The notes beneath the pieces are model-generated. The model did no database searches, was not told where the DNA came from, and saw only the letters and a list, made by a program, of their open reading frames with translations. The position numbers and the translations under genes are program-made. From Candidatus Latescibacterota bacterium (GTDB lineage Bacteria; Latescibacterota; UBA2968; GCA-2709665), in contig OZ252100.1 in assembly GCA_965248435.1 (NCBI GenBank), forward strand, positions 5,592,477 through 5,656,476: a stretch of 64,000 nt of DNA, read 5' to 3'. Position 1 is the first letter of the stretch; each line of letters starts with the position of its first letter. Shown here piece after piece: positions 1-64,000 of the stretch.

Positions 1-87
1 TTGGGTCTTAAACCAATCAGTTATCTGGGCCAGGAACGATAGTATCACCACAATGAGGGTCAAAGCTGTAATGATTACAATATCCAT
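1..87 (-). CDS. Partial membrane protein (N-terminus only; runs off the window)
   Basis: ATG at 87 preceded by AAGGAG/GAGGTG; MDIVIITALTLIVVILSFLAQITDWFKTQ is hydrophobic. Confidence 0.5.
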   Translation of the reverse strand, partial: MDIVIITALTLIVVILSFLAQITDWFKTQ

Positions 88-347
88 AGCCACCTCAATC
101 TCCTTTAACAATAGAAGTTCCGTTGGCTCCTTGCGTATAGCCAATATTGGCCTCTAAATAATGATTCGCAAGTGTAAGTCAGAAAGCAAGGTCTTTCTAA
201 GAGATGGAATCTCAACTTGTGAAACCCCCTTCCAATGGATTGAAGACCCCTTTCAATTCTAAATCCTATATTCCAAAAAAATGCCTATATATTATAGGCA
301 CTATTTTCAGGCGCCTGTTTTGCTCCTTCCTTGGAGAGGGGTGTCCG

Positions 348-521
348 ATGAATCCAGAGGAAATCTTGAGAGAACAGCTATTGTCAGATATGGAAAAACT
401 GCACAGTCTTATTCTTAGGTATGCTGCTGGTAAAAGGAAAGTGAAACAGGAGAGAATTATTCTTGAAGAGGGGGTTGAGGTTAAGATGGCATTACTTTTG
501 GGAATGAGAGAGAAATGTTGA
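348..521 (+). CDS. Small hypothetical protein
   Basis: GGAGAGG before ATG 348 within ORF 204..521; overlaps the start of the next gene. Confidence 0.45.
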   Translation: MNPEEILREQLLSDMEKLHSLILRYAAGKRKVKQERIILEEGVEVKMALLLGMREKC

Positions 522-1417
522 GCAATATTATTTTCAGAATCTTGCTTTTGGTTCTGGTTTCCACTTCATCAGTTCCCGCACAACTTCCTACCCATACGGA
601 AACTGTCAAAGTCACAGTCCAGGATACTGTAACAATTCAGAAAACTGTATATGATACGATCCAGGTTGTAAAAGCAACTGAGCTGGAGCGGCTAATAGAA
701 GCAACTAGAGAGGTGAATTGGATTGCAGTATTTATTCCTGCTGTTGTAACTATCGTAGGTGTTTTGCTTACCCTTAGGTTTGCTCAGCGGAGGATGAAAA
801 AGGACCAAGAAGCCAACTTAGAAGCACAGAGAGAATTAATCGGGGCACAAGTGAGGGTAGATACATATAAAAGAATCTTAGATTGCATTTCCACATATGT
901 AGGAGCAACAGCAGAGTTACAGCGAATAACAATGAATGTCAATGATCAATTGGGTGCCTGCTTCAGGCTTGGAATAGGCACTCCTACATATACAGCTACG
1001 GAACTCGTGGATTATTATCGGAAGGTTGATATTAATCCAGTTACTGATTTAATGATGAGCTTTTTCTTCATAATTGGCACTGAAGCTACTAATGCCATAA
1101 TGGATGCCGATGATGGGTTGAAGGCCTCGTTCAAGGAGTTCTACAGCGATGTTGTGTTTTTCTTACCAGACATCAATGACAAAAAGCAGAAAGTCCAAAG
1201 CGAATCACTACAGAAACTAATCAAGCAGGATGATAAGATGGATCAAGCAAATAGAAATCATATGGAGGAAATTAAGAGGCTTTTTGATAAATACATTCAC
1301 CAATGTGAGCTGAATCATCAGAGTGTTAATGAGCTGAGAAAGACAGCTTATGAATCTTTACTAGAAGATTTATTTAAAGAGATTCTACAAAGCGCTGAAG
1401 GGAGTAATACTAACTAG
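515..1417 (+). CDS. Hypothetical membrane protein (signal peptide, one TM helix, helical C-terminal domain)
   Basis: 300-aa ORF with hydrophobic N-terminus and TM WIAVFIPAVVTIVGVLLTL. Confidence 0.7.
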   Translation: MLSNIIFRILLLVLVSTSSVPAQLPTHTETVKVTVQDTVTIQKTVYDTIQVVKATELERLIEATREVNWIAVFIPAVVTIVGVLLTLRFAQRRMKKDQEANLEAQRELIGAQVRVDTYKRILDCISTYVGATAELQRITMNVNDQLGACFRLGIGTPTYTATELVDYYRKVDINPVTDLMMSFFFIIGTEATNAIMDADDGLKASFKEFYSDVVFFLPDINDKKQKVQSESLQKLIKQDDKMDQANRNHMEEIKRLFDKYIHQCELNHQSVNELRKTAYESLLEDLFKEILQSAEGSNTN

Positions 1418-1424
1418 AGCAGAA

Positions 1425-1787
1425 CTACGAATTACTCCGAGCATCTTCAAGCTGCAAAATCATCTGCCTCGTCATTTGAGCAGCGAACTTAATATCCTCT
1501 AGAGGTTTTGTGGAAAGAAAAATGGAAAATTCTCCAATCTCCTTCTTTATAGGATCTTGTTTTCCTTGTCGGAGCTGAAACAATTCACTCAAGCTGATTC
1601 TGAAGGCTTCAGAGATTCCAACCATTGTCTTTAGAGTCGCATTCCCCTCCCCTCTCTCCAGCCTTCCACAAGCATCCAGACTAACATCCGCACCCTCTGC
1701 AAGCTCCTCTTGAGATAACCCTGCCTGCTTTCGCAAATCCCATATCCTTTTGCCCAGAAGTCTTGCTGTTTCCTCGAACTGTTTCAT
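1425..1787 (-). CDS. XRE-family HTH transcriptional regulator (C-protein-like)
   Basis: LGKRIWDLRKQAGLSQEELAE...LERGEGNATLKT HTH_3 pattern; AGGAGG SD. Confidence 0.9.
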   Translation of the reverse strand: MKQFEETARLLGKRIWDLRKQAGLSQEELAEGADVSLDACGRLERGEGNATLKTMVGISEAFRISLSELFQLRQGKQDPIKKEIGEFSIFLSTKPLEDIKFAAQMTRQMILQLEDARSNS

Positions 1788-1876
1788 AGCCCCCTCCTAC
1801 CTTTTCAAAACCTCTACTGCAAGTAAGTCCTGAATTTTAAACACTAAGGTAAGATTTCCAAGCCGGGGGCGTAATG

Positions 1877-1957
1877 GCTTAAAAGCAGTATTTTCCTATC
1901 TATTAATATTGCTCATAAGCAATCTTTTCCTTATCTTAAATGTGGGCTAAAAGCAAC
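1877..1957. promoter_or_regulatory. Three 34-bp-phased operator-like boxes overlapping a sigma70 promoter (TTGCTC-17-TATCTT)
   Basis: AAGCA at 1883, 1917 and 1951; central palindrome ATTGCT-CATA-AGCAAT at 1908-1923; lies between divergent XRE and OMP genes. Confidence 0.55.
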
Positions 1958-1977
1958 ACTCTAAGGAGGGTATTCAG

Positions 1978-2844
1978 ATGAGAAGCTTACTTGCAGTGAT
2001 GGTCTTGGTGTTTGCAGGAGAGATAGGAGCTCAGGAAATCCTGGACGAGATCCAGCTCAAAGACGGCAGCATCATCAGAGGGACGATTGTTGAGCAAATC
2101 CCTGGAGAGTATGTAAAAGTGAAGAATCGAACAGGAGACTTGCTGGTGTTCAGGATGGAGGATGTAAAGAGGATTGGTAAGGTGCAGTTAGCAGATCAGG
2201 ACATTCAGGATCTATTCACAGATGAAGTAGAGGAAGTGGAGGTTGAGCGGAAGAAACCTAGAAGAGGTTCTGGGAAGGGGATTTTTGTAGGAGCAGGGTA
2301 TGGAACTGGAAAACTCGCAAGCAATAGTGGTATTCAAGCAATCTCAGGACCTGATGGAGAGACTTTCTCAGGTGTGAGGTTCGCAGCAGGATTTGAATCT
2401 GGCTCTGGTCTCGGTCTAAAGGTGGACTTTACTAGCTATGACTTAGAGAAAGCATTCGTAGATAATATCTACTTGAATTCTTGGAAATGGGAAGTAAGAG
2501 TTATTGAAGCGATGCTGAGCTATAGAGAAGACTTTACAGAAGGCAACCAAGGGATGAAACTGTTTGGAGGGATTTTCGGGGGAGTTGCACTTGGCTCTGT
2601 AAAGATGAATGGCACTGAGGTTGGACAAGACTACTTTGATAGTGGGAGCGTTGATAATTCAGAAGTAGGGATAAGTTTTGGAGGAAACGTAGAGCTGAGG
2701 ATGCCTAACAATTACATAGGCATTGTGATTGAGCCTAAATGGACTTCTCTCGAAACCGAACTAGAAGGAGAGTTTGGAAAATACAAAGTTGGAGCTCTGC
2801 AAGTCTCCGGCTATGTAAAGTTCATCATTCCTTTAGGAGGGTAA
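1978..2844 (+). CDS. Outer-membrane beta-barrel protein with small N-terminal domain
   Basis: Signal peptide; LKDGSIIRGTIVEQIP N-domain; alternating amphipathic strands in the C-terminal half; AAGGAGG SD. Confidence 0.7.
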   Translation: MRSLLAVMVLVFAGEIGAQEILDEIQLKDGSIIRGTIVEQIPGEYVKVKNRTGDLLVFRMEDVKRIGKVQLADQDIQDLFTDEVEEVEVERKKPRRGSGKGIFVGAGYGTGKLASNSGIQAISGPDGETFSGVRFAAGFESGSGLGLKVDFTSYDLEKAFVDNIYLNSWKWEVRVIEAMLSYREDFTEGNQGMKLFGGIFGGVALGSVKMNGTEVGQDYFDSGSVDNSEVGISFGGNVELRMPNNYIGIVIEPKWTSLETELEGEFGKYKVGALQVSGYVKFIIPLGG

Positions 2845-2851
2845 AGAGTAG

Positions 2852-3319
2852 ATGAGGCAAATATCTCTCTTATTCTTGCTCTTAGTCTTGGGATGTGGAG
2901 AGAGTAAGCAGGATTTGGATGGTCTTTTATCCTCTCAAGAAAATCAACCTCCAGAGACAACTGCCGAGTTCACAAGACTAGTGTTCGATGGAGATGGTTT
3001 TTCTCTCCCTCCACAAGTTATCCAGATAGAGGTTAATCCGGTGCCTTGGATTCTGGTTGGCTATGATGGAAGTGATGAAGATGGGGTTGTTGTGGATTAT
3101 GAGTTCTCTGTTCAAGGACCAAGAGTTGTTGATTGGATTTCTCTCAAATCGAATCCTCCAACAGCCTCGGACAGCACAGAAGCAGTTGTAAAATACCTTC
3201 AAAGAGGGATGGTGAGGAACCTGCCGAAAGGCAATTACATCCTCAAAGTCAGAGCTGTTGACGATGAAGGAGCAAAAGACCCCACTCCTGCTGAGGTGAG
3301 ATTTACCATTCCCACTTGA
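2852..3319 (+). CDS. Lipoprotein with Ig/FnIII (Y_Y_Y-like) domain
   Basis: Lipobox VLGC; NQPPET...GNYILKVRAVDDEGAKDPTPA. Confidence 0.7.
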   Translation: MRQISLLFLLLVLGCGESKQDLDGLLSSQENQPPETTAEFTRLVFDGDGFSLPPQVIQIEVNPVPWILVGYDGSDEDGVVVDYEFSVQGPRVVDWISLKSNPPTASDSTEAVVKYLQRGMVRNLPKGNYILKVRAVDDEGAKDPTPAEVRFTIPT

Positions 3320-3331
3320 GGATGAAAAGAG

Positions 3332-3715
3332 ATGAAGTCTGTTGTTTTCATACTAGCCTTGTTGGCTTTTTCCTGTGGCTTGAATCCAAATATGGAGGAG
3401 GCTCCTATATACCGAGCATTCTCAAAGGTTGAGCGCTATAGCATAAACGGAGGCTGGTTCGAGGTGAGCGTTCGGTTATCCAATGATGGTGATGATACAT
3501 CTGAGCGAGCCAGCCTGAGCCTTAGAGTCACTGTCTCAGGAGAAACTATTGGAGAAGGAACATCCATCCTAGGACCACTTAACGCTGGTGAGAATGAGAC
3601 CTACTTGGTGACTGTTGAAGGCAATCAAGCCAGGATGTCAGAACTTGGCTTTGATAGGCTAAACATCGCAAATGTAGTGACGATAATTCTAAGCCCTCGC
3701 TTGAGTTTCGCTTAG
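3332..3715 (+). CDS. Lipoprotein with CARDB/Ig-like domain
   Basis: Lipobox AFSC; VRLSNDG...LGPLNAGENETY. Confidence 0.6.
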   Translation: MKSVVFILALLAFSCGLNPNMEEAPIYRAFSKVERYSINGGWFEVSVRLSNDGDDTSERASLSLRVTVSGETIGEGTSILGPLNAGENETYLVTVEGNQARMSELGFDRLNIANVVTIILSPRLSFA

Positions 3716-3734
3716 ACATAGAACATCCCTCTAA

Positions 3735-3761
3735 AAGGCTCTGAGGCTCTTTCAGGGCCTT
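3735..3761 (+). terminator. Hairpin ending the OMP-lipoprotein operon
   Basis: AAGGCTCTGA-loop-TCAGGGCCTT followed by an AT-rich tail. Confidence 0.4.
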
Positions 3762-3791
3762 GTTATTCACCCCTTAACAATAGTGAAAATA

Positions 3792-3805
3792 GAAAGCTTT
3801 ATAAA
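3792..3805 (+). promoter_or_regulatory. Archaeal-type BRE/TATA promoter
   Basis: GAAAGC-TTTATAAA, 22 nt before ATG 3828. Confidence 0.6.
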
Positions 3806-3827
3806 TACTCAGATGTCTCCTTGGAGG

Positions 3828-5093
3828 ATGAAAAAGCCAAGTTTAGGCAGAAGAATAAAGAGGACCTTGAAGGAGACAGGTTACGGATTATTACTTAGTG
3901 GTCTATTAAGTATGCCTCCTCAAGCCAGTCCACATCCTAGTCCTTCAACAAGAAAAGCTTCTAAGGGTGTTGTAGATGGAGATTTTTACATTATATCTGA
4001 AGGAGAGCCAAATCCCGATTTCGATGGAAATGGAAAAGTAGACTTCCTTGATTTTGTAGGATTTGCACAAGCTTTTGACTCTAGACCCACAGACCTTGAT
4101 TGGGATGTTAGATATGATTTGAATGAGGATAGTGAAGTTGGATTCTTTGACTTTCTAGAATTTACAAAGGCTTTCGGCAAAGACATTGAGATAAGAGAAA
4201 ACGCTCCGCAGATAGCTGAGATTCCTCTACAAGAAATACCTCAAGTTGAATCTGTCGTAAATCCTGTAACTCTAGACCTCTCACAATATGTCTCAAATCA
4301 AGATAGTAATTTAGTCTATGAAATAGTTGGCAGTAATGGTTTGGTTACGCAGCTAAAAGACTCAGTTCTAACATACAGACCTAGAGGACTCTTTAATAAA
4401 GAAGATAATGGTTTGGCTAAGGTTGCGTTTAGAGTTAGGAAAGGAGATCTAGAAAGCAATCTGGGAGAACTAGATGTTGAGATTGAGAGAAATGGTGATT
4501 TTATTTATGAATACAACACTCTCTTCCCGGACATACAAGAAGGTCTCAAATCTCCGATTAAAGTGGCTTACCTATGGGCTGGCCCTATAAGAACAGATCC
4601 TAGTGAATGGAATCCAAGTAAATGGGATGGTCCTTTGACTTCTGAAGAAGACCTTGCAAATGCAGAGAAAGGAATAAAACGACTCCATATCCTAACAAGC
4701 GGGTTTATTTCTAAAGACATTGAAGTTATTAGAGGCACAGATCATACTAGGATTTATGATGAATTTACAGATGATATTATATCTCCGCCTGAAGAGATGC
4801 ACTGGTATGTGAATGAGAGTTTCCCAGGCAAAGGGGCGGCCTATAACAATAGGAGAGATGATAGAAATTACACCTCAGCAGGCTACTATACAAAGCCAGG
4901 AGTAGAGCTCTCAACCCATCTACACGAGTGTTATCATATAGCAACCTCTGGAGCACATTCAGAAAACGATGAAGACTTGCTTTCAGCAGGAGCTACTCCA
5001 GGGATAACCGAATATTCACCAATGCATATTGCGTTGGTAACTGCAAACATAGATGAAAGACTCAAAGCAGGTCTAGCTAGGGCTGAACCTTAG
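3828..5093 (+). CDS. Surface protein with dockerin/EF-hand-like pair, Ig-like segment and C-terminal zinc-metalloprotease motif
   Basis: DFDGNGKVDFLDF...YDLNEDSEVGFFDF; HECYHIATSGAH (HExxH plus third His); start refined from 3783 to ATG 3828. Confidence 0.7.
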   Translation: MKKPSLGRRIKRTLKETGYGLLLSGLLSMPPQASPHPSPSTRKASKGVVDGDFYIISEGEPNPDFDGNGKVDFLDFVGFAQAFDSRPTDLDWDVRYDLNEDSEVGFFDFLEFTKAFGKDIEIRENAPQIAEIPLQEIPQVESVVNPVTLDLSQYVSNQDSNLVYEIVGSNGLVTQLKDSVLTYRPRGLFNKEDNGLAKVAFRVRKGDLESNLGELDVEIERNGDFIYEYNTLFPDIQEGLKSPIKVAYLWAGPIRTDPSEWNPSKWDGPLTSEEDLANAEKGIKRLHILTSGFISKDIEVIRGTDHTRIYDEFTDDIISPPEEMHWYVNESFPGKGAAYNNRRDDRNYTSAGYYTKPGVELSTHLHECYHIATSGAHSENDEDLLSAGATPGITEYSPMHIALVTANIDERLKAGLARAEP

Positions 5094-6938
5094 TTAGGTT
5101 CCGTATGTCTCTGGCTTAACTAAAATAACTTGATCGGTTTTGCCAAGAGCATTTGTCTTTAAACAAATCTGCTGAGCAGCCCAACAATCAAGAGTTTTGC
5201 CTCCAACTCTAAAGGGATTTCTCTTAATTTTGTTAATGTCATATTCTCTTCCTGCATAAAAGAATTTTCCACCCTGCTTTTGCTCAATAGGACAATCGCA
5301 TTTAGTTATTTTTTCTTTACCTTCAACACATCTTCTTCCATTCCAAACTTGCTGTCCAACAAGACAACAAGCTGCTGTTCTATCTGTAGCATAACTGCAA
5401 TACAAATTCTCATTTCTCTGCCCTGGCAAAGCACTAGAAGAGAAGTAAGAACATTCATTATTAGTAGTGCAGGTTTTCTCTCTTAAAGAACCTTGACAAG
5501 TAGCGACTAAAAATCCTCTTTTCTTTTGAGCACCACAAGGATTTCCGCAATTAGCTTCATTGAAAACAATACTCAACTTAGGTGGATCTCTACCTGCACT
5601 AGTTACTACTGGCTTTCCTACTGGACCAAATTCAAAACCCTTACTGCAACTGCTCGATGCTTTATTCTCACAATAGTAGATAGCCTTGTATTGCCCTATA
5701 ACCTCACCTCCACAATTAACAGTAGCCCTTTCTCCTCCAGCTACTTCATCAACATTCATTTGACTATCATCAGGCACTTTGACAAAACCAAATGCTTCAA
5801 GCTGTTGGGCAGTAGGAGTAACTAACTTCCATCCAAATTCAATTGAAGCACCTCCACCTTGCTCAAAATACTCTACTTGAATTGTATGTTTTCCAGCTTG
5901 CAGACTAGTGTCAGCACTATTTGTAGAAATTCTTCTAAGACCGTGCAAGCCCCAATTGTCCACAATTTTTTTCCTAGACCCATCAGGATAGATAAGATAG
6001 AGCCTTGAGCCATCATCACTATTAGTCCAGAATTCAAACTGGCCCGAGGTAAAATCAAATCTGCCAGCATACTTTACAGAAAATTGATCAGCCCCAACAT
6101 TAGTAGCTTGAGGAGGAGCACCTATGCCCCAACCTTTTGAAAACTTTCTCTCATCTCCTTGTCCTGAACTTGCTAAATCAGATGTTCTAACACTAAGCCT
6201 GAAATTATCGAAGTTTACACCATCATAATAATTGGCGGTAAACAAATTGTCTCTCACTTGGGGAAAGCCAGGATCAGCAGCTAGCTTAGGAGCACTAGGA
6301 GTTACAGCTTGTGGAGTTGGTGCTGGAGCTCTTGTAGGAAGTGCGCATCTCGGCGGAGCTATTGTTCTTACTTCCTCGGTTTTTCTATTCTGAGTTATTC
6401 GCACATTACATCTCTGAGACTTAGCCCTAGTGTCACAAAAGAAATCAGAATACCTCTCCCATTTTTGTTCTTGGCATTGGCCTATGTTTCTCCAATTAGG
6501 TTTCCATCCATCACCAGCATTGCAATTCCTCCCCCAGCAATTAGTATCTGTTTGTCCCTGGGTAACAGTCTTTACTAATCCTGTAAATCCTTGTTGTTGG
6601 AAAGCAACCTCGGCTTGTTTCTGCGTCACTTCAACTCTAGGAGCTGGCTTGCATCCATTACTACCACATCCAAAATTGCACCTACGAACAGTAGTCTTTT
6701 TTCTATTACCCCGGCAGGAGTAGTCTATAAAGGAATTCCTTCCGCAGTAATCTTTCTTGTAATAACTCTTACTCCCAACTCTGTATTTAACATTCCCGCT
6801 TTTGTATTCCTTACAATATGGAGACAGAGAAGAGGAGAAGGCAGAGGAAAGAGAAGCAGTAAGGTGTCTTGACTCACTCTCTGGGATAATAGCAAAGACA
6901 AAAACTACCAACACCAAAAGGAAAATTATCTTTCTCAT
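5094..6938 (-). CDS. Secreted Cys-rich protein with PA14 domain
   Basis: Signal peptide; FSVKYAG...SDDGSRL...DNWGLH...VEYFEQGGGA PA14 motifs; ATGA overlap with the upstream gene. Confidence 0.8.
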   Translation of the reverse strand: MRKIIFLLVLVVFVFAIIPESESRHLTASLSSAFSSSLSPYCKEYKSGNVKYRVGSKSYYKKDYCGRNSFIDYSCRGNRKKTTVRRCNFGCGSNGCKPAPRVEVTQKQAEVAFQQQGFTGLVKTVTQGQTDTNCWGRNCNAGDGWKPNWRNIGQCQEQKWERYSDFFCDTRAKSQRCNVRITQNRKTEEVRTIAPPRCALPTRAPAPTPQAVTPSAPKLAADPGFPQVRDNLFTANYYDGVNFDNFRLSVRTSDLASSGQGDERKFSKGWGIGAPPQATNVGADQFSVKYAGRFDFTSGQFEFWTNSDDGSRLYLIYPDGSRKKIVDNWGLHGLRRISTNSADTSLQAGKHTIQVEYFEQGGGASIEFGWKLVTPTAQQLEAFGFVKVPDDSQMNVDEVAGGERATVNCGGEVIGQYKAIYYCENKASSSCSKGFEFGPVGKPVVTSAGRDPPKLSIVFNEANCGNPCGAQKKRGFLVATCQGSLREKTCTTNNECSYFSSSALPGQRNENLYCSYATDRTAACCLVGQQVWNGRRCVEGKEKITKCDCPIEQKQGGKFFYAGREYDINKIKRNPFRVGGKTLDCWAAQQICLKTNALGKTDQVILVKPETYGT

Positions 6939-7381
6939 TCTAGCTCCTGGCAAACCTTTCTTAACTCGGCATCAGCAATTTGATTACAAAAACCTAAATC
7001 ATCAGTCTCAATAGCTTGGTTAAAATAATAATCATCAAGGCAATCCTGTCTCAGCTCTTGCTCTAATTCGTCACACAAGCTTGCATCAGCCAAAGCATTC
7101 TCCACTACAGATTCTTCAAATCCTATGACAAATGCGGCTTCACAACTCTCTCTAACTCTAGGATCTGTAATTAGATTGCAAATACTACTATCATCGTTAT
7201 CTAGAGCCTGCTGCAAGTAGAAGTCGTCCAAACACTCACCCCTCTTATGCAAGTTAGGAATATTCTCACATTCACCAATATCAGTAATGAGTTTTTCAAT
7301 CTTTTCCTGTTCACACCCAGCACCTATGAGAAATACAAGACTTAGAATTACAAATATCACCTTCTCTTTGTTATGAAACAT
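6935..7381 (-). CDS. Lipoprotein-like protein with Cys-paired helical repeats
   Basis: GAGC after a hydrophobic stretch; repeated C-x2-I-x5-R-x2-C units. Confidence 0.7.
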   Translation of the reverse strand: MFHNKEKVIFVILSLVFLIGAGCEQEKIEKLITDIGECENIPNLHKRGECLDDFYLQQALDNDDSSICNLITDPRVRESCEAAFVIGFEESVVENALADASLCDELEQELRQDCLDDYYFNQAIETDDLGFCNQIADAELRKVCQELE

Positions 7382-7406
7382 CTATGCTAAAGAAGGGGGA
7401 AACGTA

Positions 7407-7421
7407 TATATAAAGGTTATC
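7407..7421 (-). promoter_or_regulatory. Archaeal-type BRE/TATA promoter (leaderless)
   Basis: GATAACC-TTTATATA, 25 nt before ATG 7381, no SD. Confidence 0.65.
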
Positions 7422-7450
7422 CCTTTAGGAGTAGCAGGAGATGTTGTGAG

Positions 7451-8038
7451 TTGGCTCAAGCTCAGCAGAATGAAGATGGAGAATGGTATGTATGCAGGAG
7501 AGGACCTGCTGCTAGTCCAGGTGGAAGCGGAACGAAAACTTCCTATGATTGGTTTTTGGTTAGGCCCTGGGGCAAAGCACCAGGAGGGAAAGTTCAGACA
7601 GACTTTATCTCTTTTCCAAAAGAGCTTTTAGGAACACGCATTAGACTAAAAGTTGAGTTTGTTGATGATGACAGAAAAAAGAGGACTAAGAGAGAGCATA
7701 TTCTTGCCGAGCGCATCGAGGACTTCATAGAGGAGAACGCTACTAATCCCAAATTTAGATTAGAGAAGGTTCTTGATAGATTTGGAATTTACCCAACTTA
7801 TGCTAACCAAATTCTAAGAATCAGATATGGCACAAACTTCCAGCAAAGGCTGTTCTATCATCGTATTGAGAAAACGAAAGAGCTCCTCAAAAATACTGAT
7901 AAGCCTATTAAAGCTGTGGCTGCTGAATCTGGATTCACCTACTCTAAGTATTTTCGAAAGATGTTCTCCAAAATGGTTGGAGTTGATGCCGATGACTATA
8001 GGAAAAATATGAAGAAGAAGCTCACTTCGGAGAATTGA
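7451..8038 (+). CDS. Fusion of an AbrB/DUF2080-like N-domain with an AraC-type HTH
   Basis: FPKELLGTRIRLKVEF in the N-half; RIEKTKELLKNTDKPIKAVAAESGF...YFRKMFSKMVG AraC signature. Confidence 0.7.
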   Translation: MAQAQQNEDGEWYVCRRGPAASPGGSGTKTSYDWFLVRPWGKAPGGKVQTDFISFPKELLGTRIRLKVEFVDDDRKKRTKREHILAERIEDFIEENATNPKFRLEKVLDRFGIYPTYANQILRIRYGTNFQQRLFYHRIEKTKELLKNTDKPIKAVAAESGFTYSKYFRKMFSKMVGVDADDYRKNMKKKLTSEN

Positions 8039-8182
8039 GAGAAAGAAGAAGCCTGAAAAGAAGAGGGGTTAAAATCGCTACACTAATAGCTGAAATAAAT
8101 TTCTGAAGGTGCAACTCCATTCAAGACACCCTGCCCTAGTAACGGGAATATTATCATAAAGTTCACATCCTATTAAGAATGA

Positions 8183-8488
8183 ATGCCAGATGAACAATAC
8201 AAAGAGCCAGCAAGATGCAAATACCACAGTGATTGTGGATTTTACAACCAAGGAGTTCTGCCATCAGAGATAGAGAAGAGGATGTGTGGCAGAGGACAAA
8301 GGGTAGATGAGAATTACAAGCCCTGGATTCCTGAAGTTGAAAACTTTACTCCTTGTGAAGGCTATGCCTTTGGACCTGAAGTTGTGTGTGATGCTTTTCT
8401 GTATTTCGAAAACTCAAAACTGATTCGGACAATGAGTGGAGGGCTTAAGGCAATTCTGCAAAGAGTAGAGGAGCAGGGATATGAGTAG
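8183..8488 (+). CDS. Hypothetical Cys-containing protein
   Basis: 101-aa ORF with five Cys. Confidence 0.55.
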   Translation: MPDEQYKEPARCKYHSDCGFYNQGVLPSEIEKRMCGRGQRVDENYKPWIPEVENFTPCEGYAFGPEVVCDAFLYFENSKLIRTMSGGLKAILQRVEEQGYE

Positions 8489-8508
8489 GCTACAGACTCT
8501 TTTTGGAG

Positions 8509-8538
8509 TTGACATTTCCAGGAAGCGAAACCTATATT
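8509..8538 (+). promoter_or_regulatory. Sigma70 promoter
   Basis: TTGACA-18-TATATT upstream of a structured leader and the HU-REC gene. Confidence 0.6.
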
Positions 8539-8638
8539 TTGTTGCAACGTAAGTCCTCTCATCGGGGGAGAGGAAGCCAGGGTTGATGAGGTGCACTTGA
8601 TGAGAGTGTGCCTTTTTCTTTTTTACGTGGAGCAGAGC

Positions 8639-9319
8639 TTGGCAACAATCACCAAGGCATTTCTTGCAAAGACAATTGCTGAAAGACTGAACATTACTCA
8701 GGGTAAGGCAAAACTCCTGGTGAATGAGCTTGTTGAATCTCTGAGTGAGGCTGTTATTCAAGGTGACCGGATTGAGATTAGAGGCTTTGGTGTTTGGAGA
8801 GTGAGGGAATTAAGAGCTATTCCAAATGCTAGAAATCCAGGAACTGGCGAGAAAGTGTATGTTCCAGCCCGGAGGAAAGTGACTTTTAGACCTGGAAAGA
8901 TACTCAGGAAGGAGTTATGTAAGCCAATAGGTCCATCGTTAGGAGCCGCAAGGATTCTCCTGATAGATGATGATGAGGCTGTTAGAGCACCATTGAGAAA
9001 AATGCTAGAGCTGGGTGGATATGAAGTGGAGGAAGCTGCTAATGGTAAGGAAGGCTTAGAGAAATATCACGAGAAACCGGCTGATGTTGTAATTGTGGAT
9101 ATTTTTATGCCACAAAAAAGTGGACTGGAAGTAATACAGGAGCTCGTCAAAGACTATGGTAAAGTGAAGCTTATTGCTATTTCAGCAGTTGATATTAGGA
9201 ATGGGATTGACTTAGCTTCTCTTACTAGAAACCATGATGTTGTAAGAATTGAAAAACCTGTGCGAATGAAAGTTTTGTTGGATGCCGTGAAGGGTTTGTT
9301 GGAGAAAGATCAGTTTTAG
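8639..9319 (+). CDS. HU/IHF DNA-binding domain fused to a C-terminal receiver (REC) domain
   Basis: IEIRGFGVW...ARNPGTGEKV...VTFRPGK, then ILLIDDD...IVDIFMP...EKP; TTG start with GGAG SD. Confidence 0.9.
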   Translation: MATITKAFLAKTIAERLNITQGKAKLLVNELVESLSEAVIQGDRIEIRGFGVWRVRELRAIPNARNPGTGEKVYVPARRKVTFRPGKILRKELCKPIGPSLGAARILLIDDDEAVRAPLRKMLELGGYEVEEAANGKEGLEKYHEKPADVVIVDIFMPQKSGLEVIQELVKDYGKVKLIAISAVDIRNGIDLASLTRNHDVVRIEKPVRMKVLLDAVKGLLEKDQF

Positions 9320-10018
9320 GATAATTTGTCCCAGCTCCCTTAAGGACGATAAGAATAGTGCAGTGGCAAGAGACCCTTGGGTTAGGCCGCTGACTAAATA
9401 GAGTTAGCGCCTTTCCTCTGTGCACATTTTTGAATAAAGTGCACATTCTTGAACAATCTACATTTTACAGATAGAGAGAAGTTATAGTTTTTTCTTTTAC
9501 TTATAGGAGATTGGACAGTATATTAATAGCTGGAAAAATTGAGATTATAGCTTGGCGGCTACACTTTCATCTGGGTGGAAGTGTGGCCGTTTCTTATTCT
9601 ACTCCCTTTAAAGCAGCCTGGCTTAGTAGGTCCCCAGCGAGGCTGCAACCGGGCCGGGGGCGTTTCTATTTAAAGGATGGCGGCGCCCCTGGTCTTTTAT
9701 TTGTATCAAACACTAGCTTCAATAGAGATGCCAGCAGGAGTTATTGGCCCAGGAGCTGAGATGGCCTCAATCTTAGTCATTGATGACGACAAACCCTCGC
9801 GGGACGCTCTCAGAGCAATTCTAGAATTGGCAGACCACGATATTATAGAAGCCCCAGATGGGGAAGCCGGGCTTTTGCATTACAACCAAACACCTACCGA
9901 TTTAGTGTTTGTAGATATGCTGATGCCTGAGAAAGAGGGTATGGAGGTTATTCGAGAACTAAAGAAGGACTTTCCTTCAGTGAAGATCATTGCGGTTTCC
10001 GGGAGTGGAATTCAGTAT

Positions 10019-11073
10019 GCTGGATTCAATGACTAAGTGCAACACTTGGACTTGAAGACTTCAGCTGGTGTTTTGAAGTTAAGACATTTTCTTGGTCGGT
10101 TGTTGATCCGGTTCTGAATTTTCTTTAACTCGTGTTTGCTGACCTTTGAGAAGTCTGTCTTCTTGAGGAGGTATCTGCGGACCAGACCGATAGCGTTTTC
10201 CACAGCGCCTCGCTCCCAGCTGTGAAACGGTTTGCAGAAATAGGATTTGGTGCCAAGGGCCTCGTTGACCCGTTGATGTTGGCCGTTTTCGGATCCGTTG
10301 TCATATGTGATGCTCTTCCTCATGTGGGGAGGATGTCGCCCAAGGCGTCGATTAATCGCTTCGGCGACCTCCGAGGGTCCGTTCTTTGCCAGCTTAGCCA
10401 GGTGTAGGTATCTCGACGATCGCTCAAGACAAGCGCCAACGGCCTGTTTGCTCTCTCGAGAGATGATGGTGTCGGATTCCCAGTGGCCAGGTTGTTTCCG
10501 TTTTTCGATGTAACGGGGACGTCGATCGATCGAAATACGGCCTGGAATGTGGCTTTCCCGGTGTTTTCGGGTATGCCACCGCGGCTTTCGTTTTTTGTGA
10601 GCTCGGGATAAGCAAGCAACCAGATCCCGCTGCTTGCGCACCTTTGGATCGTAGATATACTGATAGATGGCTTCGTGGCTGATACCCGCGCTCGGACGCT
10701 CCTCGGGAAGCCTCCCAGCGATCAACTCGGGAGACCATCCTTGCTTGAGTTTGGTCTCGACATATCGCCGGATAACCGGATTCTTCAGCCGTTTCCGCTT
10801 GCCGGCCTCCCGCTTACGTTTCTCAGCCCTTCTGTGAGCCTGGAGGCCCGAGTAACTCTCAGCTATCGGGGACGGATTACGTTTCAACTCTCTTGGAATC
10901 GTGCTGGCGCTCCGGTCAAGGGCCTTGGCAATATCTCTAAGGCTTGCACCAGCGGCTCGACAAAGCGCAATCAGCTCGCGTTCGTCTATCGTAAGATGCT
11001 TGTAATTGTTTCCCATACACTTAGGATAGGACAGTTGCTACCCTAAGTGTTGCACTTCCTTATTGAACTCGGG
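10019..11073 (-). mobile_element. IS30-family insertion sequence (~1,055 bp)
   Basis: Imperfect IRs GCTGGATTCAATGACTAAGTGCAACACTT / CCCGAGTTCAATAAGGAAGTGCAACACTT; TAT (or GTAT) target duplication. Confidence 0.92.
10033..11016 (-). CDS. IS30-family transposase
   Basis: N-terminal HTH; GHWESDT, TYDNGSE, WERGAVEN DDE motifs. Confidence 0.95.
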   Translation of the reverse strand: MGNNYKHLTIDERELIALCRAAGASLRDIAKALDRSASTIPRELKRNPSPIAESYSGLQAHRRAEKRKREAGKRKRLKNPVIRRYVETKLKQGWSPELIAGRLPEERPSAGISHEAIYQYIYDPKVRKQRDLVACLSRAHKKRKPRWHTRKHRESHIPGRISIDRRPRYIEKRKQPGHWESDTIISRESKQAVGACLERSSRYLHLAKLAKNGPSEVAEAINRRLGRHPPHMRKSITYDNGSENGQHQRVNEALGTKSYFCKPFHSWERGAVENAIGLVRRYLLKKTDFSKVSKHELKKIQNRINNRPRKCLNFKTPAEVFKSKCCT

Positions 11074-11206
11074 TATTTGAATATGGCACTAGATTTAGGA
11101 GCAGAGGCTGCTATCATAAAGCCTTTTGGCAAGCAAACAGTATTGAACACTGTCAGGGAGCTGGTAGAGAAAGCATAGTTTGGTCGGGGAGAAATGGTAA
11201 TTTAGA

Positions 11207-11566
11207 TTGGCACGTATCCTTGTTATTGAAGATGAACTGACGAACAGGGAAGTGTTGCGTGAAATGCTTCACACAAGGGGGCACGAAGTCACAGAAGCAC
11301 TTGATGGTGAGGAGGGGCTGCGTCTATTCCGTCAGGAACAAGCAGATCTAGTTATCACAGATATCTTTATGCCAAGGAGAGATGGGCTAGGTGTCATAAG
11401 GGAGCTTCGAAAAGACTATCCAAGAGTGAAGATCATTGCAGTAGGTGCTGGAGGACAAGAGCTTCTTCTCAAAGCTAAGGAATTAGGAGCTAATCGTATT
11501 CTTGAAAAACCTCTTCGTATGAAAGCACTGCTGGAGGTTGTAAGAGAACTATTAGAAGAAGCTTGA
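11207..11566 (+). CDS. Single-domain response regulator (CheY-like)
   Basis: ILVIEDE...ITDIFMP...LEKP. Confidence 0.9.
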   Translation: MARILVIEDELTNREVLREMLHTRGHEVTEALDGEEGLRLFRQEQADLVITDIFMPRRDGLGVIRELRKDYPRVKIIAVGAGGQELLLKAKELGANRILEKPLRMKALLEVVRELLEEA

Positions 11567-11600
11567 TGATTTGGAAGTTTATCGCGAAGCCTAGAGAAAT

Positions 11601-11750
11601 ATGGCAACTGAGCTGAAACCAGGCGATTTTGTTGAATTCGTTGATGAGAATGACACTCATTGGGGACCTTGGACAGTGGTTTCTATTAAAGGTGGTAATG
11701 CAACTGTGGTAATGCAGGACGAAGCAACGACATCACTGCCTCTAGTTTAA
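11601..11750 (+). CDS. Small KOW/SH3-like protein (49 aa; not in the ORF track)
   Basis: MATELKPGDFVEFVDENDTHWGPWTVVSIKGGNATVVM... Confidence 0.4.
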   Translation: MATELKPGDFVEFVDENDTHWGPWTVVSIKGGNATVVMQDEATTSLPLV

Positions 11751-11809
11751 GGAAAAGACCTAAAGACCAACCCTAGACTATTGTAGAATTGATGTATTGG
11801 AGCTGAAGT

Positions 11810-12142
11810 ATGGAGATTCTTGCATTTGGTGCCATTCTAGCGTGTTTAATTGGGAAGTTCGTTCTTGCCCTAAAAGCAAAGACTCTGGAGAGAAAACTAA
11901 AGCAAGAAAAGATACTGCTGGAAGCAGCCAAGATGGAAATGAATAGAGTTGAGGGTAAGCAGAAACTTCTCAAGGCGGAGAAAAGGCAGCTTGGTGCGAA
12001 GAAGTCAACAATTGAAAAGCATATCGGTCGCTTTAACAAAACGCTTGGTGGTTATTCTGCCCAGGAACAGAAGGAGAAGGCTAAAGCTACTGAGCAACAA
12101 GAACTACTGAAAGAAGCAAAGAAACTCAAAGGCAAGGTATAG
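11810..12142 (+). CDS. TM-anchored coiled-coil protein
   Basis: N-terminal TM, Lys/Glu-rich heptads, GGAG SD. Confidence 0.7.
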   Translation: MEILAFGAILACLIGKFVLALKAKTLERKLKQEKILLEAAKMEMNRVEGKQKLLKAEKRQLGAKKSTIEKHIGRFNKTLGGYSAQEQKEKAKATEQQELLKEAKKLKGKV

Positions 12143-12145
12143 AGA

Positions 12146-12466
12146 ATGGTAGAGATGGAACTATTCCTGATTGGGCTGATTGTTATTGGGGTTGGGCTTG
12201 CTGTGAAAGTAATACGGGATGGATTACAGGAAGTAAGTGAGCTAAAACTGAAGATTACTGATTGTAGAGCTTCAATTATAGAGTGTGAGGCTAAGACCCT
12301 AGAGTTGGAAAGTGAGGTAAGTGGGGCAGAGCAGGAAGTTCAGAGCTTGAGAAAGGAAGTTCAAGACCTGGAGTTTAAGGAAAAGGATTTAGCTTCAAAT
12401 TTGAAAGAGAGAAAACAAGCTCAGGAGCAACGAACAACAACAAAGTTTAGAGTGAATCTAGGGTAA
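12146..12466 (+). CDS. TM-anchored coiled-coil protein
   Basis: N-terminal TM plus heptads; same architecture as host gene 47582..47899. Confidence 0.7.
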   Translation: MVEMELFLIGLIVIGVGLAVKVIRDGLQEVSELKLKITDCRASIIECEAKTLELESEVSGAEQEVQSLRKEVQDLEFKEKDLASNLKERKQAQEQRTTTKFRVNLG

Positions 12467-12580
12467 ATTAGGAAATCTTGATTCTGCAGACACTTTTCTA
12501 GGAAAGGAAGCCTACATTGTCTTAATATTGTTTCTCTCATTGGGAAGAAAAGAGAATTCTTACACCGAATTGGAGCAGAG

Positions 12581-13474
12581 ATGGGAGAACCTATTCAAAA
12601 GCAAATTGATGTATTGGAGGAGAACCGCAAGAGCCATAAAGCTACGGCCTATTTGATAGCTGGTATATATGCAACAGCTCTAATCGGTTTCATCTTTTAT
12701 CTATTCACAACATTGCCTCCCAAACTTAAGCAAGGAAATTATCCGCTCAAAGAGCTAGGCATACTATTTGTTCTGATCATAATTTCGGTCCAAAGCTCGA
12801 TCTTTTACACCAAGTTTGTAACGAGAATCAAGGATAGTCTCTTGGGGCACGTGCTTTCGATAGCCCAAAGCGTTGTGTTTTTTATCCTAACGATATGTGG
12901 CTACTATTTTGGAGAGTCTTATCTTATCGGACTAGGAACTATAGCGATTGGAATAAAGACTTTTCAGTTATACCTTCTTGCGAAAGAAGAGGACTTTGGT
13001 CGATTGGCGAAAAGGTATCTTCTTACAATTTCGATATCGTATTTAGTGTTGTCCGGTATTATCCTCTATTTCGGCATTCAACTAGAGAGGGAAACCTACT
13101 TTAGGTTCCAGCATCCTTATGAAAGTGATGTATATAGAGATATTCAAGAATTGTTGGATAACACCACAATCGATTCCGAAAATCCAAAATATTCTAAAAT
13201 TGCGAAAAGCGATCTTAATACCTTAGCTTCTAGGATTGATACCTTAAGTTCTAGGATTGATAGCTTAAATTCAAGGTATCTGACTGCCAGATTTAGAAAC
13301 GACTTATCCCTTGTATTGCTACTTTCAATATTAATTATAATTATGTTGTATGCAGTATATAAGGCAGTCCTTATTAGAGACATCCAGTTCCAGACTGTCA
13401 TTGAAGAAATTAAAATCCACTATGAATCTAAATTACAGGGAGAAGGAGCTGGTGGGGCGGTGCAGAATCCTTAG
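12581..13474 (+). CDS. Multi-pass membrane protein with a coiled-coil loop
   Basis: About 6 hydrophobic segments; GGAG SD. Confidence 0.7.
   Translation: MGEPIQKQIDVLEENRKSHKATAYLIAGIYATALIGFIFYLFTTLPPKLKQGNYPLKELGILFVLIIISVQSSIFYTKFVTRIKDSLLGHVLSIAQSVVFFILTICGYYFGESYLIGLGTIAIGIKTFQLYLLAKEEDFGRLAKRYLLTISISYLVLSGIILYFGIQLERETYFRFQHPYESDVYRDIQELLDNTTIDSENPKYSKIAKSDLNTLASRIDTLSSRIDSLNSRYLTARFRNDLSLVLLLSILIIIMLYAVYKAVLIRDIQFQTVIEEIKIHYESKLQGEGAGGAVQNP
13218..13276 (+). repeat. 21-bp coding tandem repeat (~2.8 copies)
   Basis: ATACCTTAGCTTCTAGGATTG / ATACCTTAAGTTCTAGGATTG, encoding heptads TLASRID TLSSRID. Confidence 0.8.
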
Positions 13475-13557
13475 ATTTTTGGTCCATCCCTTCTAATTCT
13501 ACAGCCATTCATTTCATCGGGAATTATAATCCTACTCCAAAATCGTTGCGAATCCCC

Positions 13558-14196
13558 TTATAGGTAGCTGTGGACATAACCTTCTAGATTCCCTTGAGCT
13601 GGGATTGGTCCTGGTGTAAGATCTAGAATTTTGTTGCTAATCGTTTCATAAATTGATTTCCAAAAAGATTTTTTAGCTAAGAGGTTTGGATCAGCATCCT
13701 TTAAGTAGATCGATGTTGCAAAACCAAATAGTCCCATTCCTATAGATAGATTAGTCAGGACCTCACTGGTATTCCAAGGTTCGTAGTTGAGTAAGTAACC
13801 TACTGTGTCAAATGCGGTCTTCCCTAGAACAGTTAATGCTCCCAAAAAAGTTGGTAATCTAACTACTTGATTTACTCGTTTGTATGCTAGCTCAAGAGGA
13901 TTATCGGCAATTGTCAAGTCAGATACTTCTCTTTCTATTCTTTCCCTTAGGCCAAGTCCGACCATATTTAAACTGAGATCACTTATATACATCGGCATTA
14001 TGTAATGCGTGTCCAATCCAGAAGTATCAGGAACCAATCCAGGTGTTAAGAGGAAGAGAGATGCGAAACCGATTGGAAAAGTGAGCTTATAGATGCTTCT
14101 TTCCGCTTGTTCCCATCTCTGTGTAATCTTCGAATACTGTCTGAGTATTTGTTCATCTAATCCCTTCGTGAATCCTAGCAATGACTCTAGTGACAT
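13558..14196 (-). CDS. Hypothetical membrane protein, DPANN-like in style
   Basis: 212-aa ORF with TM segments; CAATAAA-TTATATAA box (14221-14228) 24 nt upstream, no SD. Confidence 0.7.
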   Translation of the reverse strand: MSLESLLGFTKGLDEQILRQYSKITQRWEQAERSIYKLTFPIGFASLFLLTPGLVPDTSGLDTHYIMPMYISDLSLNMVGLGLRERIEREVSDLTIADNPLELAYKRVNQVVRLPTFLGALTVLGKTAFDTVGYLLNYEPWNTSEVLTNLSIGMGLFGFATSIYLKDADPNLLAKKSFWKSIYETISNKILDLTPGPIPAQGNLEGYVHSYL

Positions 14197-16104
14197 CTGA
14201 GGACTACAGCACGCGCTTGTTTATATAATTTATTGCTCTTTCGAAATTCTAGAGAAGATTCCACATATTGTATGTTCGCTATCTCCCTTCCTTAAGAACG
14301 TAATTCTCCTCAAAAAATTCTTAATCCTGAAAGCATAAAAGGCACTATTCGAAAAGGAACTAACCATTTAAGCTTTCGGATTGTGGCGGTTTCCCTCCTC
14401 GCTTAATCCATCCCATATATAGGCTGATAGCTCAACCACCAGGAGCCAGAAGCCACTCCTTCCGTCGTTTTCCCTTCTGCCTCACTTGTCTTGGTAATTA
14501 AGAACGGGGCTCATTGAGAAGTGGGCTACTAAAGTTTGAGTGATGTGAATGGAAACAAAAGTGGATGGGTTTCAGTTGAACCCCAAGTTTGGAAATAGTC
14601 AAAGTCCAGGAAAAGAGCAAGGTTGCGAAATAATACCTTCCGCATATGTTTTTCATACTGCCATAGCACAGTGAAATAGTATTAAGACTTCATTCAACTC
14701 CTAATCATTGAGATGAAATCCTATGACTCTATCCCAGATGCAAGAACTCTGAGCAATTCAATATCTCAAATCCAATCTTTGGAAGGAACAATTAGGGCAA
14801 CTCAATTTGAGAAACTTTCAGATCTAAAGGGTATAGTGAAGCAGCTTGGCAGGGATTTTCAGGAAAGAACCTTCCTCCACCAGAGAAACAAACAGAAACT
14901 CTCAACCACTCTTCTAAGAATTGATAATGAAATTCTACAAGGCCAAAGAGGAAGAGAAACAGACTTGACTAGAGTTGAGCTAGAAGGTCTGAGAGATGAG
15001 GAAAGAACTCTTCAGGACCTTAACACTTTGAAAGGACAGATTCGGCACTATGGCTTGGAGTATAGAGATTTGCAGAGGAGCCTCAGACTGCTCCCAGGTG
15101 CCTATATAAATAGGCAGCTCATCCTGGATCTTAGGCCAATACTGCCTCGGCCTATGGGCGATTTAATTCTGCTGTCGTATGACGCTAAGACCCAGCACAC
15201 TATTCTACTGGAACCACCATCTAAAGATGAATGTAAGGGTGAGTTTCAGCTTGGAAGTGTGGTGTATGACTCTAAGGAGTTGAGAGAATTTTCTATTTCT
15301 AGGGAAGACCTAAATCGCCATCTGGTTGTTGTCGGAAAAAGTGGAGAGGGAAAGACTTCATTTGTAAGACTCTTACTTCAGGGACTTTTGGGCAAAGTGC
15401 CCTTCCTCATATTCTCCTTCAAGAAAGAATACTCTTACCTTACACAACGTCCCAATGTCAAAGTGATAAGATGGGACCAGCTCACATTCAATGCTCTAAG
15501 ACCGCCTGGAAATCTAAAAGAGTGGGTTGCTAATTTCTCCGACTCTTTCTGTCAAGAGACTTCACTGTTAATCGGATCTAAATCATTTCTCATAGACCAG
15601 CTCGGCTATCTTCTCAAACACAAAGACGGGGCCTTCCCCAATCTCAGAGACGTAATCACCTTACTCAGCACCCTTAGTTTTTCGGCCCGGCAACGCGAAG
15701 CTCAATATCTAAGTGTTGTTCAAAACCGTCTGAGAAGTCTGGCCTTTTCCATCCCCCATATCATTTCCTGTAGAGATGGAGTTAACCTGAAGTCTTTATT
15801 GGAGGGGAATGTTGTCATAGAGCTGGATTCATTGAATCTCGATTCGCAAAACTTCATAATTTCAACACTCCTCACCTGGACTTTCCTCTACCGCATTTCC
15901 AAAAATGAAAAAGGAAAATTGAGGCACGTCATCATTTTTGATGAAGCCAAGAGAATCTTCGATCGAAACAAAGAGAAGAGAGTAACAGAAGGTTTGCCTC
16001 AGATTGACATTCTCACATCTCAAATTAGAGAATATGGTGTGGGGTTGGTTGTGCTGGATCAGGAAGCTTCAAAGTGATGTGGCCTTGAAAAAGTGGACGG
16101 TGAA

Positions 16105-16950
16105 CTAAGCCGCTTTTTGGTGTTCGAAGGCGGCTGGAGATACGTAATCCAAAGACGCGTGCAGCCGCTGGTTGTTGTAGAAGACCTCGATGTATTCGAA
16201 GAGTTCTGGCTCGGCGTGCTCGAGGTCGTCCAGGTCGATGTGGTAAGCCCACTCGGTCTTGAGGGACCGGAAAAGGGACTCGGACACTGCGTTGTCCCAG
16301 CAGTTCCCCTTTCGGCTCATGCTCTGGACGAACCCATATTCGGCGATCTTTTCCCGGAACCCCTCGCAGCAGTATTGGATGCCGCGGTCGGAGTGGATCA
16401 TCAGCCCCTTTGGCGGACGCCGGGCACGGATAGCACGCGAGAGCGCCTTGAGGACCATCTCGTGCCGCAGGCTGGTGCTCACGCACCACCCGACGATGCG
16501 CCGCGAGAACAGGTCGATGAAGACCGCCAGATACAACCAGCCAGCCTTGCTCGGCAGATACGTAATGTCGCTGGCCCACACCCTGTTCGGCGCGTCGATG
16601 TCAAAATTGCGATCCAGCAGGTTCGGCGCCGCAGCCAGATGGTGATTCGAGTCCGTTGTGGCCCTGAACTTCCGTGCGACCTTCGACCGCAGGCCCTGCC
16701 GGCGCATCGATTGGGCAACTCGCGTGCGGCTGCACGGATGGCCCTGGCCGGTCAAATACCGGGCGATCTTCGTGCTGCCGTAGCGAGCTTTGTGCGCCTC
16801 GAACGCCGCTCTGACTCGGGCGTCCAGAAGCCGCCGGGCCCTCTTTCTGGCGCTCTCGGGCCGCAGCAGCCAGGCATAGAAACCGCTCTTGGATACCTCC
16901 AGGACCTTCGCCATCCTCTCCACCGAAAATTCCCAGCGGTGGTCCCTCAT
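16105..16950 (-). CDS. IS3 transposase OrfB (DDE)
   Basis: WASDITY, HSDRGIQY, GNCWDNAVSES. Confidence 0.95.
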   Translation of the reverse strand: MRDHRWEFSVERMAKVLEVSKSGFYAWLLRPESARKRARRLLDARVRAAFEAHKARYGSTKIARYLTGQGHPCSRTRVAQSMRRQGLRSKVARKFRATTDSNHHLAAAPNLLDRNFDIDAPNRVWASDITYLPSKAGWLYLAVFIDLFSRRIVGWCVSTSLRHEMVLKALSRAIRARRPPKGLMIHSDRGIQYCCEGFREKIAEYGFVQSMSRKGNCWDNAVSESLFRSLKTEWAYHIDLDDLEHAEPELFEYIEVFYNNQRLHASLDYVSPAAFEHQKAA

Positions 16951-17261
16951 GAACCGGAACCGGCTTTCGGTGTCTTTGAAAAGATGGCGACTGCTTTTTT
17001 TAGGATGTCCCGTTCCTCACGAGCGATCTCCAGCTCGCGACGCAGACGGCGGTTCTCCTCCTCCAGGGGCTTCTGGTGCCCCGTACCCGGGAAGGACTCT
17101 TCAGGGTCGGCTTCAAGTTCCTTGCGCCACGTGCGGATCGCTCCCTGGTACAGCCCCAGGTCTCGCTCTACCTGCCGATCCGTCACGTCGCCGGCATCCG
17201 CGATCCGGACTGCTTCACGCTTGAAATCGGAATCAAATGTCCGTTTCGGTTTCCCTTTCAT
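16947..17261 (-). CDS. IS3 transposase OrfA (HTH), with an A7G -1 frameshift signal near 16994-17001
   Basis: FKREAV...ERDILKKAVAIF; CTA AAA AAA GCA; ATGA overlap with orfB. Confidence 0.9.
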   Translation of the reverse strand: MKGKPKRTFDSDFKREAVRIADAGDVTDRQVERDLGLYQGAIRTWRKELEADPEESFPGTGHQKPLEEENRRLRRELEIAREERDILKKAVAIFSKTPKAGSGS

Positions 17262-17530
17262 AGACACACCTCCTGACGGAAGATACTTTGGTTCTCGGTG
17301 TGTCCACAATTTCAAAACGCCTCAAAGCTCACCCATTCTATTCTAGCTAATACGCACATTAAAATTGCTCTCCAGCTAGGGAATGGAATTGATATTGATA
17401 CGTTTGCTAAAGCAATGAGCTTACGCCGAAAAGATTTTCTAACAATGCTCAATGTGGGAGAGGGAGTAGTGAAAATCGGAAAACTAAATCCCTTCTTGCT
17501 CAAGATTCCATACGTTCCAATCCCCAAGGC

Positions 17531-17590
17531 CGATTTACCCCGATTTACCAGTTTTACCCAGGAAGGAAAGCAGATTTACCCGATTTACTC
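17531..17590 (+). repeat. Five GATTTACC-like short repeats inside the ATPase linker
   Basis: CGATTTACCC CGATTTACCA GTTTTACCC ... AGATTTACC CGATTTACT. Confidence 0.7.
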
Positions 17591-18217
17591 TTCTGATAAA
17601 CTATCTATACTGGCCCTTGGTTTTCTAACTGACATCTCTCTCTACCCTGAAAGCAGAATCACAGAGAGGTATAAACGCTTAGGGATGAATCCAAAAACAG
17701 GAAATAATCTGAAGAAGGCATTACTAGAGCGGAGTCTGATTAAAGAGCGAAGGGTGTATAATGGACGGAACGTAGTTCTCCTGGACCTAACTCCAAGCGG
17801 GGCTTTGAGTCTGGAGCAAAATCCCAGAAAAGGATGGAGGAAGGGGAATTCAGAGCATCAATACTGGAGATACAGAGCAGCTAATCACTATAGAGAGCTG
17901 GGATATGAAGTAGAAGAGGAAGTTGCTGTTGGTGAGGGTAGGAGCGTGGATGTGATTGCTAAGAAAGGAAAGGAGAGTCTTGGGATTCAGATTGAAACTG
18001 GATCTTCAGACATTGGGAGAAATGTGGAGACCTGTTTAGATGCTGGGTGTTCCAAGGTGTTCTTGATTCCAACCAATCAGGAAGCAAAGAAAACAGTGGT
18101 AGAGGTAGTGAAGGAGTGGTATCCTGCGCCTGTGTCTCTGATGACGACTCGTTTTCTCAAAACTCTACGTGATATTGTCTGACTCAACTATCCATCTACA
18201 TCCGGGGATGACCTAGG

Positions 18218-18814
18218 TTGGATAAAACAACATTGAGAAAGAGGCAAATTATGAGTGTGGGAAGATGTATTGAGAGGGCAATAGATTCATATAAGCGGAA
18301 TGATTTTGAGGATGCTTTTTTACAGACCAGCGTTGCCGTAACAGCCACATCGGAAAAGGAGTATCCCAAAGAGGGAGCTGATAACAGAAAATACAAGAAA
18401 TTTATCGGAGACAACATAGCATTGATTACGAATGTAGCACTCGGCAATATTACGCTGCACAAAGGGATTTCGCTAAAGTATAGTCATCCCAAATTGAAGG
18501 AAAGCCAAGATGGCACTTATACAATCGAAGAGATACTTTATCACATTGTCAGATGCTGTTTGATTCATGAAGCAGGACTTCCCCCAAATCTATCCATCAC
18601 AGATCAGAATCTCTTCAAAACTGAAGGCGAAAAAAGTCCATTACTTCTTCCAGCATCCTTGGTCCTCGGAATGCTTGTTTCCGTTGTAACATCACCTGAA
18701 AACACAATGGAGAAGATTTCTCCAAATTACCAAATTAGCATCAAAGGTGAAGATCGATTTCTAAGTGATCTGCGTGGCAAGAAGAAGGACCTCGAACAGG
18801 AGCTGGGATTGTAG
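18218..18814 (+). CDS. Hypothetical protein with a HEPN-like Rx4H motif
   Basis: LYHIVRCCLIHEA in a helical protein; probable start is ATG 18251. Confidence 0.55.
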   Translation: MDKTTLRKRQIMSVGRCIERAIDSYKRNDFEDAFLQTSVAVTATSEKEYPKEGADNRKYKKFIGDNIALITNVALGNITLHKGISLKYSHPKLKESQDGTYTIEEILYHIVRCCLIHEAGLPPNLSITDQNLFKTEGEKSPLLLPASLVLGMLVSVVTSPENTMEKISPNYQISIKGEDRFLSDLRGKKKDLEQELGL

Positions 18815-18878
18815 TTTCGGGGCAGGTAACACTACTACTCTGCTCTTCTTGTTGGTTCCATCAAAGTAACAATATTCT

Positions 18879-20192
18879 CTAAATCGTTTCAGCACTCGTG
18901 TTTCTTTGCGATTTGATATCCCTCATCTGGCTTTGAAGTTGCGTCACCATTTCTTTCAGTTTAAACAATTCCCCGACAGAATTCTGCTCTAAGAACTCCT
19001 TAACCTTTTCAAGCCCCTCATCATCACTTCTCATCTTCTCTCTAATTTTATCCGAATCTACCAAGCGAAGACACTTAGGACAAGTATCCTCTGAAAATCC
19101 TATCTGAGCAAAACTACAAAATGGACACTGCTTCGTCTTGGGAGTAGAGTGTTGACCCTTTGTATCGGTAAGCAGTCCTTTTCTGGTAAGGTCTCTTTGG
19201 AAGGCATCTTCCTGTGTGTTCATATCATAGCTGTTTAAGGGACGCATAGAAGTCCACCTGCTCTTGTATTTGACATCCTGCGGAGGAACCCCGTTCGCTA
19301 AATCAGTGGTGATGCCATTTCTCTTGAATGAGTAGCAGGTGATATGTTTACCAATACCAAGTTCCGCACAAGCTTTTTTGAGCAAATCATTAACAGTATC
19401 TGGATGTAATTGTTTTTTCTTTTCATCAAGAAACAGATAAGCATCGGGATCTGATTTGAAGGGATGCTGGCTATACCACTTCATCACATAGGGAAAACTT
19501 AGAGTCAAGGGCAGAAACCCAATCCCTTCCTTACCGTGTTCAGAGATCATAATTTTTCCATAGCCATCGAAAATCTTGAGGCTCCGGATTCTTGCAAAAG
19601 CAGTCTCTTGGGGTCTGCCATATCCATCGAACATAGTAATTAGGAACGCCTGCACAGAAGGGTGAGAGCTGAAGTAGTTTATCAACTTCATAAACTCATC
19701 CCAGGTAAGTTTGTCCTTCCGCTCTTCTTCCTGGCTCTTATCAATCTTGGCTTTAAGGTGTCTTACGGGATAGGGTGTTGTTGTCAGGTCCAATCTTCCC
19801 TGTGGGTCGACCTCTGGGAGTAGCTGCCTCCATAAGAACTGAATATCTGCAATGAAATCCGTTTTTGTCTTCGGCTTATTGAGACGAGTATATGCAAAGG
19901 CTACAATTTCATCTAAATCGTCTGGTCCACATTCTGCCAGATCCTTTGTAGTTGCGTGGCATATAATTCTGAGAGTGTAGAACAATTTGCACCTTCGAAT
20001 ATAGCTGGTATCTCTTGAATCAAGCTTTACAGCCATCTTCCTGAAGTATTCTAGGTTCTTAGAGTTCTTGCAGTAGTAGATCCCTCTCAGTCTTCCACTT
20101 CGTCTCTCATCAGGTTGGAGAGCAAATTGGTCTAGGGTAGCCAGCAGTCTTTCGTAAGTTCCTTTGTATCCATAAATGTCATCCTTTACCAT
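18879..20192 (-). CDS. Tyrosine recombinase/integrase with C-terminal Zn ribbon and coiled coil (archaeal-type architecture)
   Basis: GRPQE, GKEG, YSFKR, RWT, SYD catalytic-like residues; CPFC...CPKC; TTTTAAAA box 23 nt upstream, no SD. Confidence 0.85.
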   Translation of the reverse strand: MVKDDIYGYKGTYERLLATLDQFALQPDERRSGRLRGIYYCKNSKNLEYFRKMAVKLDSRDTSYIRRCKLFYTLRIICHATTKDLAECGPDDLDEIVAFAYTRLNKPKTKTDFIADIQFLWRQLLPEVDPQGRLDLTTTPYPVRHLKAKIDKSQEEERKDKLTWDEFMKLINYFSSHPSVQAFLITMFDGYGRPQETAFARIRSLKIFDGYGKIMISEHGKEGIGFLPLTLSFPYVMKWYSQHPFKSDPDAYLFLDEKKKQLHPDTVNDLLKKACAELGIGKHITCYSFKRNGITTDLANGVPPQDVKYKSRWTSMRPLNSYDMNTQEDAFQRDLTRKGLLTDTKGQHSTPKTKQCPFCSFAQIGFSEDTCPKCLRLVDSDKIREKMRSDDEGLEKVKEFLEQNSVGELFKLKEMVTQLQSQMRDIKSQRNTSAETI

Positions 20193-20376
20193 TTATCTTT
20201 AAGTGTTTCGATACCTTTTAAAACAGAGTAACACACCGCAGAAGTTATAACCCTTAAAGCGGGAGTGCCGCCCATTAGGATTAGAGTTTCGCGTTGCGTG
20301 TTTTCTGACCTTTTGTTTCTTCAATCAGAAAAGTAGAACATCTATATCAATGTTTCGTTTTTGTAATCGTTTAGAA

Positions 20377-20535
20377 CTAGCAGTTTAACTCTCTAAGTTT
20401 TTCTTTTACGGCACGTCTAATGAACGCAGATTTATTACGCATTTGTTTTAATTCTTTTTTAATTTCTGATTCAATTCTAAAGTGTTCGATTTCCATCCGG
20501 TTTCTTGCCTTCCTGATTTCTCCCTCCCATATCAT
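20377..20535 (-). CDS. Ribbon-helix-helix (CopG/Arc-like) protein, 52 aa (not in the ORF track)
   Basis: IEHFRI (strand) ESEIKKELKQM (helix) RNKSAFIRRAVKEKL (helix); TAAATG junction with the upstream ORF. Confidence 0.7.
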   Translation of the reverse strand: MIWEGEIRKARNRMEIEHFRIESEIKKELKQMRNKSAFIRRAVKEKLRELNC

Positions 20536-20667
20536 TTAGCTATCCTCATTCTTCCGAAGTATTTCTTGAATTTCCTGTTTGGCATTCTCTGTCAAATCAC
20601 CAATAGTTTTCATCAGCCTATCATACACTCCGCTAATTTCGTTCGCCTTTCTTCTAGTCCCCTGCAT
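20536..20667 (-). CDS. Small helical protein, 43 aa (not in the ORF track)
   Basis: MQGTRRKANEISGVYDRLMKTIGDLTENAKQEIQEILRKNEDS; GGAGG SD; coupled to both neighbours. Confidence 0.55.
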   Translation of the reverse strand: MQGTRRKANEISGVYDRLMKTIGDLTENAKQEIQEILRKNEDS

Positions 20668-20788
20668 TCTCTAGGCCTCCATAAAGATATCTCTCTTTTC
20701 TGGATTCAATCAAGTAATCCACTTTTTGATTCACATCTTTTACAAGCTCATACGTCTCCCTAATCTTTCTTTCAAGATCCATCTTCAT
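20654..20788 (-). CDS. Small coiled-coil protein, 44 aa
   Basis: MKMDLERKIRETYELVKDVNQKVDYL...; TTTATAAA box (20811-20818) 22 nt upstream. Confidence 0.55.
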   Translation of the reverse strand: MKMDLERKIRETYELVKDVNQKVDYLIESRKERYLYGGLENAGD

Positions 20789-21026
20789 CTTTCCCTTATC
20801 ACTTTGAAAGTTTATAAAAAGTCCTGCCTTGTCCTGACCCTGCACGAATACCCGCCAAAATATTTAACACCTAAGGATCTCACAACCTGAGTAAGCTGAA
20901 AGAGTTTCAGATTTCATCCGTCACAGGCGTCACAGGGGTTCGAGTCATTTTAAAGGTCATAGATTAATTCCCCTGTTTCGCTGTCGGATTTCGATCTGCT
21001 TTTCGGCACTGGAGGTGTGTATTCGA

Positions 21027-21509
21027 ATGTTACGCGAAAAAAGAAAACCAACTCGAAACTGTGGACTGGTAATTCCTATTGTTTTTCCTAAAGTAGAGAG
21101 TTTTGGTTGGAGAGCCAAAGTGCAATTTAGAAGAGGCACTACTAAGATTACTGTGAAGAAGGAAGTGCGGGAGGGAGCAAAATTGACTAAGGGATATCCC
21201 TTGCATTGCTATTTGGTCAAGAACTTGGATGAGAGAGAAATGGTGTTGTGCTACCTGGATGGAGAAAGAGATTCAGTGCTGGACAATATTGGTGGGTATT
21301 ACTGGCAGAGCAAACTACAACAATGTGGGAAACGTTCAGCCGGATTTACAATTGCCAGACCTGTGGCTGTAGGAGCTGGATTAGGAAAGAGAACTCAACT
21401 CTATGGATATGTGGCTCGATGTAATCGCAAGCCAGGATTTGTTCTCTATTTAGATGGAAAGCAACGAGGAGAGACTGAGTGGAAGAAGGGTGATAAGGAT
21501 GGGGAATGA
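21027..21509 (+). CDS. Protein with two tandem AbrB-like domains
   Basis: Internal duplication W.AK.Q....ITV...V..GA.L.K...L.CYL...V.YLDG; GGAGGTG SD. Confidence 0.6.
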   Translation: MLREKRKPTRNCGLVIPIVFPKVESFGWRAKVQFRRGTTKITVKKEVREGAKLTKGYPLHCYLVKNLDEREMVLCYLDGERDSVLDNIGGYYWQSKLQQCGKRSAGFTIARPVAVGAGLGKRTQLYGYVARCNRKPGFVLYLDGKQRGETEWKKGDKDGE

Positions 21510-21885
21510 GATGAAATTGATGGATGTCTACAAGGTTTTGGTGGAGAGATGCTATGATGGAATTGAAAATGTCTGGAAAATCAGCAGGATTGTGTTTCAG
21601 ACAAATTGCGGCGACATCATCCACAAGCCCTTCAAGGAAATGGAAGTCAGCCAGGAGGTTGGTGGGAAGAAGATGTGCCTAGTTCATAAAGAGAAGATTA
21701 GGCTTGAGGAATTACATCCAATGGTTTTGGAAGTGAGCCATAAATCTATTGATGAGGGAATTTGCAAAATCCTTACAAACTTCCAAAGTCTAGTGAGGGG
21801 TGGTGAAATTTATAGGTCTTTCTCAAGTGAGGATATACACAACCTTGAGCTACTTCCGATTGAGGAAAAGGTAAAGGGAGTGTGA
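21454..21885 (+). CDS. Hypothetical protein
   Basis: ORF in the operon; true start probably ~21499-21511. Confidence 0.55.
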   Translation: MESNEERLSGRRVIRMGNEMKLMDVYKVLVERCYDGIENVWKISRIVFQTNCGDIIHKPFKEMEVSQEVGGKKMCLVHKEKIRLEELHPMVLEVSHKSIDEGICKILTNFQSLVRGGEIYRSFSSEDIHNLELLPIEEKVKGV

Positions 21886-21894
21886 AATTGGAGA

Positions 21895-22395
21895 ATGAAT
21901 CACGCACACACTTGTGGACGGGGCAACCTTGAATTGATCAAGCAGTCGCCTCTTTACCATATGCACGGACTTGGGCTAAAGGTCATCCGGGAATGTCCAT
22001 ATGATGTCGTAGGAGGGATTCAAATTACCAAGCCTTCAGAGACCTACCCCTTGCTCGAGGATCTTCTAAAGGGCGAGGAGAAAGAGCATTTTTACTCCAT
22101 CCTGCTAAATACAAGGAGCGAAATACAGGGTGTTGACTTGGTTAGTGTAGGGAGTCTGAATGCCTCTCTTGTCCATCCTCGGGAGGTTTTCAGACTTCCA
22201 GTTATTTGTGCTGCTGCCAGTATTATCGTGGCTCATAATCATCCGTCTGGAAGTCCTACTCCAAGTAGCGCGGATATTGACCTGACAGAAAGATTGGTTA
22301 AGGCAGGAGAGATTATGGGAATTGAGCTGCTTGACCACATTGTCTATGGCGACCCAGGACACTTTATGAGCCTACGAGAGGGAGGGGTGATGTAG
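21895..22395 (+). CDS. radC: RadC-like JAB domain protein
   Basis: E...VHPREVF...AHNHPSG..TPS.AD...LLDHIV. Confidence 0.92.
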   Translation: MNHAHTCGRGNLELIKQSPLYHMHGLGLKVIRECPYDVVGGIQITKPSETYPLLEDLLKGEEKEHFYSILLNTRSEIQGVDLVSVGSLNASLVHPREVFRLPVICAAASIIVAHNHPSGSPTPSSADIDLTERLVKAGEIMGIELLDHIVYGDPGHFMSLREGGVM

Positions 22396-22401
22396 AAGGA
22401 A

Positions 22402-22764
22402 ATGACTGAGGAGTATTCAAGGAAGGATGTTGAAAGTGCGGTTCTTTACGTAGATACCTCTATGAACGAAATACTGTGGAACTTGTATGCGTGGAAGGAC
22501 TCTGAATTTCTAGCAACGGGAGAAGGCCCAGCTCTAACAACCTTGAGCAGCAAGAGATATCCATCAGGCTGTTTGGATATGAAAGTTGTGTTTCACTATC
22601 CGCATAGAACTGAAAGAAGTGTCTGGGATTGTCTGAAGATGAGTTATGCAGAGTATGTGAAGGTGAAAGCCACAACTGTTTTGGAATTTGGGAATGAGGG
22701 CTTGGAAAAGATGGTGGTTGAAGGAAAAGACCAAAGAGGTGATGAAGATAGAGCTGGAGGATGA
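22402..22764 (+). CDS. Hypothetical protein
   Basis: 120-aa ORF in the operon. Confidence 0.55.
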   Translation: MTEEYSRKDVESAVLYVDTSMNEILWNLYAWKDSEFLATGEGPALTTLSSKRYPSGCLDMKVVFHYPHRTERSVWDCLKMSYAEYVKVKATTVLEFGNEGLEKMVVEGKDQRGDEDRAGG

Positions 22765-23107
22765 GTTAAGAAGAAATCTTGCATACTTCACTGGAACAAG
22801 CCGATACTATGGGCATTGGTCCGGGATTTTGTATACTGATGGAATTCAGTATCTTGCTGAGAAGGGAGAATGTTACTGGCTGCTTGACGGCATTGGGGTC
22901 TATCAGCATAAGCCGATTGTGAGGAGGACTGAATTTCAGTTGTGGGAGTTAGATGTAAAGGATGATAGGTCAGCTTTGTTGGAAATGCGGGAGGATACTG
23001 GATTGCCGGCGATTGTGAGGCAGGAAATTAAGTATACAGATTTCCCTCTAGATTCGATCAGGCTGTATTTCGCAAACAATGTGCTTCATTTGCCAAGTGA
23101 ATATTGA
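22742..23107 (+). CDS. DUF6876-like protein of mobile elements
   Basis: FTGT..YY.H...YTDG..YLAE....YWL.D...FQ.W.L...YTDFPL...LPSEY. Confidence 0.7.
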   Translation: MKIELEDELRRNLAYFTGTSRYYGHWSGILYTDGIQYLAEKGECYWLLDGIGVYQHKPIVRRTEFQLWELDVKDDRSALLEMREDTGLPAIVRQEIKYTDFPLDSIRLYFANNVLHLPSEY

Positions 23108-23230
23108 TGAACTACTGGACTGAGGTCTATGCAGGATGCAGCTTTCGATTGGCTGGAAGGTTCTGAAATGCTCCACCATTCTCACTAATCCCAGAGGGAA
23201 GAAATCAATCTTTTTTAGAGAGTATAGGAT

Positions 23231-25255
23231 ATGAGCTTAATTGCGATCCAAACTCCCATAGAGGAGGCTGCTGATACCGCCAGAGAGTATCTTGCGCGAA
23301 CTGGGATTCTTGCCAGACGTTTCTACAACAACAAGGTCCAGGAGATAATATCTGAGGAAGAAATTACTCTTGTGTCCAATAGTAAAAGCATCTTCACCAT
23401 ATGGACTTGTAACATAACCGAGAAGCTTGGAACCTGTTACGTAAGAACTGAACTCAAAGTTAGACCCTTCATCCCTTTATTCCTATTAGCTGCTACCTTG
23501 ATTCTAATGCTGGGTTGGTTTCGTCAATTCGGATATCCTTGGGATGCTGGATTTTTTATGTTCAACAGACCCCAAGAAGGAGAATCTATGTTTGACCGCC
23601 TTCTGTCGGTTGCCCCTGACCTCTCCGCCATTCTGGTTCCAGTAATGTTTTCAAATCGCCTAGGCATATTCCTGGAAAAGTCAGAGAATCAATTCTTGAC
23701 TCATCTCATTGGGAGGATAGGGGATAAGGAATCTCCAATCATCGAGCCTGTCGAACGGTCTCATCTTCAGCTTATGTTGTCTACAGCGTTTCCCATTAGT
23801 CTAATGCTTCCCATTCTACTTTTTCAGCTGGGGTTTTCAATCATAGGATTTCTTTTTTTAGCGTTTGCACTCTCAGAACGTGTTCCAATTATTCTGGCAT
23901 CTTACTTCAAGAGCCCATATCTGTCCTGGCGGATGGGGATTATTGATATTGCTAGTAGATGGGCGAGTCCGATAATCCACATAGTGATGTTTTTGGGCTT
24001 CTCCTACCTCCTATACAACCTAATTCTGTCTTGGACCGAATTTTCTGAAGCAGGAGCAGCAGCTTCAAATAGTGGAGAATGGAGTGTATTGATTCACAAA
24101 TTTAGTAGAAGTTTTAGCTGGGATCCCTTTTCCCAAGTGATTAACTCTCGACCTAGGTCGCCCATTGCTTCAATCGGATATCCCTTTGTCGCTTTGATTC
24201 CGGACAAACCCAAATATGGTGTGCGGCTTGCTTCACTTTTGCTTCTTTTTTGGTTTGCCCTCCTTTCGGCGCAGATTCTCAGGGGTTTCTTCCGCCTACG
24301 ATGGATTCCTCGGGATTGGGAAACCTTGAGTGCTCGTAGGATCTCAAGCCAGGTGGCGGTCCCCTCTCATTTATCTTCAGCCGGTCGCACAATAACTTCA
24401 AAAATGATAATGGGGATGCTTCTTTCCTTTTATTCTGTCTTCAATCTTGTCGGCTTCCTTGTTGGTCTGGAAGTAGCCCTCTATATAATGAGTGAAAGGA
24501 TGAAACTTGTAACCCCCTTTGGTGTGATTCTAGCAGTGGTGCCAGCATTGTCTTTCACGGCTTTTCCCACATCCCCAATTGATTGGGTTATGGGCTATAA
24601 AGTAGCAGCGTTTATTCTCTTTCCAATATCGCTCCCCGCATTTATCATTTGGTCTGTCTGGGCTCACAGATTCGGTAATATGCTCTTCAATTCAACAAGG
24701 TTCAAAGATAGCAATAAAGCTATTTCGATTGCACCATTGGTTGAAAAGGCTAGTAAGAAGCTCTCAGTGCCAAGGCCCTGGATAGTGGTAAGGGACAATA
24801 TTCAGATGCCGATTTTGTTGGACACTGGATGGCCTTGGAATAGACGCGCGATTATTTACCTGCGCGAAAGGGCGATCTCTTACCTAACAGAGGAACAGAT
24901 GTATGCTGCTTTGGCTCACGAAATTAGTCACATCAAGCAAGGATTATTGTCTTTAAGGTTAGCACGTCTCATTTCTCTGCTCACTCTTTTCCCCGGGAAT
25001 ATTTTCTCAATATTTGTAGACTTGGACGGGAGAGAGTTTGAGGCTGACAAGTTGGCTATCGTTGAAGCCGGGGCGGATAAGGTGGCTCTCCAATCAGTGT
25101 TGATATGGAACTCAAGAAGGGAAAAGAAGGAAGAGAAATTCAGGCGATTTCGTCAACGTTATAGCACCATAACAGAATTTCTCTTTGCAGATAACTTAAC
25201 CAATTACATCCACCCGCCCCTATCTGAAAGACTCGGGAAAATTCGAGAGCTATGA
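23231..25255 (+). CDS. Polytopic membrane protein with C-terminal M48/M56 (HtpX/BlaR1-like) zinc protease
   Basis: Many TMs; LAHEISH, EFEAD, HPPLSERL. Confidence 0.85.
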   Translation: MSLIAIQTPIEEAADTAREYLARTGILARRFYNNKVQEIISEEEITLVSNSKSIFTIWTCNITEKLGTCYVRTELKVRPFIPLFLLAATLILMLGWFRQFGYPWDAGFFMFNRPQEGESMFDRLLSVAPDLSAILVPVMFSNRLGIFLEKSENQFLTHLIGRIGDKESPIIEPVERSHLQLMLSTAFPISLMLPILLFQLGFSIIGFLFLAFALSERVPIILASYFKSPYLSWRMGIIDIASRWASPIIHIVMFLGFSYLLYNLILSWTEFSEAGAAASNSGEWSVLIHKFSRSFSWDPFSQVINSRPRSPIASIGYPFVALIPDKPKYGVRLASLLLLFWFALLSAQILRGFFRLRWIPRDWETLSARRISSQVAVPSHLSSAGRTITSKMIMGMLLSFYSVFNLVGFLVGLEVALYIMSERMKLVTPFGVILAVVPALSFTAFPTSPIDWVMGYKVAAFILFPISLPAFIIWSVWAHRFGNMLFNSTRFKDSNKAISIAPLVEKASKKLSVPRPWIVVRDNIQMPILLDTGWPWNRRAIIYLRERAISYLTEEQMYAALAHEISHIKQGLLSLRLARLISLLTLFPGNIFSIFVDLDGREFEADKLAIVEAGADKVALQSVLIWNSRREKKEEKFRRFRQRYSTITEFLFADNLTNYIHPPLSERLGKIREL

Positions 25256-26118
25256 ACCAAGAATCTCTTAATCTCATTAAGTCAATCTCTGAAAGTTTTA
25301 TTTCAGAGATTTATCCAGAAGAGTTGGGTTTCTTTGAAGCCTATTGGAGCGCATTCGAAATTGTGTTAAGGGAGTATGAAGATACTGGTAGATGGGCTGT
25401 GGAATTCGCTGAAGATGCAGCTTCAAGTTTAGGACTTGGTGCAAGCGCTGAAGGACTTGCAATCGCCAATGTCCCACACGTCTTTGATAGGATCTTTTTT
25501 GAGATTGAGACCTGGGAAGAGAAGATGTCAAAGTCGGATGCTAAGGAGTCTGTAAATCAAGCTGTTGAAAAGTGGTTCGATAAATTTCACCTCCCTAGAA
25601 AAGGAATTGAAGGAGTCAAGGTCTTCATTGCAGAATGGTATCTTGCAGGAGTAATCAAACCCATCACATTTGTGAAAGTCTATCGAGTCTACAGAGGTGA
25701 AGTGGAGGAAGATTTGCAGTGGGATGCAGTAGACGCCCTTCGGAAGAAGTATCAATCTCAAAAGGATGATTTGAAGGTGTGGATTGATGAAGAGAAGAAG
25801 GAGGTGCTCTGCTACCGAAAACCTGTTCTTAGTGGCAGCAGAATCAGACTTCTGTTTCTCTATCTCCTAAAGAATCTTGGCAGTTTTGTCAGTTTCTATG
25901 AGCTGCTGAAGGAGGTTTGGAATAGGCAATTGGAGGATGAAGACGACGTTGAACACGATGGGCTTATTCACACAACCCTCTCTCGACTGCGCACTCGCTT
26001 AGAGAATGAGCTTGATATTGATGAAGAAGTGATCATTGATAGTCAGCGCTCCCTGTCACTTACAAGAACCTTTCTGAATCAACTGGACGGAGATTTCTGC
26101 ATAATCATTCAGCTATAG
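25252..26118 (+). CDS. Transcriptional regulator with C-terminal OmpR-type winged helix and no receiver domain
   Basis: LFLYLLKNLGSFVSFYELLKEVW...IHTTLSRLRTRL; ATGA overlap with the protease gene. Confidence 0.8.
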   Translation: MNQESLNLIKSISESFISEIYPEELGFFEAYWSAFEIVLREYEDTGRWAVEFAEDAASSLGLGASAEGLAIANVPHVFDRIFFEIETWEEKMSKSDAKESVNQAVEKWFDKFHLPRKGIEGVKVFIAEWYLAGVIKPITFVKVYRVYRGEVEEDLQWDAVDALRKKYQSQKDDLKVWIDEEKKEVLCYRKPVLSGSRIRLLFLYLLKNLGSFVSFYELLKEVWNRQLEDEDDVEHDGLIHTTLSRLRTRLENELDIDEEVIIDSQRSLSLTRTFLNQLDGDFCIIIQL

Positions 26119-26287
26119 ACCTCCTCTTAGATACCTATGAACATTGGATCTTGGAGACATCCCGCCAGCGTATTTGATGTTACATATGAGCAAAAAGATT
26201 AAGTCAAGATTAACACGATTTAGGTGATGTTACAACACCCCCAATATAGAAAAGGATTTAAATAGACAGATATATTAGAAGATTTAT

Positions 26288-26773
26288 ATGGTGAAACAGG
26301 ATTCAACGATTTTCAAATCAGTGCATTCTGATATTGTGGGCACTATAAAAAGATTAACCAAAAACCAACCCTTCCCAGAATATTTTGTAGCTCAGGATAG
26401 TGAAGAGAATGAAGGAATTATAAGAGAGGGTATGAAGGCTGCGGGATTTATTGAAGAAATAACAGAAGTATTACGTCTACAAATAATTAATAAGAGGAGA
26501 GACCCTAACAAATATGGATTCTTACTATTATTCTTTGAAATTCAAAAACTAAAGACAGATGCTAAAGGTAGAGTAAATCTAAAAATCGCTACAATTTTGA
26601 CATATGTCCCACTTGGAAAAGAGAAGAAGAAGACGTTCGACTGTAGAAAGACCTTTAAATATAAATTCGAAGAAGAAAGATATGATGAATTGGAGAAGTT
26701 TTATAAAGAGTTTGTTGCTTGGATTTCGAAACAACTAGAGTCTAAAAAGGTAAACAATTCCTTTGATTTTTGA
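26288..26773 (+). CDS. Hypothetical protein (very AT-rich) with an archaeal-type promoter
   Basis: GAAAAGGA-TTTAAATA at 26257-26264, 23 nt before ATG, no SD. Confidence 0.65.
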   Translation: MVKQDSTIFKSVHSDIVGTIKRLTKNQPFPEYFVAQDSEENEGIIREGMKAAGFIEEITEVLRLQIINKRRDPNKYGFLLLFFEIQKLKTDAKGRVNLKIATILTYVPLGKEKKKTFDCRKTFKYKFEEERYDELEKFYKEFVAWISKQLESKKVNNSFDF

Positions 26774-26996
26774 GACCCTATAATCACTTTCTCCGATTAA
26801 ACTGCCATTCCTAAGCAGTATCCTCTGATTACACTTCCGGTAGTTCTGTAGTAACTCCCATAACTCTTAGCATCAAAACAAGCCCTTACACAGAACTTAC
26901 AATGTAAGGGTCTTGTGTGTTCTCTTTTGGATTTCGATTGGCTAAACTTAGGGTGTCACGAAGAATTGAACTGCTCATCTTCACAAGGAGAGAGAA

Positions 26997-27296
26997 ATGG
27001 AAAAGGCTAGGGAGGATAACTTCAGCCAGGACCTCAATACTGTGCTGGATGACATAACAAAAGAAAGTTGGAATGAGCTTCAGATTAACGCTGTAGAAAT
27101 CCTGGAGGATAAGAGCCACGCAATCATCCTTGGTGGAGATGATGAGAATTACGATGCCTGTGTCAAAGGGAAAGAACGAGAAATAATCCTGATGATTGCT
27201 AACGAAGTAGAAACTGATTCACCTCTTGGGAAAATCATCAAGTTTGTTGTAGGAGTGCATTTGAAGAGAAGATTCTCTGAAGAGTTGAACTCGTAG
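26997..27296 (+). CDS. Hypothetical protein
   Basis: AAGGAG SD, 99 aa. Confidence 0.6.
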   Translation: MEKAREDNFSQDLNTVLDDITKESWNELQINAVEILEDKSHAIILGGDDENYDACVKGKEREIILMIANEVETDSPLGKIIKFVVGVHLKRRFSEELNS

Positions 27297-27341
27297 GAAC
27301 CATCAAAAATGGAGAGGTCTCCTGACTAGAACAATAGAAAA

Positions 27342-27548
27342 ATGGTAAATCTAAATCAGAAATCAGGGTCAGTGATCAGAGTCCCAAATCGTGAGAAAAG
27401 TGAGGCAACAGGGAGCAATTCCCTGACGGCAGTGCTTAACCATCAACTCAGATCCATCGAAGACGAGGTCGGGAGACTAACGGCAAAGAGGGAGCAATTT
27501 CTTAGGATGATGCGTGAAATCAGGTTGAGAATCAATTCCCTTCACTAA
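27342..27548 (+). CDS. Small coiled-coil protein
   Basis: 68-aa ORF with a heptad C-terminus. Confidence 0.45.
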   Translation: MVNLNQKSGSVIRVPNREKSEATGSNSLTAVLNHQLRSIEDEVGRLTAKREQFLRMMREIRLRINSLH

Positions 27549-27588
27549 CCCTAACCAAATCCAAAGCTATATAAAGGAGCAAGGTGCT

Positions 27589-27861
27589 GTGGAATCCGTG
27601 ATTGAAATGGCAGAAGAAAGAGAAGTTCCACCAAACACATCTTATGCAATCCGGTTCCACAAAGAAGATAGAGGTAGGGGCATCTCCAGACTGATTGGCT
27701 ATGGATCAGGGAGTTTTGGAGGAACAGAGAATGGAATTCTATTGGTTCCCTACAAAGACTTAAAGTGCCTAGATGATGCAGGCATCAGATATGAAAGCTG
27801 TGAATTAGGAATGATGACGACCGAGGAAATTGAAGAAAGACTAGAGCCTAATTGGGAATAA
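27589..27861 (+). CDS. Hypothetical protein (first of a two-gene pair)
   Basis: 90-aa ORF; CAAAGC-TATATAAA box at 27568-27575; start may be 27598 or 27607. Confidence 0.55.
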   Translation: MESVIEMAEEREVPPNTSYAIRFHKEDRGRGISRLIGYGSGSFGGTENGILLVPYKDLKCLDDAGIRYESCELGMMTTEEIEERLEPNWE

Positions 27862-27865
27862 CCCA

Positions 27866-28165
27866 ATGATTAGAGTAGAGCTGGCAATTCCATCCAAAGA
27901 TAAGAACCATTTCCCTGTAGATGGGGAAGTGGTTGGAGAGATTCTATCTGAGGTTGGAAACAAAACAAAGGGATACCGTTCAAGCCGCCAGTGGGGATTC
28001 TGGATCTCAGATGATGGACAGATTTATCAAGGTGAAGCTCTAATTTTGGTTACCGATACATCTTTTGAAATTGCAGACTGGTTCAAGGGTATGAAGCATA
28101 TGTGGACATTAGCTCTCAATCAAAGGCAGTTGTATCTAGCCATCTACGTTGTTGATTGGATCTAA
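27866..28165 (+). CDS. Small protein, probable PII-like/ferredoxin-like fold
   Basis: E..IP..D...G.W...DG..Y......L..D...NQ..LY pattern. Confidence 0.55.
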   Translation: MIRVELAIPSKDKNHFPVDGEVVGEILSEVGNKTKGYRSSRQWGFWISDDGQIYQGEALILVTDTSFEIADWFKGMKHMWTLALNQRQLYLAIYVVDWI

Positions 28166-28188
28166 AGCACCTTCAGCAGGAGGATTAG

Positions 28189-28659
28189 GTGATGTTGAAG
28201 CCACCAAGTTTGAAACCCAGAGGAGTTCCTGTCCAAGTTGGACCTTACAGAACTGTCATCACACAGCAACCTTATGTCCATAGTTCAAGTATCTGGGGAT
28301 GGTATGCTCTATGTCTAACTGCTACACTCGCCCTTTGCGCAATCGGACTCTTTCTATTCCTGAGTCTCAACAAAGACTTGGCTCTTGAAGATTTGTCAAA
28401 GAACTGGATGCAGAGGCAATGGGATTTCAAGAAAACATTTCCAACGATCCTAACTCTTACAGCCAGCTCTTTCAATTTTATTATCTCAACCTCTGTCGCT
28501 CTTCTTGCTCGTAGCAGATTCAGAAACGGACGCAGTTTTAGACTCTACAACCAGGCAAGTGATGAATTCATCTTTCCGTTGATGGCTGCTTCTACTGTTG
28601 TTTCGGTAATCATTCTCTTAGTGTTCATTCTGGCAGGCGGAAGCATTTCTGTTCCATAA
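28189..28659 (+). CDS. Three-TM membrane protein
   Basis: Three hydrophobic helices. Confidence 0.6.
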   Translation: MMLKPPSLKPRGVPVQVGPYRTVITQQPYVHSSSIWGWYALCLTATLALCAIGLFLFLSLNKDLALEDLSKNWMQRQWDFKKTFPTILTLTASSFNFIISTSVALLARSRFRNGRSFRLYNQASDEFIFPLMAASTVVSVIILLVFILAGGSISVP

Positions 28660-28769
28660 CAATACTACAAAGAAAGGAGGAGTCAGTTTGAGATTTCATC
28701 CCAAGTCCAACACTTCATCTACCCCAGCAGATTCAGAAATGGCTCACACTTTTTCTAAGGAGGAGGAAG

Positions 28770-28973
28770 ATGGACCACTCAATGGTAGACGCATTGGAGC
28801 GGTTCAGGAATTCGGATTCAATAACGGCAGAAGAGTTCCTGGCCTATATGTCTCTTTCATTCAAACTCTCACCAGCCTCATTTGAGCAAGGGAAGAAAAA
28901 AACAAGAAGGGGAAGAAGGCCGAAGAATGAAGCAGCGGAAACGCCTCAAACAGAAAATGAGCCAACGCTTTAA
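28770..28973 (+). CDS. Small protein with a basic AT-hook-like tail
   Basis: AAGGAGGAGG SD; KKKTRRGRRPK. Confidence 0.55.
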   Translation: MDHSMVDALERFRNSDSITAEEFLAYMSLSFKLSPASFEQGKKKTRRGRRPKNEAAETPQTENEPTL

Positions 28974-29072
28974 ATGTTGACCAGACTCCCGCTAGGAGAA
29001 AATTCGACCAAACTGAAAAGCGCCGGCTCACTTAAATCTAAGTTCAACTTGGGTTCAGAAAAAGGAGAAAAA

Positions 29073-29255
29073 ATGCTGCAACCCAATGGTATTCCAAAAG
29101 AAGTTGCTGGAAGACGAATCTACATCCATCCAGATGAAGTAAGAGATGCCCAATTTGTTGAACACAGTGCGGAGATACCCCCTAATCAGGGTCCGCCTGT
29201 AATTCAGCAGCAGGGATCTGGACGGAGGCCTCCAGTCATATTCAAACACGGCTAA
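29073..29255 (+). CDS. Putative miniature ubiquitin-like modifier (60 aa, C-terminal Gly)
   Basis: AAGGAG SD; ends P-V-I-F-K-H-G; directly upstream of the E2 and JAB-E1 genes. Confidence 0.6.
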   Translation: MLQPNGIPKEVAGRRIYIHPDEVRDAQFVEHSAEIPPNQGPPVIQQQGSGRRPPVIFKHG

Positions 29256-29319
29256 ACTTCAAGTGGTGAGGGGCAGCTAACAAAGTGTCCCTTGCCTTAT
29301 TCCCAGTAAGGAAAACACG

Positions 29320-29784
29320 ATGGACTATTACTCAGTTCTGGATTGGTATGCACAGAACGTTTGGATGCTTCAACAAATATTTAGTGACGGGGAAGTGGAA
29401 CATTCGGGGGATTTCGCCTGGGTGAGAATAACCACTTTTGCCTTGCCGGAAAATTGGCAACAACACTCCACCAAACTCCTAATGATCTTGCCAGGAGTTG
29501 AAGGAGGTTTCACCAAAAAGCCAGACGGTTTTTATCTGGATCAGGGACTAAGGACAAGAAGTGGAAAAACTCCGGAACATATTTTTGACTCCGCAGGCTA
29601 TAACGACCTCAGTTCACTCTCCTGGGCTAGATATAGCTTCCACATTAAGAAATGGAAACCCAACCTCAGTGAAGTTCTCGAAGGTGACAATCTTTTGGGT
29701 TTGGTTGATAGCATCTACTTAGGATTGGAGAAGTTAGCAGGTAAAGAAGATTCAAAACTCAGTCCCCCTGTCTTCAATTTCTAG
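29320..29784 (+). CDS. Prokaryotic E2/UBC-like protein (family E-like), no cysteine
   Basis: WV.I..F.LP..W......L.LP.....PDGFY.......W...S.H...W.P pattern. Confidence 0.75.
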   Translation: MDYYSVLDWYAQNVWMLQQIFSDGEVEHSGDFAWVRITTFALPENWQQHSTKLLMILPGVEGGFTKKPDGFYLDQGLRTRSGKTPEHIFDSAGYNDLSSLSWARYSFHIKKWKPNLSEVLEGDNLLGLVDSIYLGLEKLAGKEDSKLSPPVFNF

Positions 29785-29817
29785 CGGTTTAAAGCCGTAA
29801 CACTCTGGAGAAAATAA

Positions 29818-31218
29818 ATGAAACGTGAGATTGTATTTCTCAGCAAGGAGTGGAATCAACTCCAAGGCTTTCTTTGGCAAGATAGGATAAATGAAAGTGG
29901 AGCCCTGGCCCTGTGCAAGCTCAGCTCCTCCCCTACTCACAAAAGATTGATTGTCTCCAAGCTCCTGATTCCAACTCCTGATGACTATGAAAGACGAGGA
30001 CCTGGCTATGTTGGATTCAAGCCTGATTTTCAAGAAAGAGCATTTAATGAATGCCTTGAAACTCAGTCTCACTTGGTAGACATCCACACGCATCCCTTCA
30101 ACAGTTCGTTAGTGCGCTTCAGCGCCTTTGACGATTCTCAGCAGCGGGAAGTAATTGGCCCATATGTGCAGGAGTGGTTTTCCTCTCTCGAAATTGGATT
30201 TCTGGTTTTTGGAGTGGGAGAATGGAATGGAGCAGCCAGGATTTGGAATCGAAATTCAGAGAGAGTAGAAGACGTGGAAGCCATCAAGATTATTAGCAAG
30301 AATGAGATGAAAATCCTCTCAGTTCCGAATGCCAAAGCAAGTCACAGAATCCACACTCGCACAATCCAGGCACTTGGCAAGGAAGCTCAGTCCACCTATT
30401 CCAATCTAACTGTTGGAGTTGTAGGAGTAGGAGGACTCGGAAGTGTTGTCTCAGAATTATTGGCAAGACTTCCGGTTAAGAAACTGATCCTCATAGATCC
30501 TGACGCGTTGGAGATGAGCAACCTTAACAGATTTCTGGGAGCAAGTTACAGCGATGGAATTACCAGAAAAGATAAAGTCAGGGTAGTGGCTCGGCAGGTT
30601 CGTATGGCCAATCCCTTTATTCAGATTGAGGAAGTGAAAGCAGATTTTCTGGAAAAAGAAACTCAGCTGAGATGTAAAGAAGCAGATGTTTTATTTGGAT
30701 GCAGTGATTCTGTGGCAGTTCGCCTCGCAATGAGCCAGTTAGCATTGGCAAATGCAATTCCCTATTTTGATTTGGGAGCTGGTGCGGCTGTTGAAGACTC
30801 AGAATTGCAGGCAGTTGGTGGACAGATTTTCAAGCTCACTCCTGAAGCCAATTTCTGTTTCCACTGTTCTGATTATTTCGATGCCGAAGAAGCACACGGT
30901 GAGTTGTTGAATGATGAGGAAAAGAAACGGCAAGTTAAACAAGGCTATGTGGCAGGAGACAACATCCCCCAGCCGAGTATTTATGCCACAAATATGTCTA
31001 TAGCTTCCACTTCTGTGTGGCTAATGATGAGATACGTCACTTCAAATTCAATTCAAGCGGATGGGATCTCGTTCAATGCCTTGGATTGTTCACTCAACAC
31101 CTGGCAACATCAGGTCTCAGAGGACAGGGAGCCTTGTCTTGTCTGTAGTGCCGGATGTGTTGGGGATGCAATGACTCACTTAACAAAGACTAAGGAACTG
31201 GACTTAACAGGGGTCTAA
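29818..31218 (+). CDS. JAB peptidase-ThiF/E1 fusion
   Basis: JAB: ESG...HTHP...FSAFD; E1: GVGGLGS, DPD..E.SNLNR, GCSD, CFHC...CLVC. Confidence 0.92.
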   Translation: MKREIVFLSKEWNQLQGFLWQDRINESGALALCKLSSSPTHKRLIVSKLLIPTPDDYERRGPGYVGFKPDFQERAFNECLETQSHLVDIHTHPFNSSLVRFSAFDDSQQREVIGPYVQEWFSSLEIGFLVFGVGEWNGAARIWNRNSERVEDVEAIKIISKNEMKILSVPNAKASHRIHTRTIQALGKEAQSTYSNLTVGVVGVGGLGSVVSELLARLPVKKLILIDPDALEMSNLNRFLGASYSDGITRKDKVRVVARQVRMANPFIQIEEVKADFLEKETQLRCKEADVLFGCSDSVAVRLAMSQLALANAIPYFDLGAGAAVEDSELQAVGGQIFKLTPEANFCFHCSDYFDAEEAHGELLNDEEKKRQVKQGYVAGDNIPQPSIYATNMSIASTSVWLMMRYVTSNSIQADGISFNALDCSLNTWQHQVSEDREPCLVCSAGCVGDAMTHLTKTKELDLTGV

Positions 31219-31220
31219 GA

Positions 31221-31586
31221 ATGCCACTCACAATCTTTACAATGCTGGGATTGCTTGTGGGAGTGTTAATTGGCAAGAACCTGAGACTGCAAGGTGTAAT
31301 CCTGGCTGTCTACGCAGCTATTGGATTCTATATCCTGCTCACTTTACCCCTGGATGGGATATACCCACTTGGCTCTGCATTCTATCCCTTTATGTCCTTC
31401 AGGATGGCTAATCTCTTCGCCGCTATTCTAATGATCCTGGCACTTGGTTTAGTCCTACTGCTTATCGGCAAACCAATTCTAGCTCATCTCAGTTCGATTC
31501 CTGAAAGGCTTGACCGAATGCTAGGAGCCAGTATGGGTGGTGTGGTGGGGTTTTACATCGCTTGGGTTTTTGAGGGTGTGATTTGA
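31221..31586 (+). CDS. CvpA-like membrane protein
   Basis: Four TMs; LDRMLGASMG motif. Confidence 0.55.
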   Translation: MPLTIFTMLGLLVGVLIGKNLRLQGVILAVYAAIGFYILLTLPLDGIYPLGSAFYPFMSFRMANLFAAILMILALGLVLLLIGKPILAHLSSIPERLDRMLGASMGGVVGFYIAWVFEGVI

Positions 31587-31655
31587 TAAGTCCTTCAATT
31601 CCCACTACTTCCACGAATCCCACAGGGGAATTACTTTCGACTATTTGAATGGGAC

Positions 31656-32042
31656 TTGATAATGAGATTCTTAGGACTCTTTCTGCGAAGCACCATCCAG
31701 GCGATGGTCTGCGTTGGGATTTGGAAAATTACAAGACCTATGAGCAAAAAGCTCAGTCAAACCTATCTGTTCAATCAATGGTTGGGTGTGAAGTTCGGAC
31801 AGTTCGGGAGCTGGGTTGGAGATTCTGCGGATTGGTGGATTCCCATTATAGCAACCGGCTCGGCTTGTTTGTTTGTAAAGTTGCTCGAAATGGAATTGGC
31901 AAGAAGGGCTATGACAGAACACAGAAGACTCCACCCCCACCCTGTTCCAATGGAATCCTCAAATCCGGGAACACAACGTCCTCAAGTTCAACAAGTAGAT
32001 CCTACAATGTTAGCAGAGATGGAGGGCAACCAAAATGGATGA
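31656..32042 (+). CDS. Membrane protein
   Basis: Two hydrophobic segments; overlaps the next gene. Confidence 0.55.
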   Translation: MIMRFLGLFLRSTIQAMVCVGIWKITRPMSKKLSQTYLFNQWLGVKFGQFGSWVGDSADWWIPIIATGSACLFVKLLEMELARRAMTEHRRLHPHPVPMESSNPGTQRPQVQQVDPTMLAEMEGNQNG

Positions 32043-32367
32043 AAGAACGCAAGAGATCTTGGATGCAGTGGAGCTGGCAACCTCAGTAGAGGCAGTTGAG
32101 ATAGAAGACTGGATGGAAAACCTACGTCCCAGATTCAGGAAAATGGCAATTGGAATTATCAGAACTGGATTGAGTGTTAAGCAATTCGGCTATGAATCTT
32201 TGTTACTAAGCAGATGTTTGGTGAAGGCTGCGTTTCGTGTAACACTCGGACTCTTCGGAGGCAGTGTTCTGCTGACAGTAATCGCTTTGGGCGTTGTTGC
32301 TTTCGCAGCAGCCTATTCAGGAATTTCATTTCTCGTAAGAGCTGTTGTCAATGCTCTGTCATTGTGA
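32035..32367 (+). CDS. Membrane protein
   Basis: GGAGG SD; long hydrophobic C-terminus. Confidence 0.65.
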   Translation: MDERTQEILDAVELATSVEAVEIEDWMENLRPRFRKMAIGIIRTGLSVKQFGYESLLLSRCLVKAAFRVTLGLFGGSVLLTVIALGVVAFAAAYSGISFLVRAVVNALSL

Positions 32368-32378
32368 GGATAGGATAA

Positions 32379-32774
32379 ATGAGTTTTCTAAAGCCACTCA
32401 CAGAGAAGCTGGAAGATTGGATGGAAGTAAAGGAACCAATAACTCCGATAGAGAGGCAAGATGTAGACCTCTACCTGCCAAGTTTTTCATATGTCGTCCG
32501 ACCTTATTCAAAAGGTCAAACCAGATTCGTCTACAAGCTCCAGGCAGATCCACAAACCGAAGCAGTTGTGTTCGTCCTAACAAAGTTAAGGGACGGAAGT
32601 GTTACTCATCCGCATAACCTAGCTCAGATAAGATGGTGTGAGTATTGTCGCTTGCCCGTAATGCGAAATTCAATTCTACCGTGTCAGAGATGTGGGCGTT
32701 GGGTCTGCGAGATATGCAGTCCGATGGGATTGTGCAGGCTTTGCAGGTTAGCTCGATTTCTGGGAATGGAGTAA
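32379..32774 (+). CDS. Protein with C-terminal 8-Cys zinc finger
   Basis: CEYC...CQRC...CEIC...CRLC; TAATG coupling to the ATPase gene. Confidence 0.75.
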   Translation: MSFLKPLTEKLEDWMEVKEPITPIERQDVDLYLPSFSYVVRPYSKGQTRFVYKLQADPQTEAVVFVLTKLRDGSVTHPHNLAQIRWCEYCRLPVMRNSILPCQRCGRWVCEICSPMGLCRLCRLARFLGME

Positions 32775-34906
32775 TGTCTAAGTCATTTACAAATTCACAA
32801 GACATTCAGGGTTTGATCGAGCTGGTCGAGTCTCTTGGCCTATCCCCTGAGAGAAAGAACGATGCATTGCTCAACATCCGGCAATTCGCAAGAGCTGGAA
32901 AGCAAATGCATCTAAAGCGGATGTTCAAGAGAATGGGGAGAGCTGGAATCAACAGACAACGAGAAGCACTGAAACATAAACCATTTCCAATTCCACCTGG
33001 CCCTGCAATTCTCTCCACTGGAAATATTCCACTAGGCATAGTCAAGGGAACAAGAACCGTCAATGCTTTAGATGGAGCTGAGGAATTGCCAATCCATTGG
33101 TTAACAGCGGGTGCTACAGGAGCAAGTAAGTCAACCCTCACAAAACCGATTCTGATAGAATCTGCAAAAAATGGCTACCAGATTAACGTGTTCAGTCCAA
33201 AGCCTCAGGAGTATTTAGACCTGTATCCGTATTTCAAAGACACCGCCAACTATTGGGTGATCAATGATGACGCGACACCTTTCTATGAGAATCCATTCGA
33301 ATCACCCACGCCTAAAATCGAGACGGATACGTGGGTGATGCAGGGATCAAGCCTGTTCTTCGATGGAATGTTTAGTATGCAATCCCATCTGGTTAGCTGC
33401 ATAAGAGACATCCAGGCAGCAGAGGGAATTGGAGCGGTGTCATTTGCAGACTTGGAGACTTATCTGGTGGGGATGATTACACCAAAGAAAGAAGGGGGGC
33501 TTGGCACACGCCTATATAATAAGCAGGCTTTGGAGAGATTGTTGATCCGGGTAAGGCAGGCACTTACAGGTGTAAAAGGCTATAGATGTAGGAACGGCTA
33601 TCCCTTCTCTCAGCTAATGCAGAAACACAACTTCTGGTTGGTGGGGGGAATAACGTCAATTGCGGTTCGGCACTATTTCATAAAAATGCTACTGACGAAG
33701 ATATGGATGTATCAACGCAACTGCTTGGAGAAGAGATTGAGGGTGATTTTCATTGATGATGCACAACCCCTTTTAAAGTCTGGAGGATAGAAATTGGACG
33801 CGCTTGACGACCTTCTCCTTTTAGGAAGAAGTGACAACATCTCTATCGGATTGGTGGTGCAGAACTTCAGTGAAACACCGCCAACTGTAAGAGGAAACGT
33901 CTCAACCATAATGCTGCTGAGATCCAACCACAGTGATGCTGTTGTTGCTGGCAGGGAACTTGGATTGAGCAAGGAGCAGATTGAGCTAGTAAAAGGTTTA
34001 GAGAGAGGCTTTGCCGTTGTGCTTAGAAGGAGAGTCCATCCAAAGCCGGTGCTAATCACATTCCCACATTTTAATCCAAGACCTATTTCCAAGAACAAAA
34101 TAAGGGAAGCAATGGCTCCTAAAATTGAAGCCCTGATGAAGTGTGTGACATTTCCGGGTGACGGGAAGTTGAAGGATACCAAAGAGGTGAATGTTGTTGA
34201 GACGGCTTCGATAGAAGTGGTGGAGTTGAATGATGCTGAGATTTCGTTGATGACTCATTTAAGTAAAAATCCTGTGATGATACGAGAGGATATTTGTAAG
34301 GATTTGAAGTTGCCGACTTCAACTTTGAGCAGGCATTTTCAAAATTTGGTGAAGAAGGGTTATCTAAAAACGACCCTGACACATAAGAAAGATGGCAAGG
34401 AGATAGAAATGCCATTCGAGTTGAAGCCAAGTGGAGCAAGAAGGGGAAGTGCCCGGAAGTTCTATGATTTTACTTTGGCAGCGGTTGAGAGATTTGGGAA
34501 TCCTGAATGGGTTGGGAAAGGGATGAAGATACACGCGGCTGCGATTTCCTTCATTGGTTACTTCTACAGACAGCATTGTAATGGGGAAGTGTTTTTGGAA
34601 CATCAGATTGGAGAAGGATTGGAAGCTGCGGATGTTGCCATAGAACCCAAGATCGTAGCAGTTGAGATTTGCAACACAACCAAACCAGCTCACGAGCTTA
34701 ACAACATCAAGAAATGTCTGGACGCTGGGTATGAGCTGGTAGTGAGTGCTTCCTTCTCTGACGGAAAAAGAGATGGAATTCGAAAAGCAGCTATTCAGAA
34801 CTTAATAGAATCCGAGTTGGAGAAAGTTCAATTCAGACTTGTAGGAGACTTTGTTGGGAAGGTTAGTAATCCTGAATCTTTCTTGCCAGGGGGACGAGAT
34901 GATTAA
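32774..34906 (+). pseudogene. Second HerA/VirD4-like ATPase-wHTH-PD-(D/E)xK fusion with one in-frame TAG (33788-33790)
   Basis: ORFs 32645..33790 and 33794..34906 are in the same frame; GATGASKS, FIDDA, VVQ, wHTH, H...E...AD...AVE. Confidence 0.8.
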
Positions 34907-35063
34907 GAGATTCAATCCAATAGTTCAGTATTTACAACAGCATATTTCTAAGGACTGGTGGGGAACCGTTTCAATCAAATTTCAAGATGGAATCCCAAAG
35001 ATAATTGAAGAGCACAGAACCAGAAAATTAGAACCAATGGGTAAGGATGAGAGAAAGTCGTAA
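34899..35063 (+). CDS. Small YezD/DUF2292-like protein
   Basis: WWGTVSIKFQDGIPKIIEEHRTRK. Confidence 0.55.
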   Translation: MIKRFNPIVQYLQQHISKDWWGTVSIKFQDGIPKIIEEHRTRKLEPMGKDERKS

Positions 35064-35136
35064 GCTAAACTCTAAATCGAAACCTTAAGTATCAGGCGTA
35101 GGAACTAACCACACTGATAGAAAGGTGTGGTTTTCT

Positions 35137-35301
35137 ATGCCAGGAAAGAAAGTTGATTGGGACAAAATCAAGATCACTATTGTTAGAGATTCAGAGCCAA
35201 ATACCAGGAATCCTTTCTCATCTCTCACTCCATCTCAAAGAAGAGCTGAACTAATTTCTCTTTGTCAAAAAATTCATCTAAACAGTATAAAAACTACCTG
35301 A
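35137..35301 (+). CDS. Small protein upstream of the recombinase (54 aa; not in the ORF track)
   Basis: MPGKKVDWDKIKITIVRDSEPNTRNPFSSLTPSQRRAELISLCQKIHLNSIKTT; AAGGTG SD. Confidence 0.5.
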   Translation: MPGKKVDWDKIKITIVRDSEPNTRNPFSSLTPSQRRAELISLCQKIHLNSIKTT

Positions 35302-35308
35302 ATGACCC

Positions 35309-35337
35309 TTGTTATACTTTAAGATTCTGACTAAGAT
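35309..35337 (+). promoter_or_regulatory. Sigma70-like promoter of the recombinase
   Basis: TTGTTA-17-TAAGAT. Confidence 0.45.
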
Positions 35338-35379
35338 TGGGAAAGGAAACCATCAAAATCTAATACAGAGGATTTAGCT

Positions 35380-37023
35380 ATGATGTTGTGCGGATTATAC
35401 ACAAGGGTTAGCACAGACCTTCAGGCTCTTAAGAAAGATTCCAGTCTGGATACTCAAGAAGATATTCTCAGGAAGTGGGTGGATGTAAAAGACCAAACTT
35501 CTACCGAAGATTGGAAGATAGTTAAGGTTTATAGAGAGGAAGGGAAGTCTGGGAAGAATACTGACAGAGATGAGTATCAAGAAATGCTTCAGGATATTTC
35601 GGAAGGAAGGGTGAATTGTGTTATCTGCACAAAAATCGATAGAATTTCTAGATCTTTAATGGACTTTTACCACTTCCACGAACTTGTAGAAGAACACCAA
35701 GGCACTTTTATCTCCCTAAGTGAGAGTTGGGATACCTCAACTCCAATGGGAAGATTTGCTTTGAAGATTACTTTAGCTGCTGCTGAGCTGGAAAGAGAGC
35801 AGACTTCAGACAGAACAAAAGAGAAAATGCAATGGAGAGCAGAGCAGGGATTGAGTAATGGGGGGCAAAAGCTTGGGTATAATCTTGACCCAAACAACAA
35901 GGGAATTCCAAAAGTTAATGAAGATGAAAAAGCTCTAGTCTTATTGATTTTCAACACCTATCTGAAAGAGGAAGGCTTTAAGTCCGCAGCAAGAGTTATC
36001 AATGAAAAAGGATGTAGAACAAAGGCATATGTTTCACGCAGAGGTAATGTTCGTGGAGGGAAGAAGTTTAACGACACAACCTTAGCTAGAATCTTGACAG
36101 ATGAATTTTACATCGGCCAAATAACCTACAATGGTGAAACTTTTGAAAGCCAGCACACCCCAATTGTTCCTCTGGAGCTGTGGGAGAAGGCTCAAGCCAA
36201 AATTAAAAGCAACAGAATTTTAGGAGCAAAAAAGAGAAAACAAAACCTACATCTATTCTTGCTTCAAGGATTAGTAAAATGTGGGAATTGTGGATCTTAT
36301 ATGTCACCCCATTATTCAATGAATCAGCAGAAAAAACCCTACTTCTATTATTCCTGCACTGATTATCGTCATAAAGGAAAAGACCAAGGGTGTGGGATAA
36401 AGCCAGTTCCAGCTCAGCCTCTGGAAGATTTGGTAGTTTCTCAATTACTAGAGCTGAAGAAGGATGAGGATTTGGTGGATGAGATTGTTGAGCGTGCAAC
36501 TACAGAATCTCAGAATTGCCTGAGGAACTTTGAGAAGGCTAAGGAATCTCTGCTGGCTAGGAAAAGAGATGTGGATGGGAAAATTGAATCTCTAGTTGAT
36601 GGACTTGCTGGAAGAAAAGTTGGGATTAAGGCAGTGAGCAGGAAATTACTTGAGCTAGAAGAGCAGCAAAGCCAGCTAGCTGCTGAAATCATCGAAGTAG
36701 AGGCGAAAATACGGACTTTTAGGAGAAACCTGGATGAAACCCGGGATTTTGGGAAAAGCCTTGTAACCTTCTCAGATGTGTTCAGAAGGGCTACTGGAAC
36801 ACATAAAAAAGAGCTGATTGGAATGCATCTCAATCAGCTCATATGGACTCCTGAAGAAATAAAGCTAGGATTTTTCCCATCCCTTAGGGGTCCTAAGCTG
36901 GGGACGGAAATTCAGCGAATACCTAGAAATGGTGACCCCGAGGGGAGTCGAACCCCCGTCTCCAGAGTGAGAGTCTGGTGTCCTAGGCCACTGAACGACG
37001 GGGTCACCTACCGTAACTGGTGA
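35380..37023 (+). CDS. Large serine recombinase (integrase)
   Basis: YTRVST, SG...DR, DRISR, recombinase domain, CGNC...C...C Zn ribbon, coiled coil. Confidence 0.95.
   Translation: MMLCGLYTRVSTDLQALKKDSSLDTQEDILRKWVDVKDQTSTEDWKIVKVYREEGKSGKNTDRDEYQEMLQDISEGRVNCVICTKIDRISRSLMDFYHFHELVEEHQGTFISLSESWDTSTPMGRFALKITLAAAELEREQTSDRTKEKMQWRAEQGLSNGGQKLGYNLDPNNKGIPKVNEDEKALVLLIFNTYLKEEGFKSAARVINEKGCRTKAYVSRRGNVRGGKKFNDTTLARILTDEFYIGQITYNGETFESQHTPIVPLELWEKAQAKIKSNRILGAKKRKQNLHLFLLQGLVKCGNCGSYMSPHYSMNQQKKPYFYYSCTDYRHKGKDQGCGIKPVPAQPLEDLVVSQLLELKKDEDLVDEIVERATTESQNCLRNFEKAKESLLARKRDVDGKIESLVDGLAGRKVGIKAVSRKLLELEEQQSQLAAEIIEVEAKIRTFRRNLDETRDFGKSLVTFSDVFRRATGTHKKELIGMHLNQLIWTPEEIKLGFFPSLRGPKLGTEIQRIPRNGDPEGSRTPVSRVRVWCPRPLNDGVTYRNW
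36930..37005 (-). tRNA. tRNA-Glu(CTC)
   Basis: Cloverleaf GACCCCG...CCAGA-CTCTCAC-TCTGG...GGTTCGACTCC...CGGGGTC-A-CCA; TTGACG-17-TAGATT promoter at 37025-37053. Confidence 0.97.
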
Positions 37024-37066
37024 AAATCTAGTAAATTACCCAAAGAGCGTCAAGAATTATCCCTGC

Positions 37067-37438
37067 TCAGTCGCGCGGTGGCACTGCGCAGAGGAAGCCG
37101 AACGGCTCGTCTCCGATGTTCTCGAACTGGTGCCGTTCGTTGGGGGGAATGTAGATCACGTCCCCCACGGAGACCTCCACGACTTCCCGGCCCACCAACA
37201 CCCTGGCTGTGCCCCTAAGGACGTAGACGCCGTGGTCGTGGTCGTGCACGTCGAAAGAAGTTTGACCTCCGTATCGGACCTCGTAGTAGCGCAGGCTGAA
37301 GTTTTTGGCACCTTCCCGCCGGCCGATCACGACGCAACGGGTCCCACCGACAGCCCCTCCATTCTCGTAGTTCTCGACCGGCACATTCTCCCATTCAAAC
37401 CGTCCTTCCTTGCCCACAAATCGATGGAGCACGCCCAT
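37067..37438 (-). CDS. Cupin domain protein
   Basis: DVHDHDHGVYVLRG...GDVIYIPPNERHQF; start refined to ATG 37438 (GGAGG SD). Confidence 0.9.
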   Translation of the reverse strand: MGVLHRFVGKEGRFEWENVPVENYENGGAVGGTRCVVIGRREGAKNFSLRYYEVRYGGQTSFDVHDHDHGVYVLRGTARVLVGREVVEVSVGDVIYIPPNERHQFENIGDEPFGFLCAVPPRD

Positions 37439-37535
37439 TGAACCTCCGTGTCCTTGCGGCATCGGTATGTTTGCGTACCCTGATACCCGGTCGAAAAAAG
37501 AGAGGCTACGAGCGGACCCGTAACCTCTTCCGAGA

Positions 37536-37612
37536 TGGTGCGGATGCCAGGATTCGAACCCGGAACCGTCTGATCCGTAGTCAGGTGCTCTATCCAGTTG
37601 AGCTACATCCGC
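37536..37612 (-). tRNA. tRNA-Arg(ACG)
   Basis: GCGGATG TAGCTC...CTACGGA loop...GGTTCGAATCC...CATCCGC-A-CCA; TTGACA promoter upstream. Confidence 0.96.
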
Positions 37613-37762
37613 TTCGAGGGCTAAGATAAGCAAAAGTCCACCTGGCTGTCAAGCCACGGGAAGCTGCGTGGGGCTTGATTATGTTATCCTATGTGTTACT
37701 TTGGTATAGGATGGCGGACGCGATTGGAATGGGTGCGGTTTCGTTTTCGGGTAGAGGATGAT

Positions 37763-39889
37763 ATGGATCGAGATGGGGGCACTTATACCTGTCCCATGCA
37801 CCCTGAGGTTGTGCTGGACATTCCCGGATCCTGCCCGAGGTGCGGCATGGGGCTGGAACCCACGGAGGTAACCGAGGAAGATCCGAAGAGTCCTGAACTC
37901 CTGGACATGACGCGCCGTTTCTGGGTGTGTCTCGCGCTGACGGCGCCTGTTTTCGTTCTGGCCATGTCGGATATGATTCCCGGATGGATTGAGCGCACTA
38001 TTCAGGGATCTTTTTTACTGTGGATTCAGCTCGTATTGGCAACACCAGTCGTGTTTTGGGGGGGCCTTCCCTTTTTCCAACGGGGCCTCGATTCCGTACG
38101 AACCTGGAGCCTGAATATGTTCACGCTGATCGCAATCGGGGTCGGCGTCGCCTACACCTACAGTTCGGTCGCCTTGCTCGTTCCGGAGATCTTCCCAGGG
38201 GCTTTTCGTGGTCCCGATGGTAGGGTCGCAGTCTACTTCGAGGCGGCCGCGGTCATTACGACCCTGGTGCTCCTTGGACAGGTGCTGGAATTGCGCGCAC
38301 GCAGCCGAACCAGTGGAGCGATCCGGTCGCTCTTGAGCCTCGCGCCCAAGACCGCGCGCGTCATCAGGGATAACGGAGCTGAGGATGACGTCTTGCTGGA
38401 GTCTGTCGAGCCGGGAGACCGGCTCAGGGTCCGTCCAGGAGAGCAGATACCCGTTGACGGTGTCACGATCGAGGGGTCAAGCACCGTGGATGAGTCGATG
38501 TTGACAGGGGAGTCCGTTCCCGTAGATAAGGGGCCCGGGAGCAAAGTGATAGGTGCGACGATGAACGGAGGAGGCACACTGGTCGTCAGGGCTGAACGCG
38601 TGGGCAGGGACACAGTCCTGGCCCAGATCGTGAGAATGGTTACTGAGGCTCAACGCAGCCGAGCTCCGATTCAGCGTGTGGCTGACGTGGCATCATCTTA
38701 CTTTGTGCCTTCGGTCGTCGCCGCTTCGGTCGTTACCTTCATTGTGTGGGCTGTTCTCGGACCCGAGCCGTGGCTGGCACATTCCCTGGTCAATGCCGTA
38801 GCGGTACTCATCATTGCCTGTCCCTGCGCCATTGGACTGGCTACGCCGGTGTCGATCATGGTTGGCGTGGGACGTGGGGCAACTGCCGGTGTCCTGGTAA
38901 AGGACGCAGAAGCGCTGGAGACGATGGAGCGCGTGGACACGCTTGTCGTGGACAAGACAGGAACGCTCACTTCTGGTGGTCCTCGACTGACGGCAATCGT
39001 ATCGGTGGATGACGAGCACGAAACGGAATGGGTTAAACTGGCTGCAAGCCTCGAGCAGGGGAGCGAGCATCCCGTTGCTCGCGCCATCGTGAGTGGCGTC
39101 AAAGAGAGGGGATTCGCGCTGGCTGAATACAAGGATTTTCAATCCATTCCGGGTAAGGGGATCGACGGAAGAGTCGATGGTAAGCGAGTCGTAGTCGGAA
39201 GTTCTGGGCTCCTGATGGAAAGGAGTATCGATTGGAGTGCCTTGGATGAGCGGGCGGAGTCACTCGGGAGAGAGGGACAGACCGTCGTGTTCGCAACCGT
39301 CGATGGTCGACTCGTCGGCCTGCTGGCGGTCTCCGATCCGATCAAGGATTCGACGATTCCCGCGATTACAGATCTGCGTGAGGATGGCATACGCATCATT
39401 ATGCTTACGGGAGACAATCGATTTACGGCAGAGGCTGTGGCCAATCGGATTGGGATCGAGGAAGTGAGAGCGGAGGTACTCCCGGATGAGAAAGTCCAGG
39501 TCGTGAAACGTCTTCAGGCGGAAGGTCAGGTGGTTGCCATGGTGGGAGACGGAATCAATGATGCACCCGCACTGGCGTCCGCAGACGTAGGGATCGCCAT
39601 GGGCACGGGAACCGATATCGCAATGGATAGCGCAGGGATAACGCTTTTGAAAGGTGATCTGCAAGGCGTCACGAGAGCTCGCAAACTCAGTCGCCGAACG
39701 ATGCGAAACATTCGGCAGAATCTGTTCCTGGCCTTCGTCTACAACGGGTTCGGGATTCCGCTTGCAGCAGGGGTGCTCTATCCGGCGTTTGGGTTACTGC
39801 TCAGCCCCATGATCGCCAGTGTGGCGATGACATTGAGTTCATTGTCTGTTCTAAGCAATGCCCTGCGGATCGCGAGGTTAGAGTTGTGA
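37763..39889 (+). CDS. copA: Cu(I)-translocating P1B-type ATPase
   Basis: [35 protein letters not shown], MxxSS. Confidence 0.95.
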
Positions 39890-39947
39890 CCGATAGTGGG
39901 AAGTTTCCTTGTCTCGGATGAAGGTTCATCAGAGAGATTCCAGCTAA

Positions 39948-39979
39948 AAAGGGGCAGCGCTCGAAAGCGCTGCCCCTTT
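39948..39979. terminator. Bidirectional intrinsic terminator
   Basis: AAAGGGGCAGCGCT-CGAA-AGCGCTGCCCCTTT between convergent genes. Confidence 0.85.
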
Positions 39980-40003
39980 CTGTTCGTTGCCACGATGCCA
40001 GCC

Positions 40004-40432
40004 CTATTCCAACTGTGGTTTTATGAGGTCGGTGATCCGGATCGCGAGATTGTCTCCTACCACCACGACTTCCCCCCGGCCGAAGAGGCGGCCATTTACC
40101 ATAATCTCCATCGGCTGGCCCGATAGCTTGCGGGTTTCAACGATGGATCCCTCTCTCCAATCCGTGACTTCACCCACCGACATGTTCACTCGGCCGAGTT
40201 CAATCGAAATGTGGAGTGAGACATCGTCGTAGCGGTCTACGTTCTTATCGGCATCCAGTTCCCCTGCCGCTTTGAGTTGATCGAATCTCAGCAGCTGGAC
40301 GTCGGCAGTTTGGTTGTGGGCTCCTTCAACAGGCAGCTCGGATTCAACGCTGGATTCAGATTCAACTTGGGGCTCGGATTCAGCGATGGGCTCAGATTCT
40401 TGCGGTTCTTTGGGCTCTTCTGATTCTGACAT
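40004..40432 (-). CDS. fliN: FliN/SpoA-domain protein
   Basis: DVSLHISIELGR...IMVNGRLFGRGEVVVV...AIRIT. Confidence 0.85.
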   Translation of the reverse strand: MSESEEPKEPQESEPIAESEPQVESESSVESELPVEGAHNQTADVQLLRFDQLKAAGELDADKNVDRYDDVSLHISIELGRVNMSVGEVTDWREGSIVETRKLSGQPMEIMVNGRLFGRGEVVVVGDNLAIRITDLIKPQLE

Positions 40433-40503
40433 GATCCTCTCGTTCGGTTTGGTGGTCAATGAGTTGGCATATTATATCTCGGATTCTGAGCAGATGCTCC
40501 GCT

Positions 40504-40830
40504 CTAGGTGTTCAAGCCGCCCAATTTTTCCAGAATTGCCTCTTTGGACGGCAAGCCCCGTAGCGACGCGATCGACTTTCCGTTTCTCGCGGCCTCCAGT
40601 GTTGGGATTGTCCGTATGTGCTGTCGCTTCACGATTGCTTCTTCCATATCTGTATTTACGCTAAAGAATTCAACCTGGCCCTTGGATTCAGACGCAACCT
40701 CCCGGACAATTTTCTCCAATTCCTGGCAGGGCTTGCACCATTTCGCGTAGTAGTAGACCAGCAGAAGCCCTTCATTTTCGAGGACTTTTGAGCTGAAATC
40801 GTCCGCAGTGATTTCTGTGATATCTGCCAC
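40504..40830 (-). CDS. Thioredoxin
   Basis: WCKPC; IPT cis-Pro loop. Confidence 0.9.
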   Translation of the reverse strand: MADITEITADDFSSKVLENEGLLLVYYYAKWCKPCQELEKIVREVASESKGQVEFFSVNTDMEEAIVKRQHIRTIPTLEAARNGKSIASLRGLPSKEAILEKLGGLNT

Positions 40831-40833
40831 GAT

Positions 40834-41352
40834 TCAATAGAGAAAGATATTGTCGTTTTTGGACTGGTCCGAACCCGGTTGAGTAACCTGGGCACGTAAC
40901 TTTTCAATTTCGGCATTCGTGTCATAGAGTTTGTTGGACAGGGTCTTGACAAGATTCAACAAGATCTTACGACAGACGCCACTGTCGGCGATGAAGAGGC
41001 TGATCAGCGCCTCCTTGGTAATCACGAATCCGACTGCTTCTTCCAAAGCAACGACATCCGCCGATCGCGGCTGATCCGTAAGCACGCCCATCTCGCCAAC
41101 GATCCCGATCGGGGAAATGTAAGCGATGTCTACGCCAGCTTTTGACTTGGCCACCAGCTGGCCATCGAGGAGGATGAATAGATCGTCGCTGGCTGCACCG
41201 AACTTGTAGATGACTTCATCAGCCTGAAACTTGCTGAAAGTACATATTTCATAGATCTTTCCGAGCTCATTATCTTCCAACCGGTCAAATACAGGAATCG
41301 CCTTGAGATGGGAAAGAATTTGCTGCTGAACCGCCTCCGAGGACTCTTCCAT
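40834..41352 (-). CDS. Cyclic-nucleotide-binding domain protein
   Basis: GEMGVL..PRSADV. Confidence 0.88.
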   Translation of the reverse strand: MEESSEAVQQQILSHLKAIPVFDRLEDNELGKIYEICTFSKFQADEVIYKFGAASDDLFILLDGQLVAKSKAGVDIAYISPIGIVGEMGVLTDQPRSADVVALEEAVGFVITKEALISLFIADSGVCRKILLNLVKTLSNKLYDTNAEIEKLRAQVTQPGSDQSKNDNIFLY

Positions 41353-41557
41353 AGGGTCTCCAGGGGAAAGAGGAGAATTCAACAAAAACTTTCTTAATAT
41401 TAAGCAAAAAGATGTGATGCGTCAACAAAGGAGGCGTTGTCCCTGATCGCTTCCTGTGGTAAGGGAATTCGTTTGACTTAGGCGTAAAGTCTCGCGTATT
41501 TTGCGTTTGCGGCTAGACGTGAGGAGCTCAGACTGTCAGGATCGGAGGGAGATTAGG

Positions 41558-41791
41558 ATGGAGAAGATTATGACCGAGGAAGGGCTGAAGGAGAAGGCCG
41601 TTGTCTATCTCAGAGATGCGTACGGGGAGGATACGGTATCCATGGAGGTTATCGAGAATGGGATCCAAGACGGCGATGGGGTGCTGCACGTGGATTGCAC
41701 CGTGAGTGTTGGCGGCGATCACTCGGATTGGACGAAGTGGTTCACTTTCAAGGGTGGAGAGGTGGAAAGTATGCGCTGGCAGGCGAGGTAA
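41558..41791 (+). CDS. Hypothetical protein
   Basis: GGAGG SD; 77 aa. Confidence 0.65.
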   Translation: MEKIMTEEGLKEKAVVYLRDAYGEDTVSMEVIENGIQDGDGVLHVDCTVSVGGDHSDWTKWFTFKGGEVESMRWQAR

Positions 41792-41960
41792 GCGAACATA
41801 GAATAGCAGATATTTCTGGGCCTATCCTCTTGATGTGGATAGGCTTTGTTTGATTTGCACACGCAGCAAAAGATGTGTGACAATGGGTCCTGCTCCAGTG
41901 TGGAAATCACGAAGTGTTGGTTCAGGGCGTTATAATATTGAGTCGAGAAGTCGACTGACA

Positions 41961-42018
41961 GCCTAACTCGTCGCTGCAACTCACTGCGTTTTCGCAGCGA
42001 TGTGAGTTGCAGTTGTAT
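41961..42018. repeat. 58-bp palindromic element, attC-like
   Basis: GCCTAAC...CTGCAACTCAC/GTGAGTTGCAG stem...GTTGTAT. Confidence 0.35.
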
Positions 42019-42085
42019 TTGTCACTCGATGCGGCAGTGTATCCGGCGCTTCGGGTAGCAGACCAATGATGAAGCATGGGTAGCA

Positions 42086-43507
42086 ATGAGACTCTTAATA
42101 TTCGGCATCGCCATTGGCGTCGCACTGCTAGTTTGGCGGGGGCAAAACGCAACAAAGATCTCCCACGATGATGGTATTTCGTATCTTGCAGCAACAGGGC
42201 ACCAGGCACGTTACACTGGTCCTCTGCTTAACGTTCCTTTCCACGCCTTCACTGCATTTGCAATCTTTCTCGCGTGTCGTCTCCTTTGCTGCTCGCCTCA
42301 TGCCAGCGCAACGGCGGGAGTCCTCTGGCTAATGAGCGGGTCAACCTTGTCCGTGGCGGGCAGTACCCGGCCGTACAGCTTTCTTGCCTTGTCATCGGCA
42401 TGTTTTCTTGTCAGCCTGCTGTACTTCCTGTCTCATCCTTCCTGGCGGCGGACTGTCTTGCTTTTCGCCTCGATCACAGCAGGTGTCCTCGTTCATTATC
42501 ATTTCCCGCTTCTGTTGGGGGCATGCTTGGCGGTTGCGAGCCTGTCTAACATCGGAAAGAAGGCCTGGCGAACACTCGTGTGGCTTGGCGCATCACTGTG
42601 TTCTGCAAGCATTCTCTTTTTTGCAGTGCACCCCACATTCTATGTCTCTCTAATAAGGCAGCAGGACCAAACCCAACCATTTAGTTGGGCTGATGTCCCT
42701 ACGCGTGCGTCACGGTGTATTTACACACTTCTCGAGAACTTCGTGCCCCATAGGTATGTCTATTTCCTTGGACCTCTGCTGGCTCGGTATTGGTTGATGG
42801 TCCTCATCGCAGTGATCATTGCTCTTCTAATAGCTGCCTTCCTAATGCGTGGTAAGATCATGCAATTCCGCATACGACGGCTTTCTGGTATCGAATATTT
42901 GCCGACGATAGGACTGTCTCTGAGCATTGGTGCACTGTGGGTTCTGTATTTGTCGTTTCTGAGTCCTCGCCACGCCATGGGTCCAAAGTATCTGATGCTT
43001 GTCTCTCCTCTTCTGTTTGTGGTTGTAGGGCAACTCTTTGAGGGGTTCAGAAATAGGAGGCCGTCACTAGCAGCAATTCTTACCATTCTCCTTCTCGTTT
43101 GGCAAACCGCTTATGGCACTCTGGGAACCGTTCATTTTATAAGGGAGGCAAAGAAACGGGGTACACCTCCGCGAATACTTGAAACGAGTAGAACACCGGT
43201 GATACTCGACTCCGTAGCGCGTGGAGTTCTTTCAACGATCATATGGCACGTACACCCTGAGACCCCTGTCTTTGCATCGAGGCAGAATCAGCTAGGTAGT
43301 CACTTCTCAGAGCTCGTAGCGCATGACGTCTTGTTCTACGTAAGTGACGATCGCTACGGCAACACCGCAGAAGGAAAGCGTGTCGTGCTGCGGTCCTTTG
43401 CCGACCGTGGCTATGAGATCGATTTGTTGGAAGGAGGAGTTGCGGGAATCGGCGAGCTTTATGAACTAAAAAGGCTGCTGAACAATACGAGAAAGAATGC
43501 ACCCTAG
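42086..43507 (+). CDS. Polytopic membrane protein, GT-C (ArnT/PMT-like) glycosyltransferase-like
   Basis: HDDGISY early acidic motif, RPYS, HYH, many TMs. Confidence 0.6.
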   Translation: MRLLIFGIAIGVALLVWRGQNATKISHDDGISYLAATGHQARYTGPLLNVPFHAFTAFAIFLACRLLCCSPHASATAGVLWLMSGSTLSVAGSTRPYSFLALSSACFLVSLLYFLSHPSWRRTVLLFASITAGVLVHYHFPLLLGACLAVASLSNIGKKAWRTLVWLGASLCSASILFFAVHPTFYVSLIRQQDQTQPFSWADVPTRASRCIYTLLENFVPHRYVYFLGPLLARYWLMVLIAVIIALLIAAFLMRGKIMQFRIRRLSGIEYLPTIGLSLSIGALWVLYLSFLSPRHAMGPKYLMLVSPLLFVVVGQLFEGFRNRRPSLAAILTILLLVWQTAYGTLGTVHFIREAKKRGTPPRILETSRTPVILDSVARGVLSTIIWHVHPETPVFASRQNQLGSHFSELVAHDVLFYVSDDRYGNTAEGKRVVLRSFADRGYEIDLLEGGVAGIGELYELKRLLNNTRKNAP

Positions 43508-43814
43508 AGCGCGACGAAAGCGCTATCGGCTGCACCTCAGCGTAGCCGATTGGTTCTTGTGCCGGGGCTACCTCGAATTGCCGTTGTTAGAACGACAATA
43601 ATTGGTTGTGAAGGGGGGGAAATCTTGCTGAAATTGTACTCTATTTTGAATCTATCGATTATATTCGTAGGGTTCAACTATAAACAAAAGGACGACATTT
43701 CTTTGAGCCTTTTTGGTAGATACAAAGCTGCATATTGAGGATTTCGATAACCAGATGTGTGCAGAAGCAAGCAAATCATTCGAATACTTGGCTAACTGAA
43801 AGCGGAGGATTCAT

Positions 43815-44873
43815 ATGGAAAATTCTGCCTATCGCGCAGTGATCATTGGACTCACGGGCATCGGCTCCCGACGGCCCGAAGAAGATACGATTCCTGTTTA
43901 CGGGCCCCATCCGAGTTCACACGCGGGCGCCTATTGGAGACATCCCAGGACGGAGGTCGCGGCTGTCTGTGACCTCCGGCAGGAGGCGCTGACCGAATTC
44001 AAGGAGCGTTGGAGCGACGTCTGGCCCGAAGTCGGGCTCTACGCGGACTACCGCGAGATGCTGAAGAAAGAGCAGCCAGATCTGGTGAGTGTAGTCACCT
44101 CAGATCACTTCCACGCTGATATTACTGTCGCGGCCGCAGAACTCGGGGCGCGCGGAATTTTCTGCGAGAAACCAATCGCGACGCGCCTCGAGGACGCCGA
44201 TCGGATGATTGCCGCTGCGGAAGCGAACGGCGTCTGTCTTTCAGTGGACCACACGCGACGATGGTATCCTTCGCACTTACAGGCACGGGAAATCATTCGG
44301 AGCGGAGAGATTGGCGAACTCCGAACGATTGTATGCGATATGTGTGCTCCGCGTGCCATGCTGTTCCGAAACGGAACGCACATGATCGACATGATCTGTT
44401 TCTATGCTGGGTCAGCGGCAAGGTGGGTTGTGGGTGACCTGGAAGAGGGATTTGAAGAGTTTACGGAATACAAGGCCGGTGGCGGAAAGGTTGCCGAGGA
44501 GGATCCGCATGCATCTGCCTATATCAAATTCGAAAACGGCGTTCGCGCCTTCTTGAATGCCTACAAAGTGGATTTTCACCCTGATTCAACATTTACGATG
44601 ACTTGCGACACCGGCAGAGTTGTGGCTTTGGATAGCAGTGTCTCCTTGATCAGGAGTCGCGAAAGACAACAGGACACAACTCCGATCAAACAAAGGGGTT
44701 ATTCACAGGCCTATCAGACAGCCGCTTTGACTGAGATGATTGATGTGATCGAGAATGGAGGGGCGTTGATTTCTGACGGGAGAGAAGCTCGAAAAACTCT
44801 GGAGATCATGCTGGGGATACTGAAATCGCACGAGGAGGGGAATCGCCGCGTGGACTTCCCAATTTCGGATTAG
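43815..44873 (+). CDS. Gfo/Idh/MocA oxidoreductase
   Basis: Rossmann N-terminus, CEKP, GTH.ID. Confidence 0.92.
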   Translation: MENSAYRAVIIGLTGIGSRRPEEDTIPVYGPHPSSHAGAYWRHPRTEVAAVCDLRQEALTEFKERWSDVWPEVGLYADYREMLKKEQPDLVSVVTSDHFHADITVAAAELGARGIFCEKPIATRLEDADRMIAAAEANGVCLSVDHTRRWYPSHLQAREIIRSGEIGELRTIVCDMCAPRAMLFRNGTHMIDMICFYAGSAARWVVGDLEEGFEEFTEYKAGGGKVAEEDPHASAYIKFENGVRAFLNAYKVDFHPDSTFTMTCDTGRVVALDSSVSLIRSRERQQDTTPIKQRGYSQAYQTAALTEMIDVIENGGALISDGREARKTLEIMLGILKSHEEGNRRVDFPISD

Positions 44874-45805
44874 GGCGAGGGGGTCACAGGAATTTCTGAG
44901 AAGGGGGGGGTGCTGTGCGCAGAAAAGATGAATTTTGCGGGGTCGACCGCATGACCATTTCGGATGACCATATAGTGCAGGTTGGGTGCGGTCGTCCGCC
45001 CCGATTTCCCGAGCTTTCCGATGACCTGGCCGCGTTTAACGGACAGGCCGGATTTTAGGTCTGGCTTGCTCTGAAGATGCCCGTAAACCGTTTGCAGCCC
45101 GATCTGATGGTCGATTTTGACATAGTACCCAAGATTCTTTTCCCAGCTCACATTTTCCACGGTCCCGTCGGCTGTTGCCACGACCTCAGTTCCTTCTCTC
45201 CCCGCGATGTTGATCCCGTTGTTCAGCCGGCGCCGGCCCGTAAAAGGATCGGGCCGATAGCCGAATGGCGCCGAGTACCATCCTTCTCCAAGGACGGGAA
45301 AAATGGAAGGGATATGACGCTGGAGTTCTTCACGTCCTTGAAGCGCCGAAGCGACACTGTCAAGACTTGTGGTTAGAAATCGAGCCTCACGAAGCAGGTG
45401 ATCGAGGCCTTTGTAGGTTTTTGAAAATGCCTCCTCCATCTGGAGCGGAACGTGATCCTCCCAGGTGAATCGGCTATCTTCATCTCCAGGGCGCGACAAG
45501 CTTGCCCAGGCACGAAGCATGCGATCCGTCTCGGAAAGGTCCTCCACTTCCGCCCTTAAAGCCAACATTTTCCCACGAAATTGATGCAGTTCAACCTTCA
45601 AGGCTGAATTTTCCCCTTCGATAGAGGATAGCTCCGTACCCGGGCTGAAGCTTACGTGGTAGCTGATTCCATAGTAGCCCAGGGCGCACAAGGAAAGCAA
45701 GACGAGGCAGAAGATTCCCCAAAAGAGTCTCCGGGACACGTTGAACTCCTGAACACGGCCCTCCGTGTGCGGTATCATCATGAAGGTGAGATATTTTTTG
45801 TTCAT
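44870..45805 (-). CDS. M23/LytM-family protein with degenerate zinc site
   Basis: TM plus coiled coil; FGYR.DPFTG, YGHL, TTAPNLHY; HxxxD is replaced by NNGIN. Confidence 0.85.
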   Translation of the reverse strand: MNKKYLTFMMIPHTEGRVQEFNVSRRLFWGIFCLVLLSLCALGYYGISYHVSFSPGTELSSIEGENSALKVELHQFRGKMLALRAEVEDLSETDRMLRAWASLSRPGDEDSRFTWEDHVPLQMEEAFSKTYKGLDHLLREARFLTTSLDSVASALQGREELQRHIPSIFPVLGEGWYSAPFGYRPDPFTGRRRLNNGINIAGREGTEVVATADGTVENVSWEKNLGYYVKIDHQIGLQTVYGHLQSKPDLKSGLSVKRGQVIGKLGKSGRTTAPNLHYMVIRNGHAVDPAKFIFSAHSTPPFSEIPVTPSP

Positions 45806-45823
45806 CGAATTGTTCGGTCAAGC

Positions 45824-46918
45824 TTAATGCAACACATACGCCGTATCTTTCGTAATCGCGCTACTTCGACCAGCCTGGGCGACTTTCATGGCAAGAAGAC
45901 CGTCTTCCTGATCCACGCAAAAGGGTGCATCCTTGGTGCACTGCTCGACGAAGTGTCTGAGCTCCCGTTTATAGGCGGGCCCGAACCTCTCGATGAAGAC
46001 GGGAACCTGCTCTCCGTAATCCCTCATCTCAAAGCTCGTCCTCTCTAGGACTCGTTCCCGCCCGAAGGCTTCCAGGCTTACCTTTGTAGGGCACTCCTGA
46101 AACGTCCCGACGCGAATGAACCCTTCCTCGCCGAAGATCCAGGTTTCGTTTCGATATCCAGCAACGTGATTCCTGCTTGCCTGCACCTGTCCAGTCGTGC
46201 CTTTGGGAAACCACATCTGAAGGAATGCGTCATCGAAATCCTCCTCTACTGGGCTCAACTTGTGGCTGAAAAGATTTGTGCAGGTCGCGCTAACAGAGAT
46301 TGGCCGGTCCTCGAGCAACCACGTCACCTCATCAATATTATGGACGGCCATATCAGAAAGGATTCCCGCACTGTCGTAGCCTTGTGGAAGGGGCTCGGGA
46401 TCCTCCAGGATAGATATGATCTTGAATGGCATCCCGATGCGCCCTTGTTTCAACAGGCGCTTTGCGCGGACCAGGGGTTTGTCAAAACGCCGCATGAATG
46501 CCTGCATCACGGCAAATTTTTTCTTCGCGTCACTGGACAGGTGGCTACATAGATCGGATGCCGCCTCGACAGAGTGGGCGAGCGGCTTTTCCAGCATGAT
46601 GCGATAGCCCGCATCGACGAGTGCCCTGCAATCGTGATCGTGGTCTTTGGTCGCCGAGGCGACGACGGCCGCATCGATCACGTTGGCCTGGATCAGATCC
46701 TCAACGGTCGTGAAGCCAAGAACTGGCTTGCTTTGCTCGGACAGAAGATTCGCAGTCTGCTCAGCTGAATTCCCGTACGTGTCCGCAACTGCGACGAGCT
46801 CGCAGCTTCTCGTTTCGCGGGCCAGCTCCAGCGCGTGCCTTGCGTGAAAGCTTCCGATTCTTCCTGCGCCTACGACGCCAAGTCTTAGGGGATTATTCAA
46901 CTGTTCGTGGATTCTCAA
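45824..46918 (-). CDS. Gfo/Idh/MocA oxidoreductase (inositol 2-dehydrogenase-like)
   Basis: GAGRIG, EKP, RRFD, DMAVH. Confidence 0.9.
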   Translation of the reverse strand: MRIHEQLNNPLRLGVVGAGRIGSFHARHALELARETRSCELVAVADTYGNSAEQTANLLSEQSKPVLGFTTVEDLIQANVIDAAVVASATKDHDHDCRALVDAGYRIMLEKPLAHSVEAASDLCSHLSSDAKKKFAVMQAFMRRFDKPLVRAKRLLKQGRIGMPFKIISILEDPEPLPQGYDSAGILSDMAVHNIDEVTWLLEDRPISVSATCTNLFSHKLSPVEEDFDDAFLQMWFPKGTTGQVQASRNHVAGYRNETWIFGEEGFIRVGTFQECPTKVSLEAFGRERVLERTSFEMRDYGEQVPVFIERFGPAYKRELRHFVEQCTKDAPFCVDQEDGLLAMKVAQAGRSSAITKDTAYVLH

Positions 46919-47488
46919 TCACATCCAGAGGATCGGCTTCTCTGCTTGCAATTGCCAGAGCCGAGTTGGGGGCGTTGTAGAATAGAGCGCGATGGTTACC
47001 CTCAATCTGAGTTCGACTGGCCGAGTTTGATCGCGCTTGGCCCGGAGAAAGAACGTCGCAATGAGGCCGGTCTCGGGCACAGCTTCGGCATTTGCAAACA
47101 GAGTGGATCCGCCGTTTGCAATGCTCCTGAACGGGACGGAAGCCGGGGTTTCTCCATCGGAAGCCTCCTTGGCCATAAGCAGGAAGTTCTCCGTAAAGTG
47201 GCCGCCTTCGTCGATGACGTTGAGCAGAACCCCGAACGCCATCTGGCCAGCTGCTTCCGGAAGGTAGAGTTTCACCTCCAGCTGGTCGCCCGCGCGCGGA
47301 AGAGATGGCCCCTGCCTCCCACCGTAGGTGGTTGCGCCACCGACCTGAGTGTCTACGACGAGGTTCGTTCGGGTGAGGGGTGGAGAGATGCCCTCGAGCG
47401 GGTCTGAAACCTGAGGCTCGGCTACGCCCCAGGCAAACAACACGGAGAGGCAAACTATGGTCGCACCAACAGGGTTTTCGCAGAGCAT
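46919..47488 (-). CDS. Secreted hypothetical protein (beta-sandwich-like)
   Basis: Signal-like N-terminus; abuts the downstream gene. Confidence 0.5.
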   Translation of the reverse strand: MLCENPVGATIVCLSVLFAWGVAEPQVSDPLEGISPPLTRTNLVVDTQVGGATTYGGRQGPSLPRAGDQLEVKLYLPEAAGQMAFGVLLNVIDEGGHFTENFLLMAKEASDGETPASVPFRSIANGGSTLFANAEAVPETGLIATFFLRAKRDQTRPVELRLRVTIALYSTTPPTRLWQLQAEKPILWM

Positions 47489-47501
47489 CTCGACCGTGCG
47501 T

Positions 47502-47534
47502 AAAAAAGCAGGAAGCTATGCAATGACTTCCTGC
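47502..47534 (-). terminator. Intrinsic terminator
   Basis: GCAGGAAG/CTTCCTGC stem with a T-tract on the minus strand. Confidence 0.6.
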
Positions 47535-47581
47535 GGCTCTATGCTTCTGGATGGCCTACAGATTTAATGTATAGGGGGATC

Positions 47582-47899
47582 TCAAGAGCTGGAAGGGGCG
47601 GACTCAGCTGTCTCAGACCGAGTTGGAATGGCGTTGTTGATCTTCTGCTGAATCTCTGAAGCCTGCTGCTCGAGCAGGAGGGCCTCCTCTTCGAACTTAG
47701 CAGTGCGGGATTCTGCTTCCGTACGGGAGTGTTCGGACTCCTTGAGTTGATCTTCGAGCCTCTGCAGGTCGATCATACTTTGCTCGAGTTTAGCCTTACT
47801 CTCTCGAAACTGTTCAACGAAACCGACCAGGATCAATGTCAAGTATCCAATAGAACCGACGATGACGCCCAGAAAAACGAATTTGAGATTTTCCATCAT
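47582..47899 (-). CDS. TM-anchored coiled-coil protein
   Basis: N-terminal TM plus heptads. Confidence 0.7.
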   Translation of the reverse strand: MMENLKFVFLGVIVGSIGYLTLILVGFVEQFRESKAKLEQSMIDLQRLEDQLKESEHSRTEAESRTAKFEEEALLLEQQASEIQQKINNAIPTRSETAESAPSSS

Positions 47900-47926
47900 T
47901 GAACGGATCCAGATGTCCCTCTAAGT

Positions 47927-48223
47927 TTATTTCCGCTTCTCGCGCTGGCGGCGAAGCTGGATGACTCTCTCGAACGCATCTGAAAGGCTCCCGCCCTTGC
48001 GAGCAAGCCTTACCATGGTATCGCGTGACATGACCATCAGGGTTCGAAGTTCGGAGTCAGGGTATCGGCAGAAGCTGTGTTTGACCTCTTCTCCCGTTAT
48101 GCAACAGTGCGATTCGATCGGATATTCCCGATCTGTATCAACAAAGGTCTCCCCGGGTCGTCGTGAGGATTCTGAAAGCTTGCTGTCATAATCTTTGAAG
48201 AATTCCGGTTTTTCTTTGGGCAT
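47927..48223 (-). CDS. Hypothetical protein
   Basis: GAGG SD; 98 aa. Confidence 0.6.
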   Translation of the reverse strand: MPKEKPEFFKDYDSKLSESSRRPGETFVDTDREYPIESHCCITGEEVKHSFCRYPDSELRTLMVMSRDTMVRLARKGGSLSDAFERVIQLRRQREKRK

Positions 48224-48307
48224 CGTGACTGCACCTCATGCTAAGAATCTGCTGATTAAATACTGAAGAGTAAGAAATATAGTAGAAAATAGGCGTTGTG
48301 TAAAGCG

Positions 48308-49480
48308 CTAATTGCTCTCTGTGCGTGAGCGTCTGACCTCGGCCAGTCTCGCATACCTGTTTTGAACGAAGACCATGAATGACCCAATCAGAATGAAGAC
48401 AATGGCGGCCTGAAGGAGTGAAAAAATGGCGTCGACGCCCCTCGCATTCTTCATAACGAGCGCAAGGAGACCAAGCCAGATGCTGACAAGATAGATGACC
48501 CACACGGCCTTTTTGTTTCCGATTCCAAGATCTGAGAGGCGGTGGTGAAAATGGTCTCGGCCCGTAAATCTGATCCATTCTCCGAAACTCCGGACCTGTC
48601 CCGATTTGAATCGCACGACAGTTATCAGTGTCGTATCAAAAATGGGCACGCCCAGGATAAGGATCGGCACGGTGATCCCAACGAGACTGACTGTGCCCCA
48701 GTCGCCCAAAATCCCGATCCCGGCGAGAGTAAATCCCAAAAAATTGCTGCCCGAGTCACCCAGGAAAATGCTGGCAGGCTTGAACCGCCGAAAGTTGTAG
48801 GGTAGGAAACCCAGGCAGCTCCCAAAAAGGGCGATCGAGAGTAGCATCATGAAAGGTTGGTCCGTCTGGAGTGCGACCAGGCCGAAAAATGCGGCGTTGA
48901 TGGCGGAAGAGCCGGCTGCCAGGCCGTCTAAGCCGTCCAGGAAGTTGACAGCGTTCGTGATTCCGACGACCCAGAGTGCGGTGAAAAGGATCTCGCCTGC
49001 CTGGCCCCACCAGGTTTCAGGCAGGAAGGAAAGGACCACACCAAATTTTATGAGCACGGCCAGGGCCAGGAGCTGAGCGACGAGCCGGATTCGGGCCGTG
49101 AGCCCCCAGATGTCGTCCAAAACGCCGATGCCGAAGATGAGGCTCGCCGCCAGAGCGACCCCCTTGAGTCCGTATGAAAAGTGCAGAATATCCCGCGCAA
49201 AGAGCATAACGAGTGCGAATCCAAAGAAGATCGCCGCACCTCCCAAAAGCGGGGTAGACTTGACGTGCGTCTTTCTGCCGCCAGGCTGGTCGATCGCTCC
49301 CAGCCTCGACGCCGTCCACCTGACGATAGGGACGAGTGTAAAGGTTATCGCAAATGTGAGAAGGAGCAGATAACACCATATGAGGTCCCATTCCCTGAAT
49401 GCCGATTTGGCCTCCGGCGTGACCAGGATCAACAAAAGAAGCAAGGAGAAGGCAAGTGCGATGTTGAGGTTTCGGCTCAC
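48308..49480 (-). CDS. WecA/TagO-like undecaprenyl-phosphate GlcNAc-1-phosphate transferase (MraY family)
   Basis: P.LGG, DD, NAVNFLDGLDGLA, FLGDSG, HFHH. Confidence 0.92.
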   Translation of the reverse strand: MSRNLNIALAFSLLLLLILVTPEAKSAFREWDLIWCYLLLLTFAITFTLVPIVRWTASRLGAIDQPGGRKTHVKSTPLLGGAAIFFGFALVMLFARDILHFSYGLKGVALAASLIFGIGVLDDIWGLTARIRLVAQLLALAVLIKFGVVLSFLPETWWGQAGEILFTALWVVGITNAVNFLDGLDGLAAGSSAINAAFFGLVALQTDQPFMMLLSIALFGSCLGFLPYNFRRFKPASIFLGDSGSNFLGFTLAGIGILGDWGTVSLVGITVPILILGVPIFDTTLITVVRFKSGQVRSFGEWIRFTGRDHFHHRLSDLGIGNKKAVWVIYLVSIWLGLLALVMKNARGVDAIFSLLQAAIVFILIGSFMVFVQNRYARLAEVRRSRTESN

Positions 49481-50514
49481 AGGATCTCCAGAGCTGTTTG
49501 GAGAATCTGACCCACTTCCTTTTCAGAAAGGGCAGGATAGATCGGTATAGAAAGGTCTCGCTCGAAGGCTTCCGCCGTATTCGGGAAATCCCTGTCGGGC
49601 AGTTTCAGCTTGCGGTGAAGCGGGCAAGAAACAGGACGACTCGCGGCTATCCCTCGCTTCTCAAAACTTGGGATCAGTTTCTCAGCCGGACGTTCATGGC
49701 GTATCACGAAGCGGAAGGGAAACTCTCCCTCTCTGAAGCCGGGAAGGCTGGCTGAGGTGTCTGACAATTCCTTGATATATCTCTCTCCGAGCCCCCGTCT
49801 CTTGGAGATCAGGCTATCAAGTTTGCTGAGCTGAACGCGAGCAATTGCGGCCTGGACGTCCGTCAGTTTGTAGTTGAAGCGCGGTAAAGCATCCGATCGT
49901 CCATCGTATTCTCTCAGATCCCTCGCCCGCTGCGCCAGCGTAGGATCCGAAGTAGCGATAGCGCCGCCTTCACCCGCGCAGATGACCTTTGTGGCGTAGA
50001 AAGAGAAGATTGAAAGGATCCCGAGGCTGCCCAGGACGCGACCATCCGAGCGCGCGCCGAGGGAAGTTGCACAGTCTTCGATAATAGGCCGGCCCAGGTC
50101 AAGAAAGGCCTGAACAGGGGCCGCGCGCCCAAACATATGGGGCAAAAAGACAGCGCGCGTGTTGGGGGTCAGTCGACGGGCAACGTCTTCGGGCGCCAGG
50201 TTCAGTGTGAGTGGATCTACATCCGCCAAGACGGGTTCGGCCCCGACGTGCTGGGCAGCGTTCAGGAGGGCCGAACAGACATAGGAAGGCATCGCAACGG
50301 CGTCTCCGGAGCCCACGTTCAAGGCGAGGAGGGAGATGTGCAGCGCGGCGCTGCCCGAACTGACGGCGATGACGTGCGCCACGCCCAGGTAATCTGCCAG
50401 CTCCGACTCGAACGCATCGACTTCTGTCCCTGCGGCCAGGTGGCCTGATCTGATGACTCGACAGGCCGCTTCCTCCTCTTCTGGGCCAAGGCAGGGACGG
50501 GAATGGGGGATCAT
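49477..50514 (-). CDS. DegT/DnrJ/EryC1/StrS aminotransferase
   Basis: SSGSAAL, IEDCA, SFYATK. Confidence 0.93.
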   Translation of the reverse strand: MIPHSRPCLGPEEEEAACRVIRSGHLAAGTEVDAFESELADYLGVAHVIAVSSGSAALHISLLALNVGSGDAVAMPSYVCSALLNAAQHVGAEPVLADVDPLTLNLAPEDVARRLTPNTRAVFLPHMFGRAAPVQAFLDLGRPIIEDCATSLGARSDGRVLGSLGILSIFSFYATKVICAGEGGAIATSDPTLAQRARDLREYDGRSDALPRFNYKLTDVQAAIARVQLSKLDSLISKRRGLGERYIKELSDTSASLPGFREGEFPFRFVIRHERPAEKLIPSFEKRGIAASRPVSCPLHRKLKLPDRDFPNTAEAFERDLSIPIYPALSEKEVGQILQTALEIL

Positions 50515-50536
50515 GACCGCATTCTGAATAAGTAGA

Positions 50537-51178
50537 CTAGATGTTGATGAAGAGACGCAGCGCGGAGAAGGCCTCCGCGTTGTTTACTCGCCCCTGGATG
50601 CCTCTGAAGTGTGCCGACGATCGGGCAATGTCCACAATAGACCTGTCCTGGACATACGTATTCATCACCTGGGATTTGTGGGCTTCAAGACAGGCGAGCT
50701 TGGTTTCGAGGACATCGCCAATGTCCACAAAAATAGTGGGATTGAAATTCTGAGAAGAAAGACCTTCGAAATACAGCACATTTCGAATGATAAACCGGCT
50801 TGCGGGAATGACCGCCTGAGCGAGTGCTCTGTGGTCTTGATGCGTATCGTCAGGGTAAGGGACGAACCCAAAATCCGGTTTCACTTCTTGAGCGATGCTC
50901 TCTATGTACATGATGAGATCGCGCCCGCATTCAAGCTCCGTGTCCGGGAATCCTCCGAAGAAGACTTCATTTGCACCCATGATCCGGGCCGCTTCGCGTT
51001 GCTCCGCCCTTCTTCCTTCGGGATCTCCCTTACACGCCCCGTCGGTGATGACCAGAAGGTATATGTTGTGCCCCTGCTGACGGTATTTCGTGAGCGCCCC
51101 GGCGCACCCGAATTCGACGTCATCAGGATGGGCGCCGATGGCGAGGATGTTCATCGATTCTTGATCAGAAATGCTCAT
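50537..51178 (-). CDS. PIG-L/LmbE-family deacetylase
   Basis: AHPDD, HQDH, H.SQ. Confidence 0.92.
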   Translation of the reverse strand: MSISDQESMNILAIGAHPDDVEFGCAGALTKYRQQGHNIYLLVITDGACKGDPEGRRAEQREAARIMGANEVFFGGFPDTELECGRDLIMYIESIAQEVKPDFGFVPYPDDTHQDHRALAQAVIPASRFIIRNVLYFEGLSSQNFNPTIFVDIGDVLETKLACLEAHKSQVMNTYVQDRSIVDIARSSAHFRGIQGRVNNAEAFSALRLFINI

Positions 51179-51203
51179 CAATTCCCCCTTGAGAGCCACT
51201 TGA

Positions 51204-51899
51204 CTAGGATACCGTCCGATGAGACCTGCCCTGCCGAATCGTATCCAGACTATCTGATCCGCAGTTGAACAGGAGGTCAAGAACGGACATGTAAGGTTCG
51301 AACTGCCCGAACAACTGGTTGTATTCTGGGTGCCGATAGTCCTGAAAGATGACCGAAATCCCGGCCGTGTCGAACTGGTCGAGATCGAGGTAATCCTGTC
51401 CGCCCGCTCCTGACAGGTAGGTTTCCGCGCCTGCGGAGCGGCAGATTTCCACGAGTCGGCAGGTAGGATCTTCCGAGGTTGCGTCGGTCGTGGCCTTGAC
51501 GGTTGTTGAGATGCCCAGGTATTCCATCAGTTTAAACATCGTTTCTGTATTGAGGTCGGCCAACTTCGCCCAGTCCTGTGCATAAACCTCTTCGAAGAAT
51601 CGAAAGTAGGTCTCAAAGTGGCATGCCCTCGCATAGTTCGACACGAGAGCCTGCAAGTGTTTGTGTCGCCAGTTTACGTCGTTGTTGATGGTAATTTCTG
51701 TGATCGTTTCGGGGTAACGATGGTGTACCGGAACCGTAAGCCACTGCCACCCCTGCGACGTCTTTATCCGATTTCGATTCTGAAACTCGTTTTTTTTGTA
51801 TTGCACCGTATCCAAGATGACAAATAGGTCGGCGTGGTCGATCTTATCGAAGTATCCGAGCCATGGAAGGTACTGAGGTTGATGAACGGCAACGATCAA
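51204..51899 (-). CDS. WbqC-like protein
   Basis: HQPQYLPWLGYF...QNRN...YLSG...SVLDLLFN. Confidence 0.92.
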   Translation of the reverse strand: MIVAVHQPQYLPWLGYFDKIDHADLFVILDTVQYKKNEFQNRNRIKTSQGWQWLTVPVHHRYPETITEITINNDVNWRHKHLQALVSNYARACHFETYFRFFEEVYAQDWAKLADLNTETMFKLMEYLGISTTVKATTDATSEDPTCRLVEICRSAGAETYLSGAGGQDYLDLDQFDTAGISVIFQDYRHPEYNQLFGQFEPYMSVLDLLFNCGSDSLDTIRQGRSHRTVS

Positions 51900-53059
51900 T
51901 GAGGGCAGCCTGTCAGTTGGCGAAAGACGGCATCCGTTCGGTGAACGGTTCGGTCTATCGAGAATCGATCCACGGCCCGTTTATAACCCGCCTCACCCAT
52001 CCTTCTTGCGCGATCGCGATCGGTTGCCATCCTCAACAATCCTTCGGCTATGCTTTCGGGAGAGTGTGGTGGGACCAGGAGGCCCGTCTCCTCATCAACG
52101 ACAACTTCCGGAACCCCGCCCACCCGGGTAGCGATCACCGGGAGTCGTTTGGCCATAGCTTCCACAAGGACAAGCCCCTGGCCCTCATTGTGCGAGGGAA
52201 GGAGAAAGAGGTCGGCGGCTTCCAGCAGTTCAGCGACATCTTCACGCCAACCCAGGAAATGGACGTTCCTGAAGATTCCAAGTTCTTCACTTAGATTTCT
52301 GAGGTCGTCGCGAAGCTCCCCATCACCCACGATAAGAAGGTGCAGACGATCGTTTCGGCGCACGGCCTGTCGAAAGGCAATTAAGAGGTCACCGTGTCCC
52401 TTTACCGGAACGAGTCTACCGACTGTGATGCAAACAAAATTCTCGGTATGTATACCCAGAGACTTCCGAATCTGGTTACGATCCACAGAATGGGCTGCAA
52501 ACGTCCGAATGTCGATGCCATTGTAAATATAAGTGTACTGACGCCTCTGGCCAATGCGAACAGCAAGGGACTGGTCGATTTCCAGTTTTGTGAGGCAAAT
52601 AATCCTATCCGCAAGCCTTGCGCCGATCCGTTCCAATAAGATGAAGAAGCGGGTAGTCGAAGAGCCGAAATAACCCTCTAGAATCGTGCCGTGAGGGGAA
52701 TGGACAACGGCCGGTACTCCACAGAGACCAGCGGCGATGCGGCCCAGGATGCCTGCCTTGGACGTGTGGGTGTGTACGAGGTCGTAGCGCCCTGAACGGA
52801 TCACGCTGACGATCTGGAAGAAGGCTCTCAAATCTTGAAGAGGGCGGATGTCTCGCTGCAAGGCCGGGATTGGGATGAAGTGAAAACTGCGGTGAAGTGC
52901 TGCGTGCGTCAGATCCCGATTCGGATCACGGGTTCGACCAGCAGCGAGATCGACCTTGTAGATGGACGTTGGCAGCCTGGAAATCGTGTCGATGAGGGCG
53001 AGAGGTGCCCCACCTTGTTCGAGACGGGTGATGATGCTGAGAACACGGATCTGGCGCAT
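51896..53059 (-). CDS. GT4 glycosyltransferase
   Basis: HTHTSKAG; EGQGLVLVEA. Confidence 0.92.
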   Translation of the reverse strand: MRQIRVLSIITRLEQGGAPLALIDTISRLPTSIYKVDLAAGRTRDPNRDLTHAALHRSFHFIPIPALQRDIRPLQDLRAFFQIVSVIRSGRYDLVHTHTSKAGILGRIAAGLCGVPAVVHSPHGTILEGYFGSSTTRFFILLERIGARLADRIICLTKLEIDQSLAVRIGQRRQYTYIYNGIDIRTFAAHSVDRNQIRKSLGIHTENFVCITVGRLVPVKGHGDLLIAFRQAVRRNDRLHLLIVGDGELRDDLRNLSEELGIFRNVHFLGWREDVAELLEAADLFLLPSHNEGQGLVLVEAMAKRLPVIATRVGGVPEVVVDEETGLLVPPHSPESIAEGLLRMATDRDRARRMGEAGYKRAVDRFSIDRTVHRTDAVFRQLTGCPH

Positions 53060-53061
53060 GT

Positions 53062-54552
53062 TCAGGACGCGGTTTGCGACCGGACGAAGATCGGGTTCGA
53101 GAGGAGTCGGGTCTGTCTGGGGGCGCGGACATCGAGGCGGTAGTAATGTGTGCGACCATCTGTTGGGACCGAATCTCTGTGCGCGAAAGTCAACACACCG
53201 CTTTCGGTTCTTTCATAGGTTTTGAGGACCTCGCCATCACGAATGAGGTCCGCCGTGATGTAGGCGCCATAGACGGTGGGTTCACACTCAAGAGTCACTG
53301 AAACGGTCACCTCATTCGCATCGGAGATCAGGGTTCCTCCCATCATCGCCGAGTCATCCATATCTGACACGAAAAACCCATCGAGACGGACCTGGTCGGC
53401 GACTGGACCACCAAGGGCATAGACGCGACCCTCGCGCAGGGCCTGCAGTGCGTCTTCGCGTGAGCGTTCCCGCACAAGAAAGACAGTCTGGCTGAGCTTG
53501 GGAGAAAAATCCGCCCCCTCGACGTCCCCTTCCGCGATCGCCCACACCGGGTTCGCTCGCGCCCCGCTGCAATACTCCAGTAGGACCTGATCCCAGATCC
53601 CGTCAGGGGGAATGACATGTTTCATCCCTTCGTAGAAGGCAGCAAACCCGGTATAGTTGTGTGTCCGGAGCAGGTCCTCCTGGTACGACTCTGTCCGAAT
53701 CCCCACCTTAAAAGGTCCTCGACTCACGGAGCGGTCTACGGAGACCTCTGGATGTGCCCAGAAGACCAGACCGCCTCTGTCCACAACGTAATCGATCAGA
53801 TCTTGATAGGGGGATACACCCTGATCTCCCGCGTACTGGTCATACTTTCCAAACTTGAACGGAAAGTTGTTCAACAGAAATAGGGATCCCACGGATAGAA
53901 ATAGAAAGGCGGTCCCAAGGTAGATAAAGGGCAATCTGGCCTCCCTGGCGCTTCTTCGACACCTGAGGCCCAAAAAGAGCAAGGCAAGGGGCCAGAGACT
54001 CAGCAGCGACTGGATGCCGTAACCCCGGTGGAATCCGTTGCCGACCGAAGGCAGGTCTTCGTAATCATCCCCAGACGGCATCCCGAATGCGAGGAGGTGC
54101 TTGTAGCCGTTCACCATGGCCAGGTTGCCTCCGGTGAGACTCCCTTCCCAGTAAAAGAAGGGGATTGCCTCCACGCCGGGGATGACGACGATCTTGTCAT
54201 ACTTTTGGTCGAGTTCGTTAAGAAGAGCCAGGTAATTTCTGGAACCGAAGGTTTGTACCGAACCTGTCCGCCCAAATGCATGTCCGATCAACGAGCCGGT
54301 GATCCAGCCCATAATCCAGCGGGCCGGAAAGAAGCCGTAATCCCATCGGACGGTGTCGTGGTCGGTGAATACGGCAACCTCAAGGTCATTGTCGATCAGA
54401 AAACGAACCATTTCCTCAGGTTCGTAATCGCCTCCGCTGACAGTCGTGTCAAGGTGGATGACTCCTCTCAATTGCTGGAAGGGAGTCGCGGCACGGGAAG
54501 ACCCGAGACAGATTATAACGAGGAGTATTGCGAGGAAGGCTCGGCGCATCAT
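53062..54552 (-). CDS. PHP-like metallohydrolase with membrane insertion
   Basis: GVIHLDT, TDHD, PGVE, AHP; two internal TMs; YYR...SNPI C-terminus. Confidence 0.75.
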   Translation of the reverse strand: MMRRAFLAILLVIICLGSSRAATPFQQLRGVIHLDTTVSGGDYEPEEMVRFLIDNDLEVAVFTDHDTVRWDYGFFPARWIMGWITGSLIGHAFGRTGSVQTFGSRNYLALLNELDQKYDKIVVIPGVEAIPFFYWEGSLTGGNLAMVNGYKHLLAFGMPSGDDYEDLPSVGNGFHRGYGIQSLLSLWPLALLFLGLRCRRSAREARLPFIYLGTAFLFLSVGSLFLLNNFPFKFGKYDQYAGDQGVSPYQDLIDYVVDRGGLVFWAHPEVSVDRSVSRGPFKVGIRTESYQEDLLRTHNYTGFAAFYEGMKHVIPPDGIWDQVLLEYCSGARANPVWAIAEGDVEGADFSPKLSQTVFLVRERSREDALQALREGRVYALGGPVADQVRLDGFFVSDMDDSAMMGGTLISDANEVTVSVTLECEPTVYGAYITADLIRDGEVLKTYERTESGVLTFAHRDSVPTDGRTHYYRLDVRAPRQTRLLSNPIFVRSQTAS

Positions 54553-55718
54553 CAGTAGCGGTAAAGTTCTGTGCAGCCCTTTGCGCAGACCGGGAAGCGT
54601 TTCCGGCGTTTAACAAGGCTCCGGTAGCTTCGGTAGACCTTGTTGTTCCAGATCTGGTTAAATGAGGCATCGTGAATATTGCCAGGAGAGAAATTCATCG
54701 TGTGATAGGGCCGCACCTCGCCGTCAGGCATGATGTATGCAGTCATCCAAAGACTCACACAGCGGTTCTGGTAGCTCGTGGACTCGAATTCGAATCGCGT
54801 GTAATAATCCCGAACCTCTTCCGGCGTGTAGTTGGGATAGACGGATACGTTTACCCTGGATTTACGGTTTTGAATTTTGTCAAGGGATCTTAGCAGAATC
54901 TCCGGATCGATCTTCGGGAGTTCTTTCCATATAAACCCGGCCCAATCGGGCGTGATCTGGCCGAAGTTCTTCTTGAAGATTTCGCTATGTTCGTCGTAAG
55001 CTTGTTGATTGAGAAAAAGGAGGTGGTGAAAATTGATGTTGTCCGCCCCCATAGCCTCCGCGATGTCCACAAGCTCTTCCAAATTCGCGTAGTTTGTTTC
55101 GGCAATCGTGCAATTGATGTTCAGCTTTGGGTGGTTGGCGTTGGCCTCGGAGCGAAGCCGAGCCACCGTGGCGACCCCCTCCGCGAGGGATCTGAAGGTC
55201 CCTTCTTCACCCCGTGTCTTGTCGTGTACCTCTTCTGTGCCGTCCAGGGAAAGGATGATTTCATCCATGCCGGAATTGATGATGCGTTCGGCGTAAACGG
55301 ACATCAGCGTGCCGTTCGTTACCATGTTGCAGCGCATGCCTTTTTGTTTGATGTAAGCGACGACATCCGTCCAGTTCTTGTAGAGCATAGGCTCGCCGCC
55401 GAAGAGCGTGATGTTGGGCCGGTAACTCGCCAGGTCATCGACGAGTCGTTTGATCTCGTCGAAGGAGAGCTGCTGGCGGAGGGTTTCGTGCCCGAACTCC
55501 TTGAATACGCCCTGATCGCCCCACTGTCCGCACATGTAGCAGGTCAAGTTGCATTTGAAGGTCAGGAATAGAGAGATCGTTTCAGGAGGTGCGCTGAACC
55601 CATCGCAAAGGTGGTAAGAGGTGAACGAAAGCAGGCGTTTGAACGCCGTGCGCCAGGCATAGCCCGGCTGTGTCGCAGCTTTACGCAGGTTTCGGAGGAG
55701 GTTTTTTCGGGCAATCAC
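54552..55718 (-). CDS. Radical SAM protein with SPASM/twitch-like C-terminus
   Basis: CNLTCYMC, GGEP, TNG, SLDG; C-terminal C...CAKGC. Confidence 0.93.
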   Translation of the reverse strand: MIARKNLLRNLRKAATQPGYAWRTAFKRLLSFTSYHLCDGFSAPPETISLFLTFKCNLTCYMCGQWGDQGVFKEFGHETLRQQLSFDEIKRLVDDLASYRPNITLFGGEPMLYKNWTDVVAYIKQKGMRCNMVTNGTLMSVYAERIINSGMDEIILSLDGTEEVHDKTRGEEGTFRSLAEGVATVARLRSEANANHPKLNINCTIAETNYANLEELVDIAEAMGADNINFHHLLFLNQQAYDEHSEIFKKNFGQITPDWAGFIWKELPKIDPEILLRSLDKIQNRKSRVNVSVYPNYTPEEVRDYYTRFEFESTSYQNRCVSLWMTAYIMPDGEVRPYHTMNFSPGNIHDASFNQIWNNKVYRSYRSLVKRRKRFPVCAKGCTELYRY

Positions 55719-55738
55719 GGCTGCATTTCTCCAATCGA

Positions 55739-56947
55739 CTATTTCAGCGTTTGCCTGATCGTATCCAGAGCCCGCTCAAGGATTTTTCTCGGTACTAAAG
55801 GATGCACCGGCAGGAGAAGAAGCCGTCTGGCCACCGCCGTCGCGTGGGGATACGGGTCTGTGCCCCTACCGTCCCATAGATCGGGATAAGTTCTGTGGAT
55901 CGGTTCGGGGTAGAGCAGGGTCGCCTCGAGCCCCAGACCGAGGATGGATTTGTGTAGAGTATCTCTTGTGCGCTCATCGGGTAAAAGGACGGGGAACTGA
56001 TTAAATACCGGCTTCGACCCTTTAAGAATTCTTGGAAGTCGAGCGCCGTCGACATCGGACAGGGCCTCGAGAACCAGACGCCCGTTCTGGACCCGTTTTT
56101 GCACCATCTCCCCGAACCTTGCAAGGAGCGACAGTCCAAGACGAGCTTGATAAGGGGTATATTGCAGGCTGTCGAAGTCGGTGTGGAGCTCTGTGTATTT
56201 GAACCTTGCGGCGATGGGATAAAGCATCGTGTATCCCCACGGACGAACCACAATCGCGAGGGCACAGGATAACATAACGGCCCCGAACCGTTTCCGGGGA
56301 TCGGGTTCAGGAAAACGACCCAGTTCAGCCTCCAGCCCTGGAATCAGATCTTCACGTGAGGTGACGACTGCGCCGCCTCGAACGGTGGAGAGGTTCTTCC
56401 CCCTGTTACAACTGAAAAACCCAATATCACCCCACGTGCCGGCCTGCCTCCCGGCGACCTCTGTGCCCATGGCGGAGCAGGCGTCTTCGACAATGAAAAC
56501 AGGTGAACCTTGAACCTGGGTCGCCATCGTATCTACGTCCGTTGGAAGCCCGAACATGTGGACCGGCATTACAGCCAGGGTCTCCGATCCGACCCGGTTC
56601 AGCATCTCCTCCGATCCAGAATTGAAGGTTTCGGGAGAGATGTCGGCCAGCACGGGTCTGAGTCCGGCCTTGCGGATGGGCAGGATCAGGGATGGGGCGG
56701 TATAGGCTGGCAGAAGGACCTCGGTCCTGTCCGAGCCTCTCTTAAGGGCGTTCAGGATTGCGTAGAGGGATGCCGTACCCGAGCCTGTGAGCCCGCACCA
56801 GGTCACGCCAAAATGTTGTCGCAACGCCGCCGTGAAATCGGAGCGGCTGCGTTCTCCGAAGAGACCTCTCGCCAGGTCATTGAATGAGATGGGCGTTCCT
56901 GCCGAAGGGATTTTCATCTGAATCAATACCTTATGGATCTTCGTCAC
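55739..56947 (-). CDS. DegT-like PLP-dependent protein
   Basis: SGTASL, VEDAC, SCNRGK. Confidence 0.85.
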   Translation of the reverse strand: MTKIHKVLIQMKIPSAGTPISFNDLARGLFGERSRSDFTAALRQHFGVTWCGLTGSGTASLYAILNALKRGSDRTEVLLPAYTAPSLILPIRKAGLRPVLADISPETFNSGSEEMLNRVGSETLAVMPVHMFGLPTDVDTMATQVQGSPVFIVEDACSAMGTEVAGRQAGTWGDIGFFSCNRGKNLSTVRGGAVVTSREDLIPGLEAELGRFPEPDPRKRFGAVMLSCALAIVVRPWGYTMLYPIAARFKYTELHTDFDSLQYTPYQARLGLSLLARFGEMVQKRVQNGRLVLEALSDVDGARLPRILKGSKPVFNQFPVLLPDERTRDTLHKSILGLGLEATLLYPEPIHRTYPDLWDGRGTDPYPHATAVARRLLLLPVHPLVPRKILERALDTIRQTLK

Positions 56948-57021
56948 TTCGAGATCGAATGCTTAAGCTCGTGAACAGAAATATAGTCTAATCCCGCTTA
57001 AGGTCAATAAGTGTATGGATC

Positions 57022-57699
57022 TTACGCGGGTCGCCTGACTTCCAGAAGATAGGCCGAGCGCCCGAAAGGCAGCAAAGGTCCGACTGGCCATTTTCCAATA
57101 ATCTCGAACCCACCTGCTGCAAATACGCCACGAATTTGGCTCAAATGGTACGCTCGAATCGTAAAGTCCCCTCTCAGATTGTGCAACCAGTATCGAACCC
57201 TGAAGTAGGGGTTGGCCGCGTTACGGAAATCTAGAAAGATTCGGCCCCCCGGGCGACAGACGCGCATAAACTCACAAAGAAACTCGTGCACGGTTGTGTC
57301 GTCGGAAATGTTCATTAACGTGTTGAGAAAGAATATGTTATCAAATGTTTGGTCCTCGAACGGAAGCATTAAGGCATCCGATATCGCGAGCCAGACATTC
57401 TCGACCTGGTTGTCCGAAAAAACCCTCCTGGCTTCCTGAAGAAGGCCCGAGGTACGGTCAATCCCGACCAGCCCACCTTCGGATTCAGGGAGGGATGCAA
57501 AAAACAGGCCATTCCCGCATCCAACATCGAGCGTCAACCCCCTCTGCCGAGAGTTAAGGCGCCCGGCGGCCGTTTCTCTTACTCCGCGCATAATCGTGCC
57601 GAGAAAGGCGCCAGGGTGCTCGACGCTCGAGGTGTCCGGCGCTTTTAGATTGATGTCCTTTTCCACATTATGGGAGACGTGATCAGTCGGTCCGGTCAC
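57022..57699 (-). CDS. Class I SAM-dependent methyltransferase
   Basis: LDVGCGNG, LPF, RVCRPGG. Confidence 0.9.
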   Translation of the reverse strand: MTGPTDHVSHNVEKDINLKAPDTSSVEHPGAFLGTIMRGVRETAAGRLNSRQRGLTLDVGCGNGLFFASLPESEGGLVGIDRTSGLLQEARRVFSDNQVENVWLAISDALMLPFEDQTFDNIFFLNTLMNISDDTTVHEFLCEFMRVCRPGGRIFLDFRNAANPYFRVRYWLHNLRGDFTIRAYHLSQIRGVFAAGGFEIIGKWPVGPLLPFGRSAYLLEVRRPA

Positions 57700-58838
57700 A
57701 AGAGCTCTTCCACCTGCCGGCTCAAGATCCGCCAGTCGAATTCTCTCTCAATTCTTCGTCTGGCCTCTATCCCGAGTTGACTCGAATAGACGGAGTCACT
57801 CAGTAGCTTCTGAACGGCTTGTGCGATTTCAGCCTCTGAGTAGGGATCTACAAGCAAACCGGTGCGTCCTTCCAAAATTGCCTCTACTGCACCGCCGCTG
57901 CGTCCGCCGATCACCGGCTTTTCGCATGCCCCCGCCTCCAAGAAGGAGATCCCGAAACCTTCCAAGTCACCTCCTAGTTGGGTGCCTTCGGTAACGCGAT
58001 TGGGCATCACGTAAACATCGCAGAGGTTGTAAACGGTGGGGAGGTCCTCGTCCGGGACATATCCAAGGAACTGAACCTTTCCCTCAAGGTTCAGTTCACT
58101 CACCAGCGAATTCAGGCGATCCTTTTCCCTGCCTGCGCCGGCGATAAGATAGACAACATCTTCGGCACCTTCAAGTATGGCTAAAGCACGCATCACCATA
58201 TCGTGACCTTTACGCTGATCAAGTCGGGCGACTGTCAAAAGAACGCGGCGGCCGTCAAGCCCGAGACGTTTCACCCAACCAGGGTCTTTAGGCTTTGGGC
58301 TGAATGTTTCTGGATCGACGCCAGGATATATTCGCTTCAACTTTCCCTCAGGCACCCCAAACTTCAGGAATTCCTCAGAAGTGGCGTTACTGTCGGTGAC
58401 AACGCATTGACTTTCAAGGAGGATGTGGCGCATAAGGGTAATGCTGATGGAGCTCTGGGCGAGACGGGCCGTTTCTGAGCCGTAGACCCAAACGACGTAC
58501 GGAATCCGGTACCATCGATAGGCAAGCCAACCCGCTAAGCCGGATGAGAATACCTGGCCACAGTGAAACGACCTTGGGCGCTCATTATGCGAGATTCTTA
58601 GGACCCAGAAAAGAGTAAGAAGAGTCTTAGTGACTTTCGCGCCTGATCCTTCGCCTAAGGGGAGATATATCCGATGGACAGGAGCTGGAAACCGAGCATC
58701 GACTTTGGTCGCACCGGGTAGTCTCGGCGCGATCACTTTGGTGCAGCGGGAAGGGAGCAGCCGCCACGTGTTGTACAAGAGTGTTGCGATGCCGCTGGTT
58801 ACGGGCGGGAAGTCGTTGGCGATGAGGACGGTGTACAC
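57696..58838 (-). CDS. GT4 glycosyltransferase (PimB-like)
   Basis: NDFPP, RKG, EGFGISFLEA. Confidence 0.92.
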   Translation of the reverse strand: MYTVLIANDFPPVTSGIATLLYNTWRLLPSRCTKVIAPRLPGATKVDARFPAPVHRIYLPLGEGSGAKVTKTLLTLFWVLRISHNERPRSFHCGQVFSSGLAGWLAYRWYRIPYVVWVYGSETARLAQSSISITLMRHILLESQCVVTDSNATSEEFLKFGVPEGKLKRIYPGVDPETFSPKPKDPGWVKRLGLDGRRVLLTVARLDQRKGHDMVMRALAILEGAEDVVYLIAGAGREKDRLNSLVSELNLEGKVQFLGYVPDEDLPTVYNLCDVYVMPNRVTEGTQLGGDLEGFGISFLEAGACEKPVIGGRSGGAVEAILEGRTGLLVDPYSEAEIAQAVQKLLSDSVYSSQLGIEARRRIEREFDWRILSRQVEELL

Positions 58839-58841
58839 GAT

Positions 58842-59819
58842 CTACACCTCGCCGTGGTCCGAGAACAGTGAGTGCACACGGTCTACGACCTTCACGAGTC
58901 CGTCTTCGTGGTGATACCGTGAGATTAGCAGTATCAGGATGTAGGTAGCATAGAGATGCGGGATGCGGAGCCGGTCGCACGCCTGGCGGGTCCAACGTCG
59001 CAGTGTAGGGGCCAGGGGGCCGGATGGATTGAAAGTTTCCAGGAGGTGCCGGGAGTTTACGGCCTGAGCCCGCTGCTTTCCCAGAAATGAGCCCATCCGG
59101 GTGTAGTGCAGGGCAAACTCAAACAGATCTATCAGAGGCAATCCAGGTGATTTAGCCCACTCCCAGTCGATGACGCAAATCTTGCTGCGGTGTTCATAAA
59201 TGTTGTCAGGATTAAAATCCCCGTGCTCGACAACCGAAGGGAGCGTTCCGTCCAGAAATGCCTCTTGAACGGCCTTGGAGGCTTCCATAACGGCTTGAAC
59301 CTCTGTCTCTTCGGCGTACTTAAAGAGGATGTGATTCTCCACCAAGTCTTGTTTCCGATTGCTGTCCTTCAATTCGGGAGCCTGCAGAGTCGTTTCCTGA
59401 AAGTCTACAAGCCAGGTGTAGACAAGATCGAAAGTTGCCGTCCATCGACCGTTTGCCTGGGTAGGGGGTCGCACACCAAATGTCAAAGGCTGCCCTGGAG
59501 CGGCTTGTCGGAGCAGACCCAGGCCCCCGGCCAGTTCAACGAGCTTTATTGGTGTGAGGAGCGAAGCGGCAAACGAAGGAAAGCACTCCGAAAGATTGCG
59601 CAGGTTGTTGTGTTCATTTTCGAGGCGGTATCGCTCGGCAGGATCGTCCGCGTATTTCAGAACCAGAATCGGCTCCACGCGGCCCTTCGCAAAAAGCAAG
59701 AAGATCGATTTGCGATTGCCTTTGAGCATCATGCTGGACAGCCCCCGGGGGGGACCTGGCAGGTCCAGGCTCTTCCAGTGTTCGGCCAGGCACGAAGCCA
59801 GATTCTGCTCGATATTCAC
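58842..59819 (-). CDS. APH/kinase-like phosphotransferase
   Basis: HGDFNPDN, IDWE; GTGA overlap start. Confidence 0.85.
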   Translation of the reverse strand: MNIEQNLASCLAEHWKSLDLPGPPRGLSSMMLKGNRKSIFLLFAKGRVEPILVLKYADDPAERYRLENEHNNLRNLSECFPSFAASLLTPIKLVELAGGLGLLRQAAPGQPLTFGVRPPTQANGRWTATFDLVYTWLVDFQETTLQAPELKDSNRKQDLVENHILFKYAEETEVQAVMEASKAVQEAFLDGTLPSVVEHGDFNPDNIYEHRSKICVIDWEWAKSPGLPLIDLFEFALHYTRMGSFLGKQRAQAVNSRHLLETFNPSGPLAPTLRRWTRQACDRLRIPHLYATYILILLISRYHHEDGLVKVVDRVHSLFSDHGEV

Positions 59820-60898
59820 GATCGTCTTCTCGCGAAAATGCTGAAGTCTGGGACTAAGGCTTTGAAGACTCTGTGGATAGGAAACACCTTTGAAAGGTGA
59901 CGAGTCCACCAGCTAACGTCGGGATGTTTCGGATCAAAGGCGTTGTTTAGGAAGAACCGAATGATGCCGGGTTGATCCAGTGGAAGGTAGTAGAAGTAGT
60001 TCCTGGAGCTTGGCAACAGGGCATAGGTTCGAATTTCTCCGAATCCCGCGCGCCTGAGCAGTTGTTTGTAGCCTCGCAGTGAATAGAGGTAGGTTCTGTA
60101 GTCCTCTCCTTTTTTGTGTCTTGAGTACGCTCGCGCCAGGCGCCTGGGGAGTAAGCTGGTATACTTTAAGCCGCTATGGGGGTCGCGGAGGCCGCTGAAT
60201 AGGAGCGGTCCCCAGCGGTTTTCGATGACGAGATGAAGGTACCCGCCCCGTTTGAGTTTTTGCGCCAGGTTGGTGAGGACTTCCTGCTGCACCACTTCAG
60301 GCGGATGGTCAAGTCGGGCCAGCGCCACCCATTCAAGAACGTTATTCACGACGATGCCGTCGAAGGAGCAGTCAGGAAAGGGAATGTCAAAGGCATCGGC
60401 GCATACAGGTAGAATATTTGAAATGCCTTCCTGTTGTGCTCGGAGCTGGAGAAATCGGACGCGCATCCGGACCGGCTCGGCTGCGACAACCGTATGAAAG
60501 GATTCGGCAAGGCCGAAGCAGATGGCGCCCAGACCACTGCCGATGTCAAGCACGGTCGCGCTTGGCGGCAAGGGAAAGTAATGCTTCCATCGAGCGCGCG
60601 AGGTATCGAAAAGGTAAATGAGCTCCTCGCTAGATCGTCCCTCCATGCTTTGCTCCAGGGCTGCCTGCCAACCGATACAAGGGGTTTTAGAAAGGATGTC
60701 GTTCATGGTCTTCTGCGGGAACTCTCCCCAGTATGGATGATCCGCAGCAAAACGAGGGATGCCCTCATCGACGGGGTAGGCGGTGCCGCAGTCAGGACAT
60801 ATAAGCGTCTGCAGTCCCAGGGGGAGATCAATGCCGAAGGGAAGCACGGCCCCACAGTGAATACAGGCAAAAGCAATGCGCTGATGATCCACGGTCAT
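59816..60898 (-). CDS. Methyltransferase with N-terminal Trm112-like Zn ribbon
   Basis: CIHC...CPDC...YPV..GIP; LDIGSGLG. Confidence 0.88.
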   Translation of the reverse strand: MTVDHQRIAFACIHCGAVLPFGIDLPLGLQTLICPDCGTAYPVDEGIPRFAADHPYWGEFPQKTMNDILSKTPCIGWQAALEQSMEGRSSEELIYLFDTSRARWKHYFPLPPSATVLDIGSGLGAICFGLAESFHTVVAAEPVRMRVRFLQLRAQQEGISNILPVCADAFDIPFPDCSFDGIVVNNVLEWVALARLDHPPEVVQQEVLTNLAQKLKRGGYLHLVIENRWGPLLFSGLRDPHSGLKYTSLLPRRLARAYSRHKKGEDYRTYLYSLRGYKQLLRRAGFGEIRTYALLPSSRNYFYYLPLDQPGIIRFFLNNAFDPKHPDVSWWTRHLSKVFPIHRVFKALVPDFSIFARRRS

Positions 60899-62076
60899 GG
60901 TGGTGTCCCTCTGGAGACCGACGAAGCTTGCTTCAACACATTCATGATCTCTTCTGCGGCAAGTTCAAGGCTGAAGTTCCTGGCGTGGTTCAGACCAGCC
61001 TGAACGAGCGACTTGCGGTGATCAGCCCGCGTTAGGAGGGTTTCTATGCCCTGCCGAAGGTTTGACGCGACTCTGGCGTCTACTAGAATACCCGCATTGC
61101 CCACCACTTCCGGCAAAGAGGTGGCCCTGGATGAAACAACGGGTGTGCCGCAGGCCATCGCTTCAAGTGGCGGGAGCCCGAAGCCCTCATAGAGAGAAGG
61201 GAAGGCAAAGACTTCTGCGCCGCTGTAGAGCAAGGGCATGTCTGCCTCGTCCACAAAGTCTATGAAGACGACCTGAGCGTTCAGTTTCAGACGCTTCACA
61301 GTATGTTGGATTTCATCTCGAAAGCGGTCTCGCCGCCCGCACAGGACGAGTTGGTGGGAGGATCTAAGGGTGTCGGGTAGAGTTGCATAGGCTTGGAGAA
61401 GGGTTTTTACGTTTTTATGCGGTTTGAAGTTCCCAACATAGAGAATGTAAGGTAAGTTGATTCCGTTGCGGATTTCAAAGGCCTTGAGATCCGAAGCAGG
61501 TTGATCGGGGTGGTAGGAAGTCGATACACCAATCGGAACGTGGCTAATCATTTTCTGTGGCACGCCCAATCGCGTGACAATGTCTTTCTTAGAGTATTCG
61601 GAGTCAGTGATGATTCGCATCGCTCGACGGACGAAAAGCCGTCGAGTAATCAAATAGATCCCATTGTAGAAGAATTTACCAAAGGGACCTCGCTCGGATA
61701 TTGCCAAGAAAAGGAGGTCGTGAATGGTCAAGACAACGGGGAAGGGTGCGAATAAAGGGCCTTTATCGTAGGGCGAAAGCAAGACATCGAGCGCATCTTT
61801 TCGAGCCTGGCGGACAAGGACCACCTGATCCCACCAGGATGTTAGGTATTCCGGCACGATGCGGTGATGAAGGTTTGGAGCCTTAACAGTCAGCGCCAAG
61901 GGTTGGTTGCCATAGACGAAAAACTGATGCTCTGGGTGCGCATGTACTGCGAATGTGAGGAAATTACGCAGATACCTCCCAATGCCAGTAGTGAGGTCTG
62001 GCAGAAGCTCCCGCCCGTCTACTCCAATGCGCAGTCCTATTTGGTGGGTCTCATTGTGAACTCGCATTGAGCACAT
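60895..62076 (-). CDS. GT4 glycosyltransferase (MtfB-like)
   Basis: TGIGRY, TIHDL, KN, EGFGLPPLEAM. Confidence 0.92.
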   Translation of the reverse strand: MCSMRVHNETHQIGLRIGVDGRELLPDLTTGIGRYLRNFLTFAVHAHPEHQFFVYGNQPLALTVKAPNLHHRIVPEYLTSWWDQVVLVRQARKDALDVLLSPYDKGPLFAPFPVVLTIHDLLFLAISERGPFGKFFYNGIYLITRRLFVRRAMRIITDSEYSKKDIVTRLGVPQKMISHVPIGVSTSYHPDQPASDLKAFEIRNGINLPYILYVGNFKPHKNVKTLLQAYATLPDTLRSSHQLVLCGRRDRFRDEIQHTVKRLKLNAQVVFIDFVDEADMPLLYSGAEVFAFPSLYEGFGLPPLEAMACGTPVVSSRATSLPEVVGNAGILVDARVASNLRQGIETLLTRADHRKSLVQAGLNHARNFSLELAAEEIMNVLKQASSVSRGTPP

Positions 62077-63196
62077 CTTCGTAGAGATCCTGGATCTGTG
62101 TCATGTGGCGGTCGATGCGATACCGGCTCTGGAACCGTTGATTGCCTCCCTGAATGATTTTTTTTCGCAAAGCGTGATCGTTAAGCAAAGTTGCAACCGC
62201 ATTGGCCATCTTTGAAGGCGACTCAGGAGGCACGAGCAGGCCGGATTCTCCGTGAACGATGATCTCCGGAATGCCACCGACATTCGTAGCCACAACCGGG
62301 GTGTCTAGTGCCATAGCTTCAACGATCACGCGTCCAAATCCTTCTGTCTTTATGCCCGTTTTGGTTTTTAGGATGCGCGAAGCTACTGTCAGGATGTCGA
62401 CTTGCCGTATGATGTCAAGGGCGTCGTGACGAAAGCCGAGAAAAAAGAGCTCCTCTGCGAGACCGAGTTCCAAGGTCAAGCGATGGAGTTCGTCCTCAAA
62501 GGCGCAGGCTTCCGGGTCATGCTTGTCGGCAGATCCGAGCAAAAGAAATTTGATACCGGGCGCAATGTCCTTGAGCTTTGCGCACATTTGTATGAAGGTC
62601 TCCAGGCCTTTCCACGGGTCGATACGTGAGACAGCGACCACGAGGGGCGCGTTATGGGGGAGACCCAGCTCTGCACGGATATCAGTTCCAGAATGATCAA
62701 GGTTTAGATGAACGGCGTTGGGAATGGTAACAAATTTGGCGATCAGGTCTCGATGTCCCTCACAAAAGTAGTCCCGGGCAGCATTCGAGACGGAGATCAC
62801 CTTCCTGGAGAGTCTAACGAAGAGGCGATCGACCCAGGTCACCGGGAAGATGACTCGAAGGTGACCAATCAAAGGTGTGCCGCCTAGTTTGGCGGCAAGT
62901 CCCGCCCGAATATCCAGGCTGTTGACGTGCACGAGGCGCACGTTTTGATTTCTGAACAATCTTAAAAGTTTGAGGACGACAGTGAGGCTTGACAGGAAGC
63001 CTCGTCGTTCAACGACCTCGACTTGCACCCCGGATTCGGAAAGTCGATCCGTCAATCCACCGGATGAATAACAAATGACGATAGGGTTGAAGCGATTCTT
63101 GTCCAAATTTTCGGTGAGCGCAAGCAGGCTGAGAGGGCCACCGCCGATGATCTCAGAGATGTTCTCTACGTAGACGATGGGAATGGCTGAAAGCAT
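62051..63196 (-). CDS. GT4 glycosyltransferase
   Basis: WKG, EGFGRVIVEAM. Confidence 0.92.
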   Translation of the reverse strand: MLSAIPIVYVENISEIIGGGPLSLLALTENLDKNRFNPIVICYSSGGLTDRLSESGVQVEVVERRGFLSSLTVVLKLLRLFRNQNVRLVHVNSLDIRAGLAAKLGGTPLIGHLRVIFPVTWVDRLFVRLSRKVISVSNAARDYFCEGHRDLIAKFVTIPNAVHLNLDHSGTDIRAELGLPHNAPLVVAVSRIDPWKGLETFIQMCAKLKDIAPGIKFLLLGSADKHDPEACAFEDELHRLTLELGLAEELFFLGFRHDALDIIRQVDILTVASRILKTKTGIKTEGFGRVIVEAMALDTPVVATNVGGIPEIIVHGESGLLVPPESPSKMANAVATLLNDHALRKKIIQGGNQRFQSRYRIDRHMTQIQDLYEDVLNASSQ

Positions 63197-63202
63197 ACAG
63201 AC

Positions 63203-63727
63203 CTATTCGATCTTGCGCAGTCTGAGCCGGATACTGTGGGCTTGAAGGATAAAGGCCAAGTGGGTTTCATAGATATCGGGAAATCGATTGGCCAACGACT
63301 CAATGCCTAGGAGGCACTTAAATCGGCCAAAACTTATCTTACGCTCGATTAGTCCGAATTTGAAGTCGACATAGTAGTCAAAGGCCGAGCGATGGGGAAT
63401 AAATTCGTCAAAGGAACGGATCGAGAGGGCGTGGCGGTGTGTCACGTCAGAATAGCTGTCGTCGCTGGAGAAGTGAGGGGACAGGATGAGTAGCTCACCA
63501 CCTGTTTTCAGGATGCGGTGAATCTCCTTGAGGGCTGACGAGATGTCCTCAAGATGCTCAACAAGGTTGTCGCACACGATAAAGTCAAAAGTCTCAGGTC
63601 GAAAAGGATAGGGGCATCGGCCCAGATGGCATATCACGTCGGCGTGACTACGTCTGTTGAGATCTGCGCCTATTGCGCCTGGAGATTTTCTTTGTCCGCA
63701 CCCGAGGTCAAGTGAGCGCTTTTCCAT
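63203..63727 (-). CDS. Methyltransferase (type 11-like)
   Basis: LDLGCG, EHL, RILK.GG, D.TH; start refined to ATG 63727. Confidence 0.88.
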   Translation of the reverse strand: MEKRSLDLGCGQRKSPGAIGADLNRRSHADVICHLGRCPYPFRPETFDFIVCDNLVEHLEDISSALKEIHRILKTGGELLILSPHFSSDDSYSDVTHRHALSIRSFDEFIPHRSAFDYYVDFKFGLIERKISFGRFKCLLGIESLANRFPDIYETHLAFILQAHSIRLRLRKIE

Positions 63728-63789
63728 AAGAAATCTCGCCCGATCAGCAAGCCCTGTATGAACGTCCCGTTCGTATCGGGCTTTGCGTC

Positions 63790-64000
63790 CTATTTTCTCT
63801 CTGAAAGTAGCTGCCCATAGAGGGCCTTTGTCTTGTACGCAATTTCTTCCCACGAATGCTGTGTCTGTGCAAGCGTTAGGGAGCGCTGCCCCATCTCCAA
63901 GAGTTCATCCGCCTCTTGGTTTAGGAGGTGGATGAGCGCGTCCGCTAGGGCATGCGGGTTCGACGGGGGGACGACAAGTCCGTTTCTTCCATTTTGAACG
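63790..64000 (-). CDS. Partial GT4 glycosyltransferase (C-terminus)
   Basis: VQNGRNGLVVPPSNPHALADAL...SWEEIA...LY. Confidence 0.8.
   Translation of the reverse strand, partial: VQNGRNGLVVPPSNPHALADALIHLLNQEADELLEMGQRSLTLAQTQHSWEEIAYKTKALYGQLLSERK

What the first reader, a model, noticed from the sequence alone, without database searches (positions are those of the whole stretch)
3792..27600. Archaeal-type TATA/BRE leaderless promoters on about 8 genes inside an island of a bacterial chromosome: candidate inter-domain mobile element
Seen: an AT-rich octamer sits a near-constant 22-25 nt before the start codon at eight sites. These are GAAAGC-TTTATAAA 3798 (22 nt to ATG 3828), GATAACC-TTTATATA 7414 minus (25), CAATAAA-TTATATAA 14228 minus (24), GAAATAG-TATTAAGA 14680 (25), TTTTAAAA 20223 minus (23), TTTATAAA 20818 minus (22), GAAAAGGA-TTTAAATA 26257 (23) and CAAAGC-TATATAAA 27568 (22 to GTG). 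Most have no properly spaced SD, while neighbouring bacterial-type genes have SDs and -35/-10 boxes. Established: a BRE plus TATA box centred ~26-28 nt upstream of a leaderless start is the TBP/TFB promoter architecture of Archaea. Inference: these cassettes came from an archaeon (the proteins resemble Woesearchaeota/Pacearchaeota-style ORFs) and are interleaved with diderm-bacterial genes in one element.
Basis: partly seen in the sequence, partly recalled or inferred. Interest (0 to 1): 0.9.

Follow-up and report, generated by a model that had tools for sequence, protein, structure and literature searches.

The report
Archaeal-type integrase module in bacterial island
A low-GC island in a bacterial chromosome carries an integrase whose relatives are almost all from tiny DPANN archaea, and several island genes sit behind boxes that look like archaeal promoters, which points to DNA that crossed between the two domains of life.

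Summary
All eight AT-rich octamers are at the stated places. The stated spacing holds for seven; site 8 is 22 nt only from the second in-frame GTG.

The host is a diderm bacterium: bacterial 16S, Omp85, Shine-Dalgarno (SD) use, no TBP or TFB. The island (~43% GC in a 56.6% GC genome) ends at a large serine recombinase beside tRNA-Glu. It holds two host IS copies and has a diverged sister island.

The site-5 gene is an archaeal-type tyrosine integrase:
- 7 of 8 organism-named relatives (36-49% identity) are archaeal, mostly DPANN.
- All 3 hits among 50,697 phage and virus records are archaeal viruses.
- In 41 non-redundant loci of more distant relatives, 30 have a TATA-like box 19-28 nt before the start and 4 an SD.

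A 16-mer model built only from other bacterial islands ranks sites 1 and 8 first and second in the island, and site 7 fifth.

Verdict: partly supported. This is an archaeal-affiliated integrase/HerA module with BRE/TATA-like boxes inside a bacterial island, not eight proven archaeal cassettes. Whether the boxes work is unknown.

The parts
3791..3806 (+). Site 1: AGAAAGCTTTATAAAT. A BRE/TATA-like 16-mer, 21 nt before ATG 3828.
   Evidence: Best hit (16.7 bits) of the externally derived matrix in the 37-kb island. Octamer confirmed. Kept in the sister copy, where the upstream region is 96% identical.
3828..5093 (+). Gene 1: secreted protein with a signal-like N-terminus, a dockerin/EF-hand-like D-x-N-G-D repeat region and a C-terminal HExxH motif.
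   Evidence: Translation. No Pfam or NCBIfam hit. Residues about 55-130 matched in 41 of 41 genomes of the host's order; a 76%-identical paralogue lies in the sister island. No plasmid hit.
6935..7381 (-). Gene 2 (148 aa, orphan). Site 2 box TTTATATA at 7407-7414, 25 nt upstream.
   Evidence: Found only in G000 (two copies, 96% identical) among 168 genomes of the phylum.
13558..14196 (-). Gene 3 (212 aa, orphan). Site 3 box TTATATAA at 14221-14228, 24 nt upstream.
   Evidence: The only hit among 5.8 billion clustered proteins is itself.
14680..14687 (+). Site 4: TATTAAGA (7 of 8 A/T), 25 nt before ATG 14713.
   Evidence: The sister orthologue keeps only TAGTAT, not the octamer.
14713..18182 (+). 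Gene 4: HerA/FtsK-like P-loop ATPase with a C-terminal winged-helix and nuclease-like part. It is split by an IS at about 16068-17325, with TCAAAG on both sides.
   Evidence: DUF87. IS junctions and reading frame. Intact 731-aa sister copy at 56% identity. Best NCBIfam hit is CedD at 8e-7, far below cut-off. PADLOC mad8 at 1e-21. Best plasmid hit is in Halorubrum (140 bits); at least 4 of 17 records are archaeal. The nearest atlas clusters are bacterial.
16068..17325 (.). Host IS copy (5 further copies at over 99% identity elsewhere in the chromosome), inserted in gene 4.
   Evidence: copies; junctions.
10008..11080 (-). IS30-family element (HTH_38 + rve). More than 30 near-identical copies in the chromosome.
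   Evidence: Its two flanks are contiguous in the sister island.
18879..20192 (-). Gene 5: archaeal (DPANN)-type tyrosine integrase with a C-terminal CxxC...CxxC zinc ribbon and family-wide YxxKR in place of HxxR. Site 5 box TTTTAAAA at 20216-20223, 23 nt upstream.
   Evidence: Pfam Phage_integrase. Its only NCBIfam hit is XerA_Arch. Its only plasmid hit is in Haladaptatus. All 3 of 3 virus hits are archaeal viruses. All 10 listed atlas clusters are 82-100% Archaea. 110 relatives, with 7 of 8 organism-named ones archaeal. Alignments A2 and A4.
20654..20788 (-). Gene 6: 44-aa ORF, first of a run of small minus-strand ORFs. Site 6 box TTTATAAA at 20811-20818, 22 nt upstream.
26250..26265 (+). 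Site 7: AAAAGGATTTAAATAG, 22 nt before ATG 26288 of gene 7 (26288-26773, 161 aa, orphan).
   Evidence: Fifth-best matrix hit, 11.0 bits. Gene found in G000 only among 168 genomes of the phylum.
27561..27576 (+). Site 8: CCAAAGCTATATAAAG before gene 8 (27589-27861, 90 aa). Followed by AGGAG.
   Evidence: Second-best matrix hit, 15.1 bits. Start ambiguity.
35380..37023 (+). Large serine recombinase (CcrB/XisF-like) at the right edge of the island. Its 3' end overlaps tRNA-Glu (36930-37005, minus strand).
   Evidence: Pfam Resolvase + Recombinase + Zn_ribbon_recom. NCBIfam. tRNAs. GC rises from about 0.41 to 0.58 across 36-39 kb.

Best explanation
Window 1-37000 is the right-hand part of a roughly 65-kb, low-GC, composite genomic island in the chromosome of a diderm bacterium. 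The island ends at a large serine recombinase gene beside tRNA-Glu. It has been there long enough to receive two of the host's own IS elements and to have a diverged sister island elsewhere in the chromosome.

Inside it lies a module built around a tyrosine integrase of a family otherwise found almost only in DPANN and other archaea. Next to the integrase is a HerA/FtsK-like ATPase that may translocate DNA.

The AT-rich boxes are real. At least sites 1, 7 and 8 belong to a specific motif class (c/aGAAAG[C/G]TTTAWATAG-like). In related archaeal-type integrase elements lodged in other bacteria, that motif is conserved 22-25 nt before an SD-less start codon. In the wider integrase superfamily, including members beside tRNA genes in archaeal genomes, a TATA-like box at that distance is the rule.

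Inference: the boxes are promoter cores of archaeal BRE/TATA ancestry that travelled with mobile DNA from archaea into bacteria. In this host they cannot be read by TBP/TFB, which are absent. They are therefore either used by the bacterial polymerase as -10-like AT-rich elements with short SD-less leaders, or bound by an element-encoded factor, or silent.

Shown: the sequence anatomy, the integrase's affiliation, the motif conservation and the host's identity. Inferred: promoter function, ancestry of the motif and direction of transfer.
For: Host and island:
- Bacterial SSU rRNA at 1586 bits, and 8 Omp85 matches over the cut-off.
- SD peak 5-10 nt before host starts and CCUCC at the 16S 3' end.
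- GC 0.39-0.48 for most of 1-36000, against 0.566 for the genome.
- Host IS copies inside the island, one splitting gene 4 in frame.
- Sister island with 85.7% DNA identity over 6 kb and 40-56% protein identity for the integrase and HerA-like genes.
- One 19.6-kb Logan contig covers 20001-36956 without a difference. Island and flank depths track each other in 4 runs of one sample (34/38, 36/45, 11.4/9.8, 17/13).

Integrase:
- NCBIfam XerA_Arch is the only hit.
- The only hit in 72,556 plasmids is in a haloarchaeon.
- The only 3 hits in 50,697 phage and virus records are archaeal viruses.
- All 10 listed atlas clusters are 82-100% Archaea, the first being Nanobdellota.
- 110 relatives at E <= 1e-10. 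Of the 8 with an organism in the name, 7 are archaeal (Aenigmarchaeota, Woesearchaeota, Nanoarchaeota, Nanoarchaeia, 'archaeon' x3) and 1 is 'bacterium'.

Wider superfamily:
- Host flanks of L073 (TiaS) and L086 (PRK13764/PINA) are archaeal, and many copies follow a tRNA 3' end.
- 30 of 41 non-redundant loci have a TATA-like octamer at 19-28 nt and 4 of 41 an SD-like core. All-A/T hexamers peak at 23-27 nt (10, 14, 20, 14, 9 against about 2).

Clade in bacterial settings (13 rows, SH-aLRT 100), with bacterial context shown for 5 of its loci:
- UvrB, HflX and pyruvate phosphate dikinase on the same contig as the island in G060.
- RadC and a DnaN-like gene beside L099.
- A PEP-CTERM protein in L102.
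- L029 and L031 keep the 18-mer TCGAAAGCTTTAAATAGA and the 25-nt distance while the spacer between them diverges.

Window:
- The matrix built from 9 such external loci ranks sites 1 and 8 first and second, and site 7 fifth.
- 3 of 5 hits of 11 bits or more lie 12-25 nt before a start (P 1.5e-4).
- 6 of the 12 best genome-wide hits lie in the two islands, which make up about 2.3% of the chromosome.
- HerA-like genes lie near integrase relatives in L029, L102 and L113.
Against: - The number of matrix hits is not enriched (P 0.10-0.5).
- Where orthologues are diverged enough to be informative, the box is not kept. The sister integrase has AGGAGG and no box at -25. The sister HerA-like gene keeps only TAGTAT, which fits a bacterial -10 better. 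L035, the only close relative with context, has a GAGGTG SD.
- The window's integrases sit on a long branch apart from the clades that show the conserved box.
- Site 8 has a well-spaced SD.
- Gene 1, behind the best motif match, carries a domain common in the host's own order.
- For the HerA-like protein the nearest atlas clusters are bacterial.
- The island also holds typically bacterial genes: HU, RadC, AraC-type HTH, IS30 and a large serine recombinase.
- No TBP or TFIIB-like gene is in the genome, while the controls found them in all 4 archaea.
- No transcript data exist, so no start site is known. AT-rich islands favour AT-rich motif hits.
Confidence: 0.55

Rival explanations
1. Ordinary low-GC bacterial island. 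The octamers are chance AT-rich runs or plain -10-like bacterial promoter elements with short leaders, with no archaeal ancestry. The integrase is merely a divergent family shared by both domains.
For: - Borderline or absent enrichment in the window.
- 88 all-A/T octamer runs in 37 kb.
- The sister HerA-like gene keeps TAGTAT and the sister integrase uses an SD.
- Many island genes have strong SDs and bacterial-type domains.
- One relative is labelled 'bacterium', and a 13-member integrase clade lives in bacterial settings.
Against: - None of the eight boxes has an xAxxxT hexamer paired with a -35 (and reading).
- Host genes show no all-A/T peak at 22-25 nt, while low-GC genes do.
- The external matrix picks sites 1, 8 and 7 at the right spacing.
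- Integrase relatives are overwhelmingly archaeal in four separate resources.
- There is a sharp TATA-like peak at about 25 nt in 30 of 41 loci.
Confidence: 0.3
2. The boxes are operators for an element-encoded dimeric DNA-binding protein (or integrase arm/core sites), not promoter cores.
For: - Several boxes are perfect palindromes: TTTATAAA, TTATATAA, TTTTAAAA, and AAAGCTTT within sites 1 and the external 16-mer.
- In the bacterial-setting clade the box lies between 9-10-nt inverted repeats, ACAAGTAGTA...TACTACTTGT.
- The island encodes small HTH/RHH-like and winged-helix proteins.
Against: - The same motif stands before genes of unrelated function at a fixed distance from the start codon. 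That fits a core promoter better than a gene-specific operator.
- TATA boxes are themselves nearly symmetric (recalled).
Confidence: 0.1
3. Assembly chimera: archaeal contigs were wrongly joined into a bacterial chromosome at repeats (IS, tRNA).
For: - The runs that hold the stretch are metagenome-like and come from one sample.
- Contigs break at the tRNA genes, and every island segment is bounded by a repeat.
Against: - The IS at 16068-17325 splits one gene whose two halves continue in frame.
- The flanks of the IS30 copy are contiguous in the sister island.
- Depth of island and flank co-vary in 4 runs.
- A second, diverged copy of the island lies elsewhere in the same chromosome.
- G060 shows the same kind of island on one contig with UvrB and HflX.
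Confidence: 0.03

Closest known systems
Archaeal BRE/TATA core promoters of leaderless genes (TBP/TFB-dependent)
   Same: An 8-bp A/T box ends 22-25 nt before the start codon. It is preceded in sites 1, 7 and 8 by a purine-rich GAAAG-type stretch, and there is no usable SD in 5-6 of 8. The same geometry is seen in 30 of 41 loci of related integrases, some in archaeal genomes. The consensus forms (cRnaAnt, TTTAWATA) are recalled, not taken from a call.
   Different: The host is a bacterium without TBP or TFB. No transcript start is known. The box is not kept in the diverged sister orthologues.
Archaeal tyrosine recombinases of the XerA/pNOB8/SNJ2 superfamily (review PMC8371274; section 9 part 1 and found passages read)
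   Same: Phage_integrase catalytic domain, best NCBIfam model XerA_Arch, relatives in DPANN and other archaea and in archaeal viruses, and relatives placed beside tRNA genes.
   Different: The gene sits in a bacterial chromosome, in the middle of an island. No flanking att repeat was found. The family has YxxKR instead of HxxR and a C-terminal zinc ribbon. Which of the review's 17 families it falls in could not be checked, because that is in its Table S1 and supplements are closed.
Bacterial tRNA-linked genomic or defence islands with a large serine recombinase (CcrB/XisF-like)
   Same: Low GC, recombinase at the edge beside a tRNA gene, IS insertions, RadC, an E1-like ThiF protein matching CBASS E1-E2 models, and a HerA-like ATPase matching PADLOC mad8. 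The related island in G060 carries Dsr2.
   Different: It holds an archaeal-type integrase and a BRE/TATA-like motif class that is absent before host genes.
Double-stranded-DNA transfer modules built on FtsK/HerA-like translocases (Streptomyces TraB elements, crenarchaeal Ced system; recalled, apart from the NCBIfam CedD hit)
   Same: An integrase is paired with a HerA/FtsK-like ATPase that carries a winged-helix part. The pair is conserved in both islands of this genome and in L029, L102 and L113.
   Different: The CedD match is only 28 bits against a cut-off of 600. No transfer function was tested. In the window the gene is broken by an IS.

Membership tests
Archaeal BRE/TATA leaderless promoter | A/T-rich 8-bp box centred about 26-28 nt upstream of the transcription start | tested here: inconclusive
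   The geometry relative to the start codon is met at 7 of 8 sites, and at site 8 only for the second GTG. The transcription start itself is unknown.
Archaeal BRE/TATA leaderless promoter | Purine-rich BRE directly upstream of the box | tested here: inconclusive
   GAAAGC, AAAAGGA and CAAAGC stand before sites 1, 7 and 8 and match the externally derived 16-mer. Sites 5 and 6 have no such stretch. The consensus itself is recalled.
Archaeal BRE/TATA leaderless promoter | Recognition by TBP and TFB with an archaeal RNA polymerase | tested here: not met
   There is no TBP (PF00352) or TFIIB (PF00382) match in the six-frame genome. Both families were found in the 4 archaeal controls.
Archaeal BRE/TATA leaderless promoter | Transcript begins at or next to the start codon | not testable with these tools
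   No RNA data could be laid on the stretch.
Archaeal BRE/TATA leaderless promoter | Conservation of box and spacing among orthologues | tested here: inconclusive
   Kept in near-identical sister copies of sites 1 and 2. Not kept in the diverged sister copies of genes 4 and 5. Strongly kept in more distant integrase clades.
Archaeal-type tyrosine integrase (XerA/pNOB8-like superfamily) | Tyrosine-recombinase catalytic domain | tested here: met
   Pfam PF00589 at 7e-7. Invariant R193, K221, W313 and Y322. YxxKR stands in place of HxxR throughout the family.
Archaeal-type tyrosine integrase (XerA/pNOB8-like superfamily) | Closest relatives encoded by archaea or their mobile elements | tested here: met
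   7 of 8 organism-named relatives are archaeal. 3 of 3 virus hits are archaeal viruses. The 1 plasmid hit is archaeal. All 10 listed atlas clusters are mainly Archaea.
Archaeal-type tyrosine integrase (XerA/pNOB8-like superfamily) | Element bounded by att repeats, usually at a tRNA gene | tested here: not met
   No convincing direct repeat flanks the module in 11000-37100. The integrase lies 17 kb from the tRNA.
Sigma-70 (-35/-10) bacterial promoter | TTGACA-like and TATAAT-like hexamers 16-18 nt apart | tested here: not met
   None of sites 1-5 is among the 33 consensus matches in 1-20000. Sites 6-8 were read by eye only. By contrast 8509-8538 matches at 11 of 12, and the host tRNA-Arg has TTGACA-17-TATCTT.
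tRNA-linked bacterial genomic island | Deviant composition, recombinase at the edge, tRNA at the junction | tested here: met

The most novel reading that the evidence does not exclude
A lineage of DPANN-type archaeal integrative elements (integrase plus HerA/FtsK-like DNA translocase) has crossed into bacteria more than once and persists there. It still carries working BRE/TATA-style, leaderless-type promoters. That would mean either that the elements move back and forth between archaeal and bacterial cells living in contact, or that bacterial polymerase (or an unknown element factor) reads an archaeal promoter grammar.
Probability: 0.2. Interest if true: 0.85.

Novelty: new variant of a known kind. 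Interest (0 to 1): 0.66.

Why it matters
Gene transfer between archaea and bacteria is well known at the level of single genes. Mobile elements and their control signals are usually thought to be confined to one domain, because the transcription machineries differ.

Here an integrase family that is otherwise almost wholly archaeal, largely DPANN, sits in islands of at least three bacterial genomes of one small phylum, twice in this genome. A promoter-like motif of archaeal grammar is conserved before SD-less starts in the bacterial copies.

If the boxes are active, it becomes directly testable how an archaeal-style core promoter is read in a bacterium. If they are silent relics, they mark recent archaeon-to-bacterium transfer of whole elements and hint at physical contact between DPANN-like archaea, or their elements, and bacteria.

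Tried and rejected
- Planctomycete host: rejected, no PSD1 match, although that family was found in no control genome either.
- Naming the host through its 17-kb second contig: one 80-bp plasmid match only.
- Genome-contig scan with the HerA alignment: it used only the Walker-A pattern and gave one irrelevant locus, which spent that cap.
- Viral-contig scans with the integrase alone, the integrase family alignment A4 and the HerA pair A3: no relatives.
- PDB sequence search with the integrase: nothing meaningful.
- Plasmid tblastn with gene 1, 33794-34906 and 23231-25255: no match.
- att repeats around the module: none convincing.
- Expression: no RNA holder was listed among the sequencing runs, so nothing can be said about transcription. 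The runs laid were contigs of one sample, possibly the source of the assembly, so they are not independent support.
- Classifying the large metagenome contigs by searching TFIIB and sigma-70 in them: the records are not held.
- Idea that ATG 3813 is a bacterial-type leaderless start 7 nt after TATAAAT: rejected, because the codon is ATA in the sister copy.
- Idea that the window's integrases are decayed because HxxR is missing: rejected, because YxxKR is invariant in 14 of 14 aligned family members.
- Literature: three searches listed no paper on archaeal-type integrases with BRE/TATA-like promoters in bacterial islands. For PMC8371274 I read found passages and section 9 part 1. For PMC6563490 I read found passages only. 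Their supplementary tables, which may bear on family assignment, were not seen.
- Genes 6 and 8 were not searched for relatives. Structure prediction, the representatives search and complex prediction were not used.

Full report
**The sequence.** The window is the last 64 kb of a 5.66-Mb contig with 56.6% GC.
- Positions 1 to about 36,900 have 39-48% GC, apart from a 1.25-kb insert. The rest has 50-58%.
- The low-GC tract continues about 28 kb to the left of the window, with a GC-normal insert.
- The genome has a bacterial SSU rRNA and several Omp85 genes.
- It has a CCUCC anti-SD and a clear SD peak 5-10 nt before host starts.
- It has no TBP or TFIIB-like gene, while both families were found in all four archaeal control genomes.

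**The island.**
- Its right edge is a large serine recombinase (35380-37023) whose end overlaps tRNA-Glu, followed by tRNA-Arg.
- It holds an IS30-family element with more than 30 near-identical copies in the chromosome.
- It holds a second IS with five other copies. That IS splits a HerA-like gene, whose halves continue in frame across a TCAAAG duplication.
- A sister island lies at about 1.174-1.238 Mb of the same contig. It shares 85.7% DNA identity over 6 kb. Elsewhere the proteins are 40-56% identical, including an integrase directly followed by an intact 731-aa HerA-like gene and RadC.
- One independent 19.6-kb contig in each of four runs of one sample covers 20001-36956 without a difference. 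Island and flank depths track each other.
- A chimera is therefore very unlikely.

**The observation.**
The spacing is as stated for seven.
- Site 8 is 13 nt from the first in-frame GTG and has AGGAG 9 nt before it. The stated 22 nt holds for the second GTG.
- Five sites have no SD-like core. Site 1 has GGAGG touching the ATG, and site 6 has a weak AAGGGA.
- None of sites 1-5 is part of a sigma-70-like -35/-10 pair, and such pairs are not enriched (33 against 30.5 in shuffles). Sites 6-8 were read by eye only.
- With an automatic start rule, 4 of 55 genes have an all-A/T octamer at 22-25 nt against 1.36 expected. The scan over all offsets is not significant (P 0.78).
- Genome-wide, host genes show no such peak, while low-GC genes show a bump at 23-27 nt.
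- On the window alone the finding would be weak.

**What the TATA-led genes are.**
- Gene 3 has no relative among 5.8 billion clustered proteins.
- Genes 2 and 7 are found in no other of the 168 genomes of the host's small phylum.
- Gene 1 is a secreted HExxH protein. Its dockerin-like region matched in 41 of 41 genomes of the host's order.
- Gene 4 is a rare HerA/FtsK-like ATPase: 6 relatives in the big protein search, and 4 of 167 other genomes of the phylum.
  - Its weak best NCBIfam match is the archaeal CedD, and its best PADLOC match is mad8.
  - Its best plasmid match is in Halorubrum, and at least 4 of 17 matching plasmid records are archaeal.
  - Its nearest atlas clusters, however, are bacterial.

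**Gene 5, the tyrosine integrase, changes the picture.**
- Its only NCBIfam match is archaeal XerA.
- Its only match among 72,556 plasmids is in a haloarchaeon.
- Its only three matches among 50,697 phage and virus records are archaeal viruses.
- All ten listed atlas clusters are 82-100% archaeal, the first being Nanobdellota.
- Of 110 relatives at 36-49% identity, the eight whose source name gives an organism are seven archaea (Aenigmarchaeota, Woesearchaeota, Nanoarchaeota, Nanoarchaeia, 'archaeon' three times) and one 'bacterium'.
- The family has a C-terminal zinc ribbon and an invariant YxxKR where HxxR is usual.

**Related loci.**
- More distant members of the same superfamily (22-30% identity) were fetched from metagenomes: 113 relatives, of which 80 loci were kept.
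- Many lie directly after a tRNA 3' end.
- Flanks of L073 (TiaS) and L086 (PRK13764/PINA) are archaeal. L082 and L051 lean that way.
- In 41 non-redundant loci, 30 have a TATA-like octamer 19-28 nt before the inferred start and only 4 have an SD-like core. All-A/T hexamers peak sharply at 23-27 nt.
- One clade of 13 (SH-aLRT 100) lies in bacterial settings:
  - In G060 the island follows tRNA-Val on a contig with UvrB, HflX and pyruvate phosphate dikinase, and carries Dsr2.
  - L099 and L089 have RadC and a DnaN-like gene.
  - L102 has a PEP-CTERM protein.
- In this clade the integrase start is preceded at 22-25 nt by c/aGAAAG[C/G]TTTAWATAG.
- L029 and L031 keep an identical 18-mer and the same 25-nt distance while the spacer has diverged.

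**Back to the window.**
- A weight matrix built only from nine of those external loci gives its two best hits in the 37-kb island at sites 1 and 8, and its fifth at site 7.
- Three of the five hits of 11 bits or more end 12-25 nt before a candidate start (P 1.5e-4, or 3e-3 among non-coding positions).
- Six of the twelve best hits in the whole chromosome lie in the two islands, including three near-perfect copies in the sister island.
- Sites 1, 7 and 8 therefore belong to a motif class that is conserved in related elements of other bacteria and that has the form of an archaeal BRE plus TATA box.

**Evidence against.**
- The window's own integrase clade (window, sister, L035) sits on a long branch apart from the clades with the conserved box.
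- Within that clade only the window copy has a box. The sister copy has AGGAGG and L035 has GAGGTG.
- The sister HerA-like gene keeps only TAGTAT.
- The number of matrix hits is not above expectation.
- The island also carries plainly bacterial genes.
- There are no transcript data.

**Reading.**
It is unproven for the others.
- The island as a whole is a bacterial composite island, not an archaeal element.
- The boxes cannot work through TBP/TFB in this cell. Their conservation in bacterial settings suggests some function: a -10-like element for the bacterial polymerase, or a site for an element-encoded protein, as their palindromic nature and flanking inverted repeats allow.
- Three literature searches listed no description of this arrangement. 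The review of archaeal tyrosine recombinases (PMC8371274; parts read) treats these families as archaeal.

Noticed in passing
window 10008-11080 and 16068-17325: Two host IS families lie inside the island. The IS30-like element has more than 30 copies at about 99% identity across the chromosome. The 1.25-kb element has 5 other copies, mostly clustered around 5.31-5.37 Mb.
   Followed up: partly
G000:C1 about 1174000-1238000: Sister low-GC island of about 64 kb with mosaic similarity to the window island. Some blocks are 85-98% identical in DNA. Others are only 40-56% identical in protein, with the integrase and HerA-like genes in a different relative orientation.
   Followed up: partly
G000:C1:1237545 (-) and 1196290 (+): Two near-perfect copies of the 16-mer (CGAAAGCTTTAAATAC and CGAAAGGTTTATATAC) are followed by a shared conserved stretch of about 40 nt with a CATTC/GAATG inverted repeat. 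One reads into a 90-aa ORF and the other into a 2-codon frame. This may be a small RNA or a decayed paralogue.
   Followed up: no
window 29320-31586: ThiF/E1-like protein (466 aa) matching CBASS-type E1-E2 PADLOC models, flanked by small unannotated ORFs. RadC lies at 21895-22395. This may be a ubiquitin-like conjugation defence cluster.
   Followed up: partly
window 8591-9319, 9677-10036, 11207-11566: An HU (Bac_DNA_binding) domain is fused to a response-regulator receiver, with two receiver-like paralogues nearby. A canonical TTGACA-18-TATATT promoter lies at 8509-8538.
   Followed up: no
alignments A2 and A4 (window 18879-20192): The DPANN-type integrase family has invariant YxxKR where tyrosine recombinases usually have HxxR. 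It also has a C-terminal CxxC...CxxC zinc ribbon.
   Followed up: partly
L089, L097, L099, L102, L031: In the integrase clade found in bacterial settings, the BRE/TATA-like box lies between 9-10-nt perfect inverted repeats (ACAAGTAGTA...TACTACTTGT, ACAACTTGT...ACAAGTTGT). The second arm abuts the ATG.
   Followed up: no
L031 (G060:C6 about 36000-48300): A 33% GC island after tRNA-Val in another bacterium of the phylum carries a full-length Dsr2 sirtuin defence gene (956 bits) next to the archaeal-type integrase.
   Followed up: partly
whole genome, host genes: TAnnnT hexamers spike 6 nt before the predicted starts of host genes (53 against about 20). This suggests a set of bacterial-type leaderless genes. 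Repeats were not removed, so IS copies may inflate this spike and another at 23 nt.
   Followed up: no
window 37691-39889 and 44870-63853: A heavy-metal P-type ATPase lies just outside the island. A run of about 14 same-strand genes of 350-500 aa follows on the minus strand and was not examined.
   Followed up: no
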